Shown here one piece after another: positions 1 through 64,000 of a stretch of DNA of 64,000 nucleotides. Source of the DNA: Myxococcales bacterium. Its GTDB lineage: Bacteria > Myxococcota_A > UBA9042 > JABWCM01 > BTVJ01. The position numbers and the translations under genes were made by a program. How positions within the stretch are numbered: position 1 is the first letter of the stretch; the number at the start of each line of letters is the position of its first letter. The notes beneath the pieces were generated by a model. It did no database searches, was not told the origin of the DNA, and saw only the letters and a program-made list of their open reading frames with translations. Location: contig BTVJ01000032.1 of NCBI GenBank assembly GCA_045863395.1, forward strand, positions 18,159 through 82,158, in the 5' to 3' direction.

Positions 1-1727
1 CCGACCCGCTCGGCGAGGCGCGGCAAGCGCTCGATGAGCGGCGCCGCGGCCTCGGGGGGCAGCTCGTGGGGTCGAGTCGCCAGCTCCCGGACCAACCGGA
101 CGAGCACGGGAGGCACGCGAAGCAGCACCACGCGGTCTCCCCCCTCGGGCAGCCACAGGGCCCGCCCGCTGTCCGCACGGGAGAGCGGCTCCCAGGCCTC
201 CCGGGGAGTGACCACGGTGTCGCCCAGGCGCACCAGGATGCGGATGGCCTCCCCATCCCGCTCCGTGACAAGGGACGCGTCCTCGCGGACCAGGGGGACG
301 GGCGCTTTCCCCTTGTGGCGGAAGATCATGGGATGGCCGACCAGCAGATCGACGGCGTGGAGCGTCGCCCCGAGTCCGCAGTCGAAGGGACCCGCGGCGC
401 CGCGTGGCAGCACCAGGTCCAGCGCGTGGGCCTCGGCGGGGGTGAGCTCGACTCCGCCAAGCTCCGTGCGCCCCACCCGGGACACCTTGTAGCCCCCGCC
501 CTTCTTCGCAGGACTTGCGAGGGCCGGTCGCACCCGCGGCTGGACGCCCGAGTCGTCGACGATGAAGGCCATACGCCCCTCGGCCACCGCAGGGGCCTTG
601 GCGTCCAGGCAGCGGTCCAGCGCGGCCAGCGTCCGCTCCCAGACGGGGGCCCCGACGGCTGCGAAGAACTTCACGGCGAGGTCCGGGTTGTCGGGGCCGC
701 CCGCCAGGATCAGGGCAGACTCCACGGCGCCCAGCAGCACCTGGCACTTGCGCTCCTGACTCTGGCAGCCACACTGAAGCACAGGGAACGCCCCGGCCTC
801 GCCAAACGTGAAGTACGCGCGCCCTCCAGGGTGCCCGGCGCAGCCACGCTCGCGGCTCGACTCGTAGCTGAGGCGCGGGGGATCCAGCTCGATGGTGAGG
901 CGACCGGCGGGGGCGCTAGGGAGCGGGGGGAGGAGCGCCCGCAGCCGCGCCCGCTCCGCCTCCAGCGCGTCGTAGATGCGCGCCCCCACGGGATCCGCGG
1001 GCCTCGCGAGCCGCGCCAGGCGCTCCCGCTCGGCGTCCTCGACGGCCCGCCGCATGGTGGGCCGCGCGACGAGCCACTTGCAGACCGCCGCCTGGACCTC
1101 CTTCAGGTCGCGCGTCGTGGCGTTCGGCAGCGCGATGATCTCGATGACCGTCCGGGAGTCGTAGGCGGCAAACCAATGGGCGCTGCCCGCGAGGCCCAGC
1201 TCGCTGGCGATGTGGCGCACGGACCGCTCCGCCTCCTCGCTGACCCCGGCCCAGCGCGCCCAGGCTCCCGTGGCCGCCTGGGACGTGCCCGGCAACGGTG
1301 GGGTCGGCGGAGCCGCGGCCACCACGGCGGCCCAGCGCCCGAGGAATTCTCCGTTCAAGGTCGCCCCCGCAGCACGCCGCGGCCCGAGGGCCACCGTCCC
1401 CCCATCGCGCACGATGTCGCGACCAAGCGCCTCCCACAGGAGGAGGGTCGCCGCCGCGTGGGCGCAGGGCGCCGCACCGCAGTCGCAGGCCGCGGCCAGC
1501 GCCAGGCCCGGCCGGAGCCCCACGGAGCACCGGTAGACGCGCCGATTCTGCGCCGCGACCACCCCGACGAGCCGAAACCGCTCGGTCGTGACGGTCTGCA
1601 CCGCGCCATCCAGCGCCAGCCGAGCCGCAGCCGCGAGCACGGCGGCCCCCACGGAGGGCGCGAGGTCCTCCGCCAGCTCCATCAAGCGCTCCTGCACCGC
1701 CCGCATCGCCTCTTCTTTAGTCGCCAT
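1..1727 (-). CDS. SWIM zinc-finger-like protein, partial (C-terminus lies beyond the window start)
   Basis: ATG at 1727..1725 (plus-strand CAT at 1725-1727). Reverse-strand translation begins MATKEEAMRAVQERLMELAEDL and stays open to position 1; it is absent from the ORF track, consistent with having no in-window stop. Around residues 80-95 it contains YRCSVGLRPGLALAAACDCGAAPCAH, a CxCx4CxH SWIM-like motif. It is in the same frame as the stop of the upstream 1842..5867 gene, 114 bp downstream. The long plus-strand ORF 66..1859 is its antisense shadow. No clear Shine-Dalgarno. Confidence 0.45.
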   Translation of the reverse strand, partial: MATKEEAMRAVQERLMELAEDLAPSVGAAVLAAAARLALDGAVQTVTTERFRLVGVVAAQNRRVYRCSVGLRPGLALAAACDCGAAPCAHAAATLLLWEALGRDIVRDGGTVALGPRRAAGATLNGEFLGRWAAVVAAAPPTPPLPGTSQAATGAWARWAGVSEEAERSVRHIASELGLAGSAHWFAAYDSRTVIEIIALPNATTRDLKEVQAAVCKWLVARPTMRRAVEDAERERLARLARPADPVGARIYDALEAERARLRALLPPLPSAPAGRLTIELDPPRLSYESSRERGCAGHPGGRAYFTFGEAGAFPVLQCGCQSQERKCQVLLGAVESALILAGGPDNPDLAVKFFAAVGAPVWERTLAALDRCLDAKAPAVAEGRMAFIVDDSGVQPRVRPALASPAKKGGGYKVSRVGRTELGGVELTPAEAHALDLVLPRGAAGPFDCGLGATLHAVDLLVGHPMIFRHKGKAPVPLVREDASLVTERDGEAIRILVRLGDTVVTPREAWEPLSRADSGRALWLPEGGDRVVLLRVPPVLVRLVRELATRPHELPPEAAAPLIERLPRLAERV

Positions 1728-1841
1728 GGGCGCAACCCATGGCACAGCGGCAGGGGCGGGGTCAATGGGAAATGCAGGTGGTCGGGGGCACACGCCGCAG
1801 GCATGAGCGCCGACCCGACCCTGAGCGACCGCCTCGCCGGA

Positions 1842-4800
1842 TCAGGGACCCTGGTCTGAAGGCCCCTCCTCGTCCGCCCCCCGTTCGTCGGGGGGCTCCC
1901 CCTCCCCCACGTCGAACGCCGAGTACCGCCCCGTCGTCGCCTGCGCCATGAGGCCCGCGGCCTCCAGCGCCTGTGTCAAGGTGAAGGGCCAGGCGAGGTC
2001 CGTGGTGCGGCACTCGATGGGGCCGCCGGGGTCGTCCAGCCTCCCCTCGAGCCATGCGTAGAGCCCCCGCCGCCCGACCCGGCGCTCGATGGCGTCCATC
2101 AGCATGTAGCCGACCTTGTACTCGTTCCAGGGGCGACCATCGTCGGGCTGCATGGTCCCGCTGAGGCGGCGGGACAGGAGAAACTGATGGTCCGCCCAGG
2201 TGGCGTGGCCTTCGATGACGAGCTTCCCCTCGAAGTACCGCTGGGCCTCCGGCGACTCGACGTGGCGCCCGCGGTCGAACAGCCCGGCCTGATGCTGCCA
2301 GTTGTGGGTGTACTCGTGGAGGATGACCTCGCAGATCCAGTCGTCGGAGGGGTGGGGGCGCACGACCACGCGGTTGTCCGTCGGGTAGTAGTAGCCCCAG
2401 ACCGAGCCGGGAAAGTCGGGCGCGGCGCCCCAGGTGGCGGGACCCACCCAGGCCGGGTCCAGCACCATCTCGGGCGCGAGCAGGCGGGTCCACTCGCCGT
2501 CCGCATACCCACCGGCCTCCGTGCCGATCATCAAGGCCCGCAGGCGCTCCAGCCGGTGGGGGGCCGCCAGGGTCGGGTCATCGTCGGCGAGGGTCCGAGC
2601 CTCGCGGAGCAGCTCCTCCGTGACGGAGGTCGGGTCCCGCCCGAGCAGCCCGCAGACCAGCTCGAAGGCCGCCCAGCGCGAGACCACGTCCGCCTCGGTG
2701 AAGGTGCGGCGGTCTCCCGCGCCCCACGCCAGGAGCGAGATGGTCCCGAGGCCGCCACAGCACGCGGCGCAGCCGTCGGCGCACGCACAGGTCGCGAGCC
2801 TCCGGGCCATCCACCACAGCAGGTCGTCGACGGCGCCGGCGTCACCGAAGACGTCCCGCTCCAGGGAGTCGGCGGCGCCCCAATCGTCCGCCCAGAGGGG
2901 GTAGATCAGGATGCGAGCGCCGGCGCCCGACACCGCGACCACCCGGAGGGTGTCGTCGAAGAGCAGGTACTCGCGGCGAAGCCGGGCGGCCAGCAGGCGT
3001 GCCAGGCCGCGGACGCCGGCGGCGCTCCGGGCGGGATCGCCCGGGAGGTCCACCCCGCCGAGGAAGAGGTGCAGCGCTGGCGTGGACACGGTCCGGGACG
3101 GCGGCGCGTCGGCCAGCCCACTGTGGCGCATGAAGCCGTCGTCCTCCACGAGCCGCTCCGTGGTGGAGACCACGTCCCGAAGCGCTTCCGAGAGCCGGAC
3201 GGGCCACCGCCCCACGGCGAGCGTCACGGACGGGTCCGCCTCGGGGGCGGCGACCGTGAGGCGCCAGGCACGGGCGGGTCGCGCGGAGACTCCACTGGCG
3301 GGGAGGAGCCCCTCCAGGGGGACCGCCGCGAGCGCGTCCGGCTCGACCACATCGGCGCGCAGCGTCGTCTCGACGCGGGCGAGGCGCCGGTCCACCTCCA
3401 GGTCGAGCTTCATGGTCTGGCTGGCGACCAGGAGCCGCCCCACCGCGCCGGGCCGCGGTGCGGGCAGAGGCTCCCGGCGCCGCACCCGCACCGAGTTTGG
3501 CGCGTAGCGGAGCACGACGCCCGGGTGCAGATCGATGAACACGCGCGCCGCGTCCACGTGGTCGGCGAGCCGCGGAGTGCGCGCCGCGGGACCGCCCGCC
3601 GTCTCGTCCCAGACCTCCAGGGTCTCCGCCGTCGAGCAGGACCAGGGGACGGGCCACGCGTCGCCCGTCAGCGCCGGGTCCCGGCGCACGTAGGAAGCGA
3701 CGAGGCGCGGCTCAGCGACGGTGGGGCCTGGCTCGAAGACCTGCACGAGGGCGATGCGCCCCTCGCGCACCCACCGCTCCAGAACCGGCGCCGCCACCTC
3801 CCGCGTGAACGCCGCGAGCAGCCGGTCCGCCGGGATGGGGTGCCCGCCGAAGTCGCCGAACAGCCTGCCCAGCTCGTGCAGGACCAGGTCGGCGCCCGGG
3901 GTAGGCAAGAGCGCGCTCGGCCCGCGGAGCGCGTCCGACGGGGAGCCCGGCCAGGTCCCGTCCCCCATCTCCCGCAAGGTCTCCAGGTCGTCGGGGGACG
4001 GCGTGGCGAGCAGGATCAGGGCGCCACCGTCCACCAGCGCCGCCCGGAGCGGAGCCAGGGTGGCCTCCGGGATGGGGCCCGCGCCGAGCAGGATGACCAC
4101 GTCCCACTGGGCGGCCCGATCGACGGCCACGTGCGCGCTGGAGAGGAAGTCCCAGGCGAGGGAGGGCGCCACACCGGCTCCGCTGGCCACGGCCTCCACG
4201 ACCTGGTCGCGCAGGCGGCTGCGGGCCTCGGGGCCGAGCAGGGGCAACGGATCCACGAGGGCCAGGCGCGGCGGCCGCTGGTCTTCCGCGTGGAGGCGGC
4301 TCCAGCAGCGCCCGATCTCGACGAGGACGGAGTGGACCTCGCCCATGTAGCTGCCCCGCGCGAACGTAGGACGCTCCGCAGCGGAGTCCACCAGCTCCAT
4401 GGGCGCCATCCAGCCGACGACCGTGCTCGCGCCCACCCAGGAGAGCAGAGAGACCGTCTCCACGTGGGCCTCGCCCAGCAGGTACTTGGCGAAGGCGTCC
4501 TGGTTCTGCATGGGCGGCAGGATCAGGACCACCGTCGGGTTGGCTCCGAGGGCCGCTGCGGTGATCCGTAGCCGCGCGAGGGCCACCCGCAGGCGGAGGA
4601 GCTCGTGGCGAGGCAGGCGCTCCGGGTGGTCGACGACGACGAACCGGAGGCGCCGCAGGAAGGCGGCCGCCGCCCCGTTGGCGTGGGCGAGGACCCCCCG
4701 GCTGAGCATCAGGGCGTCTGCGTAGAGCACGTCGACGCCCGTGAGCTCCACGCTCGAGGCTGCCCCGTAGAGGGCCCTGTCGCACACGTGGCCATCGAGC

Positions 4801-5867
4801 CCCGCCGCCGACAGCAGCCGCCGGAGGACGACCCGCGGGTGCCTCACGGCGCCGCGACCACGCAGCCGCGTGTCGGCGTCCACGCCATCGTCGGGCCCCG
4901 ATGGCGTCACGCAGAACAGCGCGCCTTCCCGGTGCAGGATCGCGCCGAGGGCCACGAGGCAGGCGACCGTGGTCCGCCCCGAGCCCACGTCGCCCATGAG
5001 GATGACGTCTCGCGCGTCGCGGTGCTGGTCGGCCGCGAGCAGGGCGTCGACGGCCCGCCCCTGCCCCTCGGTGAGCGCAAGGCCTGCGGCGCGCACCACC
5101 TGGTCGAGGCGCGGCCACCTCCGTAAGAGCGCAGCGAGGGGCTCCCCGGAGGCCTCGGCGACCCGCTGCACCGCGCTGAGGTGGCGCTCCACCACGACCT
5201 GCCGCCGGTAGAGGCTCGACGCCCGGAGCAGGCGCAGGAGCTCCTCCGCCGTGGCCTGGCGGGGCGGATCCGGCACCGTGGGGGTCACCGCCGTGGCAGC
5301 GGCGGGCTCCTCCAGCACCCGCGGCAGCGGGATGAGCGTAGCGATCCCCAGCGCCCCGAAGAACAGCGCCACCCCGAACACCAAGGGCGCCGCGGCGAGC
5401 GTCACCAGGCTCGTCAAGAGGATGGGGACGCTGAGGGCGCCGGCGAGCGCGAGGGCGAAGCCGGCTAAGAGGTGCAGCAGCGCGGCTCCGGCGGTACCGT
5501 GGGACGCGCGGCGGCAGAAGCGCCCGAAGCCCGAGGTCTCGCCACGGGTGAGCGCGAGGGAGCTCGCGGCCGGGGCGGCGGCCATCCACCCGAGGCCGAT
5601 GGCGAGTATGAAGAGCGCTGCGCAGAGGAATCCCGCCCACAGGATCCGCGCCCCGCGTGCGACGTCCCCCGCCTGGGACCGGGAGCCGACGAAGCCCTCG
5701 AGCGCCGCGCGCGCCCACTCGGGGAGCAGCGACGCCAGCGCCGCGTCCGCCTCCGCCAGCACGGCGACGGCGAGCAGGACCCCGATGGCCAGCGCGAACA
5801 GACCGCTGCCCACCAGCACGACCTTCGCGCGCCAGGCCCGGACCGAGGCGTCGAGGGTGGCGCTCAT
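1842..5867 (-). CDS. Membrane-anchored multidomain protein (1341 aa): N-terminal transmembrane (TM) helices, P-loop-like segment, Cys-cluster, C-terminal HExxH motif
   Basis: ATG at 5867 (plus CAT 5865-5867), with a GGAGG 8 nt upstream. ATGA overlap with the stop of the 5864..8053 gene. The first ~190 aa hold 3-4 hydrophobic helices, then ILMGDVGSGRTTVA (Walker-A-like with R in place of K), VVVDHPERL, RRLATCACADGCAACCGG (Cys cluster) and VILHEYTHNWQH (HExxH). The ORF-track ORF 1842..6095 contains it; the upstream Arg/Pro-rich 76 aa were judged non-coding. Confidence 0.7.
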   Translation of the reverse strand: MSATLDASVRAWRAKVVLVGSGLFALAIGVLLAVAVLAEADAALASLLPEWARAALEGFVGSRSQAGDVARGARILWAGFLCAALFILAIGLGWMAAAPAASSLALTRGETSGFGRFCRRASHGTAGAALLHLLAGFALALAGALSVPILLTSLVTLAAAPLVFGVALFFGALGIATLIPLPRVLEEPAAATAVTPTVPDPPRQATAEELLRLLRASSLYRRQVVVERHLSAVQRVAEASGEPLAALLRRWPRLDQVVRAAGLALTEGQGRAVDALLAADQHRDARDVILMGDVGSGRTTVACLVALGAILHREGALFCVTPSGPDDGVDADTRLRGRGAVRHPRVVLRRLLSAAGLDGHVCDRALYGAASSVELTGVDVLYADALMLSRGVLAHANGAAAAFLRRLRFVVVDHPERLPRHELLRLRVALARLRITAAALGANPTVVLILPPMQNQDAFAKYLLGEAHVETVSLLSWVGASTVVGWMAPMELVDSAAERPTFARGSYMGEVHSVLVEIGRCWSRLHAEDQRPPRLALVDPLPLLGPEARSRLRDQVVEAVASGAGVAPSLAWDFLSSAHVAVDRAAQWDVVILLGAGPIPEATLAPLRAALVDGGALILLATPSPDDLETLREMGDGTWPGSPSDALRGPSALLPTPGADLVLHELGRLFGDFGGHPIPADRLLAAFTREVAAPVLERWVREGRIALVQVFEPGPTVAEPRLVASYVRRDPALTGDAWPVPWSCSTAETLEVWDETAGGPAARTPRLADHVDAARVFIDLHPGVVLRYAPNSVRVRRREPLPAPRPGAVGRLLVASQTMKLDLEVDRRLARVETTLRADVVEPDALAAVPLEGLLPASGVSARPARAWRLTVAAPEADPSVTLAVGRWPVRLSEALRDVVSTTERLVEDDGFMRHSGLADAPPSRTVSTPALHLFLGGVDLPGDPARSAAGVRGLARLLAARLRREYLLFDDTLRVVAVSGAGARILIYPLWADDWGAADSLERDVFGDAGAVDDLLWWMARRLATCACADGCAACCGGLGTISLLAWGAGDRRTFTEADVVSRWAAFELVCGLLGRDPTSVTEELLREARTLADDDPTLAAPHRLERLRALMIGTEAGGYADGEWTRLLAPEMVLDPAWVGPATWGAAPDFPGSVWGYYYPTDNRVVVRPHPSDDWICEVILHEYTHNWQHQAGLFDRGRHVESPEAQRYFEGKLVIEGHATWADHQFLLSRRLSGTMQPDDGRPWNEYKVGYMLMDAIERRVGRRGLYAWLEGRLDDPGGPIECRTTDLAWPFTLTQALEAAGLMAQATTGRYSAFDVGEGEPPDERGADEEGPSDQGP

Positions 5868-8053
5868 AGAGCCTCCGGTGCGGGACGGGCGGCGCGGTGT
5901 CGGACCTGCACGACCAGGAGGCAGCCCGGGGAGACGGCACCCTCCAGCGGGAGGACCTCGGGAAGCTCGACGTCGCCGAGGGCCGGAGCCACCAGGACGC
6001 CTGCGATGGCGTACGTGTGGGGGGAACCACCGGGGCCCCCGGGCAGCCGGTGCGAGTCGCTCGCCCACCGGACGGCCCGCCTGGCTCTCTCGCACAACGC
6101 CGCACGAAGCACGGCGACCCGCCTGCCCTCGACCACGAGGTCCGCGAGCAGGGGCCGCACGAGCGCCAGGTGTTCGTCACGGGTGATGCGCGTGGGGGGC
6201 TCGGACAGGGTGACGCACCGGTCGAGGCGCCGGAGCCAGGCGTCCAGAGGCGGCGCGTCCGCCTCGCCGATGAGCTCTGGACCAACGGCGAGAGAGAAGC
6301 GCCCCGCCTCCTCATCGTCGTGGGCCCGCACGTGCAGGGCGGAGTCCAGCGCCAGGTGCTCCTGCTGGAGGATGCGCCGGAGCCCGGCCACCTCGGCGAT
6401 CAGGCGCGAGCGGGCGTGGGCCACGTCGCGGAGCAGCGCGCCCGCGGCAGCATAGCGGACCTCATGAGCGACGGCCTCCGCGCCACGCACCAGGACCCCA
6501 CCCACGGTCTCCGTGGCGTCGCGCACCCCGGGCTCCTCGACCTCCTTCGTCCAGCGCTCACCCCACTCGCGCTGCTGTGCGCCCCGGGACCGGAGCTGAA
6601 ACACCCCCACCAGCGCCCCGAGGAGCGTCACGCCGCCGACGATGGCCGCGGCCGTCCCCGCCGTCTGCACTCCGGCCACCAGGGTCCCGACCCAGGCGGC
6701 GGCGGCGAAGCCCAGGACGGCAGCGGCGACCTCCAAGCGCGCGGCGAGGCGCGTGGGGACCGTCGCCACCGCGCTCAGGACGCCACCTTCATTGCCGAGC
6801 CACGACGGCTGGAGCTGCCGCGCCGTCCGGGCGGCGTCCGGCACCCCGAAGCGGGGCGGGGGCGGCGAGGTCGGGCGCCGGCGCCGCACGGCCTCGGCGA
6901 GCCCGTCGAGCAGCGCCAGGGCCTCGCCGATGGCCTCGCGCGGGACGCCGGCGAGCCGGATGTCCTTGTCCACGTCCTTCGCGAGCGCCCCAAAGGCGCC
7001 CGTGGCCTGCGTGACGGCCGCGGCGACCACCTGGTCGAGCACCTGCGGGGCCCCCGCCTCCACGGACTGCGCGAGATCCTCCGTCCAGAACGCGGCGTTG
7101 TGGGGTAGCACCAGGTTGGCGGCGCCGGGATCGCGGGGGTCGTCGACGGCGGCGCCGGGGCGGAGCCACCCCCCCGACCGCCCTCGAAACGCCCGCAGCG
7201 TCTTGGTCTCCACCTCGGCGTCGAACACGGCGCCGATGGCGCGGCGGTGCGTGTCCTGGCGCGTCGCCACGGCCTTCGCGATCACCCCCATCGCGTCCTC
7301 CCCGAGGGGCTGGCTCGGGTCGGGGACGCCGCGCTTGCCCGCCAGGAGCGCAGCGATTCGCGCGCGGGCCAGGGCCTCGTGGACGGGCGCGTCGAGCAGC
7401 GCGCACGCGGCCTCCACGGCCTCGACGCCGGTGCCTGGCGCGCCGAGCAGCTTGTCCGCCTCTCCCCCGCTCGCGGAGACGGCGTGGACCGCCGCCATGG
7501 TGGCGACGAGCGAGGCGAGGCCGTGGCGCTCGAAGGTCCGCGCCCGCGCCGCCCCGTCCCGGGTCCCCTCCAAGAGCGGGATCGCGCGGCGCCCGGGCCC
7601 GGCGAACAACGAGGGCGCGGTGACCGGGGTTTCGGGCTGCTCCGTGAAGGCCCATGGAACGAGACGCAGGGTGCCCTGACCGAGGCCCGGCCCCACATGG
7701 TCGAGCCAGGCCTCGAGCGTCCGCCAGACCTCGTCCAGCTCTGCGAGCGCTCCGTCACGCTCGTCGCCAGCGCGAGGGAGCCTCAGCGCCGGTGACACGA
7801 CGATGATGGCGCCCCACTCCGTGCCACGCCGCAGCGCGCGCTCCATGGCCCCAGTCAGGCGGTCGGCCAGAGGGGCCTCACCCTCGAAGGGCACCACCAG
7901 GAGCGGCTCGGGGCGCACCTCCAGCTCGCCCGCCCTGGAGAGATCCCCGCCGATCCGGCGCGGCTCGAACGAGGCGAGCGAGACGAGCTCCTCGACGGCG
8001 CGCTGGGCGCGCTGGCCCGCGAGGCCGCGGAGTGGGATGAGGACCAGCGCCAC
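5864..8053 (-). CDS. Hypothetical membrane protein (729 aa) with internal TM hairpin
   Basis: GTG start at 8053 with GGAGGGG 6 nt upstream; 13 bp after the stop of 8069..11344; its stop overlaps the next start (ATGA). Hydrophobic segment ATVPTRLAARLEVAAAVLGFAAAAWVGTLVAGVQTAGTAAAIVGGVTLLGALVGVF. No recognisable catalytic motif. Confidence 0.62.
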   Translation of the reverse strand: MALVLIPLRGLAGQRAQRAVEELVSLASFEPRRIGGDLSRAGELEVRPEPLLVVPFEGEAPLADRLTGAMERALRRGTEWGAIIVVSPALRLPRAGDERDGALAELDEVWRTLEAWLDHVGPGLGQGTLRLVPWAFTEQPETPVTAPSLFAGPGRRAIPLLEGTRDGAARARTFERHGLASLVATMAAVHAVSASGGEADKLLGAPGTGVEAVEAACALLDAPVHEALARARIAALLAGKRGVPDPSQPLGEDAMGVIAKAVATRQDTHRRAIGAVFDAEVETKTLRAFRGRSGGWLRPGAAVDDPRDPGAANLVLPHNAAFWTEDLAQSVEAGAPQVLDQVVAAAVTQATGAFGALAKDVDKDIRLAGVPREAIGEALALLDGLAEAVRRRRPTSPPPPRFGVPDAARTARQLQPSWLGNEGGVLSAVATVPTRLAARLEVAAAVLGFAAAAWVGTLVAGVQTAGTAAAIVGGVTLLGALVGVFQLRSRGAQQREWGERWTKEVEEPGVRDATETVGGVLVRGAEAVAHEVRYAAAGALLRDVAHARSRLIAEVAGLRRILQQEHLALDSALHVRAHDDEEAGRFSLAVGPELIGEADAPPLDAWLRRLDRCVTLSEPPTRITRDEHLALVRPLLADLVVEGRRVAVLRAALCERARRAVRWASDSHRLPGGPGGSPHTYAIAGVLVAPALGDVELPEVLPLEGAVSPGCLLVVQVRHRAARPAPEAL

Positions 8054-8068
8054 GGCGCCCCTCCGCGC

Positions 8069-11000
8069 TCAGCCTGCCCCGACGCGCAGCACGGCGGGGA
8101 TCTCCGCGCCGGCGAGGTTCACGAGCTCCCGCGCCAGGTCGTCCATGGCGCGCGCCTGCCGGTCCAGCGCCTGGCGGTGGAGCGGGTCCACGACGGCGCT
8201 CGCTCGCTGGCGCAGAGCGGCGGCCAGATCCTGGAGCGTGTCGGCGGGGGCACCCCACCCGGCGCTGGCCGCCTGGGCCCGCAGCGATTCCCAGAGCAGC
8301 CCCCGGAGCCCGTCGCGCAGGTTGGTGGCCTCGGTCGTGCTCCCGCCGAGCCAGTCCAGGAGCTCGACCTCGCCGGCCGGACCGACCTGACCCGCGGCAA
8401 ACGCCCGCCGCCCCGCAGCGGCGTCGCCCGGGATGCGCCGCGTCAAGGTCCACGGCCCGCCCTCGCTCCGCGCCAGGATCCCCTGGCCCTCTGCCAGGGC
8501 GAGCAGCGGGGCTCCCCAGTCGGTGGTGCTCCCCGTGCCGTGCAGCATGCTGCGCGCCGCCTGGGAGTACTCCCGCGTCGTGTGGGGCCAGTAGGTCTGG
8601 TCGGCGGCCGGCATGCGCTCGTAGAGGTCGTGCTCGCTCTGGAGGTTGAGATCGAAGAGGGACGCCCCGACGTGGGCCTGCGCGACGAACACCGTGCGGG
8701 GATCGATGGTGGCGCTGGCCGTCGCGTGGATGGTCGGCAGGTCGGCCCCGGCCATGTGCTGGCCATGGGCCTGGATGGCCGGCCCGATGAGGGTTGCCTC
8801 CTTCGGATAGATGACGAAGCAGTAGCGGGTCGGGACACCGCGGGCCTGCGGCCGGAGCGACCAGAACGGGGTCGCGAACGAGATCGCCTGCCCGATGCGA
8901 CCGGCGAGGTACAGGTTGCGGGCCGTGAGGCGGTCCGCCTCGGCGTCCGCGAAGGTGAGGTGCCCCATGGCCGCGGCGGCCGCCCGCCCGGCGCGCCCCT
9001 CGACCTCCTGCTCCCAGGTGGTCCGCTCCTTGCGGTCGATGGCGTCCCGCTCCGCCGTCTGAATCTGCTCGAGCCGCCGGACGAGCGCGGACGCCTCTTC
9101 GAAGAGCAGGGCGTCGATGCGGGTCTCGCTGCGCAAGGTCGCGTCGGCCCGGGCCGCGATCACACCCTCCAGGGTCTCCCGGAGGCGGTTGGCCGAGTCC
9201 GAGGCCACCTGATCCAGCGGAGTGACGCCCTGTCGCCGCCAGGCGACCAGCTCCTCCTGCTCCGCGCGCGGCAGCGCGAGGAGCGCAGCCGCGAACCGCT
9301 CGCGCAGGGGCTCCGACAGGGACCGGAGCACGGCCTCCGCCGAGGTGGAGGCGCCGCTGGCCACCCGCGCGAGGAGGCGCCGCCGCGTGGTCTCGCCCCC
9401 GCCCACGGGGATCACGGGCCGCACGGCGTTGCGGCCCGTGTCCCGGGCGCCCCTGTCCGCGCCATCGAGGGCGCTGGCCTCGGTCTCGGCCACTGCCTGG
9501 AGCTGCCCGAGCAGGCGCGGCGCCCGGAGCAGGGCGCCGAGCTGATCCGCTGCGCTCCCGAGGGCCCGCAGATAGCCGATGGCCCGGTCGTAGAGGTTGG
9601 TCACGGCGCCGATCTTTGTGTCCCACAGGTGGAAGGTGAAGAAGCGCCGGGCGTCGTCCTTCACCTCGGCGCCCAACTCCACGATCTTGCCGCGGCGGAA
9701 CAGCGACCAGAAGCCCTCGGCCTCCCGGCGGAGCGTCGTCAGCCGGGCCTGGAGGTCCAGGTTTCCGTCCTGCGGCCGGTTCAGCCACGCGCGCGTCTCG
9801 TGGATGGCGATGGAGTCCCGGTTGCGGGCCAGCTCGTCGCACAGCTCCCGGATCCACACCTGGAGCACCCCGATGGCGCCGGCGTCCACGAAGCGGCCGA
9901 CGCGCTGGTCGATGAGCCACCGGAGCCCGGCGTCCGCGGGGTTGTCAAGGTTGGGCGGGACCCGGCTCCACCGGCTCCGGGTGCCATCCAGCAGGGCGGC
10001 CGTCCGCGCCGCCGCGAGCCCCTTGACGTTGCGCTCCACCCAGTCGACGAGCTGCGAGGCGGCGGCGACGGCGTCGTCGGGCTTCTCCGCCCCGGCCAGG
10101 TTGCTCGTGACCCGGTCGAGCCCCTTCTTGAGGGCCTCGTCGTCGGGCCCGAACAGCTCGAAGACCTGGTTGAACTGGTTGCCGCCGTCCGGGCCCACCT
10201 CGCGCATGCGGAGCACGTGCTCCAGGAAGAAGTCCACGCTCGCGTCGACCGTCGCGGCCTCGGGGAGCAGCCGCTTGGTGCCGTCCGGCGCGACGTCGGC
10301 GAGGACCGCCCTCCACGGCCCGTCGGCGGCGGACAGCGCGGTGCCGGCGACCTGGGCACCCCACTCCGCGACCAGCCACTTGGTCAACTGCTGCGCGGGC
10401 ACGGCGAGGGTGACGCCGGCGAGGCTCCCGAGGCGCCGCGGGCTCGGGCTGGCGGCCCAGGAGTCGAGGAGGCGCTGGGCGTCGTCCACGCCGGCCACCA
10501 GGTTGGCGAGCCCGTGGGCCGCCATGTGGATGAGGCTCGGGTAGTCCAGGGTCTGGCCCGCCAGGTTGCGCCCCTCCAGCAGATAGGCGCCGTGCAGGGG
10601 CGGGTCGTCGGGCGACGGCGAGAAGGACCAGGTGCCCTCCGCGGCGCGGAGGGTCCGCGGCGACCGGGGACGGACTCCCGCGGCCCCGTAGCGGTTGAAC
10701 TCGTACTGGAGCTCCAGCAGGGCGCCATAGCCGTTGGCCCCCACCCGGTCCGCGAGGCGCCCCGAGTTGCCACCCCGGGTCACCGAGCCGGCGATGAACA
10801 CGCCGGTCCCGTGGACCTGGACGTTGGGCATGTGGCGCGTCACCTCGGCCCGAGCGATGGTGGCCACGTCGAGGAAGCTCCCGCCGCAGGTGCCGTTGCC
10901 CAGGCTCCCGACGACGAACACCCGCCAGTCTCCCCCCAGGGCGCCCACGCTGCGGATGTTGAGGGCGGTCACGTCGTCGAGCATGGCGCGGACGGTCGCC

Positions 11001-11344
11001 GCGACGTGGTCGGCGTAGCGAAAGGCATAGTAGCGACCGAAGGCCCGGATGGCGCCGCACCCCGAGCTGAAGTCGGTGTCGCCGCTGGGCATGAGCGTCT
11101 CGGGCCACCAGTCCAGGAGCCCCGCGACCCGCTTCTCGTGGAAGTCGTCCACGAAGCGGATCGCGTAGTTGGGGCGGAAGTGCAGGCCCGGCACCCGCCC
11201 CCCCTCCGGGGCATCCACCTTGGCGTCGATGACGCCGAGGGCCACGTGGGCGGGGACCCTGCCCCTCCACTCCTCCAGCAGGGACTTCACCCCCTTCACG
11301 ATCTGGGTCCCGGTCCCGCCCACTCCTAGAATCAAGACTGGCAT
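8069..11344 (-). CDS. FtsZ/tubulin-superfamily GTPase-domain protein (1091 aa; N-terminal tubulin-like domain, long coiled C-terminal region)
   Basis: ATG at 11344 (plus CAT 11342-11344), GGAGG 5 nt upstream, 14 bp after the stop of the vWA gene. N-terminus MPVLILGVGGTGTQIVKG (T1-loop-like GGxG). SSGCGAIRAFG is T3-like. VVGSLGNGTCGGSFLDVATI matches the FtsZ/tubulin signature GGGTG[ST]G (T4). The remaining ~800 aa are Ala/Arg/Leu-rich and helical. The ORF-track ORF 8069..11902 extends upstream into a Gly/Arg/Pro-rich region judged non-coding. Confidence 0.68.
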   Translation of the reverse strand: MPVLILGVGGTGTQIVKGVKSLLEEWRGRVPAHVALGVIDAKVDAPEGGRVPGLHFRPNYAIRFVDDFHEKRVAGLLDWWPETLMPSGDTDFSSGCGAIRAFGRYYAFRYADHVAATVRAMLDDVTALNIRSVGALGGDWRVFVVGSLGNGTCGGSFLDVATIARAEVTRHMPNVQVHGTGVFIAGSVTRGGNSGRLADRVGANGYGALLELQYEFNRYGAAGVRPRSPRTLRAAEGTWSFSPSPDDPPLHGAYLLEGRNLAGQTLDYPSLIHMAAHGLANLVAGVDDAQRLLDSWAASPSPRRLGSLAGVTLAVPAQQLTKWLVAEWGAQVAGTALSAADGPWRAVLADVAPDGTKRLLPEAATVDASVDFFLEHVLRMREVGPDGGNQFNQVFELFGPDDEALKKGLDRVTSNLAGAEKPDDAVAAASQLVDWVERNVKGLAAARTAALLDGTRSRWSRVPPNLDNPADAGLRWLIDQRVGRFVDAGAIGVLQVWIRELCDELARNRDSIAIHETRAWLNRPQDGNLDLQARLTTLRREAEGFWSLFRRGKIVELGAEVKDDARRFFTFHLWDTKIGAVTNLYDRAIGYLRALGSAADQLGALLRAPRLLGQLQAVAETEASALDGADRGARDTGRNAVRPVIPVGGGETTRRRLLARVASGASTSAEAVLRSLSEPLRERFAAALLALPRAEQEELVAWRRQGVTPLDQVASDSANRLRETLEGVIAARADATLRSETRIDALLFEEASALVRRLEQIQTAERDAIDRKERTTWEQEVEGRAGRAAAAAMGHLTFADAEADRLTARNLYLAGRIGQAISFATPFWSLRPQARGVPTRYCFVIYPKEATLIGPAIQAHGQHMAGADLPTIHATASATIDPRTVFVAQAHVGASLFDLNLQSEHDLYERMPAADQTYWPHTTREYSQAARSMLHGTGSTTDWGAPLLALAEGQGILARSEGGPWTLTRRIPGDAAAGRRAFAAGQVGPAGEVELLDWLGGSTTEATNLRDGLRGLLWESLRAQAASAGWGAPADTLQDLAAALRQRASAVVDPLHRQALDRQARAMDDLARELVNLAGAEIPAVLRVGAG

Positions 11345-11358
11345 GACGCCCTCCGGTG

Positions 11359-13734
11359 TCAGTGTTCCTCGACTCGAATCGGGTACGCGGTGGTGTCGAC
11401 CACCGACCCGCCCTGCAATTCGCGCAGCATGATCGAGCGCCCGCCGTGGCGAGCCTCGTCCAGGGTGATCACCCGCGCCTCCCGCTGGATCCGGCGCCGA
11501 GACGGGCGCCGAAGCCGCGGCAGGGGGTCCGTGTCCCCATCCAGGGACGCCTCCCGATCCAGCTCCCCTTCCCCCGCGGGCAGCGTCGCGTCCCACAGGC
11601 GGAAGGTGCCGGGCATGGACCCGGGCAGCACCCCGAGCACGGGCATGCCGCGGGCCAGGTCGCTGCCGGTGAACGCCTCGCGGGTGGCCTGGGTGAACCC
11701 GCCGGCCTGGAGGTGCACGAAGAGCGGCTGGCGGCGGATCAGCGCCCAGGCGCCCTTGAGGCCGGCGCCGTGGGCGGTGCGCAGGTCCCGATTGTCCGTC
11801 GAGGTCCCGATGAAGAGCCCCGGTGGGAGCTGCGGGCGCGTCGCCCACAGGACCGCGAGCACCAGGAGGAGGACTCCCGCGATGCCGATTGCCACCCACC
11901 ACAGCCAGAAGAGCGGCGGGGACTCGATGACCAGCGGGATCTCCACGCAGTGCTCGCCGGCGCTCGCCGCCGGAGGGACGCAGTCCGGGCAGCGCACGAG
12001 GACGGGGCGCGCGGGCATCGGGGGAGCCGCAAGCTCGGGGCGGAAGCAGGCGCGGGCGACGTAGCTGCCCGGCGGCGGGTCGAAGCCGAGGCCGAAGGCG
12101 CGCTCCCAGTGGTCTTGTCGCTCCGCGGGAGACACGACGTGGAGGTCACCGCCGCACGCCAGGTCGATGACCCCGGAGCGGGGGCCGCCAGGCACGGCGA
12201 TGATCCGGGCGGCGTCGGCCACGTCCTTGCCCGTCTCGTCGGTCAGGGTCACCCGCGTGGGGATCGTGGCGGGGCCACAGCGCTCGTCACAGGACACGCC
12301 GAGGCGGCGGCTCGCCTGCTCGTAGACGTGGAGCCAGTCTGCCCGGAGGGGGCCGAGAGGGGCGTCGGGGCGCATGGAGTCTCCGCCGACGACCGTGTAG
12401 AGGCACGGCGGAGGCGGAGGCGGAGGCGGGACATACACCTTGACGGAGACGTCGCCGAGGCGCAGGAGCCCCCCGTCGTCGTCCTGGGGCAGCACGAAGG
12501 AACTCCCTGGCCACGCGCGCTTGAGCTCGGCGCAGAGCGCGTCATGGACCAGCCGGACGGGCGCGGCGCCCTCCGGCACGTCGCCCGCGGGGAGCACCGC
12601 GGTGGTCGCGCCCTCGATGCGCGGGCGCAGGGAGCCACGCTCGAAGCGGAGTGTCTTCCGCTCGCCCTCTACTCTGCGGGGCGGAGCGGTGATCGACCAC
12701 TCGGCGGTCCGGGTGGTCCCGACCCGGACGTCCCACCGGACCTCCGCCTGGACGGCCAGGGTCGATCGGGGAGACGGGGCCGGGTCGGCAGGCTCTCCGC
12801 GACACACGAGCAGACTCGCGGCCTCGTCTGATCGAAGCCCAGCGCCGTGCCCCCGCGCCACGAGCCGCAGCGTCCGGGGCACCTCCAGCTCCACCTTGTG
12901 CCCCTCGGGCGGCTTGGTGGGGTCGTAGACCGCCGCCAACGTTGGGAGGCCAAAGAGGACGTCGTAGACCACGTGGTCGGGCGGCGGGGTGGTGCAGGCC
13001 GGATGGTCCGCGCAGTCTGGATCGTCACAGTCGGCGCGCCCGTCCCGGTCCTCGTCGATGCCGCCGGTGCAGATCTCGGGCGGCGGTGGCACGTAGACGT
13101 CGCAACGATCCCACCGCAGGCGCAGGCGCCGCTGCTGGCGTTCGACCCACTCCACGTAGGGGCGGTTGTCGAAGCCGCGCCGCACCTCTTCTTCACCGTC
13201 GGTGACCACGCAGATGTCGAAGAGGCTCGCGTCGTCGGGGATGTCCTTGTCGGTCGTGAACTCGGCGCCCAGCTCCAGCTCCGTCTTGATGACCTGGAAG
13301 ATGGAGTAGGAGATGTAGCTCTTCGGCGCGTTGTAGAGGCGCGCGTCGTCGCTGAAGGCGGCGTCGACGCGCGAGGCGGCCTCGTCGGGCAGGAGCCCCA
13401 CGGCCCCGCCGATGGGCGCGTGCTGGTCCTTGTCACCGAGCTGCCAGAAGCTCACGCGGACGTCGTCCCGCCCCCGGTGCCCAGCGAGCAGGTCCCGCGC
13501 CCGCCGTCGCGCCCCCTCCATGGCCTGCGTGAACGAGAAGGCCCGCGGCTGCCCGGTGGCGGGGTCCTTGGCCCACGACATGGAGCCGCTGCGGTCGACG
13601 AGGAAGAGGACGCGGCGCTCGGGCGCGGCGTCAGCCACGGCGGGCGCGAGGAGGGTGGACAGCACGAGGGAGGCACAGACGAGCGCCACGCGCGGCCAGC
13701 CCAGAACCCTCAGGTGTGCACCCCGCTCGACCAT
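11359..13734 (-). CDS. Secreted/membrane-anchored von Willebrand factor A (vWA) domain protein (791 aa)
   Basis: ATG at 13734 (plus CAT 13732-13734). Signal-peptide-like N-terminus MVERGAHLRVLGWPRVALVCASLVLSTLLAPAVADA. MIDAS motif RVLFLVDRSGSM...TDGEE. Cys-rich module CDVYVPPPPEICTGGIDEDRDGRADCDDPDCADHPAC and a PPPPPPPP stretch. C-proximal TM helix FWLWWVAIGIAGVLLLVLAVLW followed by a ~170-aa tail. Confidence 0.75.
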   Translation of the reverse strand: MVERGAHLRVLGWPRVALVCASLVLSTLLAPAVADAAPERRVLFLVDRSGSMSWAKDPATGQPRAFSFTQAMEGARRRARDLLAGHRGRDDVRVSFWQLGDKDQHAPIGGAVGLLPDEAASRVDAAFSDDARLYNAPKSYISYSIFQVIKTELELGAEFTTDKDIPDDASLFDICVVTDGEEEVRRGFDNRPYVEWVERQQRRLRLRWDRCDVYVPPPPEICTGGIDEDRDGRADCDDPDCADHPACTTPPPDHVVYDVLFGLPTLAAVYDPTKPPEGHKVELEVPRTLRLVARGHGAGLRSDEAASLLVCRGEPADPAPSPRSTLAVQAEVRWDVRVGTTRTAEWSITAPPRRVEGERKTLRFERGSLRPRIEGATTAVLPAGDVPEGAAPVRLVHDALCAELKRAWPGSSFVLPQDDDGGLLRLGDVSVKVYVPPPPPPPPCLYTVVGGDSMRPDAPLGPLRADWLHVYEQASRRLGVSCDERCGPATIPTRVTLTDETGKDVADAARIIAVPGGPRSGVIDLACGGDLHVVSPAERQDHWERAFGLGFDPPPGSYVARACFRPELAAPPMPARPVLVRCPDCVPPAASAGEHCVEIPLVIESPPLFWLWWVAIGIAGVLLLVLAVLWATRPQLPPGLFIGTSTDNRDLRTAHGAGLKGAWALIRRQPLFVHLQAGGFTQATREAFTGSDLARGMPVLGVLPGSMPGTFRLWDATLPAGEGELDREASLDGDTDPLPRLRRPSRRRIQREARVITLDEARHGGRSIMLRELQGGSVVDTTAYPIRVEEH

Positions 13735-13843
13735 GGCCGCGACGGTAGACCACCACGGCCAATCTGGCAAGGCGCAAGTGGCATAGAGACACAACGAGGC
13801 ACTCCTCCCGCACGGCAGCACTGTGAGCGGTTTCTGGGCGCGA

Positions 13844-16800
13844 TCATCCTCCCTCGCCCGCTGCGCCGCGGCCCTGGGCGATCAGTCCAAGGAAGATGCC
13901 ACCGAAGACCGACATGGCCGTCCACATGACGACCGCAGCGAACCAGACGTCGGACCCAAGTTGCAGCGCCCCGGCACCGGCACCGGAGAGCAAGGCGGCG
14001 TCCGTGTCACCCATCGCCACGAGGAGTCCTGCACTCTCGAGCGCCGCGATCACGACCGCAACGCCATAGACGGGAAGGATGCGCCGACCGACCAGGCCCC
14101 ACGTTCCACCGGTGGGCGACTGCACGCGCTTGCGCAGGTCGAAGGCCAGGAAGGCCAGCCCCCCAAAGAGCGCCAGCACGACCACGGAGACATAGGAGAT
14201 GCCTCCGGTCGCCGCCAGGTCGTTCCAGGTCTTTGCCAGGCTCAGCGTGAACATGCCGCCACCCAGCACGCCGGACCACAGGGGTGAAAAGCGCGCCAGC
14301 ATACCCGGCGCGTTGACCTCGGGCCGCTCCTTCTTCAGTCGCTGCTTCAGGAGGCCCGCCATGTCGAAGCGGAGCTGACGCAGCAGGAAGCCGTGGGCCT
14401 CGACCAGGAGCCTCGGGGACGCCGCTCGAAGTGCGTCTGCGGACCTGTTGTCGTTGGTTGACGGGTCGCCCACTCCCAGCACCGCACACAGCGCTGCCTC
14501 GTCGAGTGACGCGAGGGCACGCTCCAGGTCTTTGTCCGCGTTTCTGCGAACCATGACGGAATCGCGCACGGATGTCGCCCACCCGTCGAGGTCGCCCACC
14601 ATGGTCTCGAAGAGGGCCATCTCCGGCCACGCAAGCCCCGCCGAACGAAGCGCCGCGAAAAACCGCGGCAGCTCCTCCCGCATCGACTCAAGCTCGCCCG
14701 CATCCAGACGGTCCGCTTCACCTCGGGCAACGACGACCCTGAGTCTTGAAACGATATCCCTCCCCGCGGCCCGGGCATCCGCAGTGTCACCACCGAGCGC
14801 GGCTGCCCAACCCAACAACCCGGGCTCCTTGTCGGGACTCACTCCCAGAAGCCGCTCCAAGTCCCATGCCCAGTCACTGACACGGGCCCAGGTCGCGGGA
14901 TGTGCCGTCACGTCCGGGAGAGTGGGTCTTGTCTCCGGTATGGTCTGGATGGCCTCACCCAGATCGACCGCCCCCATCATGGCAAGTGCGTCGGCAACGG
15001 CGTGCAGCCGAGCGCGAAGTCGCACCCAGGCCCCTTCTGTTCCGCCCGGTCCGCCGCGGACACGCGCGGCGTCCAGCGCCCTCATCGCTCCGAGCAGCAC
15101 GTGCATCCGGGTCCCGCTCCAGGGTAGGACACTCTCTGCCTCCTCCCAGAACGAGTCGGGCGGGTCGAGGCGAAGCAACGCCCACAGGAGCCGCACACTC
15201 TGCACCACGTCGGGGACCAGCACCTCCGCGTTCTGCGGCAAACCTTCCAGGAGTGACGCGAGCCCGATTGCCGCCTGATCGATCAGGAACTTGTCGCCAT
15301 CGTCCCCTGCGTCCGCCCTCTCGCATCCCTTCGCAAGCACCGCGTGAACCGTCGCAGCCGTGACCTGGTGGTCGTGCAGGAGCCACCGGAGCCCTCCAAC
15401 ACCCGCGCTCGTGAGCCGCACTGCCAGGTCGGCGCGTCCCACCCGTCCAGCGGTCGCGTCAGGCGTGCCCCCAAGGTGCCACACATCCGGGAGCCCCGCC
15501 TCCTCCAGCAAGGCGCCCCACGGCAGATCGCGCGTCGCTGGGGCCTCGAGGAGCAACACGAGCTCCGCCACCCTCGCCGCGAGCCACAGAGGGTCGCGCA
15601 GCGCAACCACCGATGAGCGACACAGCCGGAGACGCTCGATGACCGCGTCCGCGTCTACCCGGGCCACGGCGGGCAGCCCGCGTCCGAGAGCGAGCGACGC
15701 TGCCACGTCGAACGGGGCGAGCGCCGCCACAGCGGCATCCACGTCAGGGACCGCCTCGGGGGCGTGAGCGACGACGAACGCCAGACTCACTGCGGCGGAG
15801 CACCCGAGGTCCGCCGCCGGCCCGAGACGACCCCCATGCCTGGCGAGGAGCCCGGGGCTCAGCATCGCGTCCACGACGAGCTGGCGAGCACGGGGATAGG
15901 CGGTCAACGCACGCACGAGCGCGCGCAGACCCATGTGGTGCTGGTAGCCTGGCGTGCCCTTGTGCATCAGAGTGCGGCTGAGGGCAGTGATGGCGGCAAT
16001 CCAGGGAGCCTCCCCCAGTGGACGCGTGGCAAGCTCGGCGAAACCATGGAGTGCCGCGGACTGGTCGAATGGATCCTCGGGCAGCGGTGCCGCGAGCAGG
16101 ACCTCCGCGTCCAAGCCCGGCAACGGCACACCTCGCCCAGCGAGGGCGCAACGCAGGTGGATGAAGTGACGTCTCACGTGCTTGCGGCGGAGCGGGTCAT
16201 CACCAAACCACCTCTCCACCAGCGGATCGGGGTGAGCGCCAGCGCTCAAGCGCTCGTTGGCGGCGGCGAGCTCTTCGTGGAGACTCGGGGAACGACTCGC
16301 CAGCGCAGCAAGGGCGCAGGATGCTGGAATCCACGTAGAGCGGACACGCGCGTGGAACGCCTCGCGGACGAAAGTGACAATCGGCTCAGTCGGCGGAGCC
16401 CAGCACAGCGCCAGGAGGGTCGGGGCCCATGTGAGATCTTCTCCGTCGCTCCTGCGTGGGCGCGGGACGCCCCGTGCACCAGCCGAATTGCCCTCGTCGA
16501 CCGGTCCGCGCCTGCTCACAGGCGCCGCCTGGGCGTCCGCTCCTCGGGGAGCGAACACCCACGGAAGCAGGCTCGGGTCGTCGAGCAGAACGCCGGCCCA
16601 ACTCTGCGTCACAGGGTCGAGCGTGGGCCACTGCGCCACGAGCGCTGCTCCGCTCTTTCCGACGAGCCGTACGAGCTGGGCTACGCGCCGCACGGCCTCG
16701 GACGCCGGCTTCCCGCGCAGCGGCGGTAGAGTGCGCAGCGCCGCGCGGATTCGCGACGCCCCCTCGCCCGACCCGTCCCAGCCGTCCAGCAGCGCTGCGG

Positions 16801-16852
16801 CGGCCTCGTATTCCTCAGAAGCGTCGGATATCGCGACCATGTCTGCCCTCAT
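13844..16852 (-). CDS. Large alpha-helical (HEAT/ARM-like) protein with C-terminal polytopic membrane domain (~1002 aa)
   Basis: The ORF-track ORF begins at a TTG (16912). The first ATG is at 16852 (MRADMVAISDASEEY), with an alternative ATG at 16840. About 860 aa of Leu/Ala-rich helical repeats precede 4-5 TM helices at the extreme C-terminus (GGMFTLSLA...VVVLALFGGLAFLAF...VYGVAVVIAALESAGLLVAMG...VWFAAVVMWTAMSVFGGIFLGLIA). It is the first gene of the minus-strand operon, downstream of the repeat-rich intergenic region. Confidence 0.58.
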   Translation of the reverse strand: MRADMVAISDASEEYEAAAALLDGWDGSGEGASRIRAALRTLPPLRGKPASEAVRRVAQLVRLVGKSGAALVAQWPTLDPVTQSWAGVLLDDPSLLPWVFAPRGADAQAAPVSRRGPVDEGNSAGARGVPRPRRSDGEDLTWAPTLLALCWAPPTEPIVTFVREAFHARVRSTWIPASCALAALASRSPSLHEELAAANERLSAGAHPDPLVERWFGDDPLRRKHVRRHFIHLRCALAGRGVPLPGLDAEVLLAAPLPEDPFDQSAALHGFAELATRPLGEAPWIAAITALSRTLMHKGTPGYQHHMGLRALVRALTAYPRARQLVVDAMLSPGLLARHGGRLGPAADLGCSAAVSLAFVVAHAPEAVPDVDAAVAALAPFDVAASLALGRGLPAVARVDADAVIERLRLCRSSVVALRDPLWLAARVAELVLLLEAPATRDLPWGALLEEAGLPDVWHLGGTPDATAGRVGRADLAVRLTSAGVGGLRWLLHDHQVTAATVHAVLAKGCERADAGDDGDKFLIDQAAIGLASLLEGLPQNAEVLVPDVVQSVRLLWALLRLDPPDSFWEEAESVLPWSGTRMHVLLGAMRALDAARVRGGPGGTEGAWVRLRARLHAVADALAMMGAVDLGEAIQTIPETRPTLPDVTAHPATWARVSDWAWDLERLLGVSPDKEPGLLGWAAALGGDTADARAAGRDIVSRLRVVVARGEADRLDAGELESMREELPRFFAALRSAGLAWPEMALFETMVGDLDGWATSVRDSVMVRRNADKDLERALASLDEAALCAVLGVGDPSTNDNRSADALRAASPRLLVEAHGFLLRQLRFDMAGLLKQRLKKERPEVNAPGMLARFSPLWSGVLGGGMFTLSLAKTWNDLAATGGISYVSVVVLALFGGLAFLAFDLRKRVQSPTGGTWGLVGRRILPVYGVAVVIAALESAGLLVAMGDTDAALLSGAGAGALQLGSDVWFAAVVMWTAMSVFGGIFLGLIAQGRGAAGEGG

Positions 16853-16933
16853 CTGGTCCCAACTCGCCTTTGCCTGGGTGCCGACGGTGCCACTCCCGAG
16901 TCGACGGGTCAACCCTCGTGGGTGTACTGCGGC

Positions 16934-17121
16934 CTCTTAGAGGGTGTATTCAAAATGGCCCGTCGCGAGCGCGTGGGCGCGCCCGCATGGCAAGGAGCGG
17001 GCTTCCCGACGAGGGGGCGCGTACTCGTGGTACTCGTCCCCTCGTCGGGAGGCCCGCGACGCGGCCAAGCGGGATGCGACCGCGCGCGTAGCAGGGCCAT
17101 TTTGAATACACCCTCTTAGGC
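16934..17121. repeat. Hairpin element: ~22-27-bp near-perfect terminal inverted repeats flanking a ~134-bp GC-rich core with a nested hairpin
   Basis: Left arm ctcttagagggtgtattcaaaatggcc (16934-16960); right arm ggccattttgaatacaccctcttagg (17095-17121). 22 bp are perfect, the extension has 1 mismatch. The AT-rich arm core tattcaaaatgg stands out in 70% GC DNA. Inner nested IR cccgacgaggggg...cccctcgtcggg (around 17020-17065). Confidence 0.7.
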
Positions 17122-17274
17122 GCCGGTGCATAATAACCTGATCCATCGAGGGCCCCGATGCGCCCCGCTGGCAGTCTGGCGGGACCGCAGGCAGGGCCAG
17201 GTCCTTCCAAGGTCTCGCCAGGCTGTCAGCGGGGATGCAGCGGGGGCCGAATGGCACAGGTTATTGTGCACCGG
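17121..17274. repeat. Second hairpin element directly abutting the first: 20-bp inverted repeats (1 mismatch) flanking ~114 bp
   Basis: cgccggtgcataataacctg (17121-17140) versus caggttattgtgcaccggcg (17255-17274). Both elements are followed by the pentamer cttag. Confidence 0.65.
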
Positions 17275-17536
17275 CGCCTTAGTCGTAGCGCACCTCCCCG
17301 AGGCACCTCCAGGCCCAAAGCTCCCGGGGGCCCAACGCGTGCGGGGACCACCAATCGCCAGGACCACCAGCGCACTCCCACCACCGGACCCGGGCTTGAC
17401 AGGAACGCCGTGGATGAAGCACCGTAGCGCAGTCGGCACCGTAAGCGCCCGTGCAGTAATGGCCGGTCCATTCTGCCCCTCCTGCATCCCCGCTGCAACC
17501 TGGCGATACCCTGGAAGGACGCGGCCCTGCCTGTGG
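17185..17536. repeat. ~70-bp sequence present twice in inverted orientation (~85% identity), ~213 bp apart
   Basis: The reverse complement of 17185-17254 (ccattcggcccccgctgcatccccgctgacagcctggcgagaccttggaaggacctggccctgcctgcgg) aligns with 17468-17536 (ccattctgcccctcctgcatccccgctgcaacctggcgataccctggaaggacgcggccctgcctgtgg). Compared by eye. Confidence 0.6.
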
Positions 17537-17931
17537 ATTTCCGAGGCTGCCTGCTGGGCGCGTCGAGGCTCTCGATCAATCAGGTTGTCATTTACCGGCG
17601 GCTGATTGGTCTTCGGGACCGTGTCTCAATCATGTCGGCAGAGAGGGGTCAGACCCGACGCCGGGAGCGTTCACCACGCTGGTCCGGCAAGCACATCGGA
17701 CCCCGGGCGAGGGTCCCGTGTCAGAACCGAGGTTCCGAGCGCTCTACGGAAGCGGTCTGAGCAACGGCGCTGAGCCCACGAGCGGCGGGGGGAACACACC
17801 ACGAAGAAACGGGGAGGCGACTCAGGCAGTCACGGCGCGTGAGAGACGTGTCAGACGCGGCGTCGAGATGACTCTACCGTGGAGTCATCGACGGGGCGGC
17901 CGTCGGACGGTGACCCACTCGGAGGTGTCCC

Positions 17932-18717
17932 ATGAGCAAGGGTGCAGTGGTCGGGGTGGTGATGGCGCAGGTGGTGGTGGTCGGGGGCCTGGGGATCTGG
18001 ATGTTCCAGCGGGGCCAGGAGCAGGCGGAGCGGCAGGAGCAGCGCCTCGCAGATCTGGAGGCGGTGACCTCCGAGCGCGTCGCGGCGCTGGAGGAGACCG
18101 TCGAGCAGCAGGGCCACGCCATCGTCGCGCTGGAGGTGGCGGTCCGGGCGGGGAGCGCGGCCCTCGCCGCGCGCGTCGACGCGGTGGAGTCTTCGGTGGC
18201 GAAGCTCGACGCGGAGCGCGTGGCGCCGCTGGAGCGCCGGGCGTCGGGCATCGAGAAGGGGCAGTTGCAGCTCGCCGAGCGCGTCGACCACAACGACGCG
18301 GCGCAGGCCGCGAAGGCGGAGCAGGTGGTCGCCGAGATCTCCTCGGTGAAGGAGGACATGGCGGCCCTGAAGGAGCGCGTGGTCTCCGTGGAGCGGAGCG
18401 CGACCTCGACCGGAGTGGACCTGGCGAAGCTCGCTGCGCTCACGGGGAAGAACGACCGCCGCATCCGCGACCTGGTGGACGAGCACGCGGCCCTGGTCGC
18501 CACCGTGGAGCAGGTGCGGAAGAGCGGCACCCAGGACTCGCGTGAAGCAATCGAGGCCATGGAGCGCAAGCTCGCGAGCCTGGACGCCGCCGTGCGCCTG
18601 GCCGCCGAGCAGGTCACGAAGGAGTACCTGGAGTCGCATCAGGATGACTCCAAGGCGGACATGGCGCGGGAGATTGCTGCCCGCACGCGCTTCGAGGTGC
18701 TGGAGGGGGCGCGGTGA
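17932..18717 (+). CDS. Membrane-anchored coiled-coil protein (261 aa)
   Basis: ATG at 17932 with GGAGG 6 nt upstream. N-terminal TM helix VVGVVMAQVVVVGGLGIWMF. The rest is heptad-like Ala/Glu/Leu/Arg-rich (LADLEAVTSERVAALEETVEQQ...). Confidence 0.65.
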   Translation: MSKGAVVGVVMAQVVVVGGLGIWMFQRGQEQAERQEQRLADLEAVTSERVAALEETVEQQGHAIVALEVAVRAGSAALAARVDAVESSVAKLDAERVAPLERRASGIEKGQLQLAERVDHNDAAQAAKAEQVVAEISSVKEDMAALKERVVSVERSATSTGVDLAKLAALTGKNDRRIRDLVDEHAALVATVEQVRKSGTQDSREAIEAMERKLASLDAAVRLAAEQVTKEYLESHQDDSKADMAREIAARTRFEVLEGAR

Positions 18718-18831
18718 CGGGTGCGGGCGGTGGCGCCGCGGCCGCCCGCGGCTCCACCTCTCCGAGGCTGCGCGACGACGACCCTGGTCCGCGGGGCGAT
18801 GGCAGCAGAGAGCCCTGCAGGAGGAGTGGCG

Positions 18832-19293
18832 ATGAGGGTGACAATCCTGGCTCTGGCGATCATCGTCGGCGGATGTGCGACATCGAGACGGCACGCTCCG
18901 GCGACACCGCAAGCTACGTCAGCGAGCTTCCCCGGAGGCGCATCAGCGCAGGGCGGCGGCTGGGCCACGAGCCCCGTCGGGACCTCCACCCCCGACGTGG
19001 AGGTCCTGTGCGACGGCGCAAGGCCGCAGATCCGGTTCGACGACGCCGCGCGCCAGCGTCTCTTCCCGAAGCACGAGGTCGTGTGGGTCCTGAGCCCCTT
19101 CGAGGGAGGCGGAAAGTGCCGGCTCTACGGCCTCGTGCGGAGGCCCCACCGGGGAGCGACGTTCCCCGACGACGTGCGCCTTCGGGCGACCGCCACGTTC
19201 CCGGACGACGGCGACCGGTGCCGCTGCGTCCCGACCAAGGCGCGGGCCCACGAGGGGTGGTTCCCGTCGGCGATCTCGGAGGTGAACCCATGA
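18832..19293 (+). CDS. Lipoprotein (153 aa)
   Basis: ATG at 18832 with GGAGGAG 8 nt upstream. MRVTILALAIIVGGCATS is a signal peptide plus lipobox (VGGC). Its stop overlaps the next start (ATGA at 19290-19293). Confidence 0.6.
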   Translation: MRVTILALAIIVGGCATSRRHAPATPQATSASFPGGASAQGGGWATSPVGTSTPDVEVLCDGARPQIRFDDAARQRLFPKHEVVWVLSPFEGGGKCRLYGLVRRPHRGATFPDDVRLRATATFPDDGDRCRCVPTKARAHEGWFPSAISEVNP

Positions 19294-20504
19294 GCTTGAC
19301 AGGGCCCCGTGCCCCCGAGGGGGGAGCCGCGCAGCTCGACGGCCCGGACGCGACCGGCGGGCTGCGCGAGCGCCTCGGGTGGGTGCGCCTCGGTTCGGAG
19401 GCCGAGGTCCGCGACCTGCTCACGTCACACCCGGCCTGGGAGGCGCTGGCGCCCATCCGGCAGAGCGCCACGGACGCCCGGGGGGCCATCGCCGACCAGG
19501 GCTTCGAGGTGGATCCCGGCGCGCTGGGCCTCACCCCCATCCTTGCCGAGGCCCGAGAGCGGTGGGGGCTCGCGCTGGACCTGCGCCTCTTGATGGTGCC
19601 GCGGCCGGAGTACAACGCCTTCGTGCTGGCAAACCCCTTCGACGGAGAGGTCGTGCTCGGGGCGTCGTGCTCGCTGGTGGAGGACTTCGAGCCCCGGGAG
19701 CTGGCCTTCGTCATCGGGCACGAGCTCGGCCACCACGCCCTCGGGCACACGGCCATCGCCGGCCGCCGCCGGCAGCTCGCGGATCACGTGGCGCCCCACC
19801 ACCCGCTGCGGCTCCTGGACGCGTCACTGGGGCGGCGGCAGGAGATCAGCGCGGACCGGGCAGGCCTCGTGGTCTGCGGCTCGGCCGCCGCTGCGCGCAC
19901 CGCGCTGCTCAAGGCCGCGACCCAGACGCCAAACCGCCGCCTCGCGGCCGCCGTGCTCGCGGGCGGGCCCGACTGGGCCTTCGTGGACCCGGAGCTGGAT
20001 GGGTTCGCCCCCTGGGCTCAGTCCCACCCGCCAGCGCGGGTGCGCGTCCGCGCCCTGGAGGGCTTCGCGCGGGACGCTGACGGCCACTCCCTCGCCGACC
20101 TGGACGCCCGCTGCGACGGGTGGCTCGATGCGCTGGAGGCCGACGCCCTCAAACGGGATCGGGCCACCGTGGAGCGATTCGCCGCGGCGGTCGGGGCCGT
20201 CGTCGGGGCGACCGCAGGCGTGGCGGAGATTCCGGCGCTCTTCGCGGCCCATGCAGGCCCCTGGCTGGGCCAGGCAGGCGACCTGGAGGACGCCTGCGCC
20301 ACCCTCCGCGAGCTGGCGAGCCCGGGGCGCCGCCTGCGCGTGCTCGCGGCGGCCATCAGCGTGCTGTCCGCGGACCTGCGCCTCGGGGCCGAGGCGGGCG
20401 CCCGGACCCGCGCGCTGGCGACGCGCCTGGGGCTGCCACCGGAGGCAGCGGACCGGCGCCTCGCCGCGGCCCGGGAGTCTTTGGCCCTGCGAGGGACGGA
20501 GTGA
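19290..20504 (+). CDS. M48-like zinc metallopeptidase (404 aa)
   Basis: ATG at 19290, translationally coupled to the lipoprotein gene. LAFVIGHELGHHALGH HExxH motif in an HtpX/Ste24-like context. In frame with, and internal to, the ORF-track ORF 18714..20504. Confidence 0.62.
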   Translation: MSLTGPRAPEGGAAQLDGPDATGGLRERLGWVRLGSEAEVRDLLTSHPAWEALAPIRQSATDARGAIADQGFEVDPGALGLTPILAEARERWGLALDLRLLMVPRPEYNAFVLANPFDGEVVLGASCSLVEDFEPRELAFVIGHELGHHALGHTAIAGRRRQLADHVAPHHPLRLLDASLGRRQEISADRAGLVVCGSAAAARTALLKAATQTPNRRLAAAVLAGGPDWAFVDPELDGFAPWAQSHPPARVRVRALEGFARDADGHSLADLDARCDGWLDALEADALKRDRATVERFAAAVGAVVGATAGVAEIPALFAAHAGPWLGQAGDLEDACATLRELASPGRRLRVLAAAISVLSADLRLGAEAGARTRALATRLGLPPEAADRRLAAARESLALRGTE

Positions 20505-20593
20505 ACCGCGGAGGCACCCGAACGGCCCCGCAATCCAGGGACTCTCAGACACCCGATGGACTCGTCATCGCACCACGACGCGGAGGAGCACCC

Positions 20594-22876
20594 ATGAGGC
20601 GCCGTACACGCCCGACCCCGACCGCAACCATCACACGCCGCGTGGCATGGTTCCGCCTGATGCGGCCCGGCGCCACGCTGGACGACGTGCCCGCCGCCAT
20701 CGTGCGGGCGTTGCGTGAGCTGGGGGACGCGCACCCGCTGCGCCTCGCCGTCACGACCCTCACCGGGACAGACAGCCCGACGGTGGACACATGGGTGTCC
20801 ATCACCTCCGACCAGGAGGCTGCCTCCGCTGCGCTGAGCACGCTGCAGGAGGCGCTGGGGTGGTTCTCTCTCGGGACGGCCGACTGCTCCGCCGCGCTCC
20901 ACGAGCACCGGGAGCGCCTCCCGGAGCAGCTCGCCCTCGTGCCCCACCCCGCCGATGGGAGCCTGCTGCTACCACGAGGGCCCGCTGCGGTTCAGCCCCT
21001 GCCCGCGCTGCTGGCGCACCTGGCTCGGCAGGGCACGCCCACCATGGTCCAGGTGGAGGCGAGCACCGTGGGCCGGGACGAGGCCCTCGCGGTCGTCCCG
21101 GCGCTGCGCACGGCCCGCGCCGTCGCCGACGCCCTGGCTCCGCACCGCCTGGACGTGGCCTCACCGCAGGACCTGCTCGCGCCCCCGATGGCCCTGCGCG
21201 GGGCCGACCCGGAGCGTCTCATCGCCGACGTGGTGGGAAACCTGTGGCGGGTCCGCGTCGCGGTGCGCTCCGCGCGTCCCCTGCCCGAGCGCGTCACCAC
21301 GGCCATCCGCCTGGCCTTGGAGGAAGGCGGCGTGCGGCTCGCGCAGGAGGCGACTTCCCCTGCCACGGGCGCCGGCATCGTACACACCACGGTCCTGCCG
21401 GCGGTGTGGCAGGTCCCCGTCGTCACAGCCCCGTGCGGCCACCTGCGCGTCGAGGACCTGCCGCGCCTGCCTGCCCCCGTCGGGGCGCTGGACAAGGGCT
21501 TCCTCCTCGGCGAGACCGACGACGGCCCGCGCACCCGGGAGCTGCGCCTGGACCCGGAGGTCCTCGGACGCCACGCCTACGTGGTGGGCAAGACGGGCAC
21601 CGGCAAGACCACCCTGCTGGAGTCTCTGGTGGCCAGCGCCATCGAGCGCGGCGACCAGGCGGTCATCGTCGTCGACCCCCATGGCGACATGACCGAGAAG
21701 CTCCTGCGTTGGCTCCCCCGGGAGCACGCGGACCGCGCCTTGGCCATCGACTTCGGTGACCCGGAGCGGCTGCCGTCCCTCAACCTCCTCGAGGCCCGCG
21801 ACGAGCAGGAGCGCGAGTTCGCCATCGGCGAGCTGGACGCGCTCTTCCTCGACATGTACGGCCCGGAGATCTGGGGGCCGCGCCTCCAGGACACCTTCCG
21901 CAACCTGGCGTCGCTGCTGAGCATCGACCCGGAAGGTCCCGGCACCCTCGTCGACCTGCTGTGGGCGGCCAACCTGCGCCACGACCCCATCCGGCACCGC
22001 CTGGAGGCCATCGCCGAGTCGTCCGGCTCCATCTCACACCGGATCTTCCTGGAGCAGATCCAGCAACGACAGTACGGCGACGGGTCCCTGCAGGAGCTGG
22101 TGGCCTACTACCGCTCCAAGTTCTCGCCCTTCGTGGACAACAAGACGCTGCGCCTCGTGCTCGGGCGCCCCAAGTCCACCCTGGACATCGCCCGGTTCAT
22201 CCGCGAGCGCCGCGTCTGCCTGTTCAACCTCAACAAGGGCCGCATCTCGTCCCGCTACGCGAGCCTCATCGGGCGCATCCTGACCGCGCGCATCTTCCAG
22301 GCGGCCCTCGCAAACGGACGCCTCCCCCCGGCCGAGCGCCCACCGGCCCTGCTCGTGCTGGACGAGTTCCAGAACCTCGTGTCCCCCACCGTCGAGGACA
22401 TCCTGGCCGAGGCGCGCAAGTACCGCCTCAGCGTCGTCCTCGCCAACCAGCACCTGGCCCAGGTGCGCAGGAGCCGCACCGACGTGCGGGGAGACCGCTC
22501 GTCCATGCTGGACGCCATCTTGGGCAACGTAGGGACGCTCGTCGCGTTTCGGCTCTCCGGGCTCGACGCGACACAGCTCGCCGCGGAGCTGGGGGGCCAC
22601 GTACCGGCCGAGACCCTCTCGTCGCTGCCGGCGTGGCACGCGGTCTGCCAGGTGAGCGAGAGCCATCGGTGCGTGCCCCCGTTCCTGGCGCGGACGCGCC
22701 CGATTGGCGCGTGTGGAGACCCGAGCGTCGCGCGATCTGTCAGAAGCCGCAGCCGGCGGACTCTCTGTACCCGGCTGGACGACGCGGAGCGGGCGATCCG
22801 CCAACGCGTGCTCAGCCGCATGGGCATCGTGGACGTGCCGGACGACCCCGTCGGGCACCTGCTGGAGAGGCTGTGA
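20594..22876 (+). CDS. FtsK/HerA/TraD(VirD4)-family P-loop ATPase with ~400-aa N-terminal domain (760 aa)
   Basis: ATG at 20594 with GGAGGAG upstream. Walker A HAYVVGKTGTGKTTLLESL. Walker B ALLVLDEFQNLV. VLANQHLAQV, a sensor-like motif. In frame within the ORF-track ORF 20120..22876. Confidence 0.75.
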   Translation: MRRRTRPTPTATITRRVAWFRLMRPGATLDDVPAAIVRALRELGDAHPLRLAVTTLTGTDSPTVDTWVSITSDQEAASAALSTLQEALGWFSLGTADCSAALHEHRERLPEQLALVPHPADGSLLLPRGPAAVQPLPALLAHLARQGTPTMVQVEASTVGRDEALAVVPALRTARAVADALAPHRLDVASPQDLLAPPMALRGADPERLIADVVGNLWRVRVAVRSARPLPERVTTAIRLALEEGGVRLAQEATSPATGAGIVHTTVLPAVWQVPVVTAPCGHLRVEDLPRLPAPVGALDKGFLLGETDDGPRTRELRLDPEVLGRHAYVVGKTGTGKTTLLESLVASAIERGDQAVIVVDPHGDMTEKLLRWLPREHADRALAIDFGDPERLPSLNLLEARDEQEREFAIGELDALFLDMYGPEIWGPRLQDTFRNLASLLSIDPEGPGTLVDLLWAANLRHDPIRHRLEAIAESSGSISHRIFLEQIQQRQYGDGSLQELVAYYRSKFSPFVDNKTLRLVLGRPKSTLDIARFIRERRVCLFNLNKGRISSRYASLIGRILTARIFQAALANGRLPPAERPPALLVLDEFQNLVSPTVEDILAEARKYRLSVVLANQHLAQVRRSRTDVRGDRSSMLDAILGNVGTLVAFRLSGLDATQLAAELGGHVPAETLSSLPAWHAVCQVSESHRCVPPFLARTRPIGACGDPSVARSVRSRSRRTLCTRLDDAERAIRQRVLSRMGIVDVPDDPVGHLLERL

Positions 22877-23691
22877 TGAGCAGCGAGCCAGTTGACCGGG
22901 CCAGGCGCCGGGCGCTCCCGCTCCTGCCCGCGGCGCTGTGCGCCATCGCCGACGGCGCGCCCACCGCCGCGCGCCGGGTGGCGTTGCTCCGGGCGATCCG
23001 CGCCATGGGAACGCCGTGGGAGGCGACGGCGCTCCTGCTCACCATCCTCGAAGAGCGGGCGGTCCGCCCGGAGCACATCCGCTCCCTCTATGCCCTGCGG
23101 GCGCTCCTGGTCGAAGAGAGTGCCACGGAGGCCCGCACAGAGGAGGCGCTCGGCTACGCCGCCGATGTGGCGCTCGCGGGCGGGCCGGGCGTGGACCAGC
23201 TCGCGGTGCTGGCGGCGGCCACCAGCGCGCTGGATGGGGACTGGGAGGTGCTCTCCAGGCGCGGGATCCCTGGCCGCCCGACCTCCGAGGATACGCGCGC
23301 CACGATGCGGAGCATCCTCGCGCGGGAGGTGACGCCGCCCCACGAGAACCCCATCGACCTGTTCCGCGGCGCCCTCCCCATCGCGGGCCTCCCGACCCCG
23401 GGCAGCGCGGACCCTGTGCGCTTCTACGACGGCCTGGCCGGGTCCATCTCTCTGGCTCCACAGGAGCGGATCGCCGTCGTGGAGAGGCTCGGGAGCCTCA
23501 CCCAAGTCCAGATCGACGCCCTGGTCGGGATCTTCGAGGAGGAGCGCGTCAAGTTCCTGTCGCTGGACGAGACGCACTACCCCCAGCTCCGCAGGCTGGC
23601 CGTCGAGTTCGGGGTGCAGTGGATCGAGGTCTACGAGGGCCTCACGGGGCGGCACGTCGTCACGCCCCGGCGGCGCGCAGGCGACGCTTGA
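22876..23691 (+). CDS. Hypothetical protein (271 aa) coupled to the ATPase gene
   Basis: ATG at 22876 overlaps the ATPase stop codon (GTGATGA). Part of the ORF-track ORF 21961..23691. No recognisable motif. Confidence 0.5.
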   Translation: MSSEPVDRARRRALPLLPAALCAIADGAPTAARRVALLRAIRAMGTPWEATALLLTILEERAVRPEHIRSLYALRALLVEESATEARTEEALGYAADVALAGGPGVDQLAVLAAATSALDGDWEVLSRRGIPGRPTSEDTRATMRSILAREVTPPHENPIDLFRGALPIAGLPTPGSADPVRFYDGLAGSISLAPQERIAVVERLGSLTQVQIDALVGIFEEERVKFLSLDETHYPQLRRLAVEFGVQWIEVYEGLTGRHVVTPRRRAGDA

Positions 23692-23780
23692 CAAGAAACG
23701 ACGCGAGCGCTGTGATGCGCGGCGGTGGTCTGCCTCTTGACGCCGAAGGGAGACAACCGCCGGACGCAGAGGAGTCGGGG

Positions 23781-25862
23781 ATGGCGACAGACCGCGCAGA
23801 CAAGGAAGAGGTCACGCAGGATATCCAAGACGAGGCGCAGCGCGCCGTCGCGGAGCGCCTCGTGGAGCTCAGCTCGCGGGGGACTGAGCTCCCCAAGAAC
23901 CACGGGACGGTGATGAAGCTCGTCGTCACTCGGCTCCGCAGAGCGCTCAAGCAAAGCAAGGTGCAGGAGGACCGCTCGTCGATCAGTGCGTGGTGCCGCG
24001 CGGACACCTGCGCCACCGCGCTGCGCGTGCGCTACATGGAGGATACGGGCACCGACCTCAGGGACGCTGCCAGACGACGGTACACCGGGCTCGGGTTCAG
24101 CCCGGAGGACGCGGAAGAGTGGGCGGGCCGCATTGAGATTCGGTACTATGAGTCGGGGCCCAGCACACAGTTGGGGGAGCACTCGACAGAGTCCGACGTC
24201 TCGTACGTGACGCTTGCGTGGCTGAAGACGGTCACCCTGAACGACGCCCTCAACCGTCGGCGCAGGGGGTGGAGGGTCACGGCCTGGGACGACGCGGACT
24301 GCCCGGCCGATGAGGTCACCGCGGCCGGAGGCCCGCAGGGTGCCCCACCGCCGGCACCGGACAAGCTGGTGGAAGCCCGTAACATGCTGGACCGCATTGC
24401 AGACCTCGTTCCCACGCTCCAACGCCGCGTCGCGCTCGTCGCGTCCGACATGCTGGCCCACCCGGACGACGAGCCGGCCGAGAGGGCGCTGCGACTGAAC
24501 CTGACACCAGGGAACATCCACACGCAGACCTATCGGTTCAGGCAGGCGCTGGCCGCGGCCGACCTCTGCCGGCGGTCCAGTACAGCAGCAGTGACACCCG
24601 AGGATCCGGACGACGGCCCCGGGGGAGCGGGGAGAGGAAGGAAGACCATGAGCGCGCGAGACACGGTCGGAAAGGACCGCGCAGCGAAGAGCCAGCGCAC
24701 GGCTCCACGGACCCAGACACCAGGCGGAGCCACGGGACCAGGCCCGGCGGTCGACTCCGCCACGGGTCAGGCCCCGCTCCTCGCGGAGGCTGCCCGAGTG
24801 GTCGGGGACCTCGTGCTGAGCGGCCAGCGGGTCGACGCGGAGGCGCTGGCCTCGGAGGCGCGCGGCGCCCGGGGAGCCGTCGAGGCGGCGCTGGAGGCCA
24901 CGGACGGCGCGCTGATCGACGAGGCCATGCCCGGGCTCGCGGAGACCGGCGCCTGGCTGGCCGCGCACCCGGACCCCGCCACGCTACCGAACGAGGTCGC
25001 TGAGGCTTCCCTCGCGGTCCTCGAACGGCGACACCATGTGGAGGCGCTGCTTCTGGGGGCCGAGCAGATCGTGGGACGCCGCGTCGCGAGCATGGACCTC
25101 GCGACGTCCCTGGAGGCCTTCGACACGGCGGGACGCGAGACCCTCTGGGCCTTCGTGCCCTTGAACAGTGCGCGACGCGCGCGCGCCGCGGCGCTCGACC
25201 CGGAGGCGCGCGAGAGGTGCTGGTGGTGGTCCGAGGGGGCAGACCTCGCAGAGGACTCCGTGCTCGCGCTGCGCAAGGCAGCTCGACTCATCGCGGTGTT
25301 CCCGGCGGCGCAGGGGGAGCTGGACGCGCTGATCGCGGCGGCCCGCGAGACCCGCGCCGAGGCCATGCGGACCACGAAGGGACACTCCGCCAGGCGGATG
25401 GCGAGCCGCGGGAGCCCGGAGAGGAGCGCACCGGGCGACAAACGTCTCAGGGTGGGAGACATGAGAGTGACCACCGCCGCGGGGGCGCCGGACAACGACG
25501 CCGAACGGCTGGGCGTCGTGTACTTCCTGCAGTTCCGCGCGGTGCCAGGGCACGACAATGAGCGCCTGGTCGCCCACGGCAGCGAGGAGGAGGTCGTTGT
25601 CAGACCGCTCGACGGAGTCACTCTCTCCGTGGACGACGACGCGCTGATCATCGACTATGAGATGTCCTGCGACCCCGACCCGAGCAGACCTCCGGTGCTG
25701 GAGCCGGAGCGAGGAGCGATCATCGTGGCGACAGAGCCGTTCACTGGGCGCTTCGTGCTGCCATTCCAGTCCATGGACACGGCCAGCACGACCGCGATAC
25801 TCCGCGTGCCCCGGCGCGACCAGCCGGACCTGGTCGTGCAGATCCCCTGGGAGGTGCCATGA
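23781..25862 (+). CDS. Sigma-70 (ECF-type)-like N-terminal domain fused to a ~420-aa C-terminal domain of unknown function (693 aa)
   Basis: ATG at 23781 with GAGGAG 7 nt upstream. SYVTLAWLKTVTLNDALNRRRRG resembles sigma region 2.4 (WLxxIxxNxxxDxxRRR). LQRRVALVASDMLAHPDDEPAERALRLNLTPGNIHTQTYRFRQAL resembles region 4 (HTH). The first kb is lower GC than its surroundings. Its stop overlaps the next start (ATGA). Confidence 0.5.
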   Translation: MATDRADKEEVTQDIQDEAQRAVAERLVELSSRGTELPKNHGTVMKLVVTRLRRALKQSKVQEDRSSISAWCRADTCATALRVRYMEDTGTDLRDAARRRYTGLGFSPEDAEEWAGRIEIRYYESGPSTQLGEHSTESDVSYVTLAWLKTVTLNDALNRRRRGWRVTAWDDADCPADEVTAAGGPQGAPPPAPDKLVEARNMLDRIADLVPTLQRRVALVASDMLAHPDDEPAERALRLNLTPGNIHTQTYRFRQALAAADLCRRSSTAAVTPEDPDDGPGGAGRGRKTMSARDTVGKDRAAKSQRTAPRTQTPGGATGPGPAVDSATGQAPLLAEAARVVGDLVLSGQRVDAEALASEARGARGAVEAALEATDGALIDEAMPGLAETGAWLAAHPDPATLPNEVAEASLAVLERRHHVEALLLGAEQIVGRRVASMDLATSLEAFDTAGRETLWAFVPLNSARRARAAALDPEARERCWWWSEGADLAEDSVLALRKAARLIAVFPAAQGELDALIAAARETRAEAMRTTKGHSARRMASRGSPERSAPGDKRLRVGDMRVTTAAGAPDNDAERLGVVYFLQFRAVPGHDNERLVAHGSEEEVVVRPLDGVTLSVDDDALIIDYEMSCDPDPSRPPVLEPERGAIIVATEPFTGRFVLPFQSMDTASTTAILRVPRRDQPDLVVQIPWEVP

Positions 25863-27589
25863 CCCTGCCGCTCGCAGCCAGGGCGCTGCTCGACCTGGGA
25901 GTCCCGCGGTCCGCGGCGGCGCTGCTCGCCTCGACCAGTGACCGGGGGCACGAGATCGGCGCGCTCCGCTCTCAGGCTTACAAGCGGCGGATGAGGCGGC
26001 TTGCCGCGGGCTTCTATGGGGTCGTCGTGCATGCAGACGTGGGACTGGTCCTTCCGCTGCACGTCGAGCGAGGAGTGGCGCGGGGCGCCCGGGACGACGC
26101 AAGCCTCGCCGCCTCCCAGCGGCTGGCCAACCAGCACGCGCGAGCGCTCTTCTCGGATTCGTCACGGCTCCCATCACTCATCGTTCGCCTGCCCGAGGAC
26201 CTCGGTATCCAGGGAAGCTCCCTCGGCCTCGCGTCCTTCCTCGCGTTCGTCGCGCGCCTGGCTGGCATCGAGCCACGGCAGCCCATCGCGGCGCTCGGCG
26301 ACCTGTGCTCGGGGGACACAGTCGGCTCCGTGGGCAGAGACGGGCCCAAGCTCGCGGCCATATCGCGCGACCTCACCGGCCAGGATGGCCTCGTGCTCGT
26401 GACTCCGGAGGACTCCTCTGCGATCCCCCGTGACATCCGGACCATCCAGATTGAGACCCTCGGCGACGCCTTGCGCGCGGTCTTCGGCCGGACGAAGTTC
26501 AGGGCGGCGTTCGAGGTCGTGTCGCTGGAGGACATGCTTCGGACCTGTCGCAGAGAGACCGACTCGGAGCGGGTAGTGAAGCATCTGGGCGGGATCCGCA
26601 CCGACACCCTCCCGGTCGCCGATCAAGCCGAGGTCTTGATGCTCCTCGGGACTCACATGCGACACTTGGGCCGGACGGACGAAGCCCGAAGCTGCCACGA
26701 GGAGGCCGCGACGCTCCTCGAGGAGGCGGAGCCCGCACTGGGCGCCGCTCACATCGAGGACCTGCGCATGGAGTGCCTGGCCACCGAGGTCGACCGCTTC
26801 GAGCTGGAGGATCTCGAGTCCCGGCTGCGGGCGCGCCTCGCCGAGCCCTTCGCGACGCTCCACAACCGGGTCCGGTGCGCGGGAATGCTCTCCCAGGTCG
26901 TCTCCATGCGCGGGCGCCCCGATGAGGCGCTGCGGATCCGAGAGCCAAACCTGGAGATTCAGACTCGGCACGCCGGCATGCGGGACGAGATCCCGTGGAC
27001 GTTGTGTGCCCTGGTGCTGGAGGCCGCGAGGGCCAGGAAGACCGAGGCGTTCCGCCGCTTCGGGGTGCGGCTCCTCGAGGAGACGAGCGCGGGCGACGCG
27101 CACCAGGAAGGCTTCAACACGGCGGCACTCTCCCGCGGCCTGGCGTTGCTGGACCCTGCCGCGCTGGTCGCATGGGCGGACGGCGGCGACCTCTGGTCCC
27201 ACGCGGCACCCCTGCACCTCCAGGCTCTGGCCAGCGGGCACCCCGTCGATGGCAACCCGGGCCTCTCGACTGCGAGGGCGCTGGTCCGGGCGCTTCGGGT
27301 CAACGGGCAGCCGCACCGCGCGGTCGCTGTCGCCCGCTCCGTCGCCCTGCCCGCGCACCCGCTGGCGCGATGGGTGGGGGCGCTCGCGCTGATCGAGGGG
27401 GCGCTCGCAGCCGCAGAGTCAGGCACAGACCCACTTCCCCTGTGGACGGCGGGGCGCCGGACGCTGGAGTCAGCCCACCCCGCCGCCGCGCGATTCCACG
27501 CGGAGCTGGGGATGCTGGACGCGGCGCCGCCGGCGCGGGAGGCGGACGTCGCAGCGCTGGAGTCACACATCGACCACGTGTGGTACTGA
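25859..27589 (+). CDS. Lon-like S16 peptidase domain (Ser-Lys dyad) protein with C-terminal TPR-like helical region (576 aa)
   Basis: ATG at 25859 (ATGA overlap). LIVRLPEDLGIQGSSLGLASFLAFVARL, with the Ser in a GxSxG-like context, and ~44 aa later IAALGDLCSGDTVGSVGRDGPKLAAISRDLTGQDGLVLVTPED, match the Lon proteolytic-domain pattern (vAmTGEi..G.V.pIGG..eKllaA..aG...vilP). The remainder is helical repeats. Confidence 0.55.
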   Translation: MTLPLAARALLDLGVPRSAAALLASTSDRGHEIGALRSQAYKRRMRRLAAGFYGVVVHADVGLVLPLHVERGVARGARDDASLAASQRLANQHARALFSDSSRLPSLIVRLPEDLGIQGSSLGLASFLAFVARLAGIEPRQPIAALGDLCSGDTVGSVGRDGPKLAAISRDLTGQDGLVLVTPEDSSAIPRDIRTIQIETLGDALRAVFGRTKFRAAFEVVSLEDMLRTCRRETDSERVVKHLGGIRTDTLPVADQAEVLMLLGTHMRHLGRTDEARSCHEEAATLLEEAEPALGAAHIEDLRMECLATEVDRFELEDLESRLRARLAEPFATLHNRVRCAGMLSQVVSMRGRPDEALRIREPNLEIQTRHAGMRDEIPWTLCALVLEAARARKTEAFRRFGVRLLEETSAGDAHQEGFNTAALSRGLALLDPAALVAWADGGDLWSHAAPLHLQALASGHPVDGNPGLSTARALVRALRVNGQPHRAVAVARSVALPAHPLARWVGALALIEGALAAAESGTDPLPLWTAGRRTLESAHPAAARFHAELGMLDAAPPAREADVAALESHIDHVWY

Positions 27590-27605
27590 GGGGGAGAGGC
27601 TCACC

Positions 27606-28376
27606 ATGTCCACCGGAAGGACCATCATCATCGGAGACGTCCACGGCTGCATCGACGAGCTGGAGGCGCTGCTCCGCCACGTGTGCCTGGAGCCCCGAGA
27701 CCGCCTCGTGTTCGCCGGCGATCTCGTGGATCGTGGGCCAGCCTCGGTGGGAGTCGTCCGGAGGACCAGGGAGCTCCTGGCGCGGCACCCGGGGAGCGTC
27801 TGTGTGGCGGGAAACCACGAGACGAAGGCGCTGCGATGGCGGGATCGAGGCGCGCCGAGGGAGTGGGAGCAGCCCATGCGCGAAGACGACTGGACGTTCC
27901 TCGACTCCCTCCCGCTGGTCATGCGCCTGCCCGAGCACGGCGCCACCGTCGTGCATGGCGGAGTCTTCCCGGCGTTCTTTGAGCGGTACGGGCGCATCGG
28001 CGAGGTCCCTCCTGACTGGCGCACGAGCCGCGACAAGCGCTGCGACCGTCTCCGCCGCTTCGTCCTGGTCCGGCACGTGGACTTGCGGGGAGAGATGACG
28101 GCGCTGGGATCGGAAGGGCCCGACACGGTCCACTGGACGGCACGCTACGACGGCCGGGAGGGCCACGTCTTCTTCGGCCACGACCCGCAGCTCGGCGGAG
28201 AGCCACTACAGACGCCGAGCGCGACGGGGCTCGACACCGCCTGCTGCTTCGGGGGCCGCCTGACCGCAGCGGTGCTGCACCCGGGGCAAACCGCGGCGGA
28301 GGCCGAGTTCGCGAGCGTCCCCGGCACCCGCTACGCCGAGCCGCGGTGCATGCTCGACGAGACCGGCGCGCTCTGA
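27606..28376 (+). CDS. Calcineurin-like metallophosphoesterase (PPP-family Ser/Thr phosphatase / ApaH-like), 256 aa
   Basis: GGAGAGG RBS. Motifs IIIGDVHGC, FAGDLVDRGP and VAGNHE. Confidence 0.8.
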   Translation: MSTGRTIIIGDVHGCIDELEALLRHVCLEPRDRLVFAGDLVDRGPASVGVVRRTRELLARHPGSVCVAGNHETKALRWRDRGAPREWEQPMREDDWTFLDSLPLVMRLPEHGATVVHGGVFPAFFERYGRIGEVPPDWRTSRDKRCDRLRRFVLVRHVDLRGEMTALGSEGPDTVHWTARYDGREGHVFFGHDPQLGGEPLQTPSATGLDTACCFGGRLTAAVLHPGQTAAEAEFASVPGTRYAEPRCMLDETGAL

Positions 28377-28441
28377 TCACGAGGGGGGCCCAAGGTGGGG
28401 CCCTCGTCAAGCGCGGGGACACCCCCCGCACGGAGGAAACC

Positions 28442-28630
28442 ATGGGAAGCCTGACCGCCTGTCCGCGCTGCGGACGCACACTGACCAAGTCACTTCTGGG
28501 AGGGGCCTTCTTCCCGGTCTCCAAGTGCCTCAAGTGCGGCACGAAGTACTGCAAGGACTGCGGCGGCACGAAGTGCCCGAAGTGTGGGGCCTCCGACCGC
28601 ATGGAGACCGACAAGGTCTACGCGCGCTGA
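28442..28630 (+). CDS. Small zinc-ribbon protein (62 aa)
   Basis: ATG at 28442 with GGAGGAAACC upstream. CPRCG...CLKCG...CKDCGGTKCPKCG gives four CxxC pairs. Its 3' end overlaps, convergently, the end of 28618..30438 by 13 bp. Confidence 0.5.
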   Translation: MGSLTACPRCGRTLTKSLLGGAFFPVSKCLKCGTKYCKDCGGTKCPKCGASDRMETDKVYAR

Positions 28631-30438
28631 CCCGTCAGGGTCTCGGCGGTGACGGGCAGCTCGATGCGCGTCCGGCAGCCCTCGGTGCAGTCGAGCGTGA
28701 GCGTGGAGGAATCGGGGTCCCAGCCGCGGTATAGGAAGAGCCGCTCGGTGCCACAACCGCGGCAGTGAGCGGACAGCGCGAAGGGACCCGCCGAGAGCGG
28801 TGACGCGCCGCCGCGCAGATACACGTAGGTCAGCTCTTCGTCGCCGAGCCAGAGCCCCGTCTCCAGAGACTCGGCGCTGAAGACGACCCCACGCTCCTCA
28901 CGCCGCGCCAGATCCGTGAAGCGATAGACGTGGAGGGTCGTGGCCGCGTCGTGCCCGAGCTGGTCGATGACCGCCAGGTCCACCGCGCGGAGCGCCGGCA
29001 GGGCCTCGACGAGGCCCACCCAAGCGGCCCGCAACTGCTCGACCTGCCGCGGATCCGTGATGGGGCGTCCGTGGGCCTCGTCGTTGCGGGCATCGCGCAG
29101 GGAGCGGAGCGCATCCGAGGAGAGCACCGGACCCAGCTCCGCCGCGAGCCGGACCGGGAGGGCGGGGGAGGCATCCCGTACGGCTCGGCCCAACGCCCGC
29201 TGGAAGGACGTTCGGATCCGCGCGACGTCCATGAGTCCTCGGCGACCGCGGCTCAGGTGCTCCATCACGCCGTCTCCACCTCCTGGAAGCCGCCGGAGCC
29301 CGAGGATCAGGACCAGCTCGATGAAGGCCAGGAGCTGCTCCAAGTGAGTCACGACGGCCCGGACGACCGCCCCGGAGCGAGCGCGTGGTGAGGCCGCGAT
29401 CACCGCCTGGCGACGAAGAGGCCAGGGAAGCGCGGCCGCGCACCAGGCTCTGCGAGCTGCCTCCCAGGACGTGGCAGCAACGGTCTCCAGCTCCTCCCGA
29501 AGGCGCGCAGGAGCGCCTGCAACGACCCCATGCAGCGCGGCCAGACCCCACGCCAGCTCGATGAAGTGCCAGGCCCGCACCTCTGGGAAGTCGGGGCACG
29601 GCCGCCGCGTCTCCCGCACCTGGAGGATGTGACGCGCCAGGTCCAACAGGACGACCCGGGTCTCCTCCGTGACGGCGCCGCCATCGATCGAGAGATCCAG
29701 CAGGGTCGCGAGGCACGCCAGCCGGGGCGCGTAGACGAAGGAGAGCTTGTATCCCTCGGCCGTGAAGAAGGAGTCCTCCTCGGCGAAGCGAGGAGACACC
29801 AGCTCCGCCATGAGCCACCGGCGCGCCCGAGCCTGGGACTCGGGTGGGATCGCGCCTCGCAGCGACGTGAGGGCGAGGGACGTGCCGAGGCGACTCGGAG
29901 GACCGCCCGGGCGAAAGGGCCAGGCACCGGTGTCGAGCTGCAGAGAAAGTAGCCGCGCATGGTCTGGAGTCACGTCACACGTGTTGGAGAGCGCGAGGAT
30001 GGAGTAGGCCGTGCTGTAGGTGCGGACGTCTGGACTATCGTCACTGACGCCCCAGCCTCCATCGGGGAGCCGCGCACCTTGGAGCCACGAGCGCGCTCGC
30101 TCGATCACAGACGATCCGCGGCCGCGGGCCCCCGCGCCGAGCAAGAAGGCCGCGGTGGCGTCCACGATGGAGACCGGTCTCCCACACGCGGGCTCGGCAT
30201 AGGGGAGACCGGCCTGGCTTCGCTCCAGAGCGGCCTCCAGGAACCGTTCAGATGTCTCCAGCGCGAAGTTCAGAGTGTCCGAGAGCCGGGGAAGCGCCGC
30301 GAGGGCCCCATAGATCTCTGCCGTGGTCCAGCAGCCGCTCCGGTCCCCTGCGTAGGTCTCGGGAAAACCCCCGTCCGGGTTCTGCCACGATGCCACGTCG
30401 TCGAGGGCGGTCAGCCCCACGCGCAGCAGCTCGTTCAC
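28618..30438 (-). CDS. Terpene cyclase / prenyltransferase-like (alpha-alpha toroid repeat) protein (606 aa)
   Basis: Repeats with QNPDGGFPETYAGD and LPDGGWGVSDD (squalene-cyclase/prenyltransferase-type QW-like motifs). GTG start at 30438 without a clear RBS, so the start is uncertain. Last gene of the minus-strand block. Confidence 0.55.
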   Translation of the reverse strand: MNELLRVGLTALDDVASWQNPDGGFPETYAGDRSGCWTTAEIYGALAALPRLSDTLNFALETSERFLEAALERSQAGLPYAEPACGRPVSIVDATAAFLLGAGARGRGSSVIERARSWLQGARLPDGGWGVSDDSPDVRTYSTAYSILALSNTCDVTPDHARLLSLQLDTGAWPFRPGGPPSRLGTSLALTSLRGAIPPESQARARRWLMAELVSPRFAEEDSFFTAEGYKLSFVYAPRLACLATLLDLSIDGGAVTEETRVVLLDLARHILQVRETRRPCPDFPEVRAWHFIELAWGLAALHGVVAGAPARLREELETVAATSWEAARRAWCAAALPWPLRRQAVIAASPRARSGAVVRAVVTHLEQLLAFIELVLILGLRRLPGGGDGVMEHLSRGRRGLMDVARIRTSFQRALGRAVRDASPALPVRLAAELGPVLSSDALRSLRDARNDEAHGRPITDPRQVEQLRAAWVGLVEALPALRAVDLAVIDQLGHDAATTLHVYRFTDLARREERGVVFSAESLETGLWLGDEELTYVYLRGGASPLSAGPFALSAHCRGCGTERLFLYRGWDPDSSTLTLDCTEGCRTRIELPVTAETLTGQRA

Positions 30439-30510
30439 ATGGTCACCGATTGGCCGAAGGGCCGGAGATGCCCCAGGACTGAACCTCGAGAGTCGCTCGT
30501 CGATGGATGC

Positions 30511-30867
30511 TCAATGGACCACCCGGTCGGTCTGGCAGATCACGTAGGCCTCAAGCGGGGAGCTACACTCCTTGCCGCGCACGAACCGGCCCTTGACGGT
30601 CACGCGCGTGCCGGTGGGAGGGGGCGATGCCCCTTGGACCCACACGCTCCCCTCGTCCTTGACCACCTTGTACCAGTCGAGATCCACCACGGGCGTGTCC
30701 AGGCGCAGGCTGACGACGCCGCTGACACACACCTCCTTGCCGAGGAAGGCCGCCGGATTCCCAGCCAGCTTCGCTGGGTCCTCGCAGGCAGCCTCGTAGA
30801 GGTCGCTGCAGCGGCAGCCCGCCACCCAGATCAGAACCACGCCCAGCGCCAACACCATCCACTTCAT
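30511..30867 (-). CDS. Small lipoprotein (118 aa)
   Basis: ATG at 30867 (plus CAT 30865-30867) with AAGGAGG 7 nt upstream. MKWMVLALGVVLIWVAGC is a signal peptide plus lipobox. Internal to the ORF-track ORF 30511..31449. Confidence 0.65.
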   Translation of the reverse strand: MKWMVLALGVVLIWVAGCRCSDLYEAACEDPAKLAGNPAAFLGKEVCVSGVVSLRLDTPVVDLDWYKVVKDEGSVWVQGASPPPTGTRVTVKGRFVRGKECSSPLEAYVICQTDRVVH

Positions 30868-30982
30868 GGGCTCGCCTCCTTGGTCATGAGAGCCCCACGC
30901 CGAGGCGATCTGACAGACAGACGCCTGCCACCGGCGAACCCATCGTTCCAGGAACGTGGGACGCGACAGGCACCATGGGCCC

Positions 30983-31963
30983 TCACGAAGACACCGGCGA
31001 TGATCGGACCATGCGGAAGCCCGACGTGTCGTCGTGCCAGTCCGGCGTCGAGTAGTGGCGGAGCGATGCACGGAGCGAAGCCGCGGTCGAGACCCAGGAT
31101 CCGCCCCGCGACACGCGGCCCGTGCCCTGGGCCGGGCCCGTGGGGTCGTCCACGGCTCCCGCGGGATACTCACCATAGCGATCCCAGCACCACTCCCAGA
31201 CGTTGCCCAGTACGTCGTGGAGACCCCACGCGTTGGCCGCTCGCTCCGCAACGCGCTGAGGTGCGCGGACTGCGTCCGCACGGCTCCAGGCAATCGCCGG
31301 AACTGCCCCATAGGTAGGGCCGGTCGAGCCAGCCCGGCAGGCGTACTCCCACTCCGCCTCGGTGGGGAGCCGGTAGCCCCCCGTGTGGTGGGCGGCGAGG
31401 ACCCTGTCACACCGGAAACCGGCTCCCGCCGCGCGACCGTTGCTCCCAAAGTAGGCGTAGCACGGCGTCAGGCCCTCCTTCAACGACAGGGCGTTGCAGT
31501 ACCACACGGCGTCATACCAGCTCACGTTGACCACCGGAGCCAGGGGATCTCCACCCCTTGCCCCGCCCGGGAGGCTCTGTAGCAGCCCCGCCCACTCTCC
31601 GTTGGTGACGGGGCACACCTGAATCAGGAACGGGCGCGTGAGGGTGACGACGTGCTGGCGCTCGTCCCCGAAGCGACCGGGCTCGTCCCTGGGCGCCCCC
31701 ATCGGGAACTGGCCAGGCTCGACCCGCACCCAGCCAGGCGGAACGGAAGGAGGCTGCGGGCCAGGGCCGCCCGGATCGACCGGGTACCCGTCCAGCACCG
31801 CCTCCACATCGTCAGGGTGGACGCCCACGGCCACACCGCGCTCCGCGAGGACCGCGCGCGCCCGAGGCGTGATGGCACCGTAGGCGCATACTGCGAGGTC
31901 AACCGCGTCGCGAAACCTGGCGAGAGCCTCTGGGTCCGAGAGAACGAACGTGAGGTCGGACAC
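30983..31963 (-). CDS. Formylglycine-generating-enzyme (FGE)/sulfatase-modifying-factor domain protein (326 aa)
   Basis: GTG at 31963 with AAGGAGG 5 nt upstream. RLPTEAEWEYACRAG...GNVWEWCWD...RGGSW are FGE-sulfatase hallmark motifs. Confidence 0.78.
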   Translation of the reverse strand: MSDLTFVLSDPEALARFRDAVDLAVCAYGAITPRARAVLAERGVAVGVHPDDVEAVLDGYPVDPGGPGPQPPSVPPGWVRVEPGQFPMGAPRDEPGRFGDERQHVVTLTRPFLIQVCPVTNGEWAGLLQSLPGGARGGDPLAPVVNVSWYDAVWYCNALSLKEGLTPCYAYFGSNGRAAGAGFRCDRVLAAHHTGGYRLPTEAEWEYACRAGSTGPTYGAVPAIAWSRADAVRAPQRVAERAANAWGLHDVLGNVWEWCWDRYGEYPAGAVDDPTGPAQGTGRVSRGGSWVSTAASLRASLRHYSTPDWHDDTSGFRMVRSSPVSS

Positions 31964-32056
31964 ACGCACCTCCTTGCGGGCGGCGAGTCTACTCGACTTG
32001 TGGGGAGCTGGGAACCCGCCGTGCACATGGGACCGCAGCACCGGGAATGAGCGGCG

Positions 32057-32698
32057 TCAGGACGCGGTCGCCCACCACAGGGCGAGCGCCGCCAGGGTGA
32101 AGCCGCAGAAGACATCGCCCCGGCGCACGGCCCCGCGGACCTCCTCCTCGGTCAACGCGAGGCGCCGGACGATGCGCTCGTCGGGCTCTTCGTGGTCCCG
32201 CGCCCGCTCCGAGCCCAGGCGCACCAGCACGACTCGGATGGGGTGCATGCAGAACGTCGTGTTGGGGTTGCACCAGCCGATGGGAGTGGCCAGGTGTGGC
32301 TCCATGCCCGTCTCCTCCCGTGCCTCCCGAAGCGCCGCGTCCTCGCAGGACTCCCCGGGCTCCGGGAACCCTCGCGGGAGCTCCAGGCTCATCGCGCCCA
32401 GGTTCGACAGGTCCCCGGGAGGATACTGAGGAGTGCCTCCCGGGGTCAGGGCGGCGGGGCGCCACTGCTCGACGAGGACGAGGCGCCCATCCGGGAGCAC
32501 GGGCACGACGACCGCCCCGCTCGGCGGGTCCGCCCAGAGCGGGAGGTCGTAGCGAGGCTCCCCAGCCTCGTCGCAGGCAACGGCGTGGACGATGGTGCCG
32601 TAGGTCGGGTTCGCGAGCACGGCGTCTGGCGGGCTCGGGCGCCACCCAGGGTGAAATGGCGTGCGCTCCACCAGGGTCGACAGGGGACGGACCTTCAC
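32057..32698 (-). CDS. NUDIX hydrolase (213 aa)
   Basis: GTG start with GGGAGG 4 nt upstream. Nudix box GFPEPGESCEDAALREAREETG (Gx5Ex7REUxEExGU). Confidence 0.8.
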   Translation of the reverse strand: MKVRPLSTLVERTPFHPGWRPSPPDAVLANPTYGTIVHAVACDEAGEPRYDLPLWADPPSGAVVVPVLPDGRLVLVEQWRPAALTPGGTPQYPPGDLSNLGAMSLELPRGFPEPGESCEDAALREAREETGMEPHLATPIGWCNPNTTFCMHPIRVVLVRLGSERARDHEEPDERIVRRLALTEEEVRGAVRRGDVFCGFTLAALALWWATAS

Positions 32699-32725
32699 GG
32701 GACCTCCCGGCGCCCCGCGGGCGCC

Positions 32726-35700
32726 TCACAGGTACAGGACCAGCGGGCAGGCCTCGATCCGCTCCTGCGCCGACTCCTTCGACTTGCAGCGGGCGAGGTG
32801 CGCCTCGTAGACGGCCCGCGGCAGGTCGATGGGGCGGCCGATGGACGCGCGGACCCTCCGCAGGAGGCTTCCTGCCACATTCACCATCTCGGCGTCCAGC
32901 ACGGACCAGAGGGTCACGACCAGCGCGCCGCTCCCGGCCGCGATGAAGGCGCGTAGGAAACCGGACACTTCGCCACCGGGCGCGTCGGCTCCCTGGCCCG
33001 TGACGCACGCACCGAGGACCGTGAGCTTGTTGCGGGCGAGGCGCAGAGACGCGGCGATGTCGAACTGCGTGAGCACGTCTCCCTCCAACGCCAGGGCTGG
33101 GCCCAGGGCGTCGAGGCGGCGGTCCCAGAGGCCGTGGCCGGTGTAGACGAAGACCTCGGGGCGGGGAGCGGTGAGCCGTCCCAGGGTCGCTCGGCTGGCG
33201 GGACCGACGGGCCTGACTCGTGGCGCCCACTCCGGGAGGGTCCCCGCCCAGTGGAGGTCCTCCCGAGGCCAGTCGAGGCCCTTCAGCTCGCGCCCCGTGG
33301 TGTTCTCGTCGAGGAGCGCCAGCACGCACAGGTCGTCGCCCGGCTCGATGGTCTGCACACGGAGCAGGTGGCGGGACCGGCTCACGAAGGCGGCCGCGCT
33401 CACGGAGAAGCAACAGGGGAGGGATGCCGCCAGGGGCCACCTCGTCTTCGGCTCGAAGGCGACATGGAGCGGATAGCGGAACAGCTCGCCACAGGGGATG
33501 ATCACGAGCAGCTCCGGCGGAGCGGCACCTCCGCACACGTGCTTCCAGAGCGGCGCCAGCAGGTGATCGCTCATGGCCTGCGCGAGCTCGACCGTCGGAC
33601 CCGTGTCAGGGTCCGCCTGGAGGCGGCCCTGGTAGGCATCCCATGCGAATCTGACTGGTGCGAGCTGCAGGTCGTCCACAAACTCCATGCGGGCACCGCG
33701 GAACACGAAGGCACCCAGCGCAACTCGCTCTCCCTCGACATGCTCGAAGTAGCGGATCACTGCGACATCCGGGTGGTTCGTCGTGAAGCCGCGCACCGTC
33801 CGGCCCAGGTCTTCGTCATGGCCGCTGGTCGGGATGGGGTGGTTCAGCATCCACTGCTCATAGAAGGTACGGCGTTGCCCGATGGCTGCGTCGACGCCCG
33901 AGCCCGACACCCCGTCGGTCCGGCGCATGGTTCCCCGGCGCCGCACGCGCATTCCCTTCCTCTTCCTGGCGGGCTGCGAGACCTGGATGTCCGCGAAGAG
34001 AGGCACCTCCGGCAGCGCCGCGATGCCCTCGGCGGGCGCACGGCGAGAGGCTCCCTGCATGAGGTCAAGCAGCTCCCGGGCGCTGGCCTCCTCCACATAG
34101 GCGAGGGCGTCCTCCCGGCTCTCACCCACGGAGGGGACGCGCTCCGACCTGAGGGGGGCCCGGCGGAGGCTGGCCGCGACGGCCTCTCGATACACCGGCG
34201 CCACGTGGCTCGCGAGGGCGGCCTTGTGCTGGCCGACGGTGACGACCTTCCGCTGCGACTCGACCGTGCGCAGCCGCTCTCGCAGCCAGCGGATGCGGGC
34301 ACTGGAAACGTCATCGCCTTGTCGCTCCATCTCGGTGATCACCTTGTGGTAAGCCGCCAGCGCGAAGGTCTGGCGGTCCAGATCGAAGCCAGCCTGGGCT
34401 GAGGGCCGGGCGCGCGCCTCCTCGAGCTCATCCACGAGTCCCTCCACCAGCGCCCGCGCTTCACCGACATCGCCTTGAAGCAGCCGGATCTCCGCCAGGT
34501 TCTGTCGAGCGATGAGGCGCCCCCGGACCCAGGGGAGCACGTCGATGGACTCCCTGCACAGCCCTGCCGCCTGATCGAGGTGGCGGGACCTCTCTTCGCC
34601 GGACGACTTCTCCGCCCTCGACTTGTGCAGCCGCGTCTGATGGCCGAGCGCCTGCGCGAGCCGGTACGCATCTCCGTTGGCGCGAGCGATGACCTCTGAC
34701 CCCCGGGACCACGAGAGCGACAGCTCCTCGTCCGACGACGACAGCTCGTCGGACCCGTTGTGGTACAGGCTGCACAGGCCCCGGAGATGCTCGCGGTCCC
34801 TCGGAGACTCGGGGGGAGTGACCTCGCCGACTCGCAGCGCGGCAATTCCATGGAGATTGGCCACCCTGATCGCATCCTCGATGAGCGGTCGGTAGCGCTC
34901 CTCGGGCGGGCCAGGCGCGGTGCCGACCGTCCGCTTCTCCTGCGTGGCACCGCGCTCCAGGTTGCTCCTCAGGTCCGCCAGGCACCACCACAGGTCGTGC
35001 TCGACGGCGACCGTCACGGCACGCTCGAACGACCGCCGCCCCTCCGTATGGTCCCCGGCCCGGTAGCTGGCCTTGCCCGCGCCGTCGAACCACCGGGCCG
35101 CCGCGTAGGCGTGCCACTGGACGTCGGGATGCTTCGTATCCAGACGCTGTTCGAGGGACTCGGCCAGCGCCCGGGAGCGGTCGGCGAGCTGGAGCGCCTC
35201 GTGGTACTCGTAGGCGACGTCCGCGCTAACGATGCGGCACCACCACGCGCCCACCGCGCAGGCGAGCTGCTCCACGGGGTCCGACGGAGACCGAGGCAGG
35301 AAGGCGCCAAGCGATTCGAGGTGGCCAAGGCAGACGTGGTGGCGGTACTCCGTGTCGTAGACCGCGTCGAAGAGCTCGACCAGGCCTCGCACCCTGTCGC
35401 GCACGCCGGGGTCTCCGAGGTCGGTTCGGGCGGTACCAGCCAAAGCAACCGCTGGCGCGCTCGGGGGGAGAGGCGGCTGTCTGCGCGCATCCGCCCGCGC
35501 CGGCGGCTGCGTGAGCACGGAGGGAGACGACGAAGCCGCGTCGAGCGTGTCGACCACGGGGGCGCCGCTGGGGGGGGTCACGACGGCCCCCTGGTTCATG
35601 GCCACCGGGGGCTCGGGAAGCATCGGCTGCTCCTGTCCCGGCGACTTGCCCGGACGCGGCGTCTTCGGGCGGGCGCCGGCGACGGTCGGACCACGCGACG

Positions 35701-36499
35701 AACCCGGAGGTGTCGGTCCGCACCAGGCGTCCAGATGCTCCGGAATCAGCGCCGGCCCCGGACGCCCCTTCTCCACGTCGCCATCTCGCCACTGACTCAC
35801 GGTGGGTGCGCCGAAGAGGGAGCGCGCCAGAGACTCGTAGAGCTCATGGGACCAGCCGCCGACGTTGCCGTGCACCAGGTCGTTGCGGCGATTGCGGAAG
35901 GTCGCGATCACCTCGCTGCGTCGCTGAACGGATCGCGGCCGGGCGAAGAAGTCGCGACGAAACCACTGCTCCAGGGCAGCCAACTGCTCCGCGGTGCCCT
36001 TCTTGCGGACGGCCCCGTAGGCGATCTGGAGGGACTGACAGGACCCGAGCGTGGGTCTGACCCGGCCCTCAGCGAGAGCCAGGAGCTCCCTGCGGTGTAT
36101 GTCCTTGATCGGAGCCTCGGCGAGCAACCTGCCGTGCTCCAACGCGGCGGGGACGAGCATGTCTCGAAGCTGCCTCTCGGTGGCGGCGCAGAGGAACATG
36201 GCGCACGCCATACGGAGCGGATCGAGGCTCGCAGCGGAGGCGGGCTGTCTCATCAGCCCCTCCAGGGCGACGACCACACCGAGGTGACTCACGACGTCCT
36301 CGGAGAGCTCCTTTGGGAAGGGCGCGGCCGGGGCCCCCCGTCGGGTGAGGCGCCTTCGGCTCGCTTTCCCCATCAGCACGGCGTTTTTCGCGCGAAACGC
36401 GGCGAACGCCTCCTCGAACTGGCGATCCTCCTCCTCGGCTGCTTGCGCCTCGCGCAGCAATCGAGCGTCGAGGTCTTCGCGGTCTCCTCTCCGGCTCAT
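32726..36499 (-). CDS. CHAT-domain (caspase-like His/Cys) protease with ~230-aa N-terminal domain, Pro-rich linker and TPR-like repeats (1257 aa)
   Basis: ATG at 36499 (plus CAT 36497-36499). C-terminal VFVYTGHGLWD (His) ... LTVLGACVTGQGADAPGGEVSGFLRAFIAAG (Cys) gives the CHAT/caspase dyad order. The central region carries tetratricopeptide-like repeats. Confidence 0.65.
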   Translation of the reverse strand: MSRRGDREDLDARLLREAQAAEEEDRQFEEAFAAFRAKNAVLMGKASRRRLTRRGAPAAPFPKELSEDVVSHLGVVVALEGLMRQPASAASLDPLRMACAMFLCAATERQLRDMLVPAALEHGRLLAEAPIKDIHRRELLALAEGRVRPTLGSCQSLQIAYGAVRKKGTAEQLAALEQWFRRDFFARPRSVQRRSEVIATFRNRRNDLVHGNVGGWSHELYESLARSLFGAPTVSQWRDGDVEKGRPGPALIPEHLDAWCGPTPPGSSRGPTVAGARPKTPRPGKSPGQEQPMLPEPPVAMNQGAVVTPPSGAPVVDTLDAASSSPSVLTQPPARADARRQPPLPPSAPAVALAGTARTDLGDPGVRDRVRGLVELFDAVYDTEYRHHVCLGHLESLGAFLPRSPSDPVEQLACAVGAWWCRIVSADVAYEYHEALQLADRSRALAESLEQRLDTKHPDVQWHAYAAARWFDGAGKASYRAGDHTEGRRSFERAVTVAVEHDLWWCLADLRSNLERGATQEKRTVGTAPGPPEERYRPLIEDAIRVANLHGIAALRVGEVTPPESPRDREHLRGLCSLYHNGSDELSSSDEELSLSWSRGSEVIARANGDAYRLAQALGHQTRLHKSRAEKSSGEERSRHLDQAAGLCRESIDVLPWVRGRLIARQNLAEIRLLQGDVGEARALVEGLVDELEEARARPSAQAGFDLDRQTFALAAYHKVITEMERQGDDVSSARIRWLRERLRTVESQRKVVTVGQHKAALASHVAPVYREAVAASLRRAPLRSERVPSVGESREDALAYVEEASARELLDLMQGASRRAPAEGIAALPEVPLFADIQVSQPARKRKGMRVRRRGTMRRTDGVSGSGVDAAIGQRRTFYEQWMLNHPIPTSGHDEDLGRTVRGFTTNHPDVAVIRYFEHVEGERVALGAFVFRGARMEFVDDLQLAPVRFAWDAYQGRLQADPDTGPTVELAQAMSDHLLAPLWKHVCGGAAPPELLVIIPCGELFRYPLHVAFEPKTRWPLAASLPCCFSVSAAAFVSRSRHLLRVQTIEPGDDLCVLALLDENTTGRELKGLDWPREDLHWAGTLPEWAPRVRPVGPASRATLGRLTAPRPEVFVYTGHGLWDRRLDALGPALALEGDVLTQFDIAASLRLARNKLTVLGACVTGQGADAPGGEVSGFLRAFIAAGSGALVVTLWSVLDAEMVNVAGSLLRRVRASIGRPIDLPRAVYEAHLARCKSKESAQERIEACPLVLYL

Positions 36500-36612
36500 C
36501 TTCCAGTCTCCCCAGGATCTGCGGATGCGGTGGCGGAGTCTCGGACCTCGATCCTCCCTGCCGCACCACCTTACGTCTTCGCCCCCACTTCCGGCAATCA
36601 CCCCGCTCCTGC

Positions 36613-39270
36613 CTATGCCCCGTCCCCATCCGTCACGCCGGGCCGCAGCGCGCCCGGGTCGTCGCGCACAGTGGCCGCCACGAGGTCGAAGAGTCGGTCG
36701 CTGCCGCCGGACACCGCGCGGAGCAGGAAGCGTCTGAACGCGCCTCGCTCAGCCGCGCGGCGCACCTTCTCCATGGACACACCCTGGTCGAGCAGCGCTC
36801 GCAGGGCCGGCCTGAGCAAGTGACGCGCGAGGCGCCGGGAACCGGCGGCGTGCGCATGCTCCAGCAAGGTGGTCAGGCCAGCCTCTCCGCGCACGCTCAA
36901 GTCGCGCGCGTCGATGCGGTCGAGGAGGTCCGCGTCCACCTGGAGCCGGGGCATTGCCAGGAGGAGACGCACCAGCGCCGCCGGCGCCACGCGCCCGAGG
37001 GCCGCGCGCTCGATGGCGTCCACTTCACCCGCGTGCTCTCCGGCGACCAGGCGCCAGCCCTCGGCCTTGGGCCAGCGGCTGGCCCTCGCACGCCACGCCG
37101 GGTCCGTGGAGGTGAGCAGGACGGCGAGAGGCACCACATCGAGCGGCGGGGGATCCGCCTCTCCCCACAGCTTCAGGGCGAGCCAGACGTGGGCTTCAGT
37201 GGACGCCGCCCGGAAGAGGTCGGACGCCGTGTGCGCCGCGCTGCCGCGGAGGGCGAGGAGCGGAGCCAGGATGCCTCTCGCGTCGTCCATGTCGAGACGA
37301 GGCAGAGCGGCGCCCCGCAGGCAGGCGACAAGGTAGGAGAGTCCCGGGTCCCCCACCACGCTCGCCGGGTCCACCTGCCTCGCCCAGTCGCGCGCACAGA
37401 GCAGGAGCTCCCGTCCACCGTCGGCCGCGGCGAGCAGATCCCGCGCCACTCCGCGATCCGCTTTGGCCCGCTCCAGGGTCCACTTGCGGCCGACGTCCGA
37501 CGCCGGGGCGCCACGCGATGCCCGCTCGCGCAGGAGGAGCCGGGCCCACGGATCACCGACCTCCGCGGCCACGCGGGCGCGCAGATCCCACACGTCCAGC
37601 TCACGCTCCACTGTGTGCCAGTCGCGCAGGAGGGCATCGATCATGGTCGCCGAGACGGGACCGGCCACACTCCGGGCCAAGGCGACGGCCGCCCGCGCCC
37701 CGTGGCGCTCCGGCAGCCGCGCGGCGAGCGCGCCCAGACCCACCGCCTCCGCCAGGCGCCAGGCACCCGTGAGGGACCCGCGCGACACGCCCAGGTCCAG
37801 CAACCGCGTGACCGTCTCCTCGTCTTCCGGGGCGAAGCACCGCGCCAGCTCCACGAGGTCTTCGGCGGCGGGCTCGCCATGCGTCAGCGCGCGCGCCGCT
37901 CGCCACGCCCCCGTGTCCAGCTCCGCGGCCCACGCCCGGTCGCTCCGCCGCCCGTGCTGGGACCGCAGCGCCGCCCACGCGAGGCGCCCCTGGGCCAGCT
38001 CTCTCCACCGCCGCACCCACTCCGCGTCCCCCGCGGCGGGCGCGGCGAGACCCTCCACCTGCCCCGGCGGCACGCGGTCCAGGAGCCGCGCCACGCGCTG
38101 CGCGGCCTCCTCCGCCGCGTCCAGGTGCTCGCTCCGGACGTCGTCGAGTAGCTCCGGCGCAGCGCCCGCGTGCACCTGCACCGTCCCCAGGAGCACGCCC
38201 AGCGCGCGCACGGACCGAGAGGTCTCCGCCGCACGGCGCCACGCCTCGGCCCACTCGGGTCCCCGCGTGCCAGCGAGCGCGGCCGCTCGCTGACCCCGGG
38301 GCGCAGTCGCCACCGCGTGGAGCGCGTCCAGGTGCAGCATGGTCACCTCGACGCGCGCCGCCGCTCCGCAATGGAGCGACCTGCGGAGCCCATCGATGTG
38401 GTCCAGGTCCTGGGCCAGCTCCGCGGCGCGCCTCGCGGCGACGGGCCATGGGTCGCCAGGCGAGAGCCGGAGCCCCCCCAGGGCAGCGTCGACGCGCTCG
38501 CACAGCTCCCGCAGGGTCGTCGCGCCCGCACCGATCCGTGCGACGTGCTCCGCGTAAGCAAGCCCTGGGAGCGCCGCCTCGTCCGCCCCGCGCAGCACAC
38601 CGTCGACGATGGATACTCCGGTGGCCACCGCCTCCCCGAACCCGATTGCCACCGCGTCCGTGACCCGCGCGAGACCAGCCCCGAAGGGCACCCTCCACGC
38701 CACTTCCCGGGGGAGGCAGGCGAGCACCACCGCCGTGCGCTCCAACTGCGCCTCGACCGCGCCCCGGTCCCGGATCCCCACGGCAAGCCCCGACGCCACC
38801 ACCGCCAGCAGCAGGCGCACCTGCTCCGCCCACCCATCGGGCAGCGCGATGTCGGTGGGGGACACCACCAGCGGGGGTGCGGCGGGGTCCACCACAACCG
38901 GAGGCTCCGGCGACAGCGGGACCGCGGGCAGCAGGGCGCGGTCCCACGCATCAGGCCGGCACACGCCGTAGTGCGCCTCCGTGTAGAGGCGTCCCGGCGC
39001 GCCCTCTCCGGCCTCCGAGCGCCCTCGGATGCGCCCCACCACCACCACACCCTCCACCGCGGCACCCACCACCCCACCGTCCGGCCACCGGTAGTGGTCC
39101 CACGTGAAGCCCGCCCCACCACCGAGGCCCAGGCGGTCGGGGCGGCACCACCGCACCACCTCTGCGGTCACGCCCGGGGACCGGACCGTGCAGCCGTGGT
39201 CGCACCCCGGGACGATGGGTCCCCGAGGGCTCTGCACCAGCTTTCCGTAGCGGACTTGCAGGAGCTCCAT
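36613..39270 (-). CDS. Hypothetical protein (885 aa) translationally coupled to the upstream GTPase
   Basis: ATG at 39270 (GAGGTG 4 nt upstream), 5 bp after the GTPase stop. A GTG at 39276 is an alternative start. Ala/Leu/Arg-rich helical protein without recognisable motifs. Confidence 0.55.
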   Translation of the reverse strand: MELLQVRYGKLVQSPRGPIVPGCDHGCTVRSPGVTAEVVRWCRPDRLGLGGGAGFTWDHYRWPDGGVVGAAVEGVVVVGRIRGRSEAGEGAPGRLYTEAHYGVCRPDAWDRALLPAVPLSPEPPVVVDPAAPPLVVSPTDIALPDGWAEQVRLLLAVVASGLAVGIRDRGAVEAQLERTAVVLACLPREVAWRVPFGAGLARVTDAVAIGFGEAVATGVSIVDGVLRGADEAALPGLAYAEHVARIGAGATTLRELCERVDAALGGLRLSPGDPWPVAARRAAELAQDLDHIDGLRRSLHCGAAARVEVTMLHLDALHAVATAPRGQRAAALAGTRGPEWAEAWRRAAETSRSVRALGVLLGTVQVHAGAAPELLDDVRSEHLDAAEEAAQRVARLLDRVPPGQVEGLAAPAAGDAEWVRRWRELAQGRLAWAALRSQHGRRSDRAWAAELDTGAWRAARALTHGEPAAEDLVELARCFAPEDEETVTRLLDLGVSRGSLTGAWRLAEAVGLGALAARLPERHGARAAVALARSVAGPVSATMIDALLRDWHTVERELDVWDLRARVAAEVGDPWARLLLRERASRGAPASDVGRKWTLERAKADRGVARDLLAAADGGRELLLCARDWARQVDPASVVGDPGLSYLVACLRGAALPRLDMDDARGILAPLLALRGSAAHTASDLFRAASTEAHVWLALKLWGEADPPPLDVVPLAVLLTSTDPAWRARASRWPKAEGWRLVAGEHAGEVDAIERAALGRVAPAALVRLLLAMPRLQVDADLLDRIDARDLSVRGEAGLTTLLEHAHAAGSRRLARHLLRPALRALLDQGVSMEKVRRAAERGAFRRFLLRAVSGGSDRLFDLVAATVRDDPGALRPGVTDGDGA

Positions 39271-39277
39271 GGGCACC

Positions 39278-40168
39278 TCACGCCGGCATGCAGAAGACGC
39301 CCTCGGCCTTGCCCGTGGCGGCGAACACGAAGGGGTCGAGCACCTGGAAGGGCTGCCAGAGAGCAGCCGCTTTGGGGAACCCGCAGGAGGGCGCGGTGTG
39401 CCTGAGACCGCCGGTCTGCGGGTTGAAGTTGGGCGCGCCCTCGGCGAACCCGAACACGGAGGTCCAGCAGACCCCGAGCAGGGTGGGCTTGCGGCAGAGC
39501 AGCTCCAGGGATCGGAGCCCGGCGGGCGCCATCAGGCTGCGCAGCACCGAGACGGGGTCACTGGAGCGCGCCTGGGAGAGCGCGCGTGGTCCGTGCGCCT
39601 GGAAGTGCTTGTCCGCCTTGGTCAGGCACACCACCACGCGCTCGAGGGGGGACTGGCGGCGCTGGATCACCTCCTCGAGCAGCGCCGGCAGCTCCACGAA
39701 GAACGTGGGCAGGTCCTCCGGGTTGGTCGGATCCACGCACAGGATGAAGCCCCGCGCGCGGGACAGCTCGGACAAGAGCCGCTCCCGGTGGGCGTCCTCC
39801 ACGTCGGCGTCCAGGGACGCACGGCCCACCTGAGGGAGCAGGCTCGCCCCCGGCCCATCCAGCAGCTCGAAGCGCGTCTCCGATGCGTCGGTCCTGCCGA
39901 ACAGCCGCCGGCGCGTCGTGCGCAGCGAGAAGGAGTACCGGCACACGTCGAGGGTGCCGTCGACCGGCGGCAATCCCTCCTGGCGCGTCAGCCCCACGCC
40001 ATAGGTCCGCAGGAGCTGCATCATCTCCTTGTTGGGCGTCACGATGTCGTGGGACAGGTCTCCTTCCTGCGCCACGTTGCGCGCGGCGATCTGCAGCGCG
40101 CCCACCATCATGGTCTTGCCCGACTTGGACGGGCCGAGCACTCCGTATCCGCGCGACTCCAGCGCCAT
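39278..40168 (-). CDS. Ras/Arf-like small GTPase (296 aa)
   Basis: ATG at 40168 with GGAGGAGG RBS. G1 GPSKSGKT, G3 LLDGPG, G4 CLTKAD. Confidence 0.7.
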   Translation of the reverse strand: MALESRGYGVLGPSKSGKTMMVGALQIAARNVAQEGDLSHDIVTPNKEMMQLLRTYGVGLTRQEGLPPVDGTLDVCRYSFSLRTTRRRLFGRTDASETRFELLDGPGASLLPQVGRASLDADVEDAHRERLLSELSRARGFILCVDPTNPEDLPTFFVELPALLEEVIQRRQSPLERVVVCLTKADKHFQAHGPRALSQARSSDPVSVLRSLMAPAGLRSLELLCRKPTLLGVCWTSVFGFAEGAPNFNPQTGGLRHTAPSCGFPKAAALWQPFQVLDPFVFAATGKAEGVFCMPA

Positions 40169-40198
40169 GGGGCCTCCTCCGTGGGTCAGGGGTGGGGG

Positions 40199-40954
40199 TC
40201 AGCGACGGTCCAGCGACCGCAACGACCGCTTGATCTCCTCCAGCAGGTCGATGGCCCGGGAGAGACCATCGTCGATGACGGCCTCGTCGCCGCCCTCCGC
40301 CGGAAGGAGGCGGGGAACGAGGTCCTCCACGACCTCGCCTATTCGCAGAAGCTCCGCCCGGGTCATGTCCACGCTCCCTGGCACTCCCCGGCGACGCCTG
40401 AGCGCGGCGGTGACGTCTCCGCGCAGGCGGTGCATTCGCCGGTGGCACAGATCGCGGATCCCCATCAAGTGCGTTCGGACCGGGTGCTGGAGGCTCAGAC
40501 TCGCCCGCGCCGCCAGCAGGGCGTCGTCCACGCGCAGCCATGTGCGTACGAGCGCGCCCAGCTCAGTGCGGAGGCCCTGCTGGTCACGCCACCACGGCGG
40601 AAAGAAGATCACCCAGGCGACCGCCCGATCCTCCTCGGAGTCTCGCGGGCTCGTGCGGGTGGTCAGCGCCGCCCAGGTGATCAGGCCGGCGCACAGCGTG
40701 ACGCCAGCGAGCCAGACCCAGGGCCACTCGCCGATGAGGCCCACCGACACGAGGACGACGCCCGGAGACAGCCCGACGAGGATGCGCCCGAGCAGATATC
40801 CGAGGAGCATCGCCTTGAACCCCGCGTCGCGTGCCGCGCGGCTCAGCTCCCGCCACGCGGTCTCGATACCTGCCGAGACCTGCGCGAGCACGGTCATCAG
40901 CCGCGCGGCCAGGTCGTTTGCCAGCCTCACCAGCGATCCGAGCCAGTCTCCCAT
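40199..40954 (-). CDS. Polytopic membrane protein (~251 aa)
   Basis: ATG at 40954 with AGGAG 7 nt upstream. The ORF-track start at 40978 lacks an RBS. 3-4 TM helices (LLGYLLGRILVGLSPGVVLVSVGLIGEWPWVWLAGVTLCAGLITWAAL). Confidence 0.5.
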   Translation of the reverse strand: MGDWLGSLVRLANDLAARLMTVLAQVSAGIETAWRELSRAARDAGFKAMLLGYLLGRILVGLSPGVVLVSVGLIGEWPWVWLAGVTLCAGLITWAALTTRTSPRDSEEDRAVAWVIFFPPWWRDQQGLRTELGALVRTWLRVDDALLAARASLSLQHPVRTHLMGIRDLCHRRMHRLRGDVTAALRRRRGVPGSVDMTRAELLRIGEVVEDLVPRLLPAEGGDEAVIDDGLSRAIDLLEEIKRSLRSLDRR

Positions 40955-41008
40955 CGGTAACTCCTGTCCTGTGAGCATCGCTGTCGGTCTCGCCCACCGC
41001 CGTGCCAG

Positions 41009-41698
41009 CTACTTCTCTCGCCTCTGCGCCCTGTCGAGGATGGCGCTCAGCGGATCCGCCGCCAGGGACCCGCGTTCCCCGGCCAGCTCCGCCAGCAGCG
41101 CGTCGGCCTCGTCTCCGCCGCCACTCTCGCCCGGGAACGCCCAGGGGTCGGCGTCCAGGTCTCGCCACGCCTCCTCTTGAGACTCCAGCCGCTCCACCCC
41201 TTCGAGGAGCGGGCCCCTCCAGTCCGCCTCGCCGACCCGCCCCAGGCCGTCCGCGGACTCACGCAGGTGGAACGCGGCGCCGGCCCGCGCCTCTCGCGCG
41301 TCCGCCCACGCCACCTCCAGCTCCGCCTGCCGCGCCTCCGCGTCCAGCGCGTCGAGCTGCCGCTCCAGGTCTGCGACCCGGGCCCGATGCTCCCGGGCCC
41401 GCGCCGCCAGCTCCGCCGCGCGCCTCCGGTGCACGACGGCCCGCTCCGCGGCCAGGCGGGCCGCCACGGCGTCTCCTTGGTCAAGAGCGGTGCCCGCCGC
41501 GGTCCGCTGAACCCCCTCCTTGTGGCGTTCCGCGTCCAAGTCCCGCTCCACCAACGCCAGGTGCGCCATGGCCACGGCCACATGCTGGGACCCGTCGCGG
41601 TGCCGCCCCCTCACCTCCTCGACGAAGCGCCGCGCCCGCTCCCGCGGGTCCACCACGGCCTTCCTCCGTCTCCACCACGCGGCGACTCGCCTCCACAT
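41009..41698 (-). CDS. PspA/IM30 (ESCRT-III-like) family coiled-coil protein, tentative (229 aa)
   Basis: ATG at 41698 (plus CAT 41696-41698) with AGGAGG 8 nt upstream. MWRRVAAWWRRRKAVVDPRERARRFVEEVRGRH...LALVERDLDAERHKEG... is a PspA-like amphipathic N-terminus plus extended coiled coil. Assigned from compositional and positional resemblance only. Confidence 0.45.
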   Translation of the reverse strand: MWRRVAAWWRRRKAVVDPRERARRFVEEVRGRHRDGSQHVAVAMAHLALVERDLDAERHKEGVQRTAAGTALDQGDAVAARLAAERAVVHRRRAAELAARAREHRARVADLERQLDALDAEARQAELEVAWADAREARAGAAFHLRESADGLGRVGEADWRGPLLEGVERLESQEEAWRDLDADPWAFPGESGGGDEADALLAELAGERGSLAADPLSAILDRAQRREK

Positions 41699-41978
41699 GG
41701 GTCGTCCTCCTGGGTCACGGCTATCGGAGAGACTCGACCGCAGCGCATCTGACACGAGTCTCACGTTCCGACCGGGAAGGCGGACATCTCCGTCGGCACC
41801 GGGCCGGACGGCACTGAGCCGAACACTCCGGACGAAGGAGAGCCCTGGTCCCGGCTGCGCTGACAGCGTTCGGCGAACGAACTTCACGGTTGACAATCCG
41901 AGCCAATCGCGCTGTGCTACGGCTCCGACGAACCCACCCCGGGGGACTCAGCAGCCTACTTGCATGGAGGGAACCACC
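41699..41978. promoter_or_regulatory. Divergent promoter region between the PspA-like gene (minus) and the YbjN-like gene (plus); candidate -35 TTGACA
   Basis: ttcacggTTGACAatccgagccaatcgcgctgtgctacggc at ~41880-41920. GGAGGG RBS before the ATG at 41979. Confidence 0.3.
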
Positions 41979-42635
41979 ATGGCGACGACAGTCCGCGAGA
42001 TCGCAGGCTTCCTGGACGAACGCGGGATCAAGTACGACATCAAGGGAGACTCCCGCATCGTGACCGGCTTCCGCACCAAGTCCTTCACCAACGTGGAGGG
42101 CGAGAAGTCCATCGTGGTCGTGATCCTGCTCCAGGAAGATGGCCGATACTTCCAGGTGTACGCGCCTCTGGCCATGCGCGCGGAGGGGCCCCACCAGGAG
42201 GCCTTCATGAAGGCCTGCATGGCCGTGCAGTGGAAGACCAAGCTCATCCAGTTCGAGATGGATCCCCAGGACGGCGAGATCCGCCCGACCGTGGAGTTCC
42301 CCCTGGAGGATGCGCCCCTCACGGCGGCCCAGCTCCACCGGAGCATCGGGGGCCTGATCACGCTGCTGGAGGAGTACTACCCGGTGCTGGAGAAGGCCCT
42401 GAAGACCGGGCAGGTCGAGTTCCCCGAGGAACCCCAGGACCGCATGATGCGCATGCTCCAGGAGATGATGAGGACGGTGGACCCCCTCCGGATGCAGCTC
42501 GCGGCGACGGTGGCGCGCATCACGGAGCTTCGTGAGACCGGCGGAGATGCCGTGACCATCGGAGTGCTGGAGCGGGAGGCGCAGCGGCTCCAGGCGGCCA
42601 TCGCTGCCTCGTCGGGGGGACCAACGGAGCTATAG
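41979..42635 (+). CDS. YbjN-domain (putative sensory-transduction / chaperone-like) protein (218 aa)
   Basis: ATG at 41979 with GGAGGGAACCACC upstream. MATTVREIAGFLDERGIKYDIKGDSRIVTGFRTKSF...YFQVYAP matches the YbjN-family pattern. Internal to the ORF-track ORF 41520..42635. Confidence 0.55.
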   Translation: MATTVREIAGFLDERGIKYDIKGDSRIVTGFRTKSFTNVEGEKSIVVVILLQEDGRYFQVYAPLAMRAEGPHQEAFMKACMAVQWKTKLIQFEMDPQDGEIRPTVEFPLEDAPLTAAQLHRSIGGLITLLEEYYPVLEKALKTGQVEFPEEPQDRMMRMLQEMMRTVDPLRMQLAATVARITELRETGGDAVTIGVLEREAQRLQAAIAASSGGPTEL

Positions 42636-42686
42636 GGACGCCGGTGAAACCGGGGGGGGCATCCAACAGCATCGTGAGGAGTCCAC

Positions 42687-45600
42687 GTGGCCGAGATTCA
42701 CGCAACGACCCGGAGCATCCTCGCCTGGGCCAAGCGCGCGGCGCTGGCCGCCAGGCGCGACTCGCTGACCCTACCCGACCTGCTGTGCGGCCTCTACGCC
42801 GTGCGGGAGGACACCACCGTGGCGCCGCTGCTCGCAGGGCGAGCGCAGCACTGGGCCGACCCAGTGGTCTCTGGGTGGGAGAGCGCGGCCGGAGTCGACG
42901 AGACGGACCGCAAGTTTCCCCTGGACGACGTGGTCCGAGACTTGGTGCGCCGGGTCCACGACAAGGACCCGGCGCTTCCCCCGGCGCTCCTGCTGGAGGA
43001 GCTGCTCAGGCACGGCGAGGCCTTCCAGCGGCCGGCGGAGCGGGCGCTCTCGCCCATGCTCCGGCGCCTGGACGAAGCTCGGGATCTGGCGGACCGTCTG
43101 GTCGCTGCGCTGAAGGAGCGCGTCTTCGGCCAGGACCAGGCGATCCGCGCCCTGGGGGAGGCCGCCTTCCACGCGACCGTCTCACCACCTTCCCAGGGTC
43201 CCCGCGGCGTGCTCACCTTCCTCGGGCCCTCCGGCGTCGGCAAGACCTGGCTCGCCGAGTGCTTCGCCGAGGAGCTGGCGCGCATCCGGGGTGAAGCCAT
43301 CGGCTTCCGCCGGTTCGACATGGGCACCTTCGGTGGCCCACAGAACTTCGAGCAGCTCTTCGGCACGGAGCAGTTCTACAAGGGGAGCCGCCCGGGGACC
43401 TTGACCGGGTTCGCGAAGGACACCCCCCGCGCCGTCATCGTCCTCGACGAGCTGGAGAAGGCCCACCCGACGACCCTGCAGGCGCTGTTGGCGGTGTTCG
43501 ACAAAGGAGAGGTGGTCGACAAGGCGCTGGAGCGCCCCGTGGACTTCCGCGGCACGTGGTTCATCGTGACGACCAACCTGGGGCAGCAGCTCTTCGCGGG
43601 CCCCAACAGCGCTGGCGTGCTCCACGCCGGCGGCGCGTCCCCGGAGCTGGTCTACGACATCCTGACCGCGCGGGGCGAGGCGGGCGCAGAGGGCTCTACG
43701 CCCGGCCTGCCGCCCGAGCTGGTCTCGCGGTTGGCGAAGGGAGGCGCCGTGGCGCTCGGTGCGCTGGAGACACGTCACACCTTGCGCATCGTGGGGCGGG
43801 CGTGCGAGACGGCGTCGGACACCCCCAGCGTCCGCCCGTCCCGCGATGCGGCGTTCATGCTCCTCCTGTCGCTGCTCCCCCAGCTCGACGCCCGCCGGGT
43901 GGCCGCCCGCACCTCCACCTGGGCCTCGGAGCTGGTGCGCGGGGCCCACCAGGTGTGTCGCAGCGAGCTGCACGCCGCCAACCCCGAGCGCCTGTCGGTG
44001 CGCGTGGAGGTGGTGGGCGAAGCCGCGGCGTGGCTGCGCGCGCGCCTGGAAGCCCCGAGGCTCCGGGTGCTGGTCGTCGACGACGGAGACGATGTGCGGC
44101 GCCTCGTCGCGGCGGAGCTGGGGGCAAGCGTCGAGGTGCAGCGAGCCACGTCCGGGGAGGCGGTTGCCCTGGCCCAGCGCCTGCGGCCCGATGTGGTGCT
44201 CCTGGACCTGTGCATCGACCAACCCCAGAGCAGCGCTGTGGTCACGGGCGGCGACGCCGTGCTGGAGGCGCTGCGCACAGCGCTGCCCTGGCTCCCCGTC
44301 GTGCTCTTCAGCGAGAACGTGGATGGGCGCGGCGCCTTCGAGTCAGTCGTCGCGCGCGTGCTCGCACGGGGCGGCGCCCGCGCCTTCATCCCGCTCCGCC
44401 GGGACCACACGGACCCGCTCGCCGCCGAGGATCTGGTCGCGCGGGTGCGGGCGGTGGTGGACGATGTGCTGCTCGACCGGGTCCTCCGCGAGCAGGTCCG
44501 GGCCCACAAGGCGGTGCGGCTTCGGACGGAGTTCGCGTGGGACGCCGGGGCCACCGAGGTGGTCGCCCGCATCGTCGGGGTCTCCGAGCAGGTGGCCATC
44601 GCCGCTGCCGACCGCTCCGCGTCCATCCGCTTCGCCGGCATCCCCACCGACCGCCTCGACGACCTCGTCGGGCTGGAGCGCGCGCGGCGACGCCTGCGCC
44701 AGGTCGTGCGCTGGCTGTCCGACCCGAGCACCCTCGAAGCCTTCGGCGCACGCCCGCCGCGGGGCTTCTTGTTGGCAGGTCCTCCCGGGACGGGAAAGAC
44801 GATGCTCGCCCGCGCCCTGGCCGGCGAGGCGGGGCTGCCGTTTCTGGCCATGTCGGCCGGCGAGCTCCAGTCCAAGTGGGTGGGGGAGTCGGAGGAGCGC
44901 ATCCGCGAGCTCTTCCAACGCGCCCAGGCCTACGCCCCGGCCATCGTGTTCATCGACGAGATCGACGCCGTGGCGGGGCGCCGGGGCGAGGTCGCGACCC
45001 ACGCCCACTCGGTGCTCAACCAGCTCCTCGCGTGCATGGACGGCTTCCAGGTGGCCGACCGCTCGGTGTTCGTGCTCGCCGCCACCAACCACCCCGAGGG
45101 GCTCGACCCCGCCATCCGGCGCCCGGGGCGCTTCGACGAGGTCATCGCGGTGGAGCGACCCAACGCGGCCGCCCGGCAGACCTTCTTCGAGCGCCGCCTG
45201 GCCCCCCTCGACGTGAGCGGGGCCGATCTGCCCCGGCTGGTGCGTGCCACGGCCGGTTTGACTCCGGCGGAGCTGGACCGCATCGCCCGCGAGGCGGCCT
45301 ACGCGGCGGCGGCCGACGGGCGGCAGAGACTGGAGGGAGCCGACCTCCTCGACGCCGCCCGCCTGGTGCGCTTCGGCGCCGAGCGAGAGGACCTGCAGGT
45401 GCGCCCCGACGAGCTGCGCGTGACCGCCTGGCACGAGGCGGGCCACGCGGTAGCCCACCTGACCCTGCTCCCCGATGATCCCATCGAGCTCCTGACCATC
45501 GTTCCCAATGAGCGGGGCGCCCTCGGCTTCCTGGCATCGCAGCGGGACGAGGCACGGCACGACCTGACGCGGGACCGGGTCCGGCGTCAGCTGGTCGTCG

Positions 45601-45935
45601 CACTCGCTGGGCGCGAGGCCGAGCGCCGCCTGGGCGGCGACGACGCATTGACCGCGGGCGCCCGCAGCGACCTGGAGCAAGCGACCCGCCTCGCGGCGGC
45701 GGCCGTCGGGGAGTGGGGCTTCGACGAGGCGGTGGGCCCCCTGTTCGCGCCGGCCCTCGGAGACCCGGCCCTGGTGCGACGCCGCGCCCGCGTGTGGCTC
45801 GCAGAGGCAGCCCAGGCGGCGAAGGCGCTCCTCGACGAGCGCCAGGACCTCGTCGCGGCGCTTGCCGAGGCGCTGCTCGAGCGCGAGTCCCTGGACGGGG
45901 CGGCGGTGGCGGAGGTAGCGGCGGAGGTGCGGTAG
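42687..45935 (+). CDS. Multidomain AAA+ unfoldase-protease fusion: Clp-N-like domain, ClpB/ClpA D2-type AAA+ module, CheY-like receiver (REC), FtsH-type AAA module and M41 zinc peptidase (1082 aa)
   Basis: GTG at 42687 with GAGGAG 6 nt upstream. [14 protein letters not shown]...[51 protein letters not shown] and [10 protein letters not shown] match ClpB D2. [52 protein letters not shown] is REC. [70 protein letters not shown] is the FtsH AAA module. [16 protein letters not shown] is the M41 HExxH motif. Confidence 0.8.
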   Translation: [1082 protein letters not shown]

Positions 45936-46107
45936 CCGCCGCCTGCGGCGGGTCGACGGGTGAGTCCTGGCCCGTGGCGCGACGCTGGGCGCGACCCTCG
46001 GCGGCCACCTTGGTTCTTGCGGCCGCCTCGACGCGGAGCACTCCGTCCATGTCCGCGTGGCAGCCCCACTCCATGCGCCGCGGGACCTCGGGCGCGGAGG
46101 ACCAGGC

Positions 46108-47451
46108 TCAGAGTGGCACCGAGAGGGGCTCGCCGCCCGGTGTCGAGCCGAGGCGTCCGGGCGCGAAGAGGCGCAGGACGGCTTGCGCGTCGGGCGCCTG
46201 GTCGCCGAGCCGCGACCGCAGCCGCGTCGCGCAGGCTCCCGCGAGCGACGCGATCAGCGCCTCGTCGCCCGCCTCCAGGGCACGCGGCGAGAACCAGGCG
46301 GCCTCGTCGAGCAGCGCGAGGGTCGCCTCCCGGGCGCTGGTGTCCTCGCCAGGGCTGGCGTGCAGCAGCTCAGTGCGCAGGGCCGCGACGTCTCCGCCGG
46401 CAGCGCGCACCTCGCCGCGGACGGACAACAGCCGCGCCACCTGGGACGCGCCGCAGGGCAGCCCCAGCGCGGCGAGGGTGAGCGCGGCGACGGTGAGGGG
46501 GAACCGCTCCGGGGCCGGGCCGTCGGGCACGCACCAGGCGCCCTTGGGCTTGATCCGCAGGTCGTTCGCCTCCTCGTCGCGGACCACCTCGCACAAGCGC
46601 GGCACCGACAGGGGGATGGCCTTGAACCCCTTGGACTTGGCGAACCCGTGGTCCGCTGGCATGAACGCCGGCTCCAGGAGCCGTATCGCTGCCCCGATCT
46701 TCGCGAGGCGCGGCGTCGGGTCTCCGGCCAGCACAAGAGCCTCGATGGCCCACCGCATCAGGCGCACCGCGTCGCCGGGGGTGCGATCCTCACTCGCGGG
46801 GGCACTCGGGGCCGTGACATCCGCGGCCGCGGGCGCCCGATCCCGCTGCGGAGCCGCAGCCACCGGGTCGGCCTCGGCCACGGGCGCCGGCACCGCGGGC
46901 TCCGTCTTCGCCCGCACGGGCCGCTCCGCCAGCGACTCGGGCAGCACGTGCAGCGTGTCGCACCACACCCGCACGTTGCTCGCGACCGTCCCCTTGCGGG
47001 CGACCACCTCGACGCGGCGGCCGTGCTCCCGCAGCTTCTCCATGAGCGGAGTGAAGTCGCTGTCGCCCGTGACCAGCACAAAGGTGTGCAAGTGGGGCCG
47101 CGTGAGGAGCAGCTCCATGGCGTCCACGCACATGCGCATGTCCGCCACCTTGCGGCCCGCGCCGCCCCACGCCGTGGCGTCGACCATCCCGATGCCACGA
47201 CGCGCCAGGGTACGCCGCGCCTCCTGGAATCGCCCCCAGTCCGCGTAGGCCCGCATGACGCCGGCGCGAAGCCAGCGCACCAGGTGGTCGAGCAGCTCGG
47301 CCCCACCCCACCGGGCATCGGGCACCAGGTTCTCGTAGTCGATGAGCAGGGCCGTCCCGGCCAGCTCGCGCTGGACCTCGCCCGCTCCCTCGTCCGCCCC
47401 CCTCACCCCCTCGATGACGCTCAGCCTGTCTCCCTCACCGCGCTCTCGCAT
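46108..47451 (-). CDS. NYN (LabA-like) ribonuclease-domain protein with C-terminal extension (447 aa)
   Basis: ATG at 47451 with GGAGG upstream. ALLIDYENLV...VDAMELLL...TFVLVTGDSDFTPLMEKLREHGRRVEVV is the NYN/PIN-like acidic-residue pattern. Confidence 0.72.
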   Translation of the reverse strand: MRERGEGDRLSVIEGVRGADEGAGEVQRELAGTALLIDYENLVPDARWGGAELLDHLVRWLRAGVMRAYADWGRFQEARRTLARRGIGMVDATAWGGAGRKVADMRMCVDAMELLLTRPHLHTFVLVTGDSDFTPLMEKLREHGRRVEVVARKGTVASNVRVWCDTLHVLPESLAERPVRAKTEPAVPAPVAEADPVAAAPQRDRAPAAADVTAPSAPASEDRTPGDAVRLMRWAIEALVLAGDPTPRLAKIGAAIRLLEPAFMPADHGFAKSKGFKAIPLSVPRLCEVVRDEEANDLRIKPKGAWCVPDGPAPERFPLTVAALTLAALGLPCGASQVARLLSVRGEVRAAGGDVAALRTELLHASPGEDTSAREATLALLDEAAWFSPRALEAGDEALIASLAGACATRLRSRLGDQAPDAQAVLRLFAPGRLGSTPGGEPLSVPL

Positions 47452-47582
47452 GGCCGTCCTCCGGGTTGGTGTCGTGAACACCCCCAGAGAGGCGCAAGCG
47501 GAGTCGATCTGACACGGACGGAGAAGGCTCCCAGCAGGATCGTTCCGAGGATGGACGCCGCGATGGCGCCGGGGGCTGCCAG

Positions 47583-49796
47583 TCACCCCTTGCGGCGCAG
47601 CAGGGCGAAGGCGGCGATCAGCACGAGGACGCTGCCCCAGAGCGCCGGGAGCACCCCCTTGTCGGTGAGGTCCTCCATGGTGCGGGCGCCCCAGGGCAGG
47701 GCGAGCACCACCTGGATGACCCCCGCCAGGCCGATGACGAAGAAGAGCAGCTCCGCGCGGCGGTCCATGAGGGTCTCGGCGAGCTGATCCAGGCGGTCGA
47801 GGGAGTCCTGGAGCGCGGCACGGTGGGCGTCGATGCCCATGGAGCCAGCGAGGCGCTCTCGGGCCTGGCGCGCCAAGGGGGAGCCTGCGGCCTCGTGCCT
47901 CAGGTGCCGGGCGAGGAAGCGCAGGTACGCGCGGCGCACGCGCTCGACCCGCGCCAGGGACGGGCGACGGCGCGGCGCCCAGCGGCGTCCCTCCCGGGGC
48001 GCGTCGAAGACCTCCGCCACCTGCCGGTCGAAGTGGGCCAGGGTCTCGTTCAGGAGCGCGCTGTAGGTGAACGCGCCCTCAAGGTCCTGCGCCGGGGTCT
48101 CCGCCAAGTACACCACGGTGCGGCCCTCCACCTGGAGGGGAGCGTCGCCCGCGACGGGATTCACACCGCCGCCGAGGCGCTCCAGGACGGCCCGGGCAGG
48201 CGTGTCTCCGGGCGTGACGCGCACCAGCAGGTAGCGGTTGCCCTCGGCGCGCAGTGTGTTCAGCCACCCGGCCACATCGTCCAGGCAGACGCCCTCGCCC
48301 GTGAAGCGACGGCGCCGGACGCACGGAAGCGGAGCCGCCCCCGGACCGCCGAGGAGCGAGGCGCCAGCGTTGCCCGAAGGAAAGCCCAGCGCCAGCGCCT
48401 GGTCCACCTCCGCCACACCGGACGGCCGCGCCAGAGGCGGACCCGCCAGGACCTCCGCCGCGTGAATCTCATAGGCGGCCGCGACGGCGTGGGTCTGGTG
48501 GAGCGGCTGCGGGCAGGGCTCCAGGTGCTCGAGCAGGATGACCTCCAGGGAGGGGAGGCGCGCCTTCCAGAAGGGCCCGGTGCCGATGGCGCAGATCGCC
48601 TCGTAGGTCAACACCGTCCCGTCCCGCGGAGAGTCGACGATGGTGTGGCCGTGTCCGCGCCCGTCGTACCAGGGGTCGGAGCAGGTGCAGTCCGGGTCGG
48701 CGAAGCGGGGCGTCCGCGGGCGGGTGTCGCCGTCCTTCTGCGCTGCGCGGGCGGCGACCTCCGCCTCTTCGAGGGCCCGGCCGAGGCCCGTCAGGAGAGG
48801 GGCGCGGCCGTCGGCCCTCCAGCCTGGATCGAGGGACAGGACCACCCGGGGGAAGCGGGGCTCGCCGTCGACCAGAGTCGCGATGCGTGAGCCGCACTCC
48901 GCGTAGGGCCAGATCAGATACGGGATGCCGCTCCCCCGCACCCAGTACTTGGACAGCTTGGAGACCGGCGGCGCTCCCAGGACGAGGCCCGGCACACCCT
49001 CGATGACGCCGGACGCCGACGGCAGGGAGACCATGATCCGCCGCGCATGGGGGAGATCCGCGCTGAGGAACGTCGGGAGGTCCGCATCCAGGATCGGCGC
49101 AATCTCTGCTCCGACCCCGTCTCGCCGCCAGGCCGAGACGCCCGGCTCGCCAGGGAGCAGGTCTGCCATGGCATGGATCGGGCGACTTCCGGCGGTCACC
49201 CGCGCCTCCGCGACCCTGCACATTGCCGTGGCCAGGAGCTCGATACCCGTCCGCATCTGCCAGGCGTCGTCCCGCTCCGGGTGCTCCTTGTCACGCAGGG
49301 TGTCGAGGGCAAGAAACGCCATGTGGACCGCATGGGTAGCGGTCTCCATGTGGTCTGTCTCGACGCGGTAGCGGCCAGCGTCCACCAGCGTCGAGTAGGC
49401 GACCAGGGCCGCTGCGTAGGGGGGCAGATCGCCGTCCTCCACGAGGCGTATTGCCAGGTGGGCAGACACCACGCCGTCGAAGTCAGGGAATTGGTGCGTG
49501 ACGATGGCCGGGGACCACGGCGTCCCGGCCAGCGCCTGCCCGTCCCGGGCCCTGCGGTTCCAGTCGGACATGAGGTGGTCGTAGACGTACTCGGGCCACC
49601 GCAGCACCAGCTCGGACGTCGAGGCGCCGAGGGCGTCGCCCTGGTGCTGGTCGAGGATGCCGGGGCCCAGGTGGTTTCCCACGTCCAGGATCACGGCGTC
49701 GGAGATGGGCTGCAGGGGTGTTCCGTGGTCGACGAAGCTGAAGCGCCAGTCCGTGACGAGGCCCAGGTCTCGCGCGCCCGTGCGTAGCTTCCCCAT
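47583..49796 (-). CDS. Hypothetical protein with possible DHH-phosphoesterase-like motif and C-terminal TM helices (737 aa)
   Basis: ATG at 49796 with GAGGAG upstream, 9 bp after the kinase stop. IVTHQFPDFDGVVSAHLA resembles DHH motif I (HxxPDxDGxxS); the other DHH motifs are not clear. C-terminal hydrophobic helices LLFFVIGLAGVIQVVLALPW and VLPALWGSVLVLIAAFALL. Confidence 0.5.
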   Translation of the reverse strand: MGKLRTGARDLGLVTDWRFSFVDHGTPLQPISDAVILDVGNHLGPGILDQHQGDALGASTSELVLRWPEYVYDHLMSDWNRRARDGQALAGTPWSPAIVTHQFPDFDGVVSAHLAIRLVEDGDLPPYAAALVAYSTLVDAGRYRVETDHMETATHAVHMAFLALDTLRDKEHPERDDAWQMRTGIELLATAMCRVAEARVTAGSRPIHAMADLLPGEPGVSAWRRDGVGAEIAPILDADLPTFLSADLPHARRIMVSLPSASGVIEGVPGLVLGAPPVSKLSKYWVRGSGIPYLIWPYAECGSRIATLVDGEPRFPRVVLSLDPGWRADGRAPLLTGLGRALEEAEVAARAAQKDGDTRPRTPRFADPDCTCSDPWYDGRGHGHTIVDSPRDGTVLTYEAICAIGTGPFWKARLPSLEVILLEHLEPCPQPLHQTHAVAAAYEIHAAEVLAGPPLARPSGVAEVDQALALGFPSGNAGASLLGGPGAAPLPCVRRRRFTGEGVCLDDVAGWLNTLRAEGNRYLLVRVTPGDTPARAVLERLGGGVNPVAGDAPLQVEGRTVVYLAETPAQDLEGAFTYSALLNETLAHFDRQVAEVFDAPREGRRWAPRRRPSLARVERVRRAYLRFLARHLRHEAAGSPLARQARERLAGSMGIDAHRAALQDSLDRLDQLAETLMDRRAELLFFVIGLAGVIQVVLALPWGARTMEDLTDKGVLPALWGSVLVLIAAFALLRRKG

Positions 49797-49805
49797 GGCG
49801 TCTCC

Positions 49806-51326
49806 TCAGGCTCCCGGCGGGAGCGTCCTGCACACCCGGAACGTGATCTCGGGGTGACGGGTGTCCGGCGGCACCGCATAGCGCCAGGCGATCCGGGCCA
49901 TATCGCCCGACCCGCCGCGCACGACCCGGAGCGTGCCCGCCTCCGGCCCCGCGGGGTCCGCCCCCCCGCCGTAGGGAGCGTACCAGTCCCAGCACCACTG
50001 CCAGACCGCGCCGAGCATGTCCACAAGAGCGCCGCTTCTGCAAGCCCGCTCCCACTCCGCCTCGGTGGGCAGGCGGAGGCCCGTGGAGGCGCGGTCCCAC
50101 AGCAGGCGCCCCTGCTCCACGCGGTAGGCGGGCGGCAGGCTCCATGCGCCGGAGAGGGCGTTGCAGAAGGCCGCCGCCTCGAACCACGTGCGGGCCGTGG
50201 CGGGGCGGTCCGGCGCGGTGGGGCGCCGGAGCACGTCCGCGATGAGGGCCTCCGTGACCGGCGCAGCCAAGAGCGCGATGGGGCGGGTGAGGGTCACCGC
50301 GACGGGTCCCTCGTCGGGCAGGCGGCCGGGCTCGTCGAGGGGGGAGCCGAGGGTGAAGTGGCCCGGCTCGACCCGGACCAGCACCATGGGGGGGCGCCGA
50401 GAGGACGCCCCGGTCACGGAGTGCGCTGCATCAGAGCGTCCGCCGTGGTGCGCTGCCGCCGGTGCGAGCGCGGGCTGGGCGGGCAACGCCGTGGGAGTGA
50501 CCATCGGCGCCGGCGCAGCGCCTGGCTGCGCGGCCGGCGCAGCGCCTGGCTGCACAGCCGGCGCAGCCGCGAGCGCCTCGCGCCGCGCGGCCTCCGCACG
50601 CTGCCGCTCTGCGGCCTCGCAGAGCTCCCGTAGTCGGGCCTCCGCCTCGGCGGCGCTCGGGCGCCGCGCTGGGTCCGGGTCCCCCATGGCCCGCAGGAGC
50701 GTGGCCACCCGGCCCCGGCGCAGCCCCTCGCCGGGCCGCTTCGGCGGAGAGCCCCGCAGCAGGCAGTGGATCACCGCCGCGGCGCCGTACACGTCGGCGC
50801 GGTCGGTGACGGCCGCGGGATCCTCCTGCTCGGGGGCGGAGTAGCCGCGGCTGCCGAGGCGCTCCAGGGGGCCGGTGAGGGTGCTCCCAGGCAGGCGCAG
50901 GACCCCGAAGTCGGAGAGGAGCACCCGGTCGTCGTCGCCGAGCAGCAGGTTGGCGGGCTTCACGTCCCGGTGGACGAGCCCCCGGGCGTGGACGTGGGCG
51001 AGGGCAGAGAGCAGCTCCGCGCCCCAGCGGAGCGCCCGCGGCTCGTCGATGGGCCCCTCGGCCAGGGCGTCCTCCAGGCTCCCGCGCCGCAACACGGGCA
51101 TGCGGACGAAGGGGCTCCCGTCGTCGAGGACTCCATGCTGGAGGAGCGGCACCACGTGGGGGTGGTAGAGGGACTCGAGGGCCGCCGCCTCCCGCCGGAA
51201 CCGCTCCCGCAACGCCTCGTCGGCGGCAAGGGGGGCGCGCATCACCTTGACGGCCCACTCCCCGTCGTCGGAGTCCCGCACGAGGAGCACCGCCCCCATG
51301 GCGCCGTCGCCGAGGCGACCGACCAC
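49806..51326 (-). CDS. Hanks-type Ser/Thr protein kinase fused to C-terminal FGE-sulfatase domain (506 aa from GTG; N-terminus uncertain)
   Basis: GRLGDGAMGAV (Gly loop), AVKVM, HRDVKPANLL, SDFG and YSAPE. C-terminal RLPTEAEWERACRSG...GAVWQWCWD is an FGE domain. The frame is open for a further 81 codons upstream (to a stop at 51570-51572) with kinase-like sequence (DGGRLRVVGRLG) but no ATG/GTG/TTG. Confidence 0.75.
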   Translation of the reverse strand: MVGRLGDGAMGAVLLVRDSDDGEWAVKVMRAPLAADEALRERFRREAAALESLYHPHVVPLLQHGVLDDGSPFVRMPVLRRGSLEDALAEGPIDEPRALRWGAELLSALAHVHARGLVHRDVKPANLLLGDDDRVLLSDFGVLRLPGSTLTGPLERLGSRGYSAPEQEDPAAVTDRADVYGAAAVIHCLLRGSPPKRPGEGLRRGRVATLLRAMGDPDPARRPSAAEAEARLRELCEAAERQRAEAARREALAAAPAVQPGAAPAAQPGAAPAPMVTPTALPAQPALAPAAAHHGGRSDAAHSVTGASSRRPPMVLVRVEPGHFTLGSPLDEPGRLPDEGPVAVTLTRPIALLAAPVTEALIADVLRRPTAPDRPATARTWFEAAAFCNALSGAWSLPPAYRVEQGRLLWDRASTGLRLPTEAEWERACRSGALVDMLGAVWQWCWDWYAPYGGGADPAGPEAGTLRVVRGGSGDMARIAWRYAVPPDTRHPEITFRVCRTLPPGA

Positions 51327-51873
51327 GCGGAGGCGCCCGCCGTCCAGGGAGGACCCGGGCGGGTGCGGATCGAGCGGCAGCGCCAGCGGGCTGCGAGCGT
51401 GGCCGTGGGTCAGGGCGAGGGCGCGGCGGCCGGGGGCGAGGGCCCCCGAGAGCGTCGCAGCGGGGCCCGCCCGCTCGGCCTCATCGGTGCAGACCAGGGC
51501 GTCGCCTCGAAGCGACGAGGGTGTCCACCACGCGGGAGGCGGGGCTGTGCGGGTCGCGGGCGGGGTGGGTCATCGGCGGCTCCCGGGTGGATGGGCCGGA
51601 GCAGTGGCCCGCTCCGTGGCTGTCGAGGTGTCCGTGCTCCCGTGGATCATCGCAGATCTCCCGTCCTCTCGGGGTCACCTTCGCAGCCTGGCTCGTGCCC
51701 CCCACCCAGTCAGAATCTCGCGTGATCGGGGCTTCGCCCCGAGCCCCACCAGGGGCCGCTGACGCGCCCCCTGGACCCCACGGGGGGCGGCTCCGTCGTG
51801 AGATCGCGCCGGCGTCGCGGTCGCTGGCGCTCCGAGGTGAGTCGCGGAGAACCCAGGTCAAGGGCCCAAGGGT

Positions 51874-52662
51874 TCAAGAGCCAAGGGTTCGCCTCGCGCC
51901 TACGGCGCGAGCCTGGAGAGGCGGATGCCGAGGCCGTCGTTGCGGTTGACCGGCTACCAGACACCCCACCAGCAGCTCCTGCCACGAGCCGCTCACCCCC
52001 TCGGGCACAACCACCGGCTTCGCGACGTGCCCCATCATGATCTGCTTGTCCGTGCCCTCGAAGGGGAGCCGACCCGTCAGCAGCTCGTAGGCCGCCACCG
52101 CCAGGCCGTAGACGTCCGACGGCGGGCCCACCTGGCCGTCGAACATCTCCGGCGCCGCGTACGCCATCGACCCCTGCCCCGAGTGCCGCGACAGGCTGTG
52201 CTCCGTCGCCTTCGCCAGCCCCACGTCACCCACCACCACGCGCCCCTCCACGAACAGCAGGTTCGCCGGCTTCACGTCCCGGTGCACCACCCGCTGCCCG
52301 TGCAGATACGCCAGGCCCTCCGCCGCCTCGCGCACCACCCGCGCCACCTCCGGCCCGGGCACCCCGCCCTGATAGGTGCGCAGCAGGTCCGCCGCGCTGC
52401 CACCCTCCGCCAGGTCCGTCACCAGGTACAGCCGGCCGTCGTCGTCGAAGGCGTCCCGGAAGCGGAGGACGTGCGGGTGAGACAGCCGCGCCAGGAGCCG
52501 GATCTCCCGCAGATCGGCGCCGGCCCGCAGCCCCTTCACCGCCACGTCTGCCACCGCTTCGCCGGCCACGAGCTGCTCCGCCCGCCACACCTCGCCGAAA
52601 CCACCCTCCCCGAGTCGCTCCACGAGCCGATACCGCCCGCCCACCACGTCCGTCGCCCGCAT
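51874..52662 (-). CDS. Compact Hanks-type Ser/Thr protein kinase (262 aa)
   Basis: ATG at 52662 with AGAGGAG upstream. GRYRLVERLGEGGFGEVW, VAVKG, HRDVKPANLL, GDVGLA (DFG replaced by DVG) and YAAPE. Confidence 0.78.
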   Translation of the reverse strand: MRATDVVGGRYRLVERLGEGGFGEVWRAEQLVAGEAVADVAVKGLRAGADLREIRLLARLSHPHVLRFRDAFDDDGRLYLVTDLAEGGSAADLLRTYQGGVPGPEVARVVREAAEGLAYLHGQRVVHRDVKPANLLFVEGRVVVGDVGLAKATEHSLSRHSGQGSMAYAAPEMFDGQVGPPSDVYGLAVAAYELLTGRLPFEGTDKQIMMGHVAKPVVVPEGVSGSWQELLVGCLVAGQPQRRPRHPPLQARAVGARRTLGS

Positions 52663-52747
52663 TCCGTCTCCTCTGGTTACCGCCCCGAGGTGCTCTACCT
52701 CACGCTGCCTTGGTCCAGGACTCCGCCCGCCGGGATCCCACGAGCCA

Positions 52748-53569
52748 TCAGCCCGAGGGCTCGACGACTGCCGGCGCCCTCCTGCGGGGGCTCCGCCGCT
52801 CCCCAGGTCTTCGCCGCGCCGCCCCGGCAACCGCCACCGCCACGCTCACGTTGTCGCGGCCCCCGGCCCCCAGCGCCGCGTCCACCAGGCGGCGCGCCCG
52901 CTCCGCCGCCGCCCCGTCCGCACACGCCAGCTCCGCGATCCGGGCGTCGCCGAGCTCGCCCGTGAGGCCGTCAGAGCACAGGAGCACCACGTCGCCCAGC
53001 TCCACCTCGAAGGATGCGCCCTCCCCCTCCTCGGGCGACAGCTCCACCGACTCCCATGCCTTGGCCCCCAACGACGACGTGAGCTGACCCGCCATGGGGT
53101 GCGACGCCGCCGCCTCCGGTGCGAGCTGACCGAGCTCCACCAGCACCTGGGTCACCGAGTGGTCCCGGGAGCGCAGCAGCACCGCACCACCCCGGAGCCA
53201 ATAGAGCGGACTGTCCCCCGCGTGGAGCCAGGTGACACGCCTCCTGTCCAGGAGCGCCGCCACCGCCGTGGTGCCCATGCCGCGCAGGTCGGGCTCCTGG
53301 CGCGCCCGCTCCACGACCGCATCGTGGCCCCGCCGCAGCGCCTCGTGGAGCGCCGCCCGCGGGTCCCCCTCGGCGGCTCCGAGGGCCGGCAGCGCGGCCT
53401 CCACCACCAGCGCCGAGGCCACGTCCCCTCCCGCGTGGCGCGCCATGCCGTCGGCGAGCACCAGCGCCGCGCCGCCCGGGCGCGGCAGCCACCCCACCGC
53501 GTCCTCGTTGCGCGGGCGCACCCTCCCGGGGTCCGTCTGACATGCCACGTCCCACAGGATGTCCGCCAT
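52748..53569 (-). CDS. PP2C-family Ser/Thr phosphatase (273 aa)
   Basis: ATG at 53569 with AGGGAGG upstream. RPRNEDAV, LADGMARHAGG, DSPLYWLRGG and GGRDNVSVAVA motifs. Confidence 0.78.
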   Translation of the reverse strand: MADILWDVACQTDPGRVRPRNEDAVGWLPRPGGAALVLADGMARHAGGDVASALVVEAALPALGAAEGDPRAALHEALRRGHDAVVERARQEPDLRGMGTTAVAALLDRRRVTWLHAGDSPLYWLRGGAVLLRSRDHSVTQVLVELGQLAPEAAASHPMAGQLTSSLGAKAWESVELSPEEGEGASFEVELGDVVLLCSDGLTGELGDARIAELACADGAAAERARRLVDAALGAGGRDNVSVAVAVAGAARRRPGERRSPRRRAPAVVEPSG

Positions 53570-53683
53570 GCTCGCCTCCCTGCACCCGGCCTTCCGGGGC
53601 GCCTTGCCCCACCAATTCAATGGGCCCCGCCCTCCGGGGGGCGACGTGCCCCACGCGCCAAAACGCCGCTAGCGTACCCGCCA

Positions 53684-54934
53684 TCACTCCGCCATGAGCA
53701 GCCGCCCCGACCGCCGCGCCGCCACCAGGGACTCCGCGGCCCGGCCAGTGTCGAGGGCGCCCGCCTGCTGGAAGGCTGCAAGGTCCTCCTCGAAGCGCGC
53801 CGCCAGGTCCAGGTTCCCGCTCCGCCGCGCCGCATCTGCCATCAGCCCCGTCAGCCGCGCCTGCGCGCCCGGGGAGCTCTCGTTGGCCCGGAGCCACCCG
53901 TGATAGCCGATGTCGCGGGCGATGCGCAGGTTCTCCGCGTCCCGGTGGCGCCCGTGGACGCGCCGGTCTCCCCCCGCCGCGAGCTCCAGGCACAGCGGCG
54001 CCTCCTGCGCCGTAATGACGTCGCCCCGGACGGTCGCGGACGCGCCGATGCTCCCCACCGCGTAGGGCCCTGGCGCCGCGCCGAAGGGAACCGCCACCGC
54101 CACCTCGAGCACGTAGGCAGAGACGGGCGGCTCCACCGCGCCGAGGGGGATGGACCAGGACCCGAGGCGGTCCACGGCCTCCAGAGGCAGGAGCTCGGGC
54201 AGCACCCGCACCGCAGACAGGAGCCGCACCCCGGCGACGGCGCGCAGATCCAGGCGGGCGGCGACGGCGCTCACCTCCTGGGCCGAGCGCACGCGCTCCT
54301 CCAGCTCCGCCGCGAGCCCCGCCGGCTCCGGGGCATAGCAGAAGCTCCCCCGCCCCGCGTCCGCCAGCGCCGCCAGGAAGCTCGCCTGCCAGTGGCGCGC
54401 GTCGCCGAGCCCGAGGGTCCCGATGACGGCCCCCTGCGTCGCCGCCCGCCGCGACGCGGACAGCACCGGCGTCGGGTCCTCCAGCACCCGCCCGTCCGGC
54501 CCGGTCGGGTGCCCGTCGGTGACCACCCACAGGAACCGGGGCCCGTCCACTGCCAGCGCGTCGAGCGCCCGCACGCCTGCCTGGAGCGCCTCCCCGAGCA
54601 GCGTGACGCCCCCGGCGGCGCAGGTGTCGATGGCCGCGAGCACGTCGCTGTCCGCCGTCCGACCCTTCTCCGCCCCGTCGACCAGCGAGGTCACACGGCT
54701 CGCGAAGGTGAGCACCGTCAGCCGGTCCCCAGGCCGCAGCGCCCGCCACACGGTCCGCACCGCGTCCTTGGCCGGGTCGAGCCTCTCGTCCATGGACCCC
54801 GACACGTCGAGCAGCACGACGGCCGCCAGCGAAACTGGGGTCGCCGGCGCCCCGACGCGCACCGCGAGATAGTGCGTCGTGGCCCCCGCCACACCCCGCA
54901 CCGGCTGATTCCACTCTGCTGTCAACGTGAGCAT
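53684..54934 (-). CDS. Cytoplasmic vWA domain protein (TerY-like), 416 aa
   Basis: ATG at 54934 with GGAGGG upstream. MIDAS VVLLDVSGSMDE...TDGHPTG. No signal peptide. Confidence 0.72.
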   Translation of the reverse strand: MLTLTAEWNQPVRGVAGATTHYLAVRVGAPATPVSLAAVVLLDVSGSMDERLDPAKDAVRTVWRALRPGDRLTVLTFASRVTSLVDGAEKGRTADSDVLAAIDTCAAGGVTLLGEALQAGVRALDALAVDGPRFLWVVTDGHPTGPDGRVLEDPTPVLSASRRAATQGAVIGTLGLGDARHWQASFLAALADAGRGSFCYAPEPAGLAAELEERVRSAQEVSAVAARLDLRAVAGVRLLSAVRVLPELLPLEAVDRLGSWSIPLGAVEPPVSAYVLEVAVAVPFGAAPGPYAVGSIGASATVRGDVITAQEAPLCLELAAGGDRRVHGRHRDAENLRIARDIGYHGWLRANESSPGAQARLTGLMADAARRSGNLDLAARFEEDLAAFQQAGALDTGRAAESLVAARRSGRLLMAE

Positions 54935-55128
54935 CGCGCACCCTCCGGGAGCCTCAGGTGCGGCGAGCGTAGCAGATCCTCGGCGAGGGCGCAGCAGCCG
55001 CGTGCGCGCTCGGGGGACCGATGAAGCCTGTCCCTCAGCGACCTCGGAGACCCCGGCAGCCCACAGGGCACCACGGCCCAAGGAGACGCGCTCGATCCAG
55101 GCCCCGATCTCGAGACGGGCCCACTCCC

Positions 55129-58100
55129 TCACCCCTCGTGCAGCGAGGCCCGCGACAGATAGAGGTGAACGACCACGGTGGCGAACAGGGCCAGGGCGGT
55201 CCAGGCGAGGAGGACATGGGGGTACAGCGCGGTCGAGACGACGCCCGCGAACGCGTCCGGGAGCCTGAGCTGCACCTCGAACGGGAGCCCGAGCACGTCG
55301 CTGCCCGCCAGTCCCGCCTGCTCCAGCTTCGCGAGGTCGGCCTGTGATTCCCCCGTCATCACCCGACCCGCGAACAACTGAAAGACAAGAGCCACGATAT
55401 AGCTCTCCGCCATGGTCACGCCGAAGAGGATGCGGGTGCGGCGATTCACCTGTGACATGCCGTCCCGGCCGGACCACCCTCCAGAGGAGCGGCCGTCCAT
55501 GGGGGCAACCACGCGAGAGGCCACCTCACCTTGCATATAGCGCCAGGTCAGGCTTCCCCCGATGGCGACGGCGGCCAGGACCCCCAGCGGGCTTGCGCAC
55601 AGGAGGAGTGTCCAGAGCTCGTCCGAGAGGAACAGGCCGGCGACGACGACGAGCATCGCCCCAAGGATCCTTGGCGCGACCATGCGGACGAAGGGCGTGA
55701 CCCGCGTGACCCGTGCTGCACCATCCGTGGCACGGAACAAGCGCCCCGCTACGCGAAACAGCCAGTCCAGCGAGACCCACAGGACAGCCACGGCCGCAAG
55801 AAGCGCGAAGACCGCAAGCTGGACAGAGAAGGCCCACCCGGTCACGGCCGCGACCTGGCCAGGCGCAAGAGAGGCTCCCGCGAGCCAGGACGCAAGGAAG
55901 GGAGAGACGACGATCAACCCCACCAACCATGGGCGGCGGACGACAGCGAAGAGAGCCCGCGACGGCTCGAGCCACCGCGACGCATCTGCCGCTGCGACCT
56001 CGTCGAGCATGAACCGTCCAAGCATCCAGCGACCCAGGACCTCGCGCAGGCGCGCCCTCTCTTCGGAAGCAATGGACTCCGGGACCATGAGGACCGAGTG
56101 CTCTCCCTCCACCCATGGGCGAGGGTCCTCTCCGAGGCGCATGTGCAGGTCCTTCACGGAGCTCTCATCGTTCTCCGCAAGGAGGTCCCGGACGGTGGTC
56201 AGCCAGTCGCACCGCTCCTGAATGCGGGCACGCAGGTCCGACACCGTCTGGTTGAATGCGTCGACCAGAGGCTGATAGAGCGCAGCTCTGGCTATCTCGA
56301 TCAGGCCGGTGGCGGGGTCATCGAGCTCCCGTAGACACTCCTTGAGCACCACGACGCGTGCGGACAGGCTGTCCATGGGCAGGCCCGCCTCGTGAGCCAG
56401 GCGCCCGATGATCTGGTCAGCGCGCGGCAGGATCCTCCACAACCCCACGATCTCACGGCTGCGCTCCCGTTCCGGGAGCTTCCGCACCTGCTCCTCCATC
56501 TCCTTCACGTAGCCGGCCAGCCGCTTCCTCCCGCCCGCTTCCGCCACAAGATCCGACCAGGAGCCGCCCGCCAGACACGCGAGCTCCGCCAGCCCATTGA
56601 GGGCGTTCTCCTTGGCCCTCACATAGGGGGTCGAATCATCGGTGCAGCGCGCACCGTCGGCGCCTGACGCCAACGTGGCGGCCAGGTCCCGGAGCGCCTG
56701 GACTGTCGGCCCCCGGGCGCCGCTGCCCACCGTCCCCATCAGCTCGTGGAGCGCCGGCAGGAGCCGGTGTGTGTTTACGTGCGCGACGCGCTCCACCATC
56801 CGCTCGATGACCCTTCCATCACAGCCATGGGCCATCAGATCATCGAGGAACCGTACGGTCCGGTCCCAACGAATCACGGACTGCGCAGGGGTAGAGTTCG
56901 CCCAGCCACCGACCACGACCCGCTCAAGGACGATGTCCACGAGGTCACCCACCTTCTTGGGGTCTGTGACAGGACCCCGGACCAGCTCCAACACCCTGTC
57001 CTGCAAGAGGGGATGCAAGTTGATGGGGTAATCGGACCGCTCGAGCTCCACCAGGCTCCCAGCGACGTCCGGCGTCTCCTCCAACGTCCGGGCCAGGGCT
57101 GCGATGAACGCGTTTCGGTACGAGGAGTTCGTCGCTCGGGTTTCGGCGATCTCCCCGAGGCGCTCGAGCATCCACTCCACGAGGGTGAGCAGCGAGACGC
57201 CCATCCTCCGCGCTCGCCAATCGTTGCCAGACATCAATAGTCGCGCTCGCGCTATGGCGTGGGACGTCCGGATGGCCTCGATCCCCCAGACCCGCAAGGC
57301 CTCCAGCGCCGGGTCACGGGCGCCGAGGTCAGACAAATCGAACAGTGGCGTCGGAGGCGGCGCAGGCTCAGCCGCGGGGTTCGCTGCGAACGCGACCCAG
57401 TCGCGCACCCTCCCGAGAGCGAGCGTCACCGCCGGACCGGTCCCGAGAATCTCCAGAGCCCGTGCTTCATCCAAGGCAGCGACGCCGTGAATCTGCGCAA
57501 GTTGCAGAGGAGCATGGAGCTGCAGCGCGCGTGCCGCAGCGCGCATGACGGCCCACGAGTGCCCCTCGTCGCGCGCCGCCAGGTCGGCGATGCGTGGCGG
57601 GAGGGCCTGCTCCGTCAAGAGCACGATAAGGGCGACGGCGTGGCTCCGCGCCGGGCACTCTTCCATCGATGAGAGGGCGGCCAACACCCGCTGCGACATC
57701 CCCGCGAGGTGAAGCGACCGGACCCCCAGCTCGACCGCGGCAAATCTTCGCTCCGCGTCGATGAGGCTGCCACCGCCTCCGCTCGTGGCTTGCGCACACG
57801 CCACGACCGCGCCGACCAGCGTGTCACCGATGGCTCCGCGATCCGCGATGCCCCGGTGCAACGCCTCGGAGAGCGCCTCGATGACCGCGGCCTGTACGAG
57901 GGAGTCTCGCTGAGCGCCCACGTCGTGGGGCCAGAGCCCATCGATGCGGTGGGACACCCGCGAGATCCCGCCTTCTTCAGATGTCACGGTCAGGCCGCAG
58001 CCGGCCACCCAGAGCAGCGATGCCAGGTTGGCGGCGGATTGGGGGGCCTCCTCCACCACCCGGCCGACATGCTCCTGGAGCCGCTTGCGCACACCTCCCG

Positions 58101-58851
58101 CCGGCTCCGCGGCGGTCTCCTCAGGCATGACCCGATGCACCTCGATGGCGCGAGGGAGACCGGCCAGCAGAGACCTGTGGAAGGGCGGCTTCGCTCCTGC
58201 GGGAGCACCACGGCGCGCTCCCTTCCCTGTCTTGACGCTCTCCGCCTTCGCGGGCGGCAGTGCGCCCAGGGTCCCCTGAATCAACAGCTCCGCAGCGCCG
58301 AACCTCTCGGCATGCACATGGGCACTCGACCACTGGTCCAGCGTGGCCAACGCCTTTGCCGCGGCGGAGGCGGACTCGAACACGGGCAACCGCGCCTCCC
58401 GGTCGAGCCAGTCGCGCACCACGCCCAGCGCCCTCTCCGGCGGAGGCGTCCCCTTGCCGCGTTCCAGCTCTCCGATGACGGAGGCCAGCTCGCCAAACTC
58501 CCTCTGGCCGAAGTGCGGTAGAGCCTCGGCCAGAAACCGGAGGACCCCGGAGCGGAGGGCAACAGGCCCGAGCACGGATGGGTAGTGCGACGTCCCTGGC
58601 CCCTTGGCCGATGCTCCATCCGCCACGTTCAGTGGCCTCACCGAGCGAAGGACGAGGCGTACGGATCGAATGGCGAGGGGAGCCCAGCAGACGCCGTCCG
58701 AGATGCTCGTCCAAGAGGCCGGATGTGAGAGCCACCACTCGAGGGCGCAAGCATCCCGCGAAGAGAGAGTCTTTGCGCTGGCAATGCGTGCTGCGCAGCT
58801 CGCAAGCGCAGTCGCTAGCCCGATTCCGCCGGAGCCCGTCTCGCCGTCCAT
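55129..58851 (-). CDS. Giant alpha-helical protein with C-terminal polytopic membrane domain (1240 aa)
   Basis: ATG at 58851 (plus CAT 58849-58851) with GAGGGG upstream. The ORF-track ORF 55129..59502 has an Arg/Pro/Gly-rich N-terminal extension judged non-coding. ~1000 aa helical repeats, then about 6 TM helices in the last ~250 aa. Confidence 0.58.
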   Translation of the reverse strand: MDGETGSGGIGLATALASCAARIASAKTLSSRDACALEWWLSHPASWTSISDGVCWAPLAIRSVRLVLRSVRPLNVADGASAKGPGTSHYPSVLGPVALRSGVLRFLAEALPHFGQREFGELASVIGELERGKGTPPPERALGVVRDWLDREARLPVFESASAAAKALATLDQWSSAHVHAERFGAAELLIQGTLGALPPAKAESVKTGKGARRGAPAGAKPPFHRSLLAGLPRAIEVHRVMPEETAAEPAGGVRKRLQEHVGRVVEEAPQSAANLASLLWVAGCGLTVTSEEGGISRVSHRIDGLWPHDVGAQRDSLVQAAVIEALSEALHRGIADRGAIGDTLVGAVVACAQATSGGGGSLIDAERRFAAVELGVRSLHLAGMSQRVLAALSSMEECPARSHAVALIVLLTEQALPPRIADLAARDEGHSWAVMRAAARALQLHAPLQLAQIHGVAALDEARALEILGTGPAVTLALGRVRDWVAFAANPAAEPAPPPTPLFDLSDLGARDPALEALRVWGIEAIRTSHAIARARLLMSGNDWRARRMGVSLLTLVEWMLERLGEIAETRATNSSYRNAFIAALARTLEETPDVAGSLVELERSDYPINLHPLLQDRVLELVRGPVTDPKKVGDLVDIVLERVVVGGWANSTPAQSVIRWDRTVRFLDDLMAHGCDGRVIERMVERVAHVNTHRLLPALHELMGTVGSGARGPTVQALRDLAATLASGADGARCTDDSTPYVRAKENALNGLAELACLAGGSWSDLVAEAGGRKRLAGYVKEMEEQVRKLPERERSREIVGLWRILPRADQIIGRLAHEAGLPMDSLSARVVVLKECLRELDDPATGLIEIARAALYQPLVDAFNQTVSDLRARIQERCDWLTTVRDLLAENDESSVKDLHMRLGEDPRPWVEGEHSVLMVPESIASEERARLREVLGRWMLGRFMLDEVAAADASRWLEPSRALFAVVRRPWLVGLIVVSPFLASWLAGASLAPGQVAAVTGWAFSVQLAVFALLAAVAVLWVSLDWLFRVAGRLFRATDGAARVTRVTPFVRMVAPRILGAMLVVVAGLFLSDELWTLLLCASPLGVLAAVAIGGSLTWRYMQGEVASRVVAPMDGRSSGGWSGRDGMSQVNRRTRILFGVTMAESYIVALVFQLFAGRVMTGESQADLAKLEQAGLAGSDVLGLPFEVQLRLPDAFAGVVSTALYPHVLLAWTALALFATVVVHLYLSRASLHEG

Positions 58852-59039
58852 ATGCCTGCCCCTCGCGTGGAGTGTGGAGGCGATAGTGTATGTCCACTTG
58901 AAGCCGGCGCGCAATCGTGGATCGGTGGGCGAGAGGCGAAGGCGTGGGACCAAGCTCGGAACCTTGACGGAGCCGCCATCCGCGGGGAAGGAAGCCGCAG
59001 GCAGCGCCTTGACCCGCGAGAGCGACTCCGGTCGCTCCG

Positions 59040-60596
59040 CTACGCGTGGAGGATGGTCACCGCCACCCCTCGGCGAGTGCGGGCGTCCTCGAAGCGGGTG
59101 CGATCCTCCACCGGGGGGGCGACGCTGCGGCGGTCGAAGACCACCAGCCAGCCATGATCCAGGCTGAGGTGGGTGAGATACGCCTCGATCTGTCGGAGCC
59201 CCTCCGCGGTGGGGTCGGCCTCCCCGTCGCGGCGCATCTTGAGCTCCAGGGCCTCCCGCTGCCAGCCTCCCTGGTGGGGCCACCGGACGAGCACGTCGAT
59301 GCGGCGCATGCCCACGCCGTACTCGCGGTCGACGAAGCCGCCGCCGTTGACCACGCGCTGGAGCCAGGCGGAGAGCACGAGCTGCGCCGCCACCTCGTGG
59401 TAGGGCATCTTCGGAGCGAGCGCCGCACCTTGCTCGCGCCAGAATCCGGCGAAGGCGTCGAGGAGGGTCCGCAGGTCGAGGCGCCCCGTGCCGTCTACCC
59501 ACGGGCGGTCCGGGAGGGAGATGTTGGACTCGGCGGCAGAGGCCAGCACACGCACCAGCACCTCCCGGTAGATGGGGTTGGCCACACGCAAGGGCTTGTC
59601 CACGACCAGACCCAGGTCGCGAACGAAGGCCACGTCGTCGTTGTACGCGTCGCCCCCGATGGAGTCTCCGGAGAGCAAGGGCTCGATGACACGGCGGACG
59701 CGGGGTTCCTGGAGCCGGGCCACGAGGGAGTCGAGGTGGGTCTGGCGGGCCAGGATCAGGCGCTCCTTGGCCTCGTCGCAGTGAGCGACGGTGATGGGGG
59801 TCGGCGGCAAGATGCCCACCTCCTCGATGATCTCACGCGCGAGGGCGTTGGCGAGCCAGGGCTGCCCGCCCGTCAGCTCCAGCGCCCGATCCAGCGCCTC
59901 GCCGGAGAAGGGCTGACCCGTCTCGGCCGTGTGCTGGGCATACAGCGCGGCGAGATCAGCACGGCCGAAGACCCCGAGACGCAGCGACTTCGTCTTGACG
60001 TTGAAGGGGCTCGACGACCCGATGTGGTCCGGGTCCGCAACTGCCGCCATGCGGTAGTCGCGCACGTCCCGCAGGCCGCACAGGGCGACCGACCAGGGGA
60101 AGCCGCGCCCGCGGTACTGGAAGCCCGCGCGAAGCTGGCGCAGCACGGAGAGCAGGCTCTCGCCCCGCAGCGCGTCGATCTCGTCGAACAGCAGCACCAG
60201 CGGGCGCGGGCAGGAGAGGCTCCACTCCATGAGGAGGTCGGTGAGCATCCCCGCGGGCTCTGCAGGGATCAGGGTCGGAGGGCGCAAGTCGTCCGGGAGA
60301 TCCAGGCGCGCGGCCACCCTGAGCTGGTGCAGGATCGCGCGCTGCGCCGCTTCGGTGTCTTCCCTCGCGCCGGCTGCCGTCTCGCAGGAGAAGGCCAGCG
60401 CCGCGTAGCGCCCCTCGGCGGTCAAGGTGTGCGCCAGCGCCCGAATCGAGGTGGTCTTGCCGGTCTGCCGCGGCGCGTGGATGACGAAGTACGCCCCCTG
60501 GTCCACGAGCTTGCGGGCGTCGGGGATGCGGTCCAGTGGCGGGAGCATGTAGTGGCGGCCTTCGATGCAGGGCCCGGCGACGTTGAAGAACCTCAT
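59040..60596 (-). CDS. Archaeal-type AAA+ ATPase (ATPase_2-like) with C-terminal PD-(D/E)xK nuclease-like domain (518 aa)
   Basis: ATG at 60596. MRFFNVAGPCIEGRHYMLPPLDR...YFVIHAPRQTGKTTSI (Walker A), LLFDEIDAL (Walker B) and C-terminal RIDVLVRW...REALELKMRRD (D...ExK). Confidence 0.68.
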   Translation of the reverse strand: MRFFNVAGPCIEGRHYMLPPLDRIPDARKLVDQGAYFVIHAPRQTGKTTSIRALAHTLTAEGRYAALAFSCETAAGAREDTEAAQRAILHQLRVAARLDLPDDLRPPTLIPAEPAGMLTDLLMEWSLSCPRPLVLLFDEIDALRGESLLSVLRQLRAGFQYRGRGFPWSVALCGLRDVRDYRMAAVADPDHIGSSSPFNVKTKSLRLGVFGRADLAALYAQHTAETGQPFSGEALDRALELTGGQPWLANALAREIIEEVGILPPTPITVAHCDEAKERLILARQTHLDSLVARLQEPRVRRVIEPLLSGDSIGGDAYNDDVAFVRDLGLVVDKPLRVANPIYREVLVRVLASAAESNISLPDRPWVDGTGRLDLRTLLDAFAGFWREQGAALAPKMPYHEVAAQLVLSAWLQRVVNGGGFVDREYGVGMRRIDVLVRWPHQGGWQREALELKMRRDGEADPTAEGLRQIEAYLTHLSLDHGWLVVFDRRSVAPPVEDRTRFEDARTRRGVAVTILHA

Positions 60597-60823
60597 GGGC
60601 GGCAGGGTACGCCCCCACGGGCCGGGCGGCAAGACAGGCGACGTGTCGTTCTCTGGGAGTAGAGCCGGTGGAGCGCAAGGCACCGCTCGTGGACCGTCGC
60701 GCCGGGGCGAGGAACGGAGGGCACGGCGGCAGAGTTCTGGACACCCTCGTCACGTCTGGCGTAAATTGCCGCCACCACGACCCGTTCGGAGCGGCCGGGC
60801 CACCGCCGTCAGGAGGGGCGCTC

Positions 60824-63800
60824 ATGAGCGCGAGCCATCGCTGGGCCACCGTCATCGTCGCGCTGGGCCTCGCCGGCGGGTGTACCGACGACGCCACGCC
60901 CGGGGCCTCCGTGGGCGGCGACGGGGGCACGGTGAGCGATGGACGAGACGCAGCGAGCAGGGTGGACGCCCCAGCGGACGACGGACTCACCGGTGGGGCC
61001 ACCAGCGACTCCTCGCCGACCGAGACGGGCGACTCGGCAGGCACCGCGCTCAGCGGGTGGGCGCAGCTCACGGGGCCGGTCGCGGGCGCCGTCGTGGAGG
61101 TCTGGTCCCTTGATGAGGAGCTTGCCCCCGTCTCGGTGGTGGCGACTGGAAGTACTGGCGAGAACGGCGCATTCTCGCTGGACCTGGCGCCGGGCGTGAA
61201 GGGTTGGGTGGAGGTACGCCTGACCGGGACCAAGGCACGGTATGCGGTCGGAGGTGAGGCGGAGTCCTTGGACCCGGACGACCGCCTCGCCACGCTGGCC
61301 TCGGTGACACTTGGGGCAGACACGGCGCACGTCGCCGTCCACGGCTGGACCACCATGGCGGTCACCCTGGCGCGCGCCTACGCTTCGAAGGGCGACGGGG
61401 GGGCGGCGGCGATCCAGCTCGCGTACAGGCGGCTGGAGGACCACCTGTGGCGCCCCGAAGACGCTGCCATGGGCGCCCAGCTCGTGACCCTGCCGGGCGA
61501 AGCGGCCTATGACCCCGACCGGCCCGACTCGCGCCTGGGGCTCACCCACCTCGGCTTCGCGGGGCTGGCGGCGCGGTGGAGCGCGACGTCCGGAGACTCC
61601 GTGAAGGTCATCGACGTGGTGACGGCGCTGTCCCGCGACCTGGACAACGCGCTGTTCGACGGCCTGCGCCACGCGGCAGACGGGAGCCTGCTGCCCGTGG
61701 CCGTCGGCGAGTCGAAGCCGCTCGGCGTGGACACCACGCGCCGGGACCTGGCGCGGGCCATCCACGAGATGACGCAGGGTGTCGACCAGGCGCCGCTGTT
61801 GGCGGCGGGGGGCATTTACGAAGATCTGAGCCTGGACGACGGCTTGCTCTACCCACCCGCGCCCTCGCCATCGGCCTTCGACCCCGAGGCGCCGGACCTG
61901 GCCTGGGAGCCTCCAACCCCGGCGGAGGGGAGCATCGTCTCGCACGACTTCACCGCGCGGGTGACGGCGACCGACCCGTCCGGCGTGACCGAGCTGGTGG
62001 CAGCGCTCGTGGCGGGCGACGTGGAGACTCCACTGGTCCTCGCGGAGCTGGGCGGGATGGGCACCGCCCGCACCGCCGAGGTCGCCGTCACGGTGGAGGG
62101 GCTCGACCAGGGACAGCACGCCGTGCGCGTCACCGCGCGCGACCCCGACGCCAACACGGCGACCATCGAGCGCGCCTTCCACGTGGACACGGTGGCGCCG
62201 TTCGTGAGCTTCGGATCGCTGCTACCGGCGACCGCGTCTCCCACGATCACGTTGGGAGGTGCGGCGAAGGACCCGGAGCCTCAAGTCGGGTTGTCCGCGG
62301 GCGTCGCGGCCGTGGTGCTCTCGGTGGGCGGCGTCGAGACCGACGCCGTGGCCAATGGAGCGACCTGGTCGGCGACGGTGGCGTTCCCCGGACCCGGCTC
62401 CCACGAGATCCGGGTGACCGCGGAGGACGGGGTAGGAAACGCGGCGACCGTCGCACAGATCACGCTGTTCGACCCCAACCCGCCGCAGCTCACCATCACG
62501 TCGCCGGAGGAGGGCCAGTGGGTGAAGGCACCGGCCGGGGTCGCAGGCACCGCCCCGGACGCCGGTGTGGGAGGCGTCGCCGTGACAGTCACGGTCAACT
62601 TCACGACGCTGGACGCCACCTTCGGAGAAGACGGCGCGTGGTCCGTCCAGCTCCCGGCGCTCCCGGACGGGTCGTACTCCGCCCTCGCCAAGGCGACCGA
62701 CGCGCTGGGCAACCAGGCGGTCGCCGTGCGCACGCTGCTCTTGGACAACACGCCCCCCGTGATCGGGGTTGCCCCTGGGCTCGACGGCTCCTTCACCGCG
62801 AGCGACAGCGTCGTCGTCAGCGGGACCGTCAGCGACGCGGGGAGTGGACCGGCGAGCGTGACCATGACCGCCGACGGGCAGCCTGTGGTCACAACGTTGG
62901 TCGCGGGCGTCCCCACGACCTTCTCGGCCACGGTTCCAGTCTCCACGGCCGGCACGCTGGTCTCGATCACGGGCCACGACAACGCGGACAACTCCAGCGC
63001 TCCGTTGACCCTCACCATCACCCGCGACCTGACCCCACCCGTCGTGGCGGTGACGGCGCCGGCGGGCCCCGAGGTGTGGACCAACACGGCCGTCCTGATC
63101 GAGGGGACGGCAGAGGACGCGGGCGCCGGCGTGGCGGCCGTCCATCTGGCTGTGGACGGTGGGCCACCGAGCGCGGCGGCCATGTCGGTGGACCCGGCGA
63201 CGGGCGTCGTGACGTGGTCCAAGTCGTTCGCGCCGCTGCCCGGCGGCACGCTCGCGGAGGGGCCGCACACCATCGAGGTGTGGGCGGTGGACATGGTGGG
63301 GAACGCCTCGGTGGCGGTGGGGGTGGGCGTTGTGGTGGATGTGACTCCGCCGGTGTTGGGGTTGGGACCGGACAGCGGTTATGTACCCGAGGACCTCTGC
63401 TCGGTGGAGTTTGCTGGTGGGATCGCCACGTATCACTGCCCCGACGGACCTTCGGGAAGCAACATCCTGTCCAACCTCTGCACCACATCTTGCGGCCCCC
63501 TCAAGAAGTTCCCCCAGCGACTCGGACACGGACTTTCGAGCCAAAGCGTATCTGCACTTCAGGCGAACAACATTCCGCACTTCGCTCCATGGGCCAACGA
63601 CAACTCAACGTCATGGCTGGGGGGCGCACTGCCCGTTCTTTCCTACCGCTTCCGCTTTCCGTCGGCGCCAGGACTGGCGGAGATTACCGCCTGGCTCCCG
63701 GTGGCAGCGTCGGGAGTGGTTCCGATAGCCGTGCAGTCTTGGGGGGGTACAAGTACCATCCCCGACTCTTCGACCAAGCTCCCGACCGGCATCGAGTTCC

Positions 63801-64000
63801 GGGCGATGGACAAGGCAGGGAACACGACCACCAGCCCGCTCTACAGTTTCGAGATAGAGCTGCTGACGCCTCCCCCCCAGGTCGAGCCCATGTCCCTCCC
63901 CGGGACGCCGCTCCTCGAGACTGGAAAGGCGCTCTCTTTTGCGGGCCTCACCCTCCATGAACCCTTCATGACCCCGGCGACGGGCATCCGGGTGGCGCGT
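60824..64000 (+). CDS. Large surface lipoprotein with tandem bacterial Ig-like domains, partial (continues beyond window end)
   Basis: ATG at 60824 with AGGAGGGG 6 nt upstream. MSASHRWATVIVALGLAGGCTDD is a lipobox. The frame was read by hand and is open to 64000 (absent from the ORF track because there is no in-window stop). Recurring Ig-domain-like segments: HAVRVTARDPDANTATI, HEIRVTAEDGVGNAATV, HTIEVWAVDMVGNASV. The last ~550 bp are lower GC. Confidence 0.6.
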   Translation, partial: MSASHRWATVIVALGLAGGCTDDATPGASVGGDGGTVSDGRDAASRVDAPADDGLTGGATSDSSPTETGDSAGTALSGWAQLTGPVAGAVVEVWSLDEELAPVSVVATGSTGENGAFSLDLAPGVKGWVEVRLTGTKARYAVGGEAESLDPDDRLATLASVTLGADTAHVAVHGWTTMAVTLARAYASKGDGGAAAIQLAYRRLEDHLWRPEDAAMGAQLVTLPGEAAYDPDRPDSRLGLTHLGFAGLAARWSATSGDSVKVIDVVTALSRDLDNALFDGLRHAADGSLLPVAVGESKPLGVDTTRRDLARAIHEMTQGVDQAPLLAAGGIYEDLSLDDGLLYPPAPSPSAFDPEAPDLAWEPPTPAEGSIVSHDFTARVTATDPSGVTELVAALVAGDVETPLVLAELGGMGTARTAEVAVTVEGLDQGQHAVRVTARDPDANTATIERAFHVDTVAPFVSFGSLLPATASPTITLGGAAKDPEPQVGLSAGVAAVVLSVGGVETDAVANGATWSATVAFPGPGSHEIRVTAEDGVGNAATVAQITLFDPNPPQLTITSPEEGQWVKAPAGVAGTAPDAGVGGVAVTVTVNFTTLDATFGEDGAWSVQLPALPDGSYSALAKATDALGNQAVAVRTLLLDNTPPVIGVAPGLDGSFTASDSVVVSGTVSDAGSGPASVTMTADGQPVVTTLVAGVPTTFSATVPVSTAGTLVSITGHDNADNSSAPLTLTITRDLTPPVVAVTAPAGPEVWTNTAVLIEGTAEDAGAGVAAVHLAVDGGPPSAAAMSVDPATGVVTWSKSFAPLPGGTLAEGPHTIEVWAVDMVGNASVAVGVGVVVDVTPPVLGLGPDSGYVPEDLCSVEFAGGIATYHCPDGPSGSNILSNLCTTSCGPLKKFPQRLGHGLSSQSVSALQANNIPHFAPWANDNSTSWLGGALPVLSYRFRFPSAPGLAEITAWLPVAASGVVPIAVQSWGGTSTIPDSSTKLPTGIEFRAMDKAGNTTTSPLYSFEIELLTPPPQVEPMSLPGTPLLETGKALSFAGLTLHEPFMTPATGIRVAR

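Follow-up and report, generated by a model that had tools for sequence, protein, structure and literature searches.

Does a tight run of nine genes that places a DNA-pump-like ATPase beside two proteases, a sigma-like protein and a phosphatase encode one system or several? We analysed this question in the window, i.e. the whole 64 kb stretch of DNA, where the sequence-only reading had proposed a HerA-family ATPase paired with proteolytic and transcription-factor-like effectors. The rare cluster, from a myxobacterial metagenome genome, looks like a new variant of a protease-opened transcription switch (g6-g7, module B), in which a sigma factor, a tethered probable inhibitor and a Lon protease follow a plan already described for antiviral signalling linked to CRISPR. 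It stands next to a previously undescribed trio of a zinc peptidase, the DNA-pump-like ATPase and g5 (g3-g4-g5, module A). We hold with roughly even confidence that the whole is a composite signalling cassette of two separable modules, g6-g7 being the switch and module A probably lying upstream of it.

The cluster and its accessory genes

The nine co-directional genes on the plus strand (Table 1) are backed by third-position GC frame analysis and each has a homolog on at least one other contig. Relative to the closest relative, L089, the dN/dS of g5-g9 is 0.05-0.39, as expected of real genes under purifying selection, and the cluster is thus confirmed. The genes are packed tightly in the same direction over 10.7 kb, and the three stop/start overlaps noted from the letters are present at g2/g3 (ATGA at 19290), g4/g5 (GTGATGA at 22873-22878) and g6/g7 (ATGA at 25859). 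Gaps of 89-90 nt precede g4 and g6. A promoter-like TTGACA-N17-TGTGAT site lies in the gap between g5 and g6, with the TTGA at 23688 as its probable -35 box. It is also kept in L089, which points to a possible separate transcript of g6-g9. At synonymous sites g7 and g6 diverge from L089 by 0.62-0.80 and the flanking genes by ~0.1, which indicates an independent, recombining history.

Table 1. Positions in the window of the nine genes, their main domains and the divergent neighbour u5.
Feature	Position	Strand	Description	Basis or detail
u5	13844-16912	-	helical protein, 1022 aa, 3 C-terminal TM helices, divergently transcribed	synteny
g1	17932-18717	+	membrane-anchored coiled-coil protein, 261 aa, TM helix at residues 4-25	GC3 frame, hydropathy
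g2	18721-19293	+	lipoprotein	sequence, hydropathy
g3	19290-20504	+	cytosolic M48 zinc metallopeptidase, C-terminal helical extension	Pfam, motifs
g4	20594-22876	+	soluble TraD/TrwB/VirD4-type P-loop ATPase, FtsK-HerA superfamily	Pfam, NCBIfam, PDB
g5	22876 (or 22873)-23691	+	272 aa, translationally coupled to g4	third member of conserved M48-ATPase-g5 triad
g6, whole gene	23781-25862	+		matches P0033
g6, N-terminal part	23781-24560	+	ECF-sigma-like	sigma2 ~23808-24275, sigma4 HTH ~24357-24560
g6, linker	24576-24755	+	disordered	pLDDT <50, residues 266-323
g6, C-terminal part	24756-25862	+	helical domain and small beta domain	helical ~24756-25415, beta ~25593-25850
g7	25859-27589	+	Lon (S16) proteolytic domain without AAA+ module, TPR superhelix	AF2, PDB profiles
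g7, domains	Lon ~26006-26512; TPR ~26525-27586	+		
g8	27606-28376	+	lambda/NinI-type PPP metallophosphatase, accessory	motifs GDVHG, GDLVDRG, GNHE
g9	28442-28630	+	double zinc ribbon, 62 aa, accessory	four CxxC motifs

If the cluster is a composite cassette, the envelope proteins g1-g2 and the pair g8-g9 are its lineage-specific accessories. A single TM helix and a coiled coil were found in g1, as foreseen (coiled-coil matches are weak in Pfam, PADLOC and NCBIfam profile searches), and its homolog occupies the same position in L001 (33% identity) and is absent from L003. The signal peptide of g2, MRVTILALAIIVGG followed by C (start ~18829), ends in the lipobox IVGGC, and the gene overlaps the start of g3, in keeping with its description as a lipoprotein coupled to an M48-like peptidase; it has a homolog in L001 (59%) and no family match in the same three profile searches. 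Matches of g8 to Pfam Metallophos (5.4e-17), to the PHROG NinI-like Ser/Thr phosphatase (2.1e-28) and, under cutoff, to NCBIfam ApaH-like (4.3e-25) bear out the metallophosphatase call. This gene is kept in L089 at 89% identity and is missing from L001. The motifs of g9 agree with the zinc ribbon suggested for it. Its counterpart in L089 is called as 62 aa (97% identity), and that in L001 (77%) is shifted ~4 kb downstream. The divergent gene u5 is possibly linked to the cluster: homologs flank the operon divergently in L001 (49%) and L099 (48%) as u5 does in the window, although the L099 operon starts with g6. Family profile searches gave no match for u5.

Two modules with distinct architectures

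The domain guesses made from the letters all proved right, including the sigma-like and Lon-like ones, which Pfam missed but predicted structures and exhaustive searches bore out. In module A, g3 scores 57.7 bits against Pfam Peptidase_M48 (1.8e-15; cutoff 20.3) and carries the motifs HELGH ... EISAD, as expected of an M48 peptidase; a hydropathy scan found no TM segment in it. Homologs adjoin the ATPase in L001 (63%), L093 (47%) and L003 (37%). The ATPase itself, g4 (Walker A GKTGTGKT, Walker B LLVLDEFQ), belongs by its domain matches to the FtsK/HerA/TraD family and is coupled to the small protein g5 by their overlap. The narrower HerA-family label did not survive: the best scores of g4 are those of a coupling-protein NTPase of TraD/TrwB/VirD4 type, with Pfam TrwB_AAD_bind (8e-13), DUF87 (9e-10), TraG-D_C (9.7e-7) and T4SS-DNA_transf (3.4e-6), NCBIfam SXT_TraD (3.2e-12) and TrwB as best PDB match (2.5e-5). 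PADLOC returned a domain-level match to mad8 (1.9e-20). The start at 20594 is that of the identical database protein P0001, and the GTG at 20501 is doubtful. The N-terminal domain of g4 (~300 aa) is lineage-specific, and full-length homologs number only 3 among 5.8 billion clusters. We obtained zero matches for g5 in Pfam, NCBIfam, PADLOC, PHROGs and a PDB profile search; its homologs lie directly 3' of the ATPase in L001 (41%) and L003 (25-29%). Three lineages carry the trio, one of which lacks module B, and the pairing of such an ATPase with an M48 peptidase and g5 was not found in PADLOC or in the literature searched.

In module B, Foldseek placed nothing but sigma-factor chains or sigma-RNAP models among the top 50 PDB matches of the g6 AF2 model (50/50), those leading being the ECF sigma factors SigH, SigL and RpoE (prob 1.00). 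Exhaustive phmmer searches reached the bona fide ECF sigmas P0127 (3.6e-5) and P0157 (8.4e-4), both library-wide, and the match to NCBIfam NF008888 has a value of 3.2e-4. No curated family threshold was reached in Pfam or NCBIfam, and hhalign against RpoE was insignificant (E 0.096). The proposed sigma-70-like fusion is thus Pfam-negative and supported by Foldseek and ECF sigma homology. Disordered linkers set the domains apart in the AF2 model. The C-terminal part (pLDDT >90) includes a helical domain with the signature RxR[FLC]WW[WR]xxG, hereafter the WWW domain, which had no PDB sequence match and no detectable similarity to CalpT, Csx30 or known anti-sigma domains. Together with the beta domain it is a candidate sigma-binding/adaptor (anti-sigma-like) module, and it may be inhibitory, judging only by its position and its fusions. 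A purine-rich SD-like run and an in-frame ATG lie in the linker at 24627-24650. This GGGGAGAGGAAGGAAGACC-ATG, with rare AGA/AGG codons, is kept in the window, L089, L001 and L099, and M290 aligns with the N-termini of stand-alone WWW proteins. Such a site would permit production of a separate WWW protein too, which would complicate the picture of a covalent tether.

The call of a Lon-like S16 peptidase with TPR for g7, equally Pfam-negative, is upheld by the catalytic dyad, PDB profiles and structural models. The PDB profile search matched nothing but proteolytic domains of the Lon family (24/24; Lon, LonB-type, BrxL; best 8.8e-5). In the AF2 model (pLDDT 88.3), the Lon part superposes on the E. 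coli Lon P-domain (Foldseek TM 0.69), and the TPR part is similar to NprR, a sensor that binds peptides (TM 0.56). Ser121 (codon 26219-26221) and Lys164 (codon 26348-26350) are invariant across 5 homologs. Their spacing of 43 residues is identical to that of S679/K722 in E. coli Lon. The g7 family is tiny (5 members).

Co-occurrence of the modules and competing explanations

The wider family to which module B belongs comprises ~120 representative clusters, almost exclusively metagenomic, and stand-alone proteins of ~350 aa in ~120 representative clusters match the C-terminal part of g6. Split sigma-like genes are present in L091, L096 and L098; in the first two, separate adjacent genes follow the order sigma-like, WWW, Lon-TPR. 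In P0086, P0106 and P0113 the WWW domain is instead joined to the Lon domain. By Rosetta-stone logic, these split genes and alternative fusions show the WWW domain fusing to either partner and link the three parts. The gene for one WWW-Lon protein (P0106, in L098) directly follows a type III-B cmr operon that includes RT-Cas1 and Cas2.

About three lineages have modules A and B together, in two gene orders: the window, L001 and L099/L093, the last with the order permuted to g6-g7-g3-g4. Module B lacks the ATPase in L090-92 and L096-98, while in L003 the M48-ATPase-g5 trio is followed by XPB-like helicase genes and module B is missing. As each module is found alone, functional coupling is not obligatory. 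The expectation that the ATPase gene always accompanies the Lon-like/sigma-like pair was hence borne out in part: the modules adjoin in about three lineages, but L003 breaks the rule. Nor does the pair behave as effectors of the ATPase, since it is autonomous, far more widespread and present without it. The modules being separable, the cluster is not one HerA-plus-effectors system. About five lineages are known, all on metagenomic Myxococcota-like contigs, and with so few related lineages synteny shared by descent inflates the apparent co-conservation.

This separability would also fit two or three unrelated neighbours: an M48-ATPase-g5 system, an independent g6-g7 sigma switch that acts on other genes, and g1-g2 and g8-g9 unrelated to them, brought together by island structure and shared descent among few related Myxococcota. 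The solitary modules, the gaps before g4 and g6, the kept promoter-like site before g6, and the lack of g8 and displacement of g9 in L001 agree with it. However, A and B still adjoin after the rearrangement in L099/L093, the packing is tight and co-directional throughout, and the rare g4 (3 full-length) and g7 (5) families overlap in most known cases. We therefore regard mere neighbourhood as rather unlikely.

The window encodes CHAT, NUDIX, FGE-sulfatase (twice), Tubulin_2, DO-GTPase2-like and NYN domains and a vWA/PP2C/kinase set, domain types reported in conflict systems of multicellular bacteria (PMC7159879). Against PADLOC, the neighbouring genes gave no validated defence system, only generic AAA/NYN matches. 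The arrangement, described from the letters as unrecognised, has no equivalent there except for the match of g4 to mad8.

A housekeeping cascade for envelope stress or development would remove the cluster from conflict and defence: g1-g2 and an M48 quality-control peptidase would report damage, and proteolysis by g7 would free the sigma factor (RseA/DegS/RseP logic). ECF sigmas and M48 peptidases (HtpX, BepA) have classical roles in envelope quality control; the membrane anchor of g1, the lipoprotein g2, a PspA gene within the window and the numerous developmental ECF sigmas of Myxococcota fit as well. Yet g3-g9 have no TM segment or signal peptide that would connect the periplasm to the cytosolic proteases, and the cluster is far rarer than a housekeeping pathway would be. 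The mosaic of synonymous divergence relative to the flanks, the WWW-Lon relative inside a type III-B CRISPR locus and the conflict-type domains around the cluster further make this cascade improbable. A further rival, listed in the sequence-only reading as a refuting case, would make g4 the type IV coupling protein of a conjugative system and the cluster a passenger of an integrative/conjugative element. It is very improbable, despite the top family matches of g4 (TrwB, TraD, VirD4, TraG-D_C) and plasmid-borne relatives annotated as T4SS DNA-binding proteins, because the 64 kb have no relaxase, VirB4 or other T4SS gene, integrase or tRNA/RNA gene, a hydropathy scan found no N-terminal TM anchor in g4, the plasmid relatives share 25-31% identity in the NTPase half only (2/2 inspected lie outside T4SS operons) and wider relatives of the ATPase sit amid housekeeping genes.

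A putative protease-opened switch and its known counterparts

In the composite cassette that we favour, module B would be a cytoplasmic switch of transcription that a protease opens. The ECF-type sigma domain would be kept inactive by its tether, covalent in this lineage, to the RxRxWWW and beta domains. Binding of a peptide or protein ligand by the TPR of g7 would lead the ATPase-less Lon domain to cut or degrade the tether or the inhibitor part of g6, and the freed sigma domain would bind RNA polymerase and change transcription, likely that of its own operon and of the neighbouring conflict-type genes. In module A, a cytosolic M48 zinc peptidase and g5 are predicted to work with a soluble, hexameric NTPase that is TraD/TrwB-like. 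The module would most likely act upstream, where foreign DNA or protein may be the substrate that it senses or translocates before relaying a proteolytic signal to the TPR-Lon protease; alternatively, it may be the executing arm. The cassette as a whole presumably serves defence.

Nearest among described systems are CalpL/CalpT/CalpS, Craspase-Csx30-sigma and DdvA/DdvS of M. xanthus. Experiments have established CalpL/CalpT/CalpS and TPR-CHAT/Csx30/CASP-sigma as protease/anti-sigma/sigma triads (10.1101/2024.05.08.593097; PMC11229360). The former, from type III CRISPR, resembles g6-g7 in joining a Lon Ser-Lys protease that lacks AAA+ and bears a sensor with a partner protein and an ECF-type sigma. 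Once its ligand has switched the protease on, the partner of sigma is cut and sigma passes to RNA polymerase, and g6-g7 may work analogously. However, the sensor of CalpL is SAVED and that of g7 is TPR, the window has neither CRISPR-Cas nor cyclase, and CalpT has no sequence similarity to the WWW and beta part of g6, which is covalently fused to sigma. The Lon domain of g7 is also closer by sequence to archaeal LonB, LonA and BrxL than to CalpL, which is not among its PDB matches. In Craspase (type III-E gRAMP with TPR-CHAT, Csx30 and CASP-sigma, an RpoE), a TPR-containing protease cuts a sigma-binding protein and frees an ECF-type sigma (summarised in 10.1101/2024.05.08.593097); this protease is a caspase-like CHAT activated by an RNA-guided complex, whereas g7 is a Lon S16 protease and no gRAMP is present. 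DdvS/DdvA, from the same phylum, pairs an ECF sigma with a transmembrane TPR-CHAT anti-sigma and controls a CBASS and type III-B island (PMC11506125). In that system too an ECF sigma is gated by a TPR-protease partner and regulates adjacent defence genes. DdvA, however, sits in the membrane, with its TPR-CHAT in the periplasm and an anti-sigma domain of three helices and bound zinc, while g6/g7 are soluble, with a Lon domain and no CHCC anti-sigma motif. BrxL of the multi-gene BREX defence system likewise has a Lon-type proteolytic domain (PDB profile match of g7, 0.002); it has an ATPase module and no TPR, and BrxC, PglX and PglZ genes are absent here. Finally, the NTPase domain of g4 shares its superfamily with TrwB/TraD/VirD4 and with the HerA/FtsK 'capture' ATPases DndH and MADS Mad8 (PMC10853773). 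Unlike these, g4 lacks a TM anchor and is not partnered by a T4SS, a relaxase, a nuclease or a methyltransferase; its ~300 aa N-terminal domain is unique and its partners are the M48 peptidase and g5.

Layout of the nine-gene cluster

The G+C content of the window is about 72%, which makes raw ORF lists uninformative. We called genes by third-position GC frame analysis followed by comparison with database proteins (P0001, P0028 and P0033 are identical to window genes) and with relatives. The frame analysis resolved the nine co-directional plus-strand genes that the sequence-only reading had proposed (here g1 to g9), and its three stop/start overlaps fall at g2/g3, g4/g5 and g6/g7, the last being an ATGA. 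Gaps of 89-90 nt lie 5' of g4 and g6. A TTGACA-N17-TGTGAT site, which includes the TTGA at 23688, is kept in the closest relative, locus L089. Since dN/dS values against L089 range from 0.05 to 0.39 across g5-g9, these genes are under purifying selection. Promoter and terminator scans of the window gave nothing above background, and hydropathy revealed no hydrophobic segment in g3-g9. The 65-nt gap between g8 and g9 holds a G+C-rich inverted repeat (GAGGGGGGCCC...GGGGCCCTC) at 28378-28410.

Genes of the cluster and of its surroundings, in window coordinates
Feature	Position	Strand	Description
DUF6782 protein	1842-6095	-	1417 aa, metallopeptidase-like HEYTH region
Tubulin_2 protein	8069-11902	-	
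u5	13844-16912	-	1022-aa helical protein, three C-terminal TM helices, no family match
g1	17932-18717	+	One TM helix and coiled coil
g2	18721-19293	+	Lipobox
g3	19290-20504	+	Predicted M48 peptidase
g4	20594-22876	+	Putative TraD/TrwB/VirD4-type ATPase
g5	22876-23691	+	No family match
g6	23781-25862	+	Predicted sigma fusion with WWW domain
g7	25859-27589	+	Predicted Lon-TPR protease
g8	27606-28376	+	Predicted lambda/NinI-type PPP phosphatase
g9	28442-28630	+	Double zinc ribbon
Conflict-type run	28618-41896 and 46108-51326	-	d1 (606 aa), FGE-sulfatase, NUDIX, 1291-aa CHAT, unassigned 887-aa protein, DO-GTPase2-like, PspA/IM30, NYN, unassigned 737-aa protein, kinase-FGE-sulfatase fusion
M41 fusion	42687-45935	+	1082 aa; AAA (Cdc48-like), receiver (REC), second AAA, FtsH-type M41; PADLOC IetA profiles 1.7e-38
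Ser/Thr kinase	51874-52830	-	
PP2C phosphatase	52748-53620	-	
vWA protein	53684-55477	-	

Protein families of the cluster

The product of g3 carries two intact motifs, HELGH (near residue 144) and EISAD (near residue 185), and scores 57.7 bits against Pfam Peptidase_M48 (cutoff 20.3). The HExxH motif, the downstream ExxAD and the gathering score identify it as a predicted peptidase of family M48, atypical in having neither TM segment nor signal peptide. The protein encoded by g5 has no match in Pfam, NCBIfam, PADLOC, PHROGs or a PDB profile search. That of g8 shows the motifs GDVHG, GDLVDRG and GNHE, matches Metallophos (5.4e-17) and a NinI-like PHROG (2.1e-28), and is a predicted PPP metallophosphatase of the lambda/NinI, ApaH and PrpE group.

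The ATPase encoded by g4 (Walker A GKTGTGKT, Walker B LLVLDEFQ) had been compared with HerA, but HerA profiles score below those of TraD and TrwB. Its Pfam matches to TrwB_AAD_bind (8e-13), T4SS-DNA_transf and TraG-D_C all exceed their cutoffs, its NCBIfam match is SXT_TraD (3.2e-12), its PDB match is TrwB, and the PADLOC Mad8 profile reaches 1.9e-20. On sequence grounds, it scores best as a TrwB/TraD/VirD4-type coupling-protein NTPase. It shares with type IV coupling proteins the FtsK-HerA-type NTPase domain and the TraG-D_C region, but lacks their N-terminal TM anchor; its N-terminal 300 residues are unique to it. Relaxase and T4SS genes, whose proximity would have marked g4 as a conjugative coupling protein, were looked for in the 64 kb and none was found; they are also absent from the related loci L001 and L003. 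A conjugative element is rejected (no T4SS, relaxase or integrase in the window, no TM anchor in g4). The cluster also differs from HerA systems (HerA-NurA, HerA-Sir2/DUF4297, DndH) in that it has no NurA, Sir2, DUF4297 or REase partner.

The protein encoded by g7 has a single Pfam match, to TPR, which is below threshold. We found 24 of 24 PDB matches of its profile to be Lon-family proteolytic domains (Lon, LonB-type, BrxL), the best at 8.8e-5 and BrxL at 0.002. Ser121 and Lys164 are invariant in the five-member alignment; in the HMM alignment, they fall on the positions of the catalytic Ser and Lys in A. fulgidus Lon. They are 43 residues apart, the spacing of the S679/K722 dyad in E. coli Lon. 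The AlphaFold (AF2) model (pLDDT 88.3) superposes on the E. coli Lon P-domain with a Foldseek TM of 0.64-0.69 and an rmsd of 3.4-3.6 A. With this P-domain fold and predicted Ser-Lys dyad, g7 is assigned to the Lon (MEROPS S16) proteolytic domains. Canonical Lon proteases (LonA/LonB) have an AAA+ ATPase N-terminal to the P-domain, whereas g7 has none: it shows no Pfam match to an AAA+ module and no Walker A motif, and only about 45 helical residues precede the P-domain in the model. There is also no Pfam match to SAVED or CARF domains. The C-terminal 350 residues are modelled as a TPR superhelix, whose nearest likeness in Foldseek is the peptide-binding quorum sensor NprR.

We searched for relatives of g6 exhaustively with phmmer among 1.84 billion representatives. 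Three of the relatives were full-length. A further set of some 120 clusters comprised stand-alone proteins about 350 aa in length, which align to residues ~330-530 of g6. This region is a helical domain (the WWW domain), with RxR[FLC]WW[WR]xxG as its signature. Its profile (46 sequences) matched no PDB chain with E <1, CalpT included. The search also returned three matches of about 200 aa, two of which (P0127 and P0157) Pfam recognises as genuine ECF sigma factors, with Sigma70_r2 and r4_2; they match residues 145-260 of g6, with library-wide values of 3.6e-5 and 8.4e-4.

The AlphaFold model of g6 (pLDDT 80.5, 47-sequence alignment) contains four confident domains and disordered linkers at residues 164-189, 266-323 and 557-601; mean pLDDT is about 86-97 over the helical domain at residues 10-165 and about 69-86 over the one at 193-260. 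Its top 50 PDB matches in Foldseek consist entirely of sigma-factor chains and sigma-RNAP models. The ECF sigmas SigH, SigL and RpoE rank first (probability 1.00), with alignments spanning sigma2 and sigma4. The modelled N-terminal part fits the layout of ECF (group 4) factors, i.e. sigma2 and sigma4 connected through a linker and no region 3. There is no Pfam match to Sigma70_r2 or r4_2, the score against NCBIfam NF008888 is 20.4 bits (cutoff 204), and a PDB search with the g6 profile gave nothing significant. An hhalign comparison with RpoE gave E 0.096. As the curated thresholds are not reached, the sigma assignment rests on fold and remote homology.

A disordered linker of g6 encodes a strong, purine-rich Shine-Dalgarno-like run and an in-frame ATG (24627-24650), with rare AGA/AGG codons. 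Both are kept in 4/4 orthologs (the window, L089, L001 and L099), and phmmer offsets place the ATG at the start of the stand-alone WWW proteins. A free WWW-beta protein may also be made from this ATG. Alternatively, the motif may be a relic of gene fusion or a recognition site.

Conservation of the two modules

The evidence is computational throughout and was drawn from some five metagenomic lineages. Full-length g4 is represented by just three members in 5.8 billion clusters, and g7 has five. L001, a Myxococcota MAG (g4 66% identical), keeps the order g1-g7, with g8 absent and g9 displaced. L089 (g7 79% identical) shares with the window g5-g9 and the flank downstream of them. Two loci from related JGI samples, L093 and L099, have the permuted order g6-g7-g3-g4. 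L003 (12268-17365 of that locus; g4 43% identical) is the sole locus with the M48-ATPase-g5 triad without g6 and g7. It has an M10 peptidase upstream of the triad; on the 3' side of the triad come an 85-aa gene and then genes for an ERCC3/XPB-like helicase and a Helicase_C_3 protein, which suggests that the triad accepts alternative partner modules. Because of the gene sets kept in these loci, we distinguish module A (g3-g4-g5) from module B (g6-g7); g1-g2 and g8-g9 are lineage-specific. The linkage between the ATPase and the sigma-like/Lon-like pair, on which the sequence-only reading had hung its proposal, thus holds in part: the modules are joined in about three lineages and two gene orders, but each also stands alone.

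Two scans of GTDB-representative genome contigs gave no confirmed relative. A metagenome scan with the ATPase alignment gave 80 loci that match the NTPase half only, at about 30% identity and among housekeeping genes, and no other cluster gene was found at them. The wider ATPase-domain relatives (L006, L013, L028 and others in L009-L088) are mostly on low-GC contigs and often bear an N-terminal treble-clef zinc finger (zf_Tbcl_2). Their neighbours include SecDF, SecA, PGK, MurJ and LepA, and they are frequently near a protein with Sigma70_r4 and HARE-HTH.

Module B has relatives in which its parts are split or fused otherwise. In L090-92, a g7 homolog (36% identical) lies 3' of a sigma-like gene (245 aa) and a WWW gene (336 aa), which are separate. 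L096/97 carry, in this order, a sigma-like gene (217 aa) with weak Sigma70_r2/ECF matches, a gene for a Cys-rich protein of 219 aa, a WWW gene (363 aa) and a Lon-TPR gene (608 aa, 34% identical to g7). Three proteins (P0086, P0106 and P0113) carry the WWW domain N-terminal to the Lon domain. P0106 is encoded directly 3' of a type III-B operon (cmr2-cmr6) that also has RT-Cas1 and Cas2 (L098 1-10103). Its neighbours are a sigma-like 230-aa gene and a Cys-rich 197-aa gene upstream, and downstream an MJ1673-type protein, of a family reported to be associated with type III CRISPR systems (PMC3973734). A PDB search with a profile of the Cys-rich 200-aa protein gave nothing significant. P0106 has 549 aa and ends in an unassigned domain of about 150 aa. 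The L098 set is possibly a CalpL-like ancillary module, so far undescribed, in which SAVED is not recognisable. At the sequence level, these split and fused relatives tie the predicted sigma, WWW and Lon domains together.

A candidate sigma switch and its genomic setting

A prophage or phage-borne origin is rejected, as PHROGs matches are generic only and IMG/VR holds no relatives of g7 or of the WWW domain; g7 has no match in plasmids either. BREX, MADS, Shango and other PADLOC systems are rejected because their marker complements are absent. No full marker set of PADLOC-DB v2 was found: g4 matches at the domain level only (mad8, HerA, DndH), g8 has only a weak PDC-S10 match, and g3 and g5-g7 have none. 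The arrangement had been thought undescribed, and indeed neither the triad of M48 peptidase, coupling-protein-like ATPase and g5 nor its union with a Lon-TPR/sigma switch was found in PADLOC or the literature searched. Nothing relevant was found on a defence pairing of M48 with HerA/TraD.

The closest parallels to module B are described sigma-factor systems. In the experimentally characterised CalpL/CalpT/CalpS system, cA4 activates a SAVED-Lon protease that cleaves the anti-sigma CalpT, releasing the ECF-like sigma CalpS to RNA polymerase (10.1101/2024.05.08.593097; PMC11229360). A CBASS/type III-B island of M. xanthus is under the control of the ECF sigma DdvS and its anti-sigma DdvA, a TPR-CHAT protein (PMC11506125). 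The sigma/WWW/Lon relatives share the CalpL-CalpT-CalpS architecture, and an ECF-like sigma encoded with the protease is common to that system and g6/g7. The sensor there is SAVED, for cyclic oligoadenylate, whereas that of g7 would be the TPR superhelix. There is no sequence match between the WWW domain and CalpT, whose role the WWW domain could conceivably parallel. No cas genes are present in the window, and type III CRISPR-Cas linkage is seen only for P0106, a distant WWW-Lon relative. Module B also parallels the logic of TPR-CHAT/Csx30/CASP-sigma (Craspase), but without CHAT and without Csx30 homology.

The best-supported reading, which we infer, is that the cluster encodes a protease-gated sigma switch. 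The Lon domain of g7 would be activated once its TPR binds a peptide or protein ligand, and would then process g6 in a linker or in the WWW part, liberating the sigma domain. Module A is proposed to act as an upstream sensor or transducer, in which g4, as a soluble coupling-protein-like hexameric NTPase, would engage DNA or protein and the M48 peptidase would produce a proteolytic signal; alternatively, it would be an effector arm. Either role is suggested by the linkage of the modules. The defence role and the coupling of A to B are hypotheses.

A joint reading, which we regard as unlikely, goes further. The cluster would be a CRISPR-independent counterpart of CalpLTS/Craspase: the ATPase, the M48 peptidase and g5 would detect an invading DNA-protein substrate and generate a peptide or protein signal, upon which TPR-Lon would cut the sigma from its fused inhibitor of new fold (RxRxWWW) and turn on a myxobacterial conflict island. 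WWW/Lon/sigma would then be a widespread, unrecognised family of immune switches with exchangeable sensors (TPR or CRISPR-linked).

Protease-opened sigma switches have so far been tied to type III CRISPR systems (CalpLTS, Craspase); they belong to a small set of prokaryotic immune outputs that work via transcription rather than killing. The cluster and the WWW family of about 120 clusters suggest the same logic outside CRISPR, in a variant that would use a TPR sensor, a different sigma-binding fold and a covalent sigma-inhibitor fusion, coupled to an undescribed module of M48 peptidase and coupling-protein ATPase. If true, this would provide a testable entry into how Myxococcota control large conflict islands, define a new uncharacterised protein domain and make available to engineering a compact transcription switch that a protease triggers. 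Should the modules be unrelated, or the role be in envelope stress, the find shrinks to a rare regulatory variant of ECF sigma factors.

The window is rich in conflict-type domains (Tubulin_2, CHAT, NUDIX, DO-GTPase2-like, PspA, NYN), and also encodes the giant DUF6782 protein, two FGE-sulfatase (FGS) proteins, one of them kinase-fused, an M41 fusion with two AAA domains and a receiver, and a vWA/PP2C/kinase triad. Such domains are typical of conflict systems in multicellular bacteria (PMC7159879). PADLOC recognised none of these neighbours as a known system, and the 64 kb contain no tRNA or Rfam element. The M41 fusion is unusual and has no annotated TM segment. The vWA/PP2C/kinase set resembles the 'TerY-P' triad.

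The values of dS against L089 shift sharply along 22873-36601: they are 0.09-0.12 in the flank with d1, NUDIX and CHAT, about 0.28 in g8 and g9, 0.33 in g5, 0.62 in g7 and 0.80 in g6. This mosaic is indicative of recombination, or of an allelic exchange, that affected the cluster independently of its flank, and not of uniform descent.

On the other side, u5 adjoins the operon divergently in three lineages (L001 3900-6932; L099 1-1390), even where the gene order is permuted, and heads a membrane-associated minus-strand operon with the Tubulin_2 and DUF6782 proteins. Between u5 and g1 lie two adjacent MITE-like elements (16930-17125 and 17115-17282) with 32-nt terminal inverted repeats, bounded by TTAG/CTAA, whose repeat arms were not found elsewhere in the window. 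This intergenic region (16930-17603) exceeds its counterparts in L001 and L099 by about 600 nt and includes a long imperfect palindrome at 17118-17603.

Follow-up and report, generated by a model that had tools for sequence, protein, structure and literature searches.

A putative four-gene membrane-directed GTPase switch cassette with a PspA-family protein in a conflict island of a Myxococcales bacterium

Genes for DO-GTPases stand alone or as two paralogues ahead of a gene for a large partner; the GTPases are often membrane-associated, and variable effectors accompany them, including calcineurin phosphoesterases, FGS domains and peptidases of the caspase superfamily (Kaur et al. 2020, PMC7159879). 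In the DO-GTPase–GAP1 systems described in the same work, the Walker B glutamate of the GTPase is conserved and GAP1, with its N1/N2, M and C regions, is encoded downstream, together with a GASH protein in the N1 type and an FNIII-repeat protein in the N2 type; two paralogous GTPases are present in a sizeable share of these systems. A DO-GTPase gene has also been found in psp-type operons and linked to membrane stress (Ravi et al. 2024, PMC11237479), and an Asgard operon has been described that encodes a Roadblock protein, a Rab-like GTPase and a DENN protein (bioRxiv 10.1101/2020.10.19.343400). The locus analysed here lies in a stretch of 64,000 nucleotides from contig BTVJ01000032.1 of a Myxococcales bacterium, which we call the window. 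The string of genes of interest had been read as one signal-activated protease module; our results support that reading in part, and the string divides into two neighbours, a rare four-gene cassette and a separate CHAT–NUDIX pair. Our own reading, to which we give about even weight, is that four genes, running from 41698 to 36613 on the minus strand within a Myxococcales conflict (defence) island, act together as a membrane-directed GTPase switch cassette, with CHAT–NUDIX as an independent module beside it. By analogy, the cassette may be regarded as a new variant resembling the DO-GTPase–GAP1 systems, with a putative function.

The six minus-strand genes reported in the initial annotation are real, as judged from the ORF lists, the third-position GC (0.81–0.93) and Pfam (Table 1), and a seventh same-strand gene, which encodes an FGE-sulfatase domain and had been overlooked, follows the NUDIX gene after approximately 15 nt. 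Two details of position required correction: the NUDIX gene lies outside the span, beginning at 32726, in which it had been placed, and the distance between the GTPase stop and the start of its large partner (BIG), given as 5 bp, is 7 nt with the ATG start or 1 nt with a GTG start. The remaining intergenic gaps are 30, 30, 113 and 27 nt, the largest being that between BIG and CHAT, and no terminator-like site was found in the intergenic gaps of the string. An alternative GTG start would extend the CHAT gene to 36601. An AGGAGG ribosome-binding site is located 7 nt 5' of the PspA ATG, and no sigma-70 consensus site was found in the upstream region. When compared with a close relative, the four cassette genes and the comparable 272-aa N-terminal segment of CHAT had dN/dS values of 0.09–0.37, and being under purifying selection they are not chance ORFs.

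Table 1. Positions in the window of the genes of the string, the domains of BIG and the region upstream of the cassette
Feature	Length or residues	Positions	Strand	Basis or remark
PspA_IM30 protein	229 aa	41009–41698	minus	PF04012
2-TM protein	259 aa	40199–40978	minus	two-helix hydrophobic hairpin
P-loop GTPase	296 aa	39278–40168	minus	G1, G3, G4 motifs
BIG (large partner of the GTPase)	885/887 aa	36613–39276	minus	ORF and structure model
BIG N-terminal α/β domain	aa 1–270	38467..39276	minus	AlphaFold2 model
BIG C-terminal α-solenoid	aa 277–887	36613..38448	minus	full-length model
CHAT protein	1257 aa	32726–36499	minus	ATG start, Pfam CHAT
NUDIX protein	213 aa	32057–32698	minus	Pfam NUDIX
FGE-sulfatase-domain protein	352 aa	30983–32041	minus	PF03781, E 2.8e-43
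Cassette upstream non-coding region		41699..41951	minus	common to divergent YbjN-like gene

The proposed coupling of the GTPase to the 885-aa protein was borne out by the gene neighbourhoods of relatives, since the two genes are adjacent in all 11 independent relatives' loci with a readable downstream region (12 with the window included). Adjacency was found in the window and in L001, L003, L004, L005, L010, L011, L012, L013, L014, L015, L019 and L020. It is direct in the window and six loci, and in L001, L003 and L013 the two genes overlap by 4 nt; a second GTPase gene lies between the pair in three loci, and a second GTPase gene and two small genes do so in three others. Tandem paralogous GTPases are found in L010, L011, L012, L014, L019 and L020, the second copy having a degenerate G4 motif (TMAE, SKAE, SMAE) in L010, L012 and L014, and multi-TM proteins are encoded in the operon types of L010, L012, L014 and L019. 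The distribution of the GTPase homologues is very sparse and patchy: they make up 16 clusters among 5.8 billion in a search limited by its word index, and a pattern scan of 185,579 species genomes yielded 2 loci.

The limits of the cassette were visible in comparisons with close relatives. Two near-identical metagenome contigs share 95–99% nucleotide identity in both flanks, CHAT included, and within the cassette, from the region upstream of PspA to the BIG stop, the identity of the same contigs drops to 73–94%. The dS of the four-gene block was 0.24–0.45 against L006 and L007, and that of the 5' part of CHAT and of the gene on the opposite side was approximately 0.06. The divergent block spans from ~41950 to ~36650; at its left edge the identity to L006 falls from 0.99 (42100–41951) to 0.79 (41950–41801), and at its other end the identity breaks at the BIG stop. 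Between close relatives, the four genes thus diverge as a single, sharply bounded block, and the cassette looks as if it had been swapped between near-identical strains.

The initial annotation had credited the GTPase with full G1, G3 and G4 motifs, and these are present as GPSKSGKT (40112–40135), DGPG (39848–39859) and TKAD (39611–39622), each being kept in 22–25 of 25 relatives; a G5-like TSVFGF is located at 39446–39463. All three elements of the general pattern of guanine-specific P-loop GTPases (GxxxxGK[ST], DxxG, [NT]KxD) are therefore found in the window protein. The motifs are separated by 92 (G1–G3), 79 (G3–G4) and 53 (G4–G5) residues; the corresponding spacings in Ras are shorter, and by this comparison the protein, with ~300 aa against the ~180–200 aa of a compact Ras-type G domain, has long insertions between its motifs. 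It does not deserve the name Ras-like under which it had been described, as no Ras, Arf or Roc match was found in Pfam at E ≤ 1 in 6 family members, and the same Pfam comparison rules out a housekeeping paralog of the MglA/SofG type; no Roadblock gene was found near the GTPase gene. The sole recurrent family signal was PF19993 (DO-GTPase2), matched below the Pfam cut-off by five of the six members with a best E of 1.9e-5, and PF19975 was matched by one of the six (E 0.0086). Below E 0.05, the window GTPase matched DO-GTPase2 and no other Pfam family; the match scored 21.5 bits, where the cut-off is 27, and covered only profile positions 108–174. This sub-threshold match suggests that the GTPase may be distantly related to DO-GTPase2. 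Its Walker B motif reads hhhhDxPGG in 25 sequences, no Gln follows DxPG, no position carries a glutamate conserved at ≥85% in the 25 sequences, and no relative was found among PDB sequences.

The large partner matched no Pfam family, but its structure could be modelled with high confidence scores. The N-domain (pLDDT 97.5, pTM 0.94 with AlphaFold2 and a 90-sequence alignment) consists of a longin-like lobe (β-β-α-β-β-β-α) followed by an α/β core lobe, and the full-length model (pLDDT 92.3) is all-helical from aa 277, forming an α-solenoid of ~600 aa. Conservation within the family is highest in the N-domain, where G11, K12, G19, E88, R96, G163, P189 and Y241 are invariant or almost so, and the C-terminal region is 81–86% identical to that of L007. 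When the N-domain was compared with the PDB by Foldseek, the four best matches were the GEF domains of DENND1B and DENND1A in complex with Rab35 (3tw8_C, 6ekk; for 3tw8_C, E 1.1e-3, prob 0.98, TMq 0.41), followed by DENND10 (8p0v_M, TMq 0.40) and GATOR1/SEAC chains. These matches are borderline (E 1e-3 to 9e-3, TM ~0.4, 10–12% identity), and it is by its modelled fold that the N-domain is possibly like a DENN module, which consists of longin/uDENN, core DENN and dDENN parts. At the sequence level, 37 family members gave no DENN or longin signal in Pfam (E ≤ 2), and the 90-sequence profile gave none among PDB sequences (E ≤ 10). Nor did the Pfam profiles of GAP1 match BIG, whether in five close members (E ≤ 5) or in 37 diverse ones (E ≤ 2). 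The solenoid gave only weak HEAT/ARM-type matches (karyopherin-β2, CAND1, E ≥ 0.015). A short form of the DENN-like domain, of 345 aa and with no adjoining GTPase, is encoded in L018.

A membrane-stress component had been placed at the head of the unit, and in the subfamily to which the window belongs the unit is indeed led by genes for a PspA-like protein and a membrane protein. The first of these, of the ESCRT-III-like PspA/IM30 type, matched PF04012 above the cut-off (E 3e-11, 43.7 bits against 33.9, profile positions 21–161 of 220), and a weak phmmer match linked its aa 27–206 to the solved Vipp1/PspA chain 6zvr_B (E 0.012). It is the fastest-evolving gene of the cassette, with 79.5% amino acid identity to L006 and a dN/dS of 0.37. 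The second protein has an N-terminal helix, a hydrophobic hairpin at approximately aa 55–106 and a cytoplasmic helical C-terminal part with the motif FFPPWW; its homologues in L001, L004 and L003 are 36–50% identical, the Kyte-Doolittle segments are kept in the homologues of L001, L003, L004 and L006, and the protein has no match in Pfam, NCBIfam, PADLOC or PHROG. Orthologues of PspA occupy the equivalent position in L006, L001 and L004, in which the order of the two genes is also as in the window; L003 has the 2-TM gene and no PspA gene, and the contig of L007 begins inside the 2-TM gene. Both genes are absent from the other operon types with a GTPase–BIG pair. In the 2-TM protein and the neighbouring genes, no match in Pfam or NCBIfam was found to the partners PspF, PspB, PspC, LiaI/F or PspM.

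The genes on the other side of BIG belong to a different kind of neighbour. The CHAT protein, a caspase-like protease, begins with a helical extension of ~240 aa; a Pro-rich linker and a further helical part lead to the CHAT domain at the C-terminus (PF12770, aa 1005–1275 in the 1291-aa numbering, E 3e-18), in which YTGHG (33131–33145) and LGACVTG (32996–33016) are read as containing the putative His and Cys of the catalytic dyad; the TPR assigned to this protein came down to a TPR_19 match at E 0.46. The NUDIX protein (PF00293, E 1.4e-11) has an intact Nudix box, GFPEPGESCEDAALREAREETGM, at 32303–32371, in agreement with the consensus GX5EX7REUXEEXGU. A homologous pair was found on plasmid NZ_CP108778.1 of the actinomycete Embleya sp. 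NBC_00896, where none of the four cassette genes is annotated within 8 kb. The Embleya CHAT is 34% identical to that of the window over aa 370–1257 (E 5e-126), aligns YAGHG and VGACLAG with the two motifs, and lacks the N-terminal extension of ~370 aa of the window protein; the NUDIX proteins are 31% identical (E 7e-15), and NUDIX adjoins CHAT at both sites, although the two genes are divergent on the plasmid and on the same strand in the window. No PADLOC model matched the CHAT–NUDIX pair. With this pair occurring apart from the cassette and with the identity break at the BIG stop, the idea that the GTPase switch drives the CHAT protease and NUDIX is not supported, and CHAT–NUDIX, perhaps with FGE, is probably an adjacent independent two-gene module.

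The surroundings of the cassette in the window are rich in conflict-type genes. The window also encodes NYN, a Ser/Thr kinase fused to an FGE domain paralogous to that of the string (49806–51326), vWA, a STAND-like ATPase, a Tubulin_2 giant protein and an AAA–M41 fusion; in L013 the GTPase–BIG pair runs into Cas2–RT–Cas1, and HipA adjoins the locus in L014. From this context only, we infer a defence role for the cassette. None of the PADLOC-DB v2 or PHROG models matches the four cassette genes, PADLOC-DB v2 at E ≤ 0.01 giving only two marginal matches, between DndD and PspA (E 0.004) and between PDC-S07 and NUDIX (E 0.0091).

In the mechanism that we propose, the GTPase and BIG would form a complex in which the DENN-like module contacts the switch regions of the GTPase and sets its nucleotide state through exchange-factor or GAP activity, with the invariant K12, E88 and R96 of the longin-like lobe as candidate catalytic or contact residues and the solenoid as a possible scaffold or sensor surface. 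The GTP-bound complex might then gate the assembly of PspA polymers on the inner membrane via the 2-TM anchor, by analogy with LiaI–LiaH and PspM–PspA; the direction of control, from the switch to PspA, is conjectural. On attack, the switch could serve to protect or repair the membrane, or else to alter it deliberately as an abortive response; this output is not fixed because PspA and the 2-TM protein are missing from other operon types. A bolder and somewhat unlikely version is that in bacteria such as Myxococcota and Gemmatimonadota a true DENN-type regulator, fused to an α-solenoid, controls with its own GTPase a polymer of the ESCRT-III-family protein PspA on a membrane anchor. If this were true, the cassette would mirror in prokaryotes the eukaryotic arrangement of small GTPase, DENN/longin regulator and solenoid that together work on the machinery of membrane remodelling, and the DENN–GTPase–PspA logic would serve as a mobile defence or membrane-repair cassette.

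Other explanations of the gene string have to be weighed against this proposal. The six or seven genes could form one system of the abortive-infection type, in which PspA senses membrane stress, GTPase–BIG activates CHAT, and NUDIX and FGE are accessory proteins or effectors. This would agree with the common strand of all the genes, their gaps of 7–113 nt free of terminator-like sites, the presence of CHAT after BIG in L007 and of a CHAT gene 3' of BIG in the distant L019, the vWA and Metallophos genes 3' of BIG in L001, and the occurrence of caspase-superfamily peptidases, FGS and calcineurin phosphoesterases as effectors of DO-GTPases (PMC7159879). However, we consider it decidedly unlikely. 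Apart from the window itself, the near-identical L007 is the one locus with this CHAT after BIG, and no CHAT follows BIG in L001, L003, L010, L012, L013, L014, L015 or L020. The L019 protein begins with a signal-peptide-like stretch, ends in a hydrophobic one and shows no similarity to the window CHAT by BLAST; L014 and L020 are sister loci of L019. Furthermore, the divergence breaks at the BIG stop and leaves CHAT in the 97–99% flank, the Embleya pair has no cassette gene nearby, no domain that could be a shared adaptor was found by BLASTP between BIG and CHAT, NUDIX or FGE, and the largest gap of the string separates BIG from CHAT. By analogy with the DO-GTPase systems of Kaur et al., CHAT may still be loosely linked to the cassette as a variable effector.

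Two-TM anchors of PspA homologues, such as LiaI and PspM, are established in Psp biology, and a second alternative is that the four genes are a lineage-specific housekeeping module for envelope stress of the Psp type, which GTPase–BIG merely tunes and which has no role in conflict. It is in line with these known anchors, with the PspA_IM30 match above the Pfam cut-off and with the purifying selection on all four genes. A membrane-stress-linked DO-GTPase in psp-type operons (PMC11237479) also agrees with it. We nevertheless regard it as unlikely, given the very sparse and patchy distribution, the apparent swapping of the cassette between near-identical strains, the differing operons in which the GTPase–BIG pair is found, near CRISPR adaptation genes and a HipA toxin, and the many conflict-type genes of the window. 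Finally, many long ORFs are expected in high-GC genomes and the DENN match is borderline, so that the genes might be chance neighbours in a gene-dense genome, with a coincidental resemblance in fold and no functional unit at all. This is very improbable and is already disfavoured because of the synteny and block-divergence results: the gene order is kept across loci at 30–56% protein identity, GTPase and BIG overlap by 4 nt in three of them, and the four genes diverge jointly as a block under purifying selection.

The preferred reading, a four-gene GTPase switch cassette, can be set beside described systems. It shares several features with the DO-GTPase–GAP1 systems: the closest Pfam family of its GTPase is DO-GTPase2 (TRAFAC-clade), below the cut-off, the GTPases of the family are single or two tandem paralogues directly 5' of a large partner with several domains, membrane-spanning components are common, effector-like genes of varying kind lie nearby, and the cassette lies in a conflict island of a bacterium of the multicellular type (Myxococcales). 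It differs from them in that its GTPase has no conserved glutamate; in that the GTPases of the window, L001, L003, L004 and L013 (294–303 aa) have no N-terminal extension of zinc-ribbon size, in a comparison that leaves out P0154 (408 aa); and in that BIG, in 37 family members at E ≤ 2, has no Pfam match to GAP1-N1, N2, M or C. PspA and the 2-TM protein take the place of the GASH or FNIII-repeat components, for which no Pfam match was found in the window genes or in the neighbours in L001 and L003. From the Psp and Lia systems the cassette has the PspA/IM30 gene directly 5' of a gene for a small 2-TM protein; in contrast, it is without PspF, PspB, PspC, LiaF and Toastrack, its 2-TM protein matches no known anchor family, and it is a rare and apparently mobile module whose GTPase–BIG pair is also found without PspA. 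As in MglA–MglB of Myxococcus, the GTPase gene lies beside that of a presumed regulator in a myxobacterium, but no Ras family in Pfam matches the GTPase, the cassette is patchily distributed, unlike core-genome genes, and the partner has 885 aa compared with ~160 aa for the Roadblock protein. From the DENN regulators (DENND1A/B–Rab35) and from folliculin and the GATOR1-type longin GAPs, BIG differs in having no DENN or longin similarity at the sequence level, a TM of only ~0.4, a GTPase that is not Rab- or Ras-like, a fusion of the module to an α-solenoid of 600 aa, and a bacterium as its host. What it shares with them is the two-lobed N-domain of its model, and with the Asgard DENN operon it shares being encoded beside a presumed GTPase.

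The string of minus-strand genes reported in the initial annotation is real, as established from ORF lists, third-position GC and Pfam in a window of approximately 72% GC, and it needs small corrections. All six genes were confirmed; however, the NUDIX hydrolase gene lies outside the interval 32726-41698 to which the string had been assigned, and the gene for an FGE-sulfatase-domain protein after it had been missed. In the order of PspA-like protein, two-helix membrane protein (2-TM), GTPase, the large protein encoded directly after the GTPase (BIG), CHAT protease, NUDIX hydrolase and FGE protein, the genes are separated by 30, 30, 7 (or 1), 113, 27 and approximately 15 nt. Searches of PADLOC, NCBIfam and PHROGs gave generic or marginal matches at most for the PspA-position, 2-TM, GTPase, BIG and CHAT proteins, and promoter and terminator scans of the region of the first four genes, referred to here as the cassette, performed no better than shuffles.

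Coordinates of features in the window and in loci of relatives carrying GTPase and/or BIG homologues (L numbers)
Sequence	Coordinates	Strand	Feature	Remarks
Window	1842-16912	-	Five very large co-directional genes	~1417, 729, 1277, 820, 1022 aa; DUF6782 putative metallopeptidase domain in 1417-aa protein
Window	8072-11902	-	1277-aa protein of this cluster	Tubulin_2 domain, E 1.3e-23
Window	18714-22876	+	M48 peptidase-domain protein, then TraG/VirD4/HerA-like ATPase	596 aa; 918 aa (TrwB_AAD_bind, DUF87)
Window	30983-32041	-	FGE-sulfatase-domain protein	352 aa; E 2.8e-43
Window	32057-32698	-	NUDIX hydrolase	213 aa; Nudix box intact
Window	32726-36499	-	CHAT protease	1257 aa; E 3e-18; YTGHG and LGACVTG present
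Window	35870-35887	-	RNDLVH motif of CHAT	aa 205-210 (1257-aa form)
Window	36613-39276	-	BIG	885/887 aa; no family
Window	39278-40168	-	P-loop GTPase	296 aa; G1/G3/G4 intact
Window	40199-40978	-	2-TM	259 aa; hydrophobic hairpin
Window	41009-41698	-	PspA_IM30 protein	229 aa; Pfam E 3e-11
Window	41952-42635	+	YbjN-like protein	weak match, E 0.0012
Window	42687-45935	+	Fusion of two AAA ATPase domains and M41 (FtsH-type) peptidase	1082 aa; weak receiver-domain match
Window	46108-60683	-	Run of conflict-type genes	
Window	46108-47586	-	NYN RNase-domain protein	
Window	within 46108-60683	-	Protein without family	737 aa
Window	49806-51326	-	Ser/Thr kinase fused to FGE-sulfatase domain	
Window	51874-52830	-	Second kinase	
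Window	53684-55477	-	vWA protein	
Window	59040-60683	-	STAND-like ATPase	
L001	14158-18057		Three genes after BIG	330-aa protein without family; vWA (228 aa); 673-aa calcineurin-like phosphoesterase
L010	10873-11754		Second GTPase	G4 degenerate
L012	10936-11832		Second GTPase	G4 degenerate
L013	7760-15828		GTPase, BIG, 108-aa gene, Cas2, reverse transcriptase, Gam-like, Cas1	
L014	5146-5985		Second GTPase	G4 degenerate
L018	6001-7038		Short DENN-like protein	~345 aa

The extent of the cassette was revealed by comparison with the close relatives L006/L007. Nucleotide identity was 95-99% on the side of the YbjN-like gene (42000-43000) and in the 5' part of the CHAT gene (35650-36600), versus 73-94% between approximately 41950 and 36650. 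In the same comparison, dS was 0.35 for PspA, 0.28 for 2-TM, 0.24 for the GTPase and 0.45 for BIG, and 0.055 for the CHAT N-terminus and 0.066 for the YbjN-like gene, with dN/dS between 0.06 and 0.37 for all genes compared; PspA and BIG had the highest dN in the cassette (0.13 and 0.09, versus 0.02-0.03 for 2-TM and the GTPase). Since this block of raised divergence is shared by them, the four cassette genes are one evolutionary unit, and CHAT belongs to the conserved flank. Allele exchange is a more likely cause of the block than relaxed selection, because dS itself is raised. A repeat search at the cassette ends gave only GC-rich chance matches and no flanking repeats that bound the block. 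The YbjN-like gene, divergent from the cassette, is 99.5% identical in L006, and the AAA-M41 fusion gene lies beyond it. Divergence by blocks is a simple means of locating module boundaries in long same-strand strings.

Homologues of the GTPase were found in 5 clusters by a single-sequence search versus 16 by a profile search among 5.8 billion sequences, the search being limited by its word index. For BIG, whose window sequence is matched exactly by an entry from a Myxococcales MAG, a single-sequence search found 3 clusters, and an exhaustive profile search among 1.84 billion proteins found 137 representative clusters (50% identity, E <= 1e-3), mostly of 900-1000 aa and best conserved in the N-terminal 200-270 aa. 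All ten BIG members looked up are unnamed, called 'hypothetical protein' or labelled solely by a fused WG repeat; three of them carry organism names, which point to Gemmatimonadaceae and deltaproteobacterial MAGs. A genome pattern scan returned only 2 loci, two metagenome scans with GTPase and BIG patterns gave no confirmed match, and tblastn of BIG against plasmids gave no match.

The contexts of the GTPase-BIG pair sort into four types. Type I consists of PspA, 2-TM, GTPase and BIG and is found in the window, L006/L007 (84-97% identity to the window), L001, a Myxococcota contig (41-56%), and L004 (42-48%); in L003, the 2-TM gene is kept and a sigma-70-region-4-like protein occupies the PspA position. 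Type II (L012, L015, L010, L005) is an operon of about ten genes, for proteins of ~840, ~510, ~150, ~250, ~160 and ~475 aa, an AAA+lid_6 ATPase, a Fer4_12 protein, one or two GTPases and BIG; most of these proteins have no family match, and the operon seems to be a further undescribed system with this pair at its core. In Type III (L014, L019, L020), genes for ~1090-aa and ~770-aa proteins are followed by two GTPases, a multi-TM protein, an ~85-aa protein and BIG. The remaining contexts include L011, with two GTPases and BIG, and L013, in which the pair is joined by 4-nt overlaps to the 108-aa gene and Cas2, and the Gam-like and Cas1 genes are 2 nt apart; this stretch contains no CHAT, PspA or 2-TM gene and looks like a single operon uniting the pair with a CRISPR adaptation module. 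Because the four types share only the GTPase(s) and BIG, these are the invariant unit, and PspA and 2-TM are restricted to the subfamily of the window. In L001, the genes after BIG include one for a calcineurin-like phosphoesterase, the commonest effector type of GAP1-N1 DO-GTPase systems (Kaur et al. 2020, PMC7159879).

It had been proposed that the GTPase and its partner switch CHAT and NUDIX as a signal-activated protease module with PspA at its head. A CHAT gene directly follows BIG in 2 of the 10 distinct loci with readable DNA beyond BIG: L019 and the window type, which covers the window and L007. The L019 CHAT was rejected as evidence of a link to the cassette: it has no BLAST similarity to the window CHAT, looks extracytoplasmic with its signal-peptide-like N-terminus and hydrophobic C-terminus, and has no counterpart in the sister loci L014 and L020. 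In Embleya sp. (Actinomycetota), a plasmid-borne CHAT gene, whose product has 34% identity to the window CHAT over aa 370-1257 (E 5e-126), adjoins a gene for a NUDIX protein 31% identical to that of the window (E 7e-15); the annotation shows neither a GTPase nor BIG nor PspA within 8 kb. Furthermore, BLASTP across the window proteins found no domain common to BIG and CHAT, NUDIX or FGE. With the boundary, the synteny and the Embleya pair, CHAT-NUDIX was rejected as part of the conserved unit and is probably a module of its own, so that the string would be two independent modules despite its appearance. The N-terminal 280 aa of CHAT have no sequence relative among solved structures (PDB) and no Pfam match. 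They include a helical extension of ~240 aa, which the Embleya homologue lacks, with a motif (RNDLVH) consistent with the Rx4H of HEPN RNases, a motif-level lead only.

BIG matches no Pfam family, including GAP1-N1/N2/M/C and DENN (E <= 5 for 5 close members, E <= 2 for 37 diverse ones), and its profile has no sequence relative among solved structures. AlphaFold2 with 56 homologues (pLDDT 92.3) predicted an α/β domain at aa 1-270 and an all-α solenoid at aa 277-880; the whole model matched only generic HEAT/ARM solenoids. The N-domain was also modelled alone (90 sequences; pLDDT 97.5, pTM 0.94), and its best four Foldseek matches in the PDB were the GEF domains of DENND1B/DENND1A complexed with Rab35 (E 1.1e-3 to 9.1e-3, prob 0.85-0.98, TMq 0.37-0.41), followed by DENND10 (TMq 0.40); GATOR1 and SEAC complex chains matched over ~120 columns. 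The modelled order β-β-α-β-β-β-α, then β-α-β-α-α-β-β-β-β-α-α, agrees with the DENN layout, in which an α/β core comes after a longin-like lobe (PMC3521125). DENN modules were at first held to be eukaryote-specific (PMC3521125), until one was reported from an Asgard archaeal operon that also encodes a Rab-like GTPase (bioRxiv 10.1101/2020.10.19.343400); bacterial DENN-like folds have received only passing mention (PMC13392464). The DENN-like domain also occurs alone after an N-terminal extension of ~60 aa in ~345-aa proteins, such as that of L018, which has no GTPase neighbour, and the BIG-family proteins P0049-P0051, P0059, P0062 and others, and inside longer proteins (P0047 aa 538-755, P0083 aa 379-587).

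The basis for a mechanism consists of the GTPase-BIG adjacency, intact nucleotide-binding motifs, predicted folds, membrane components, the four-gene block and the conflict-island setting. We propose that the BIG N-domain binds the GTPase and determines its nucleotide state, with K12, E88 and R96 of BIG as candidate catalytic or contact residues, and that the solenoid may serve as a scaffold or sensor. The GTPase lacks a Gln after DxPG. The fast divergence of BIG and PspA is weak evidence for such a role of the solenoid, because substitutions may simply be better tolerated in solenoids and coiled coils. The active complex would then gate PspA assembly on the 2-TM anchor, and the outcome could be membrane protection or repair, or an abortive response.

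Other explanations were weighed against this proposal. That the genes are chance neighbours is scarcely credible; GTPase and BIG genes stand together in every context type, and the cassette diverges as one block. The six-gene protease model has the same-strand arrangement in its favor, but the rarity of the CHAT linkage, the cassette-free Embleya pair and the lack of a shared domain leave it unsupported as stated, and therefore we consider it distinctly unlikely; it persists solely as the weaker idea that CHAT is a variable effector. A housekeeping Psp variant, with the PspA_IM30 match on its side and the conflict-type genes around the cassette on the other, is rather unlikely. The initial interpretation is thus supported in part, with the GTPase-BIG adjacency upheld as invariant and the control of CHAT-NUDIX not. 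The main interest of the cassette is that a GTPase and a protein of the ESCRT-III family would occur in a bacterium together with a possible DENN-like regulator, with the PspA polymer under possible nucleotide-switch control, in a compact four-gene system in which to ask how PspA assembly starts.

The GTPase itself had been described as Ras-like. That label, and that of an MglA paralog, were rejected, since the protein matches no Ras, Arf or Roc family in Pfam; the one Pfam signal to recur is DO-GTPase2, found in 5 of the 6 members and always below the cut-off, and its profile has no sequence relative among solved structures. G1 (GPxxxGKT), G3 (DxPGG), G4 ((C)LTKAD), a G5-like [ST]S[VA][FY]GF and a family-specific C-terminal WxPxxVxxPF are conserved among 25 sequences. 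The second GTPase copy of L010, L012 and L014 retains the P-loop and DxPGG; because its G4 is degenerate (TMAE, SKAE, SMAE versus TKAD), it may have lost guanine specificity. DO-GTPases are TRAFAC-family proteins encoded singly or as paralogous pairs, followed by GAP1, often membrane-linked and with variable effectors (Kaur et al. 2020, PMC7159879). Tubulin-domain genes are a theme of the GAP1-N2 DO-GTPase systems (Kaur et al., PMC7159879); one is present in the window's cluster of very large genes, in which no GTPase or GAP1 was identified. Relatives of the window GTPase with two tandem GTPases fit the paralogous-pair pattern, although the defining Walker-B glutamate is absent and the GTPases of the window, L001, L003, L004 and L013 have no N-terminal extension able to hold zinc ribbons. 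The cassette is a rare, unannotated variant of the GTPase-centric conflict systems that has a new partner family, a PspA/2-TM arm and a putative function; if this reading is true, it contains an unannotated GTPase-partner pair that forms a switch like that of DO-GTPase-GAP1 systems with a different partner.

Follow-up and report, generated by a model that had tools for sequence, protein, structure and literature searches.

The 14.5-kb run of genes at 46.1–60.7 kb of the window (the whole stretch of 64,000 nucleotides that was analyzed, from a Myxococcales MAG) is tentatively read as a section of a conflict (immunity) island of a myxobacterium and not as one conserved eight-gene system. On this reading two units with comparative support would probably act together, namely a vWA–PP2C–kinase triad (unit 1) and a kinase-FGE gene followed by a gene for a 737-aa DHH-CorA-like protein (unit 2), with a kinase-gated membrane effector as their output; a 1240-aa ORFan and an AAA/PD-(D/E)xK gene would be neighbours only. 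The best-supported effector of the run is predicted to be a CorA-like membrane channel and not a nuclease. Therefore, the term nucleic-acid-targeting system, which had been proposed in a preliminary description of this DNA, is not the best description.

The GC3 frame plot and the ORF listing revealed eight co-directional genes on the minus strand, essentially with the coordinates and the common strand given in the preliminary description. Domain searches were performed with Pfam, NCBIfam and PADLOC and catalytic motifs were checked separately, which recovered the vWA, PP2C, NYN, AAA+ and both Hanks kinase domains claimed before. The features are:

59040..60596, minus strand: AAA+ ATPase with a PD-(D/E)xK-type motif (Pfam AAA_22/AAA_16 and motifs)
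55129..58851, minus strand: 1240-aa ORFan membrane protein (coding-frame bias, hydrophobicity)
53684..54934, minus strand: vWA protein, 416 aa (Pfam VWA)
52748..53569, minus strand: PP2C Ser/Thr phosphatase, 273 aa (Pfam PP2C_2, NCBIfam Stp1/IreP)
51874..52662, minus strand: Hanks-type Ser/Thr kinase with DVG, 262 aa (Pfam Pkinase)
49806..51326, minus strand: Hanks kinase with C-terminal FGE-sulfatase domain, kinase-FGE (Pfam Pkinase and FGE-sulfatase)
48561..49796, minus strand: 737-aa protein, N-terminal ~412 aa, DHH/DHHA1-like (family alignments, weak Pfam DHH)
47583..48560, minus strand: 737-aa protein, C-terminal ~325 aa, CorA-like (AF2/Foldseek, PADLOC)
46108..47451, minus strand: NYN protein, 447 aa from ATG 47451 (Pfam NYN, start-codon analysis)

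No opposite-strand gene intervenes in the run. Most of the genes are spaced by 85–550 nt, with 547 nt between the two kinases, and thus a single operon is not established. Promoters or terminators could not be called in the high-GC DNA of the run.

The 737-aa protein, a predicted inner-membrane protein, consists of a divergent DHH/DHHA1-like domain and a CorA-like module and falls into no Pfam family. Its N-terminal domain carries the motifs LDxH (49–51), HxxPDxD (101–107), VDxG (139) and DPWYDGRGH (374–382), of which D49, H51, D105, D107 and DPWYDGR are invariant across 63 aligned sequences, and it is apparently catalytically competent. The DxH of this family lies N-terminal to the DxD, unlike in canonical DHH proteins. 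The earlier call of a possible DHH protein stood, weakly for the single sequence (E = 0.14 against Pfam DHH, below the Pfam threshold) and convincingly only at the family level, where 50 of the 63 members weakly matched Pfam DHH (PF01368; best 1.1e-5) and no other family recurred. Foldseek also gave a weak match of this region to the DHH/DHHA1 domain of GdpP (E = 0.17). The DHH-like domain is present in at least 69 genomes with a patchy distribution over many phyla. Its genes neighbour NACHT, nSTAND1, NPHP3_N, vWA, CHAT and BrxC-like proteins and mobile elements, and two of them lie on integrative and conjugative elements (L009, L013). FGE-domain proteins recur nearby, among them a TIR-FGE protein 13 bp downstream in L046.

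The AF2 model of the C-terminal module (pLDDT 83, pTM 0.74) shows a cytoplasmic alpha/beta part and a long stalk helix together with two TM helices (aa 680–706 and 713–735), and the hydrophobicity analysis likewise indicated two TM helices at the C-terminus. All of the top 20 Foldseek matches were CorA/ZntB structures, with T. maritima CorA at ranks 1–17 and 20 and the ZntB soluble domain at ranks 18–19. The best of these matches reached probabilities of 0.97–0.99 over about 325 columns, at low TM-scores of 0.22–0.26. PADLOC models of CRISPR-type CorA-like proteins matched the 737-aa protein at 7.6e-5 and 21 of 30 family members (best 4e-15). Neither a GMN motif nor a Pfam CorA match was found in the module. 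By its profile matches the module is homologous to the CorA effectors of CRISPR type III systems.

The upstream kinase-FGE (Pfam Pkinase 8.6e-31, FGE-sulfatase 2.1e-21) has the DFG, HRD and APE motifs and is presumed to be a sensor kinase with its C-terminal FGE/C-type-lectin-like domain as the ligand sensor. The 9-bp gap between this gene and the DHH-like membrane gene was correctly described before; the TGA stop codon of kinase-FGE falls within the Shine-Dalgarno sequence GAGGAG that precedes the 737-aa gene. In addition, about 16 other genomes encode a Hanks kinase and the DHH-like domain in one protein, and in one more (L013) the fusion partner is the kinase-like TCAD9, which makes about 17 loci. 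The DHH-like domain is fused C-terminally to the kinase in L014, L038–41, L043, L052, L058, L066, L070 and L079 and N-terminally in L035 and L073. In L068, L072 and L080 a kinase lies directly upstream of the domain, with a fragmented ORF, and these loci probably represent further fusions. The kinase fusions lack the CorA module. Because of the overlap of stop codon and Shine-Dalgarno sequence and the kinase fusions elsewhere, kinase-FGE and the 737-aa protein are regarded as a putatively translationally coupled and functionally linked pair. Kinases with 37–46% identity to kinase-FGE are also encoded within about 6 kb of DHH-like genes in L001, L049, L057, L064, L071 and L075. Kinases are plentiful in Myxococcota and Planctomycetota, and consequently the proximity of a non-fused kinase is weak evidence by itself. 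The coding signal of kinase-FGE extends some 50 codons beyond GTG 51326 on the upstream side, to about 51480, and the ATG at 51573 sits in a different frame; thus a frameshift near 51490 is possible and the N-terminus of the protein is uncertain. A search for a diversity-generating-retroelement template repeat for the FGE domain found none.

The vWA protein of the triad was recognized by Pfam VWA (2.7e-11), VWA_2 and VWA_3, and its MIDAS motif DVSGS (aa 43–47) is intact. Its C-terminal ~200 aa gave no family match and the protein matched no PADLOC model. Only two real homologues were found (P0040 and P0041, 39–43% identity), the first of which adjoins kinase-FHA and PP2C genes (locus L010) and the second a kinase-FGE gene (L012). 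The short contigs of these relatives carry no DHH-CorA gene. An assignment of the vWA protein as TerY by sequence was rejected: among 72,556 plasmids it matched no TerY of a ter operon, and the best matches were YfbK-like or other non-ter vWA proteins. The PP2C protein (Pfam PP2C_2 1.4e-12; NCBIfam Stp1/IreP 2.9e-49, under the cutoff of that model) retains all of the metal-binding motifs RxxNED, DG, GDS and DN and is 50% identical to the PP2C adjoining the vWA homologue in L010. The kinase at 51874–52662 (Pfam Pkinase 3e-43) consists of a kinase domain only, with the motifs GEGGFG, VAVK, HRDVKPAN and APE, and shares 42% identity with the kinase domain of the L012 kinase-FGE. The replacement of DFG by DVG that had been noticed in one kinase was located in this protein (aa 146), and both kinases of the window retain HRDxKxxN and APE. 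The triad proposed before was supported: the vWA relatives again adjoin kinase and PP2C genes. The vWA protein itself is not TerY-like by sequence. As judged from these comparisons, vWA, PP2C and the bare kinase probably form a TerY-P-type phospho-switch.

From the domain identities, fusions and gene adjacencies we infer a possible course of events. The FGE domain would bind an invader-derived ligand and thereby switch on its kinase. Once the DHH-like domain, the vWA protein or both were phosphorylated, the CorA-like pore would open or assemble, and through the leakage of ions the infected cell would stop growing or die. PP2C would undo the phosphorylation and set the threshold. The DHH-like domain could hydrolyse a phosphodiester signal (compare NrN and SAM-AMP beside CRISPR CorA) or could be a regulated gate. 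The NYN RNase-like protein may be a second or accessory effector. The best reading of the 737-aa protein is a kinase-gated, possibly nucleotide-gated membrane effector, which probably serves cell suicide or dormancy under phospho-control.

Another explanation, which we consider doubtful, is that independent modules were packed side by side and the DHH-CorA protein is not under the control of the triad. Around 76 other genes of the DHH-like family, phmmer detected no NYN, PP2C, vWA, 1240-aa protein or AAA gene within 8 kb, and at none of these loci were the triad and the kinase-FGE/DHH-CorA pair found together. (In L003/L004 an unrelated vWA gene lies directly upstream of the family member.) Separate modules are also suggested by the vWA relatives, which have their own kinase and PP2C genes on contigs without a DHH-CorA gene, and by the wide gaps within the run. 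The window, moreover, is a conflict-system island dense with other unrelated conflict modules, including CHAT, Tubulin_2, NUDIX, metallophosphoesterase and FGE proteins. In contrast, the uninterrupted common direction of all genes argues for a connection. The triad kinase carries neither a sensor nor an output domain, but its orthologous-type counterpart in L012 has an FGE domain, which suggests that the two kinases of the window split one role. Finally, TerY-P triads are known as additions to a range of effectors (PMC10542128).

Alternatively, a small nucleotide second messenger with a phosphodiester bond, produced by a synthase encoded nearby or at an unlinked site, might open the CorA-like pore by binding and be degraded by the DHH-like domain, while the kinases only modulate the process; this is unlikely. 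It would agree with the homology of the C-terminal module to CRISPR-type CorA models, with the invariant putative metal-binding or catalytic residues of the DHH-like domain, with CorA effectors that are obligately paired with or fused to a DHH phosphodiesterase (PMC10600005) and with the NUDIX and metallophosphoesterase genes elsewhere in the window. TPR-class III nucleotidyl cyclases adjoin family members in L001, L040, L045, L066, L070 and L072, at a distance of 7 bp downstream in one case, and these six loci point to nucleotide rather than phospho gating. Nevertheless, tblastn with three cyclase queries detected no nucleotidyl cyclase in the window, which contains no CRISPR array either, and scanning about 30 window ORFs with Pfam and PADLOC revealed no Cas families; Cas10 and CD-NTase were likewise not found. 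Fusions to kinases, in about 16 loci, are more frequent than cyclase neighbours, in 6 loci. The absence of the CorA module from these fusions also counts against nucleotide gating.

The eight genes were originally regarded as one nucleic-acid-targeting system under signalling control. On this reading the NYN and PD-(D/E)xK nucleases would be the effectors and the 1240-aa protein a sensor or anchor. This is now very improbable and largely refuted by the lack of synteny: the 1240-aa, AAA/PD-(D/E)xK and NYN genes are not conserved as neighbours, although the catalytic motifs of the NYN and PD-(D/E)xK proteins are intact. The 1240-aa protein has the C-terminal TM bundle ascribed to it (~5–6 segments at aa 974–1234 by hydrophobicity) and is predicted to be all-alpha (AF2 pLDDT 41). 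It matched nothing in Pfam, NCBIfam or PADLOC and only itself in a word-indexed search of 5.8 billion proteins and in an exhaustive HMMER search over 1.84 billion representative proteins. It is thus a true ORFan, for which a conserved role cannot be claimed. The AAA protein was confirmed by profile (Pfam AAA_22 4.9e-8, AAA_16; Walker A GKT, Walker B DEID). Its PD-(D/E)xK assignment rests on motifs, with no profile HMM matched; the C-terminal E425...D434...E451-x-K453 is invariant in two 48%-identical homologues from cyanobacterial plasmids. Multiple copies of full-length homologues (46–51% identity) occur on plasmids of cyanobacteria and in a PLSDB record from Nonomuraea, and the gene belongs to an independent family that stands alone in unrelated contexts. 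The NYN protein (Pfam NYN 6.4e-23) has its domain and the motifs IDYEN and GDSDF as expected, but its start is most likely ATG 47451, with GGAGGA 5 nt upstream, and not GTG 47586. Consequently, a 131-nt gap and not an overlap follows the 737-aa gene, and the NYN gene has its own Shine-Dalgarno sequence. The protein has one short metagenomic relative only and its C-terminal ~280 aa, outside the NYN domain, are not assigned to a family. The common direction of the genes, the presence of TerY-P triads in nuclease systems such as CoCoNuTs (PMC10542128) and of an NYN protein with CorA and NrN in a B. fragilis type III CRISPR system (PMC11346440) are in favour of a joint system.

A housekeeping role in ion homeostasis or development, in which kinases would regulate a channel for divalent cations and the vWA protein would be a switch that senses metal, would fit the CorA fold, the MIDAS metal site, the richness of myxobacteria in kinases and the first proposal for TerY-P, a metal-sensing switch (Anantharaman 2012, cited in PMC10542128), but is hardly credible given the missing GMN signature and Pfam CorA match, the patchy family on integrative and conjugative elements, its TIR, STAND, CHAT and BrxC-like neighbours and the surrounding conflict island.

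Among known proteins, canonical CorA/ZntB (T. maritima CorA, PDB 2iub and 8tme) is the best structural match for the modelled C-terminal 325 aa. The 737-aa protein differs from it by the low TM-scores, the lack of GMN and of a Pfam CorA match and an additional 410-aa N-terminal enzyme-like domain. The CorA of CRISPR type III systems works with a DHH phosphodiesterase, in some cases as a fusion (PMC10600005), and the B. fragilis CorA locus also has an NYN gene (PMC11346440). Similarly, the window combines a CorA-like module with a DHH-superfamily domain, here fused, and an NYN gene immediately downstream, so that the logic is probably the same, a toxic pore checked by an attached phosphoesterase. 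Unlike in CRISPR type III, there are no Cas10, cas genes or CRISPR array in the window. The DHH-like domain here has a different motif order, the family-specific DPWYDGRG and a Pfam score far below the threshold; it recurs with Hanks kinases, STAND NTPases, FGE proteins and class III cyclases instead of with Cas10, and NYN is not conserved with its family.

TerY-P triads, composed of the vWA protein TerY, a PP2C and a Ser/Thr kinase (Anantharaman et al. 2012), have shown anti-phage activity in experiments and join varied effectors (PMC10542128; bioRxiv 10.1101/2022.08.12.503731). They are described as a CoCoNuT accessory in PMC10542128 and as a stand-alone anti-phage system by Gao et al. 2020. 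The triad of the window resembles them in its adjacent, co-directional MIDAS vWA, PP2C and Hanks kinase genes and in vWA relatives that keep kinase and PP2C neighbours. In contrast to TerY-P, its kinase lacks a zinc ribbon and an OB fold, an extra kinase-FGE is present, the vWA protein matches no PADLOC model and the window contains no ter genes.

Conflict systems of multicellular bacteria that are regulated by NTPs or kinases employ FGS/FGE sensors, STAND, TCAD, CHAT and tubulin (PMC7159879; PMC10907252). DHH and CorA are mentioned in neither of these reports, and the run of the window differs from the systems of Kaur et al. 2020 and Dore et al. 2024 by the lack of a MoxR ATPase. It shares with them the myxobacterial host, CHAT, Tubulin_2, FGE and the kinase-FGE architecture, and the relatives of its DHH-like domain likewise show the TCAD9 fusion and the NACHT, nSTAND1, NPHP3_N and TIR-FGE neighbours.

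Eight genes, backed by the third-position GC frame plot and the ORF list, occupy the minus strand from 60596 to 46108. The G+C content of the window is about 72%. Listed along the minus strand the genes are:

59040-60596, minus strand, AAA protein
55129-58851, minus strand, 1240-aa giant membrane protein
53684-54934, minus strand, vWA protein
52748-53569, minus strand, PP2C
51874-52662, minus strand, bare kinase
49806-51326, minus strand, kinase-FGE
47583-49796, minus strand, 737-aa protein
46108-47451/47586, minus strand, NYN protein

A convergent gene on the plus strand (42687-45935) marks one end of the run, and a divergent one starting from 60587 marks the other. A co-directional run of eight genes with named domains had been proposed in the preliminary description, and each of these domains was recovered using Pfam, NCBIfam and PADLOC. 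Inspection of the catalytic motifs also agreed with it: they are intact in both kinases (one DVG, one DFG), in PP2C, in the vWA MIDAS, in NYN and in the Walker motifs. A promoter and terminator scan of the window was uninformative at 72% GC, and window scans for CRISPR arrays, tRNAs and Rfam families were all empty. Proteins identical to the 737-aa protein and to the vWA protein are on record as hypothetical AMXMBFR64_33510 and _33550 of 'MAG: Myxococcales bacterium'.

The 737-aa protein belongs to no Pfam or NCBIfam family, and 37 relatives of 700-790 aa were found. An AlphaFold model built on 30 sequences was confident, with a pLDDT of 83 and a pTM of 0.74. CorA magnesium channels were the best fold match of the C-terminal 325 residues, with a Foldseek probability of 0.97-0.99 for the top matches. 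The PADLOC CorA-like models PDLC01174/01043 matched the 737-aa protein with 7.6e-5 and 9.4e-5, and the CRISPR-type CorA-like models of PADLOC matched 21 of 30 family members (best 4e-15). Canonical CorA Mg2+ channels carry a GMN motif at the end of TM1 and match Pfam CorA. In contrast, the GMN motif is absent from the 737-aa protein, and no Pfam family was matched at E <= 0.01. A sequence-profile search of the family against the PDB yielded nothing relevant.

The N-terminal part of about 410 residues was compared among 63 diverse sequences. Invariant residues are D49, H51, P104, D105, D107, E346, R364 and the stretch DPWYDGR (374-380); D38, H101, D139 and D388 are nearly invariant. The motifs HxxPDxD (D105, D107), VDxG (D139) and DxH (D49, H51) are present, the last with the family consensus DHH and the window form DQH. 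The motif order differs from that of canonical DHH proteins, since in this family DxH precedes motif I (HxxPDxD). By eye, GRGH (aa 379-382, in DPWYDGRGH) would resemble the GGGH of DHHA1. The earlier label "DHH-like" is weak for the 737-aa sequence alone (Pfam DHH, E = 0.14; 12.8 bits versus a cutoff of 28.1), but it gains weight at the family level, where 50 of the 63 members weakly matched Pfam DHH (PF01368; best 1.1e-5, all below the gathering threshold) and no other family recurred. The best fold match of this part was the DHH/DHHA1 domain of GdpP, which was weak as well. From the Pfam DHH, fold and CorA matches, the 737-aa protein is read as a fusion of a putative divergent phosphoesterase, DHH/DHHA1-like, with a CorA-like membrane module of the CRISPR type. 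One Thermoanaerobaculia genome (locus L049, 7059-9344) encodes the two parts in neighbouring ORFs of their own, with 433 aa for the DHH-like part and 306 aa for the CorA-like one, due to either a split gene or a frameshift.

A genome scan revealed at least 69 loci with the DHH-like domain in species-level genomes of many phyla, namely Myxococcota, Planctomycetota, Acidobacteriota, Bacteroidota, Spirochaetota, Campylobacterota and Bacillota, and in one archaeon. No viral relatives of the domain were found. The sole archaeal match, from a Woesearchaeota MAG (L037), places the domain at aa ~848-1246 of an ORF of at least 4617 aa. The following architectures were distinguished, with kinase and TCAD9 fusions confirmed by BLASTP and Pfam:

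Architectures of the DHH-like family
class a: domain, then CorA-like 2-TM module
class b: Hanks kinase, then domain (11 clear cases, 3 more fragmented)
class c: domain, then kinase (n = 2)
class d: stand-alone domain of 310-530 aa
class e: domain, about 700 aa, then 5-6-TM bundle (1330-1435 aa in total)
class f: TCAD9, then domain

Kinase fusions thus occur in about 16 loci, in addition to the one TCAD9 fusion. Class e members were found in Acidobacteriota and Bacteroidota (L057, L061, L063, L064, L069, L071, L074-L076, L078 and L083).

Antisense ORFs and kinase fusions obscured an all-versus-all clustering of neighbouring ORFs, and targeted phmmer was used for the neighbours. When the window proteins were compared with the ORFs within 8 kb of 76 other family genes, kinases were found in 27 loci and FGE in 4; NYN, PP2C, vWA, the giant and the AAA protein were found in none. 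Kinases nearest to the window kinase-FGE type (37-46% identity) stand beside non-fused members in L001, L049 (2691-5351), L057, L064, L071 and L075. A phosphonate-binding-protein-like gene and a kinase of this type accompany the DHH-like gene in five Acidobacteriota loci (L049, L057, L064, L071 and L075), the DHH-like gene of L049 being the split short form. Immune-type neighbours recur: NACHT, nSTAND1 and NPHP3_N NTPases, a vWA protein, CHAT, and BrxC-like ATPases with S8 peptidases. A TIR-FGE protein lies 13 bp downstream of one family member, and two members are located on integrative or conjugative elements. In the Pfam annotation of the regions around nine relatives, no cas genes appeared. 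TPR-class III adenylate/guanylate cyclase proteins of about 620-640 aa stand beside family genes in six loci, in one case just 7 bp downstream of a kinase-DHH-like fusion:

TPR-cyclase genes beside DHH-like family genes
L070, 11087-12973
L072, 11086-12972
L040, 6301-8229
L066, 6861-8524
L001, 5529-7394
L045, ~18545-19087

These neighbours hint at a possible role of the DHH-like domain in the turnover of a cyclic-nucleotide signal. A separate two-gene pair is kept in Arcobacter (L044, 8547-10936) and Sulfurimonas (L062, 5611-8006). It consists of an unannotated protein of about 485 aa followed by a 310-aa stand-alone DHH-like protein, and the stop of the first gene overlaps or abuts the start of the second. 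The Arcobacter pair is flanked by two large STAND-type NTPases, and a homologue of the ~485-aa protein is encoded near a stand-alone DHH-like gene in the gamma proteobacterium NOR5-3 (L056).

In the window, the gene next to that of the 737-aa protein encodes the second kinase, which carries an FGE-sulfatase domain (Pfam). Its stop codon sits within the Shine-Dalgarno sequence of the 737-aa gene. The start of kinase-FGE is uncertain. Coding-type GC3 extends upstream past the first canonical start (51326) for about 50 codons, and the ATG at 51573 is in a different frame; therefore, kinase-FGE may contain a frameshift. The data suggest a position near 51490, as a MAG assembly error or a real event. 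The gap between the two kinases amounts to 547 nt (51327-51873). A 24-nt tandem duplication with 92% identical copies (50509-50556) was observed in the Ala/Pro-rich linker that joins the kinase domain to the FGE domain. A search for a diversity-generating-retroelement template repeat for the FGE domain found none, its only match being the paralogous FGE gene located at 31.0-31.7 kb (about 70% nucleotide identity).

The vWA, PP2C and kinase genes follow each other on the same strand with spacers of 114 nt and 85 nt, and the catalytic motifs of PP2C and the kinase are intact. The vWA protein matched Pfam VWA with 2.7e-11 and carries the MIDAS motif DVSGS at aa 43-47. A homology search revealed just two true vWA relatives. 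The first is encoded near a kinase-FHA protein and a PP2C with 50% identity to the window PP2C. The second adjoins a kinase-FGE, and the kinase domain of this protein shares 42% identity with the bare kinase of the window. Because both relatives keep kinase and/or PP2C neighbours, the proposed association of vWA, PP2C and kinase is considered real. In PADLOC, the vWA protein matched no family at E <= 0.01, and PP2C matched PDC-M21C and nothing else. A tblastn search with vWA against 72,556 plasmids gave weak vWA-domain matches only, none of them a TerY of a ter operon; the two matches inspected lie in YfbK-like or other non-ter contexts. We take PADLOC and the plasmid set to contain TerY-P models and ter operons. 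By these searches, the window vWA differs from that of TerY-P triads in not being of the TerY lineage. The kinases of TerY-P triads also carry a C-terminal zinc ribbon (CoCoNuT-type) or an OB fold (Gao 2020 type), whereas the 262-aa triad kinase of the window consists of the kinase domain alone (Pfam).

The remaining genes of the run gave a different picture. The giant matched nothing but itself, whether 5.8 billion proteins were searched by a word index or 1.84 billion cluster representatives exhaustively with HMMER. Its G+C of 0.68-0.70 and GC3 of about 0.8, compared to 0.75 and > 0.9 for the flanking genes, are consistent with recent acquisition or fast evolution. The single-sequence AF2 model was unusable (pLDDT 41). 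Kinship with the 1330-1435-aa class e proteins was rejected, as neither phmmer nor the class e HMM matched the giant; the similarity, a 5-6-TM bundle at the C-terminus, is purely architectural. Full-length homologues of the AAA protein (46-51% identity) are stand-alone genes in multiple copies; they lie on cyanobacterial plasmids and in a PLSDB record of Nonomuraea, and the two contexts inspected contain neighbours such as parAB and purT. The AAA protein has GKT and DEID, and E425/D434/E451-x-K453 are invariant in three sequences. This E...D...ExK pattern speaks for the suggested PD-(D/E)xK domain, but a PD-(D/E)xK profile HMM did not match the C-terminal 286 aa at E <= 1. The NYN protein matched Pfam NYN with 82.3 bits (gathering threshold 24.2) and has IDYEN and GDSDF motifs; its probable start is ATG 47451, which is preceded by the Shine-Dalgarno sequence GGAGGA. 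An OST-HTH/LOTUS domain, guessed from the sequence of its C-terminus, was rejected after no Pfam match at E <= 1. A metagenome scan with NYN returned one 1.2-kb contig.

Conservation of these neighbours with the triad as one system was contradicted: the giant has no relatives, the AAA gene is stand-alone elsewhere, and NYN occurs in none of the 76 loci. In the best-supported reading the giant and the AAA gene are bystanders, and NYN is a possible but unsupported extra effector. Of the interpretation in the preliminary description, the domains and the vWA-kinase-PP2C link were retained, but the eight-gene cluster as a whole is not a conserved system. Such gene runs in conflict islands need a synteny check before they are read as single systems.

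Conflict-system proteins are encoded elsewhere in the window as well:

1-13881, minus strand, five very large genes of 613 to 1445 aa
1842-6176, minus strand, DUF6782 putative metallopeptidase gene
8069-12145, minus strand, Tubulin_2 domain gene
20081-22876, plus strand, TraD/TrwB/HerA-like ATPase
27393-28376, plus strand, calcineurin-like metallophosphoesterase
30983-36748, minus strand, apparent operon of a 1340-aa CHAT protein, a NUDIX protein and a 357-aa FGE-sulfatase protein
39278-40198, minus strand, DO-GTPase2-like protein (weak match, E = 2.3e-4)
41009-41947, minus strand, PspA/IM30 protein
42687-45935, plus strand, 1082-aa ClpA/ClpB-AAA, REC, FtsH-AAA and M41 protein

The run at 1-13881, whose other three genes matched no Pfam family, looks like another conflict system. 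The FGE domain of the CHAT-NUDIX operon is a paralogue of that of kinase-FGE (about 70% nucleotide identity in patches). The 1082-aa protein, encoded convergently with NYN, combines a ClpA/ClpB AAA domain (aa ~130-305), REC (aa 460-546) and an FtsH-type AAA domain with M41 peptidase (aa ~650-1076), an unusual architecture for an FtsH-like protease; models of the anti-phage ATPases IetA/IteA match it as well. Taken together, the full 64 kb look like a single conflict island, in keeping with those that Kaur et al. (PMC7159879) described in multicellular bacteria, in a paper that mentions neither DHH nor CorA.

Judged from the sequences, the best-supported reading of the cluster is a composite, in which a TerY-P-like phospho-switch adjoins a sensor kinase that would be coupled to a DHH::CorA membrane effector. 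In experiments, TerY-P triads act as anti-phage modules, and they attach to varied effectors (PMC10542128; bioRxiv 10.1101/2022.08.12.503731). By this analogy, control of the membrane effector by the triad is plausible but unproven. The kinase fusions favour gating of the pore by phosphorylation, and the cyclase neighbours together with the invariant catalytic-looking residues favour a hydrolysable small-molecule signal. New here are the unannotated DHH-like::CorA-like family and its kinase linkage. More tentatively, and with considerable doubt, the ~400-aa "DPWYDGRG" DHH-like domain could be a widespread immune signalling component that couples Hanks kinases, STAND NTPases or class III cyclases to membrane effectors, in a CRISPR-independent CorA/phosphodiesterase pathway.

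If this were true, the CorA/NrN logic known so far only from SAM-AMP type III CRISPR would also run outside CRISPR, gated by phosphorylation or by a nucleotide signal that the DHH-like domain hydrolyses. Pairing on a single polypeptide without CRISPR genes would make a portable effector cassette, because it is wired, here and in dozens of genomes, to Hanks kinases, FGE sensors, STAND NTPases or cyclases. It is further predicted that Cas10 can be replaced as the trigger, either by protein phosphorylation or by another nucleotide signal. The unannotated domain family merits a name, and its clear invariant residues are suited to mutagenesis. Kinase-FGE and DHH-CorA, two genes of about 3.8 kb, form a compact unit for testing.

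The pairing of CorA with a DHH phosphodiesterase has so far been studied experimentally only in SAM-AMP-signalling type III CRISPR. In those systems CorA serves as effector at the membrane, and the signal is degraded by NrN, a DHH enzyme that is sometimes fused to CorA (PMC10600005, PMC11346440). No Cas families were detected among the approximately 30 window ORFs scanned. The CorA/NrN(/NYN) ancillary module of these systems is the known system closest to the window module, and its CRISPR-associated CorA is homologous to the C-terminal membrane module of the 737-aa protein. However, CorA/NrN sits in a type III locus with the signal generator Cas10, whereas the window module, without any cas gene, is wired to kinases.
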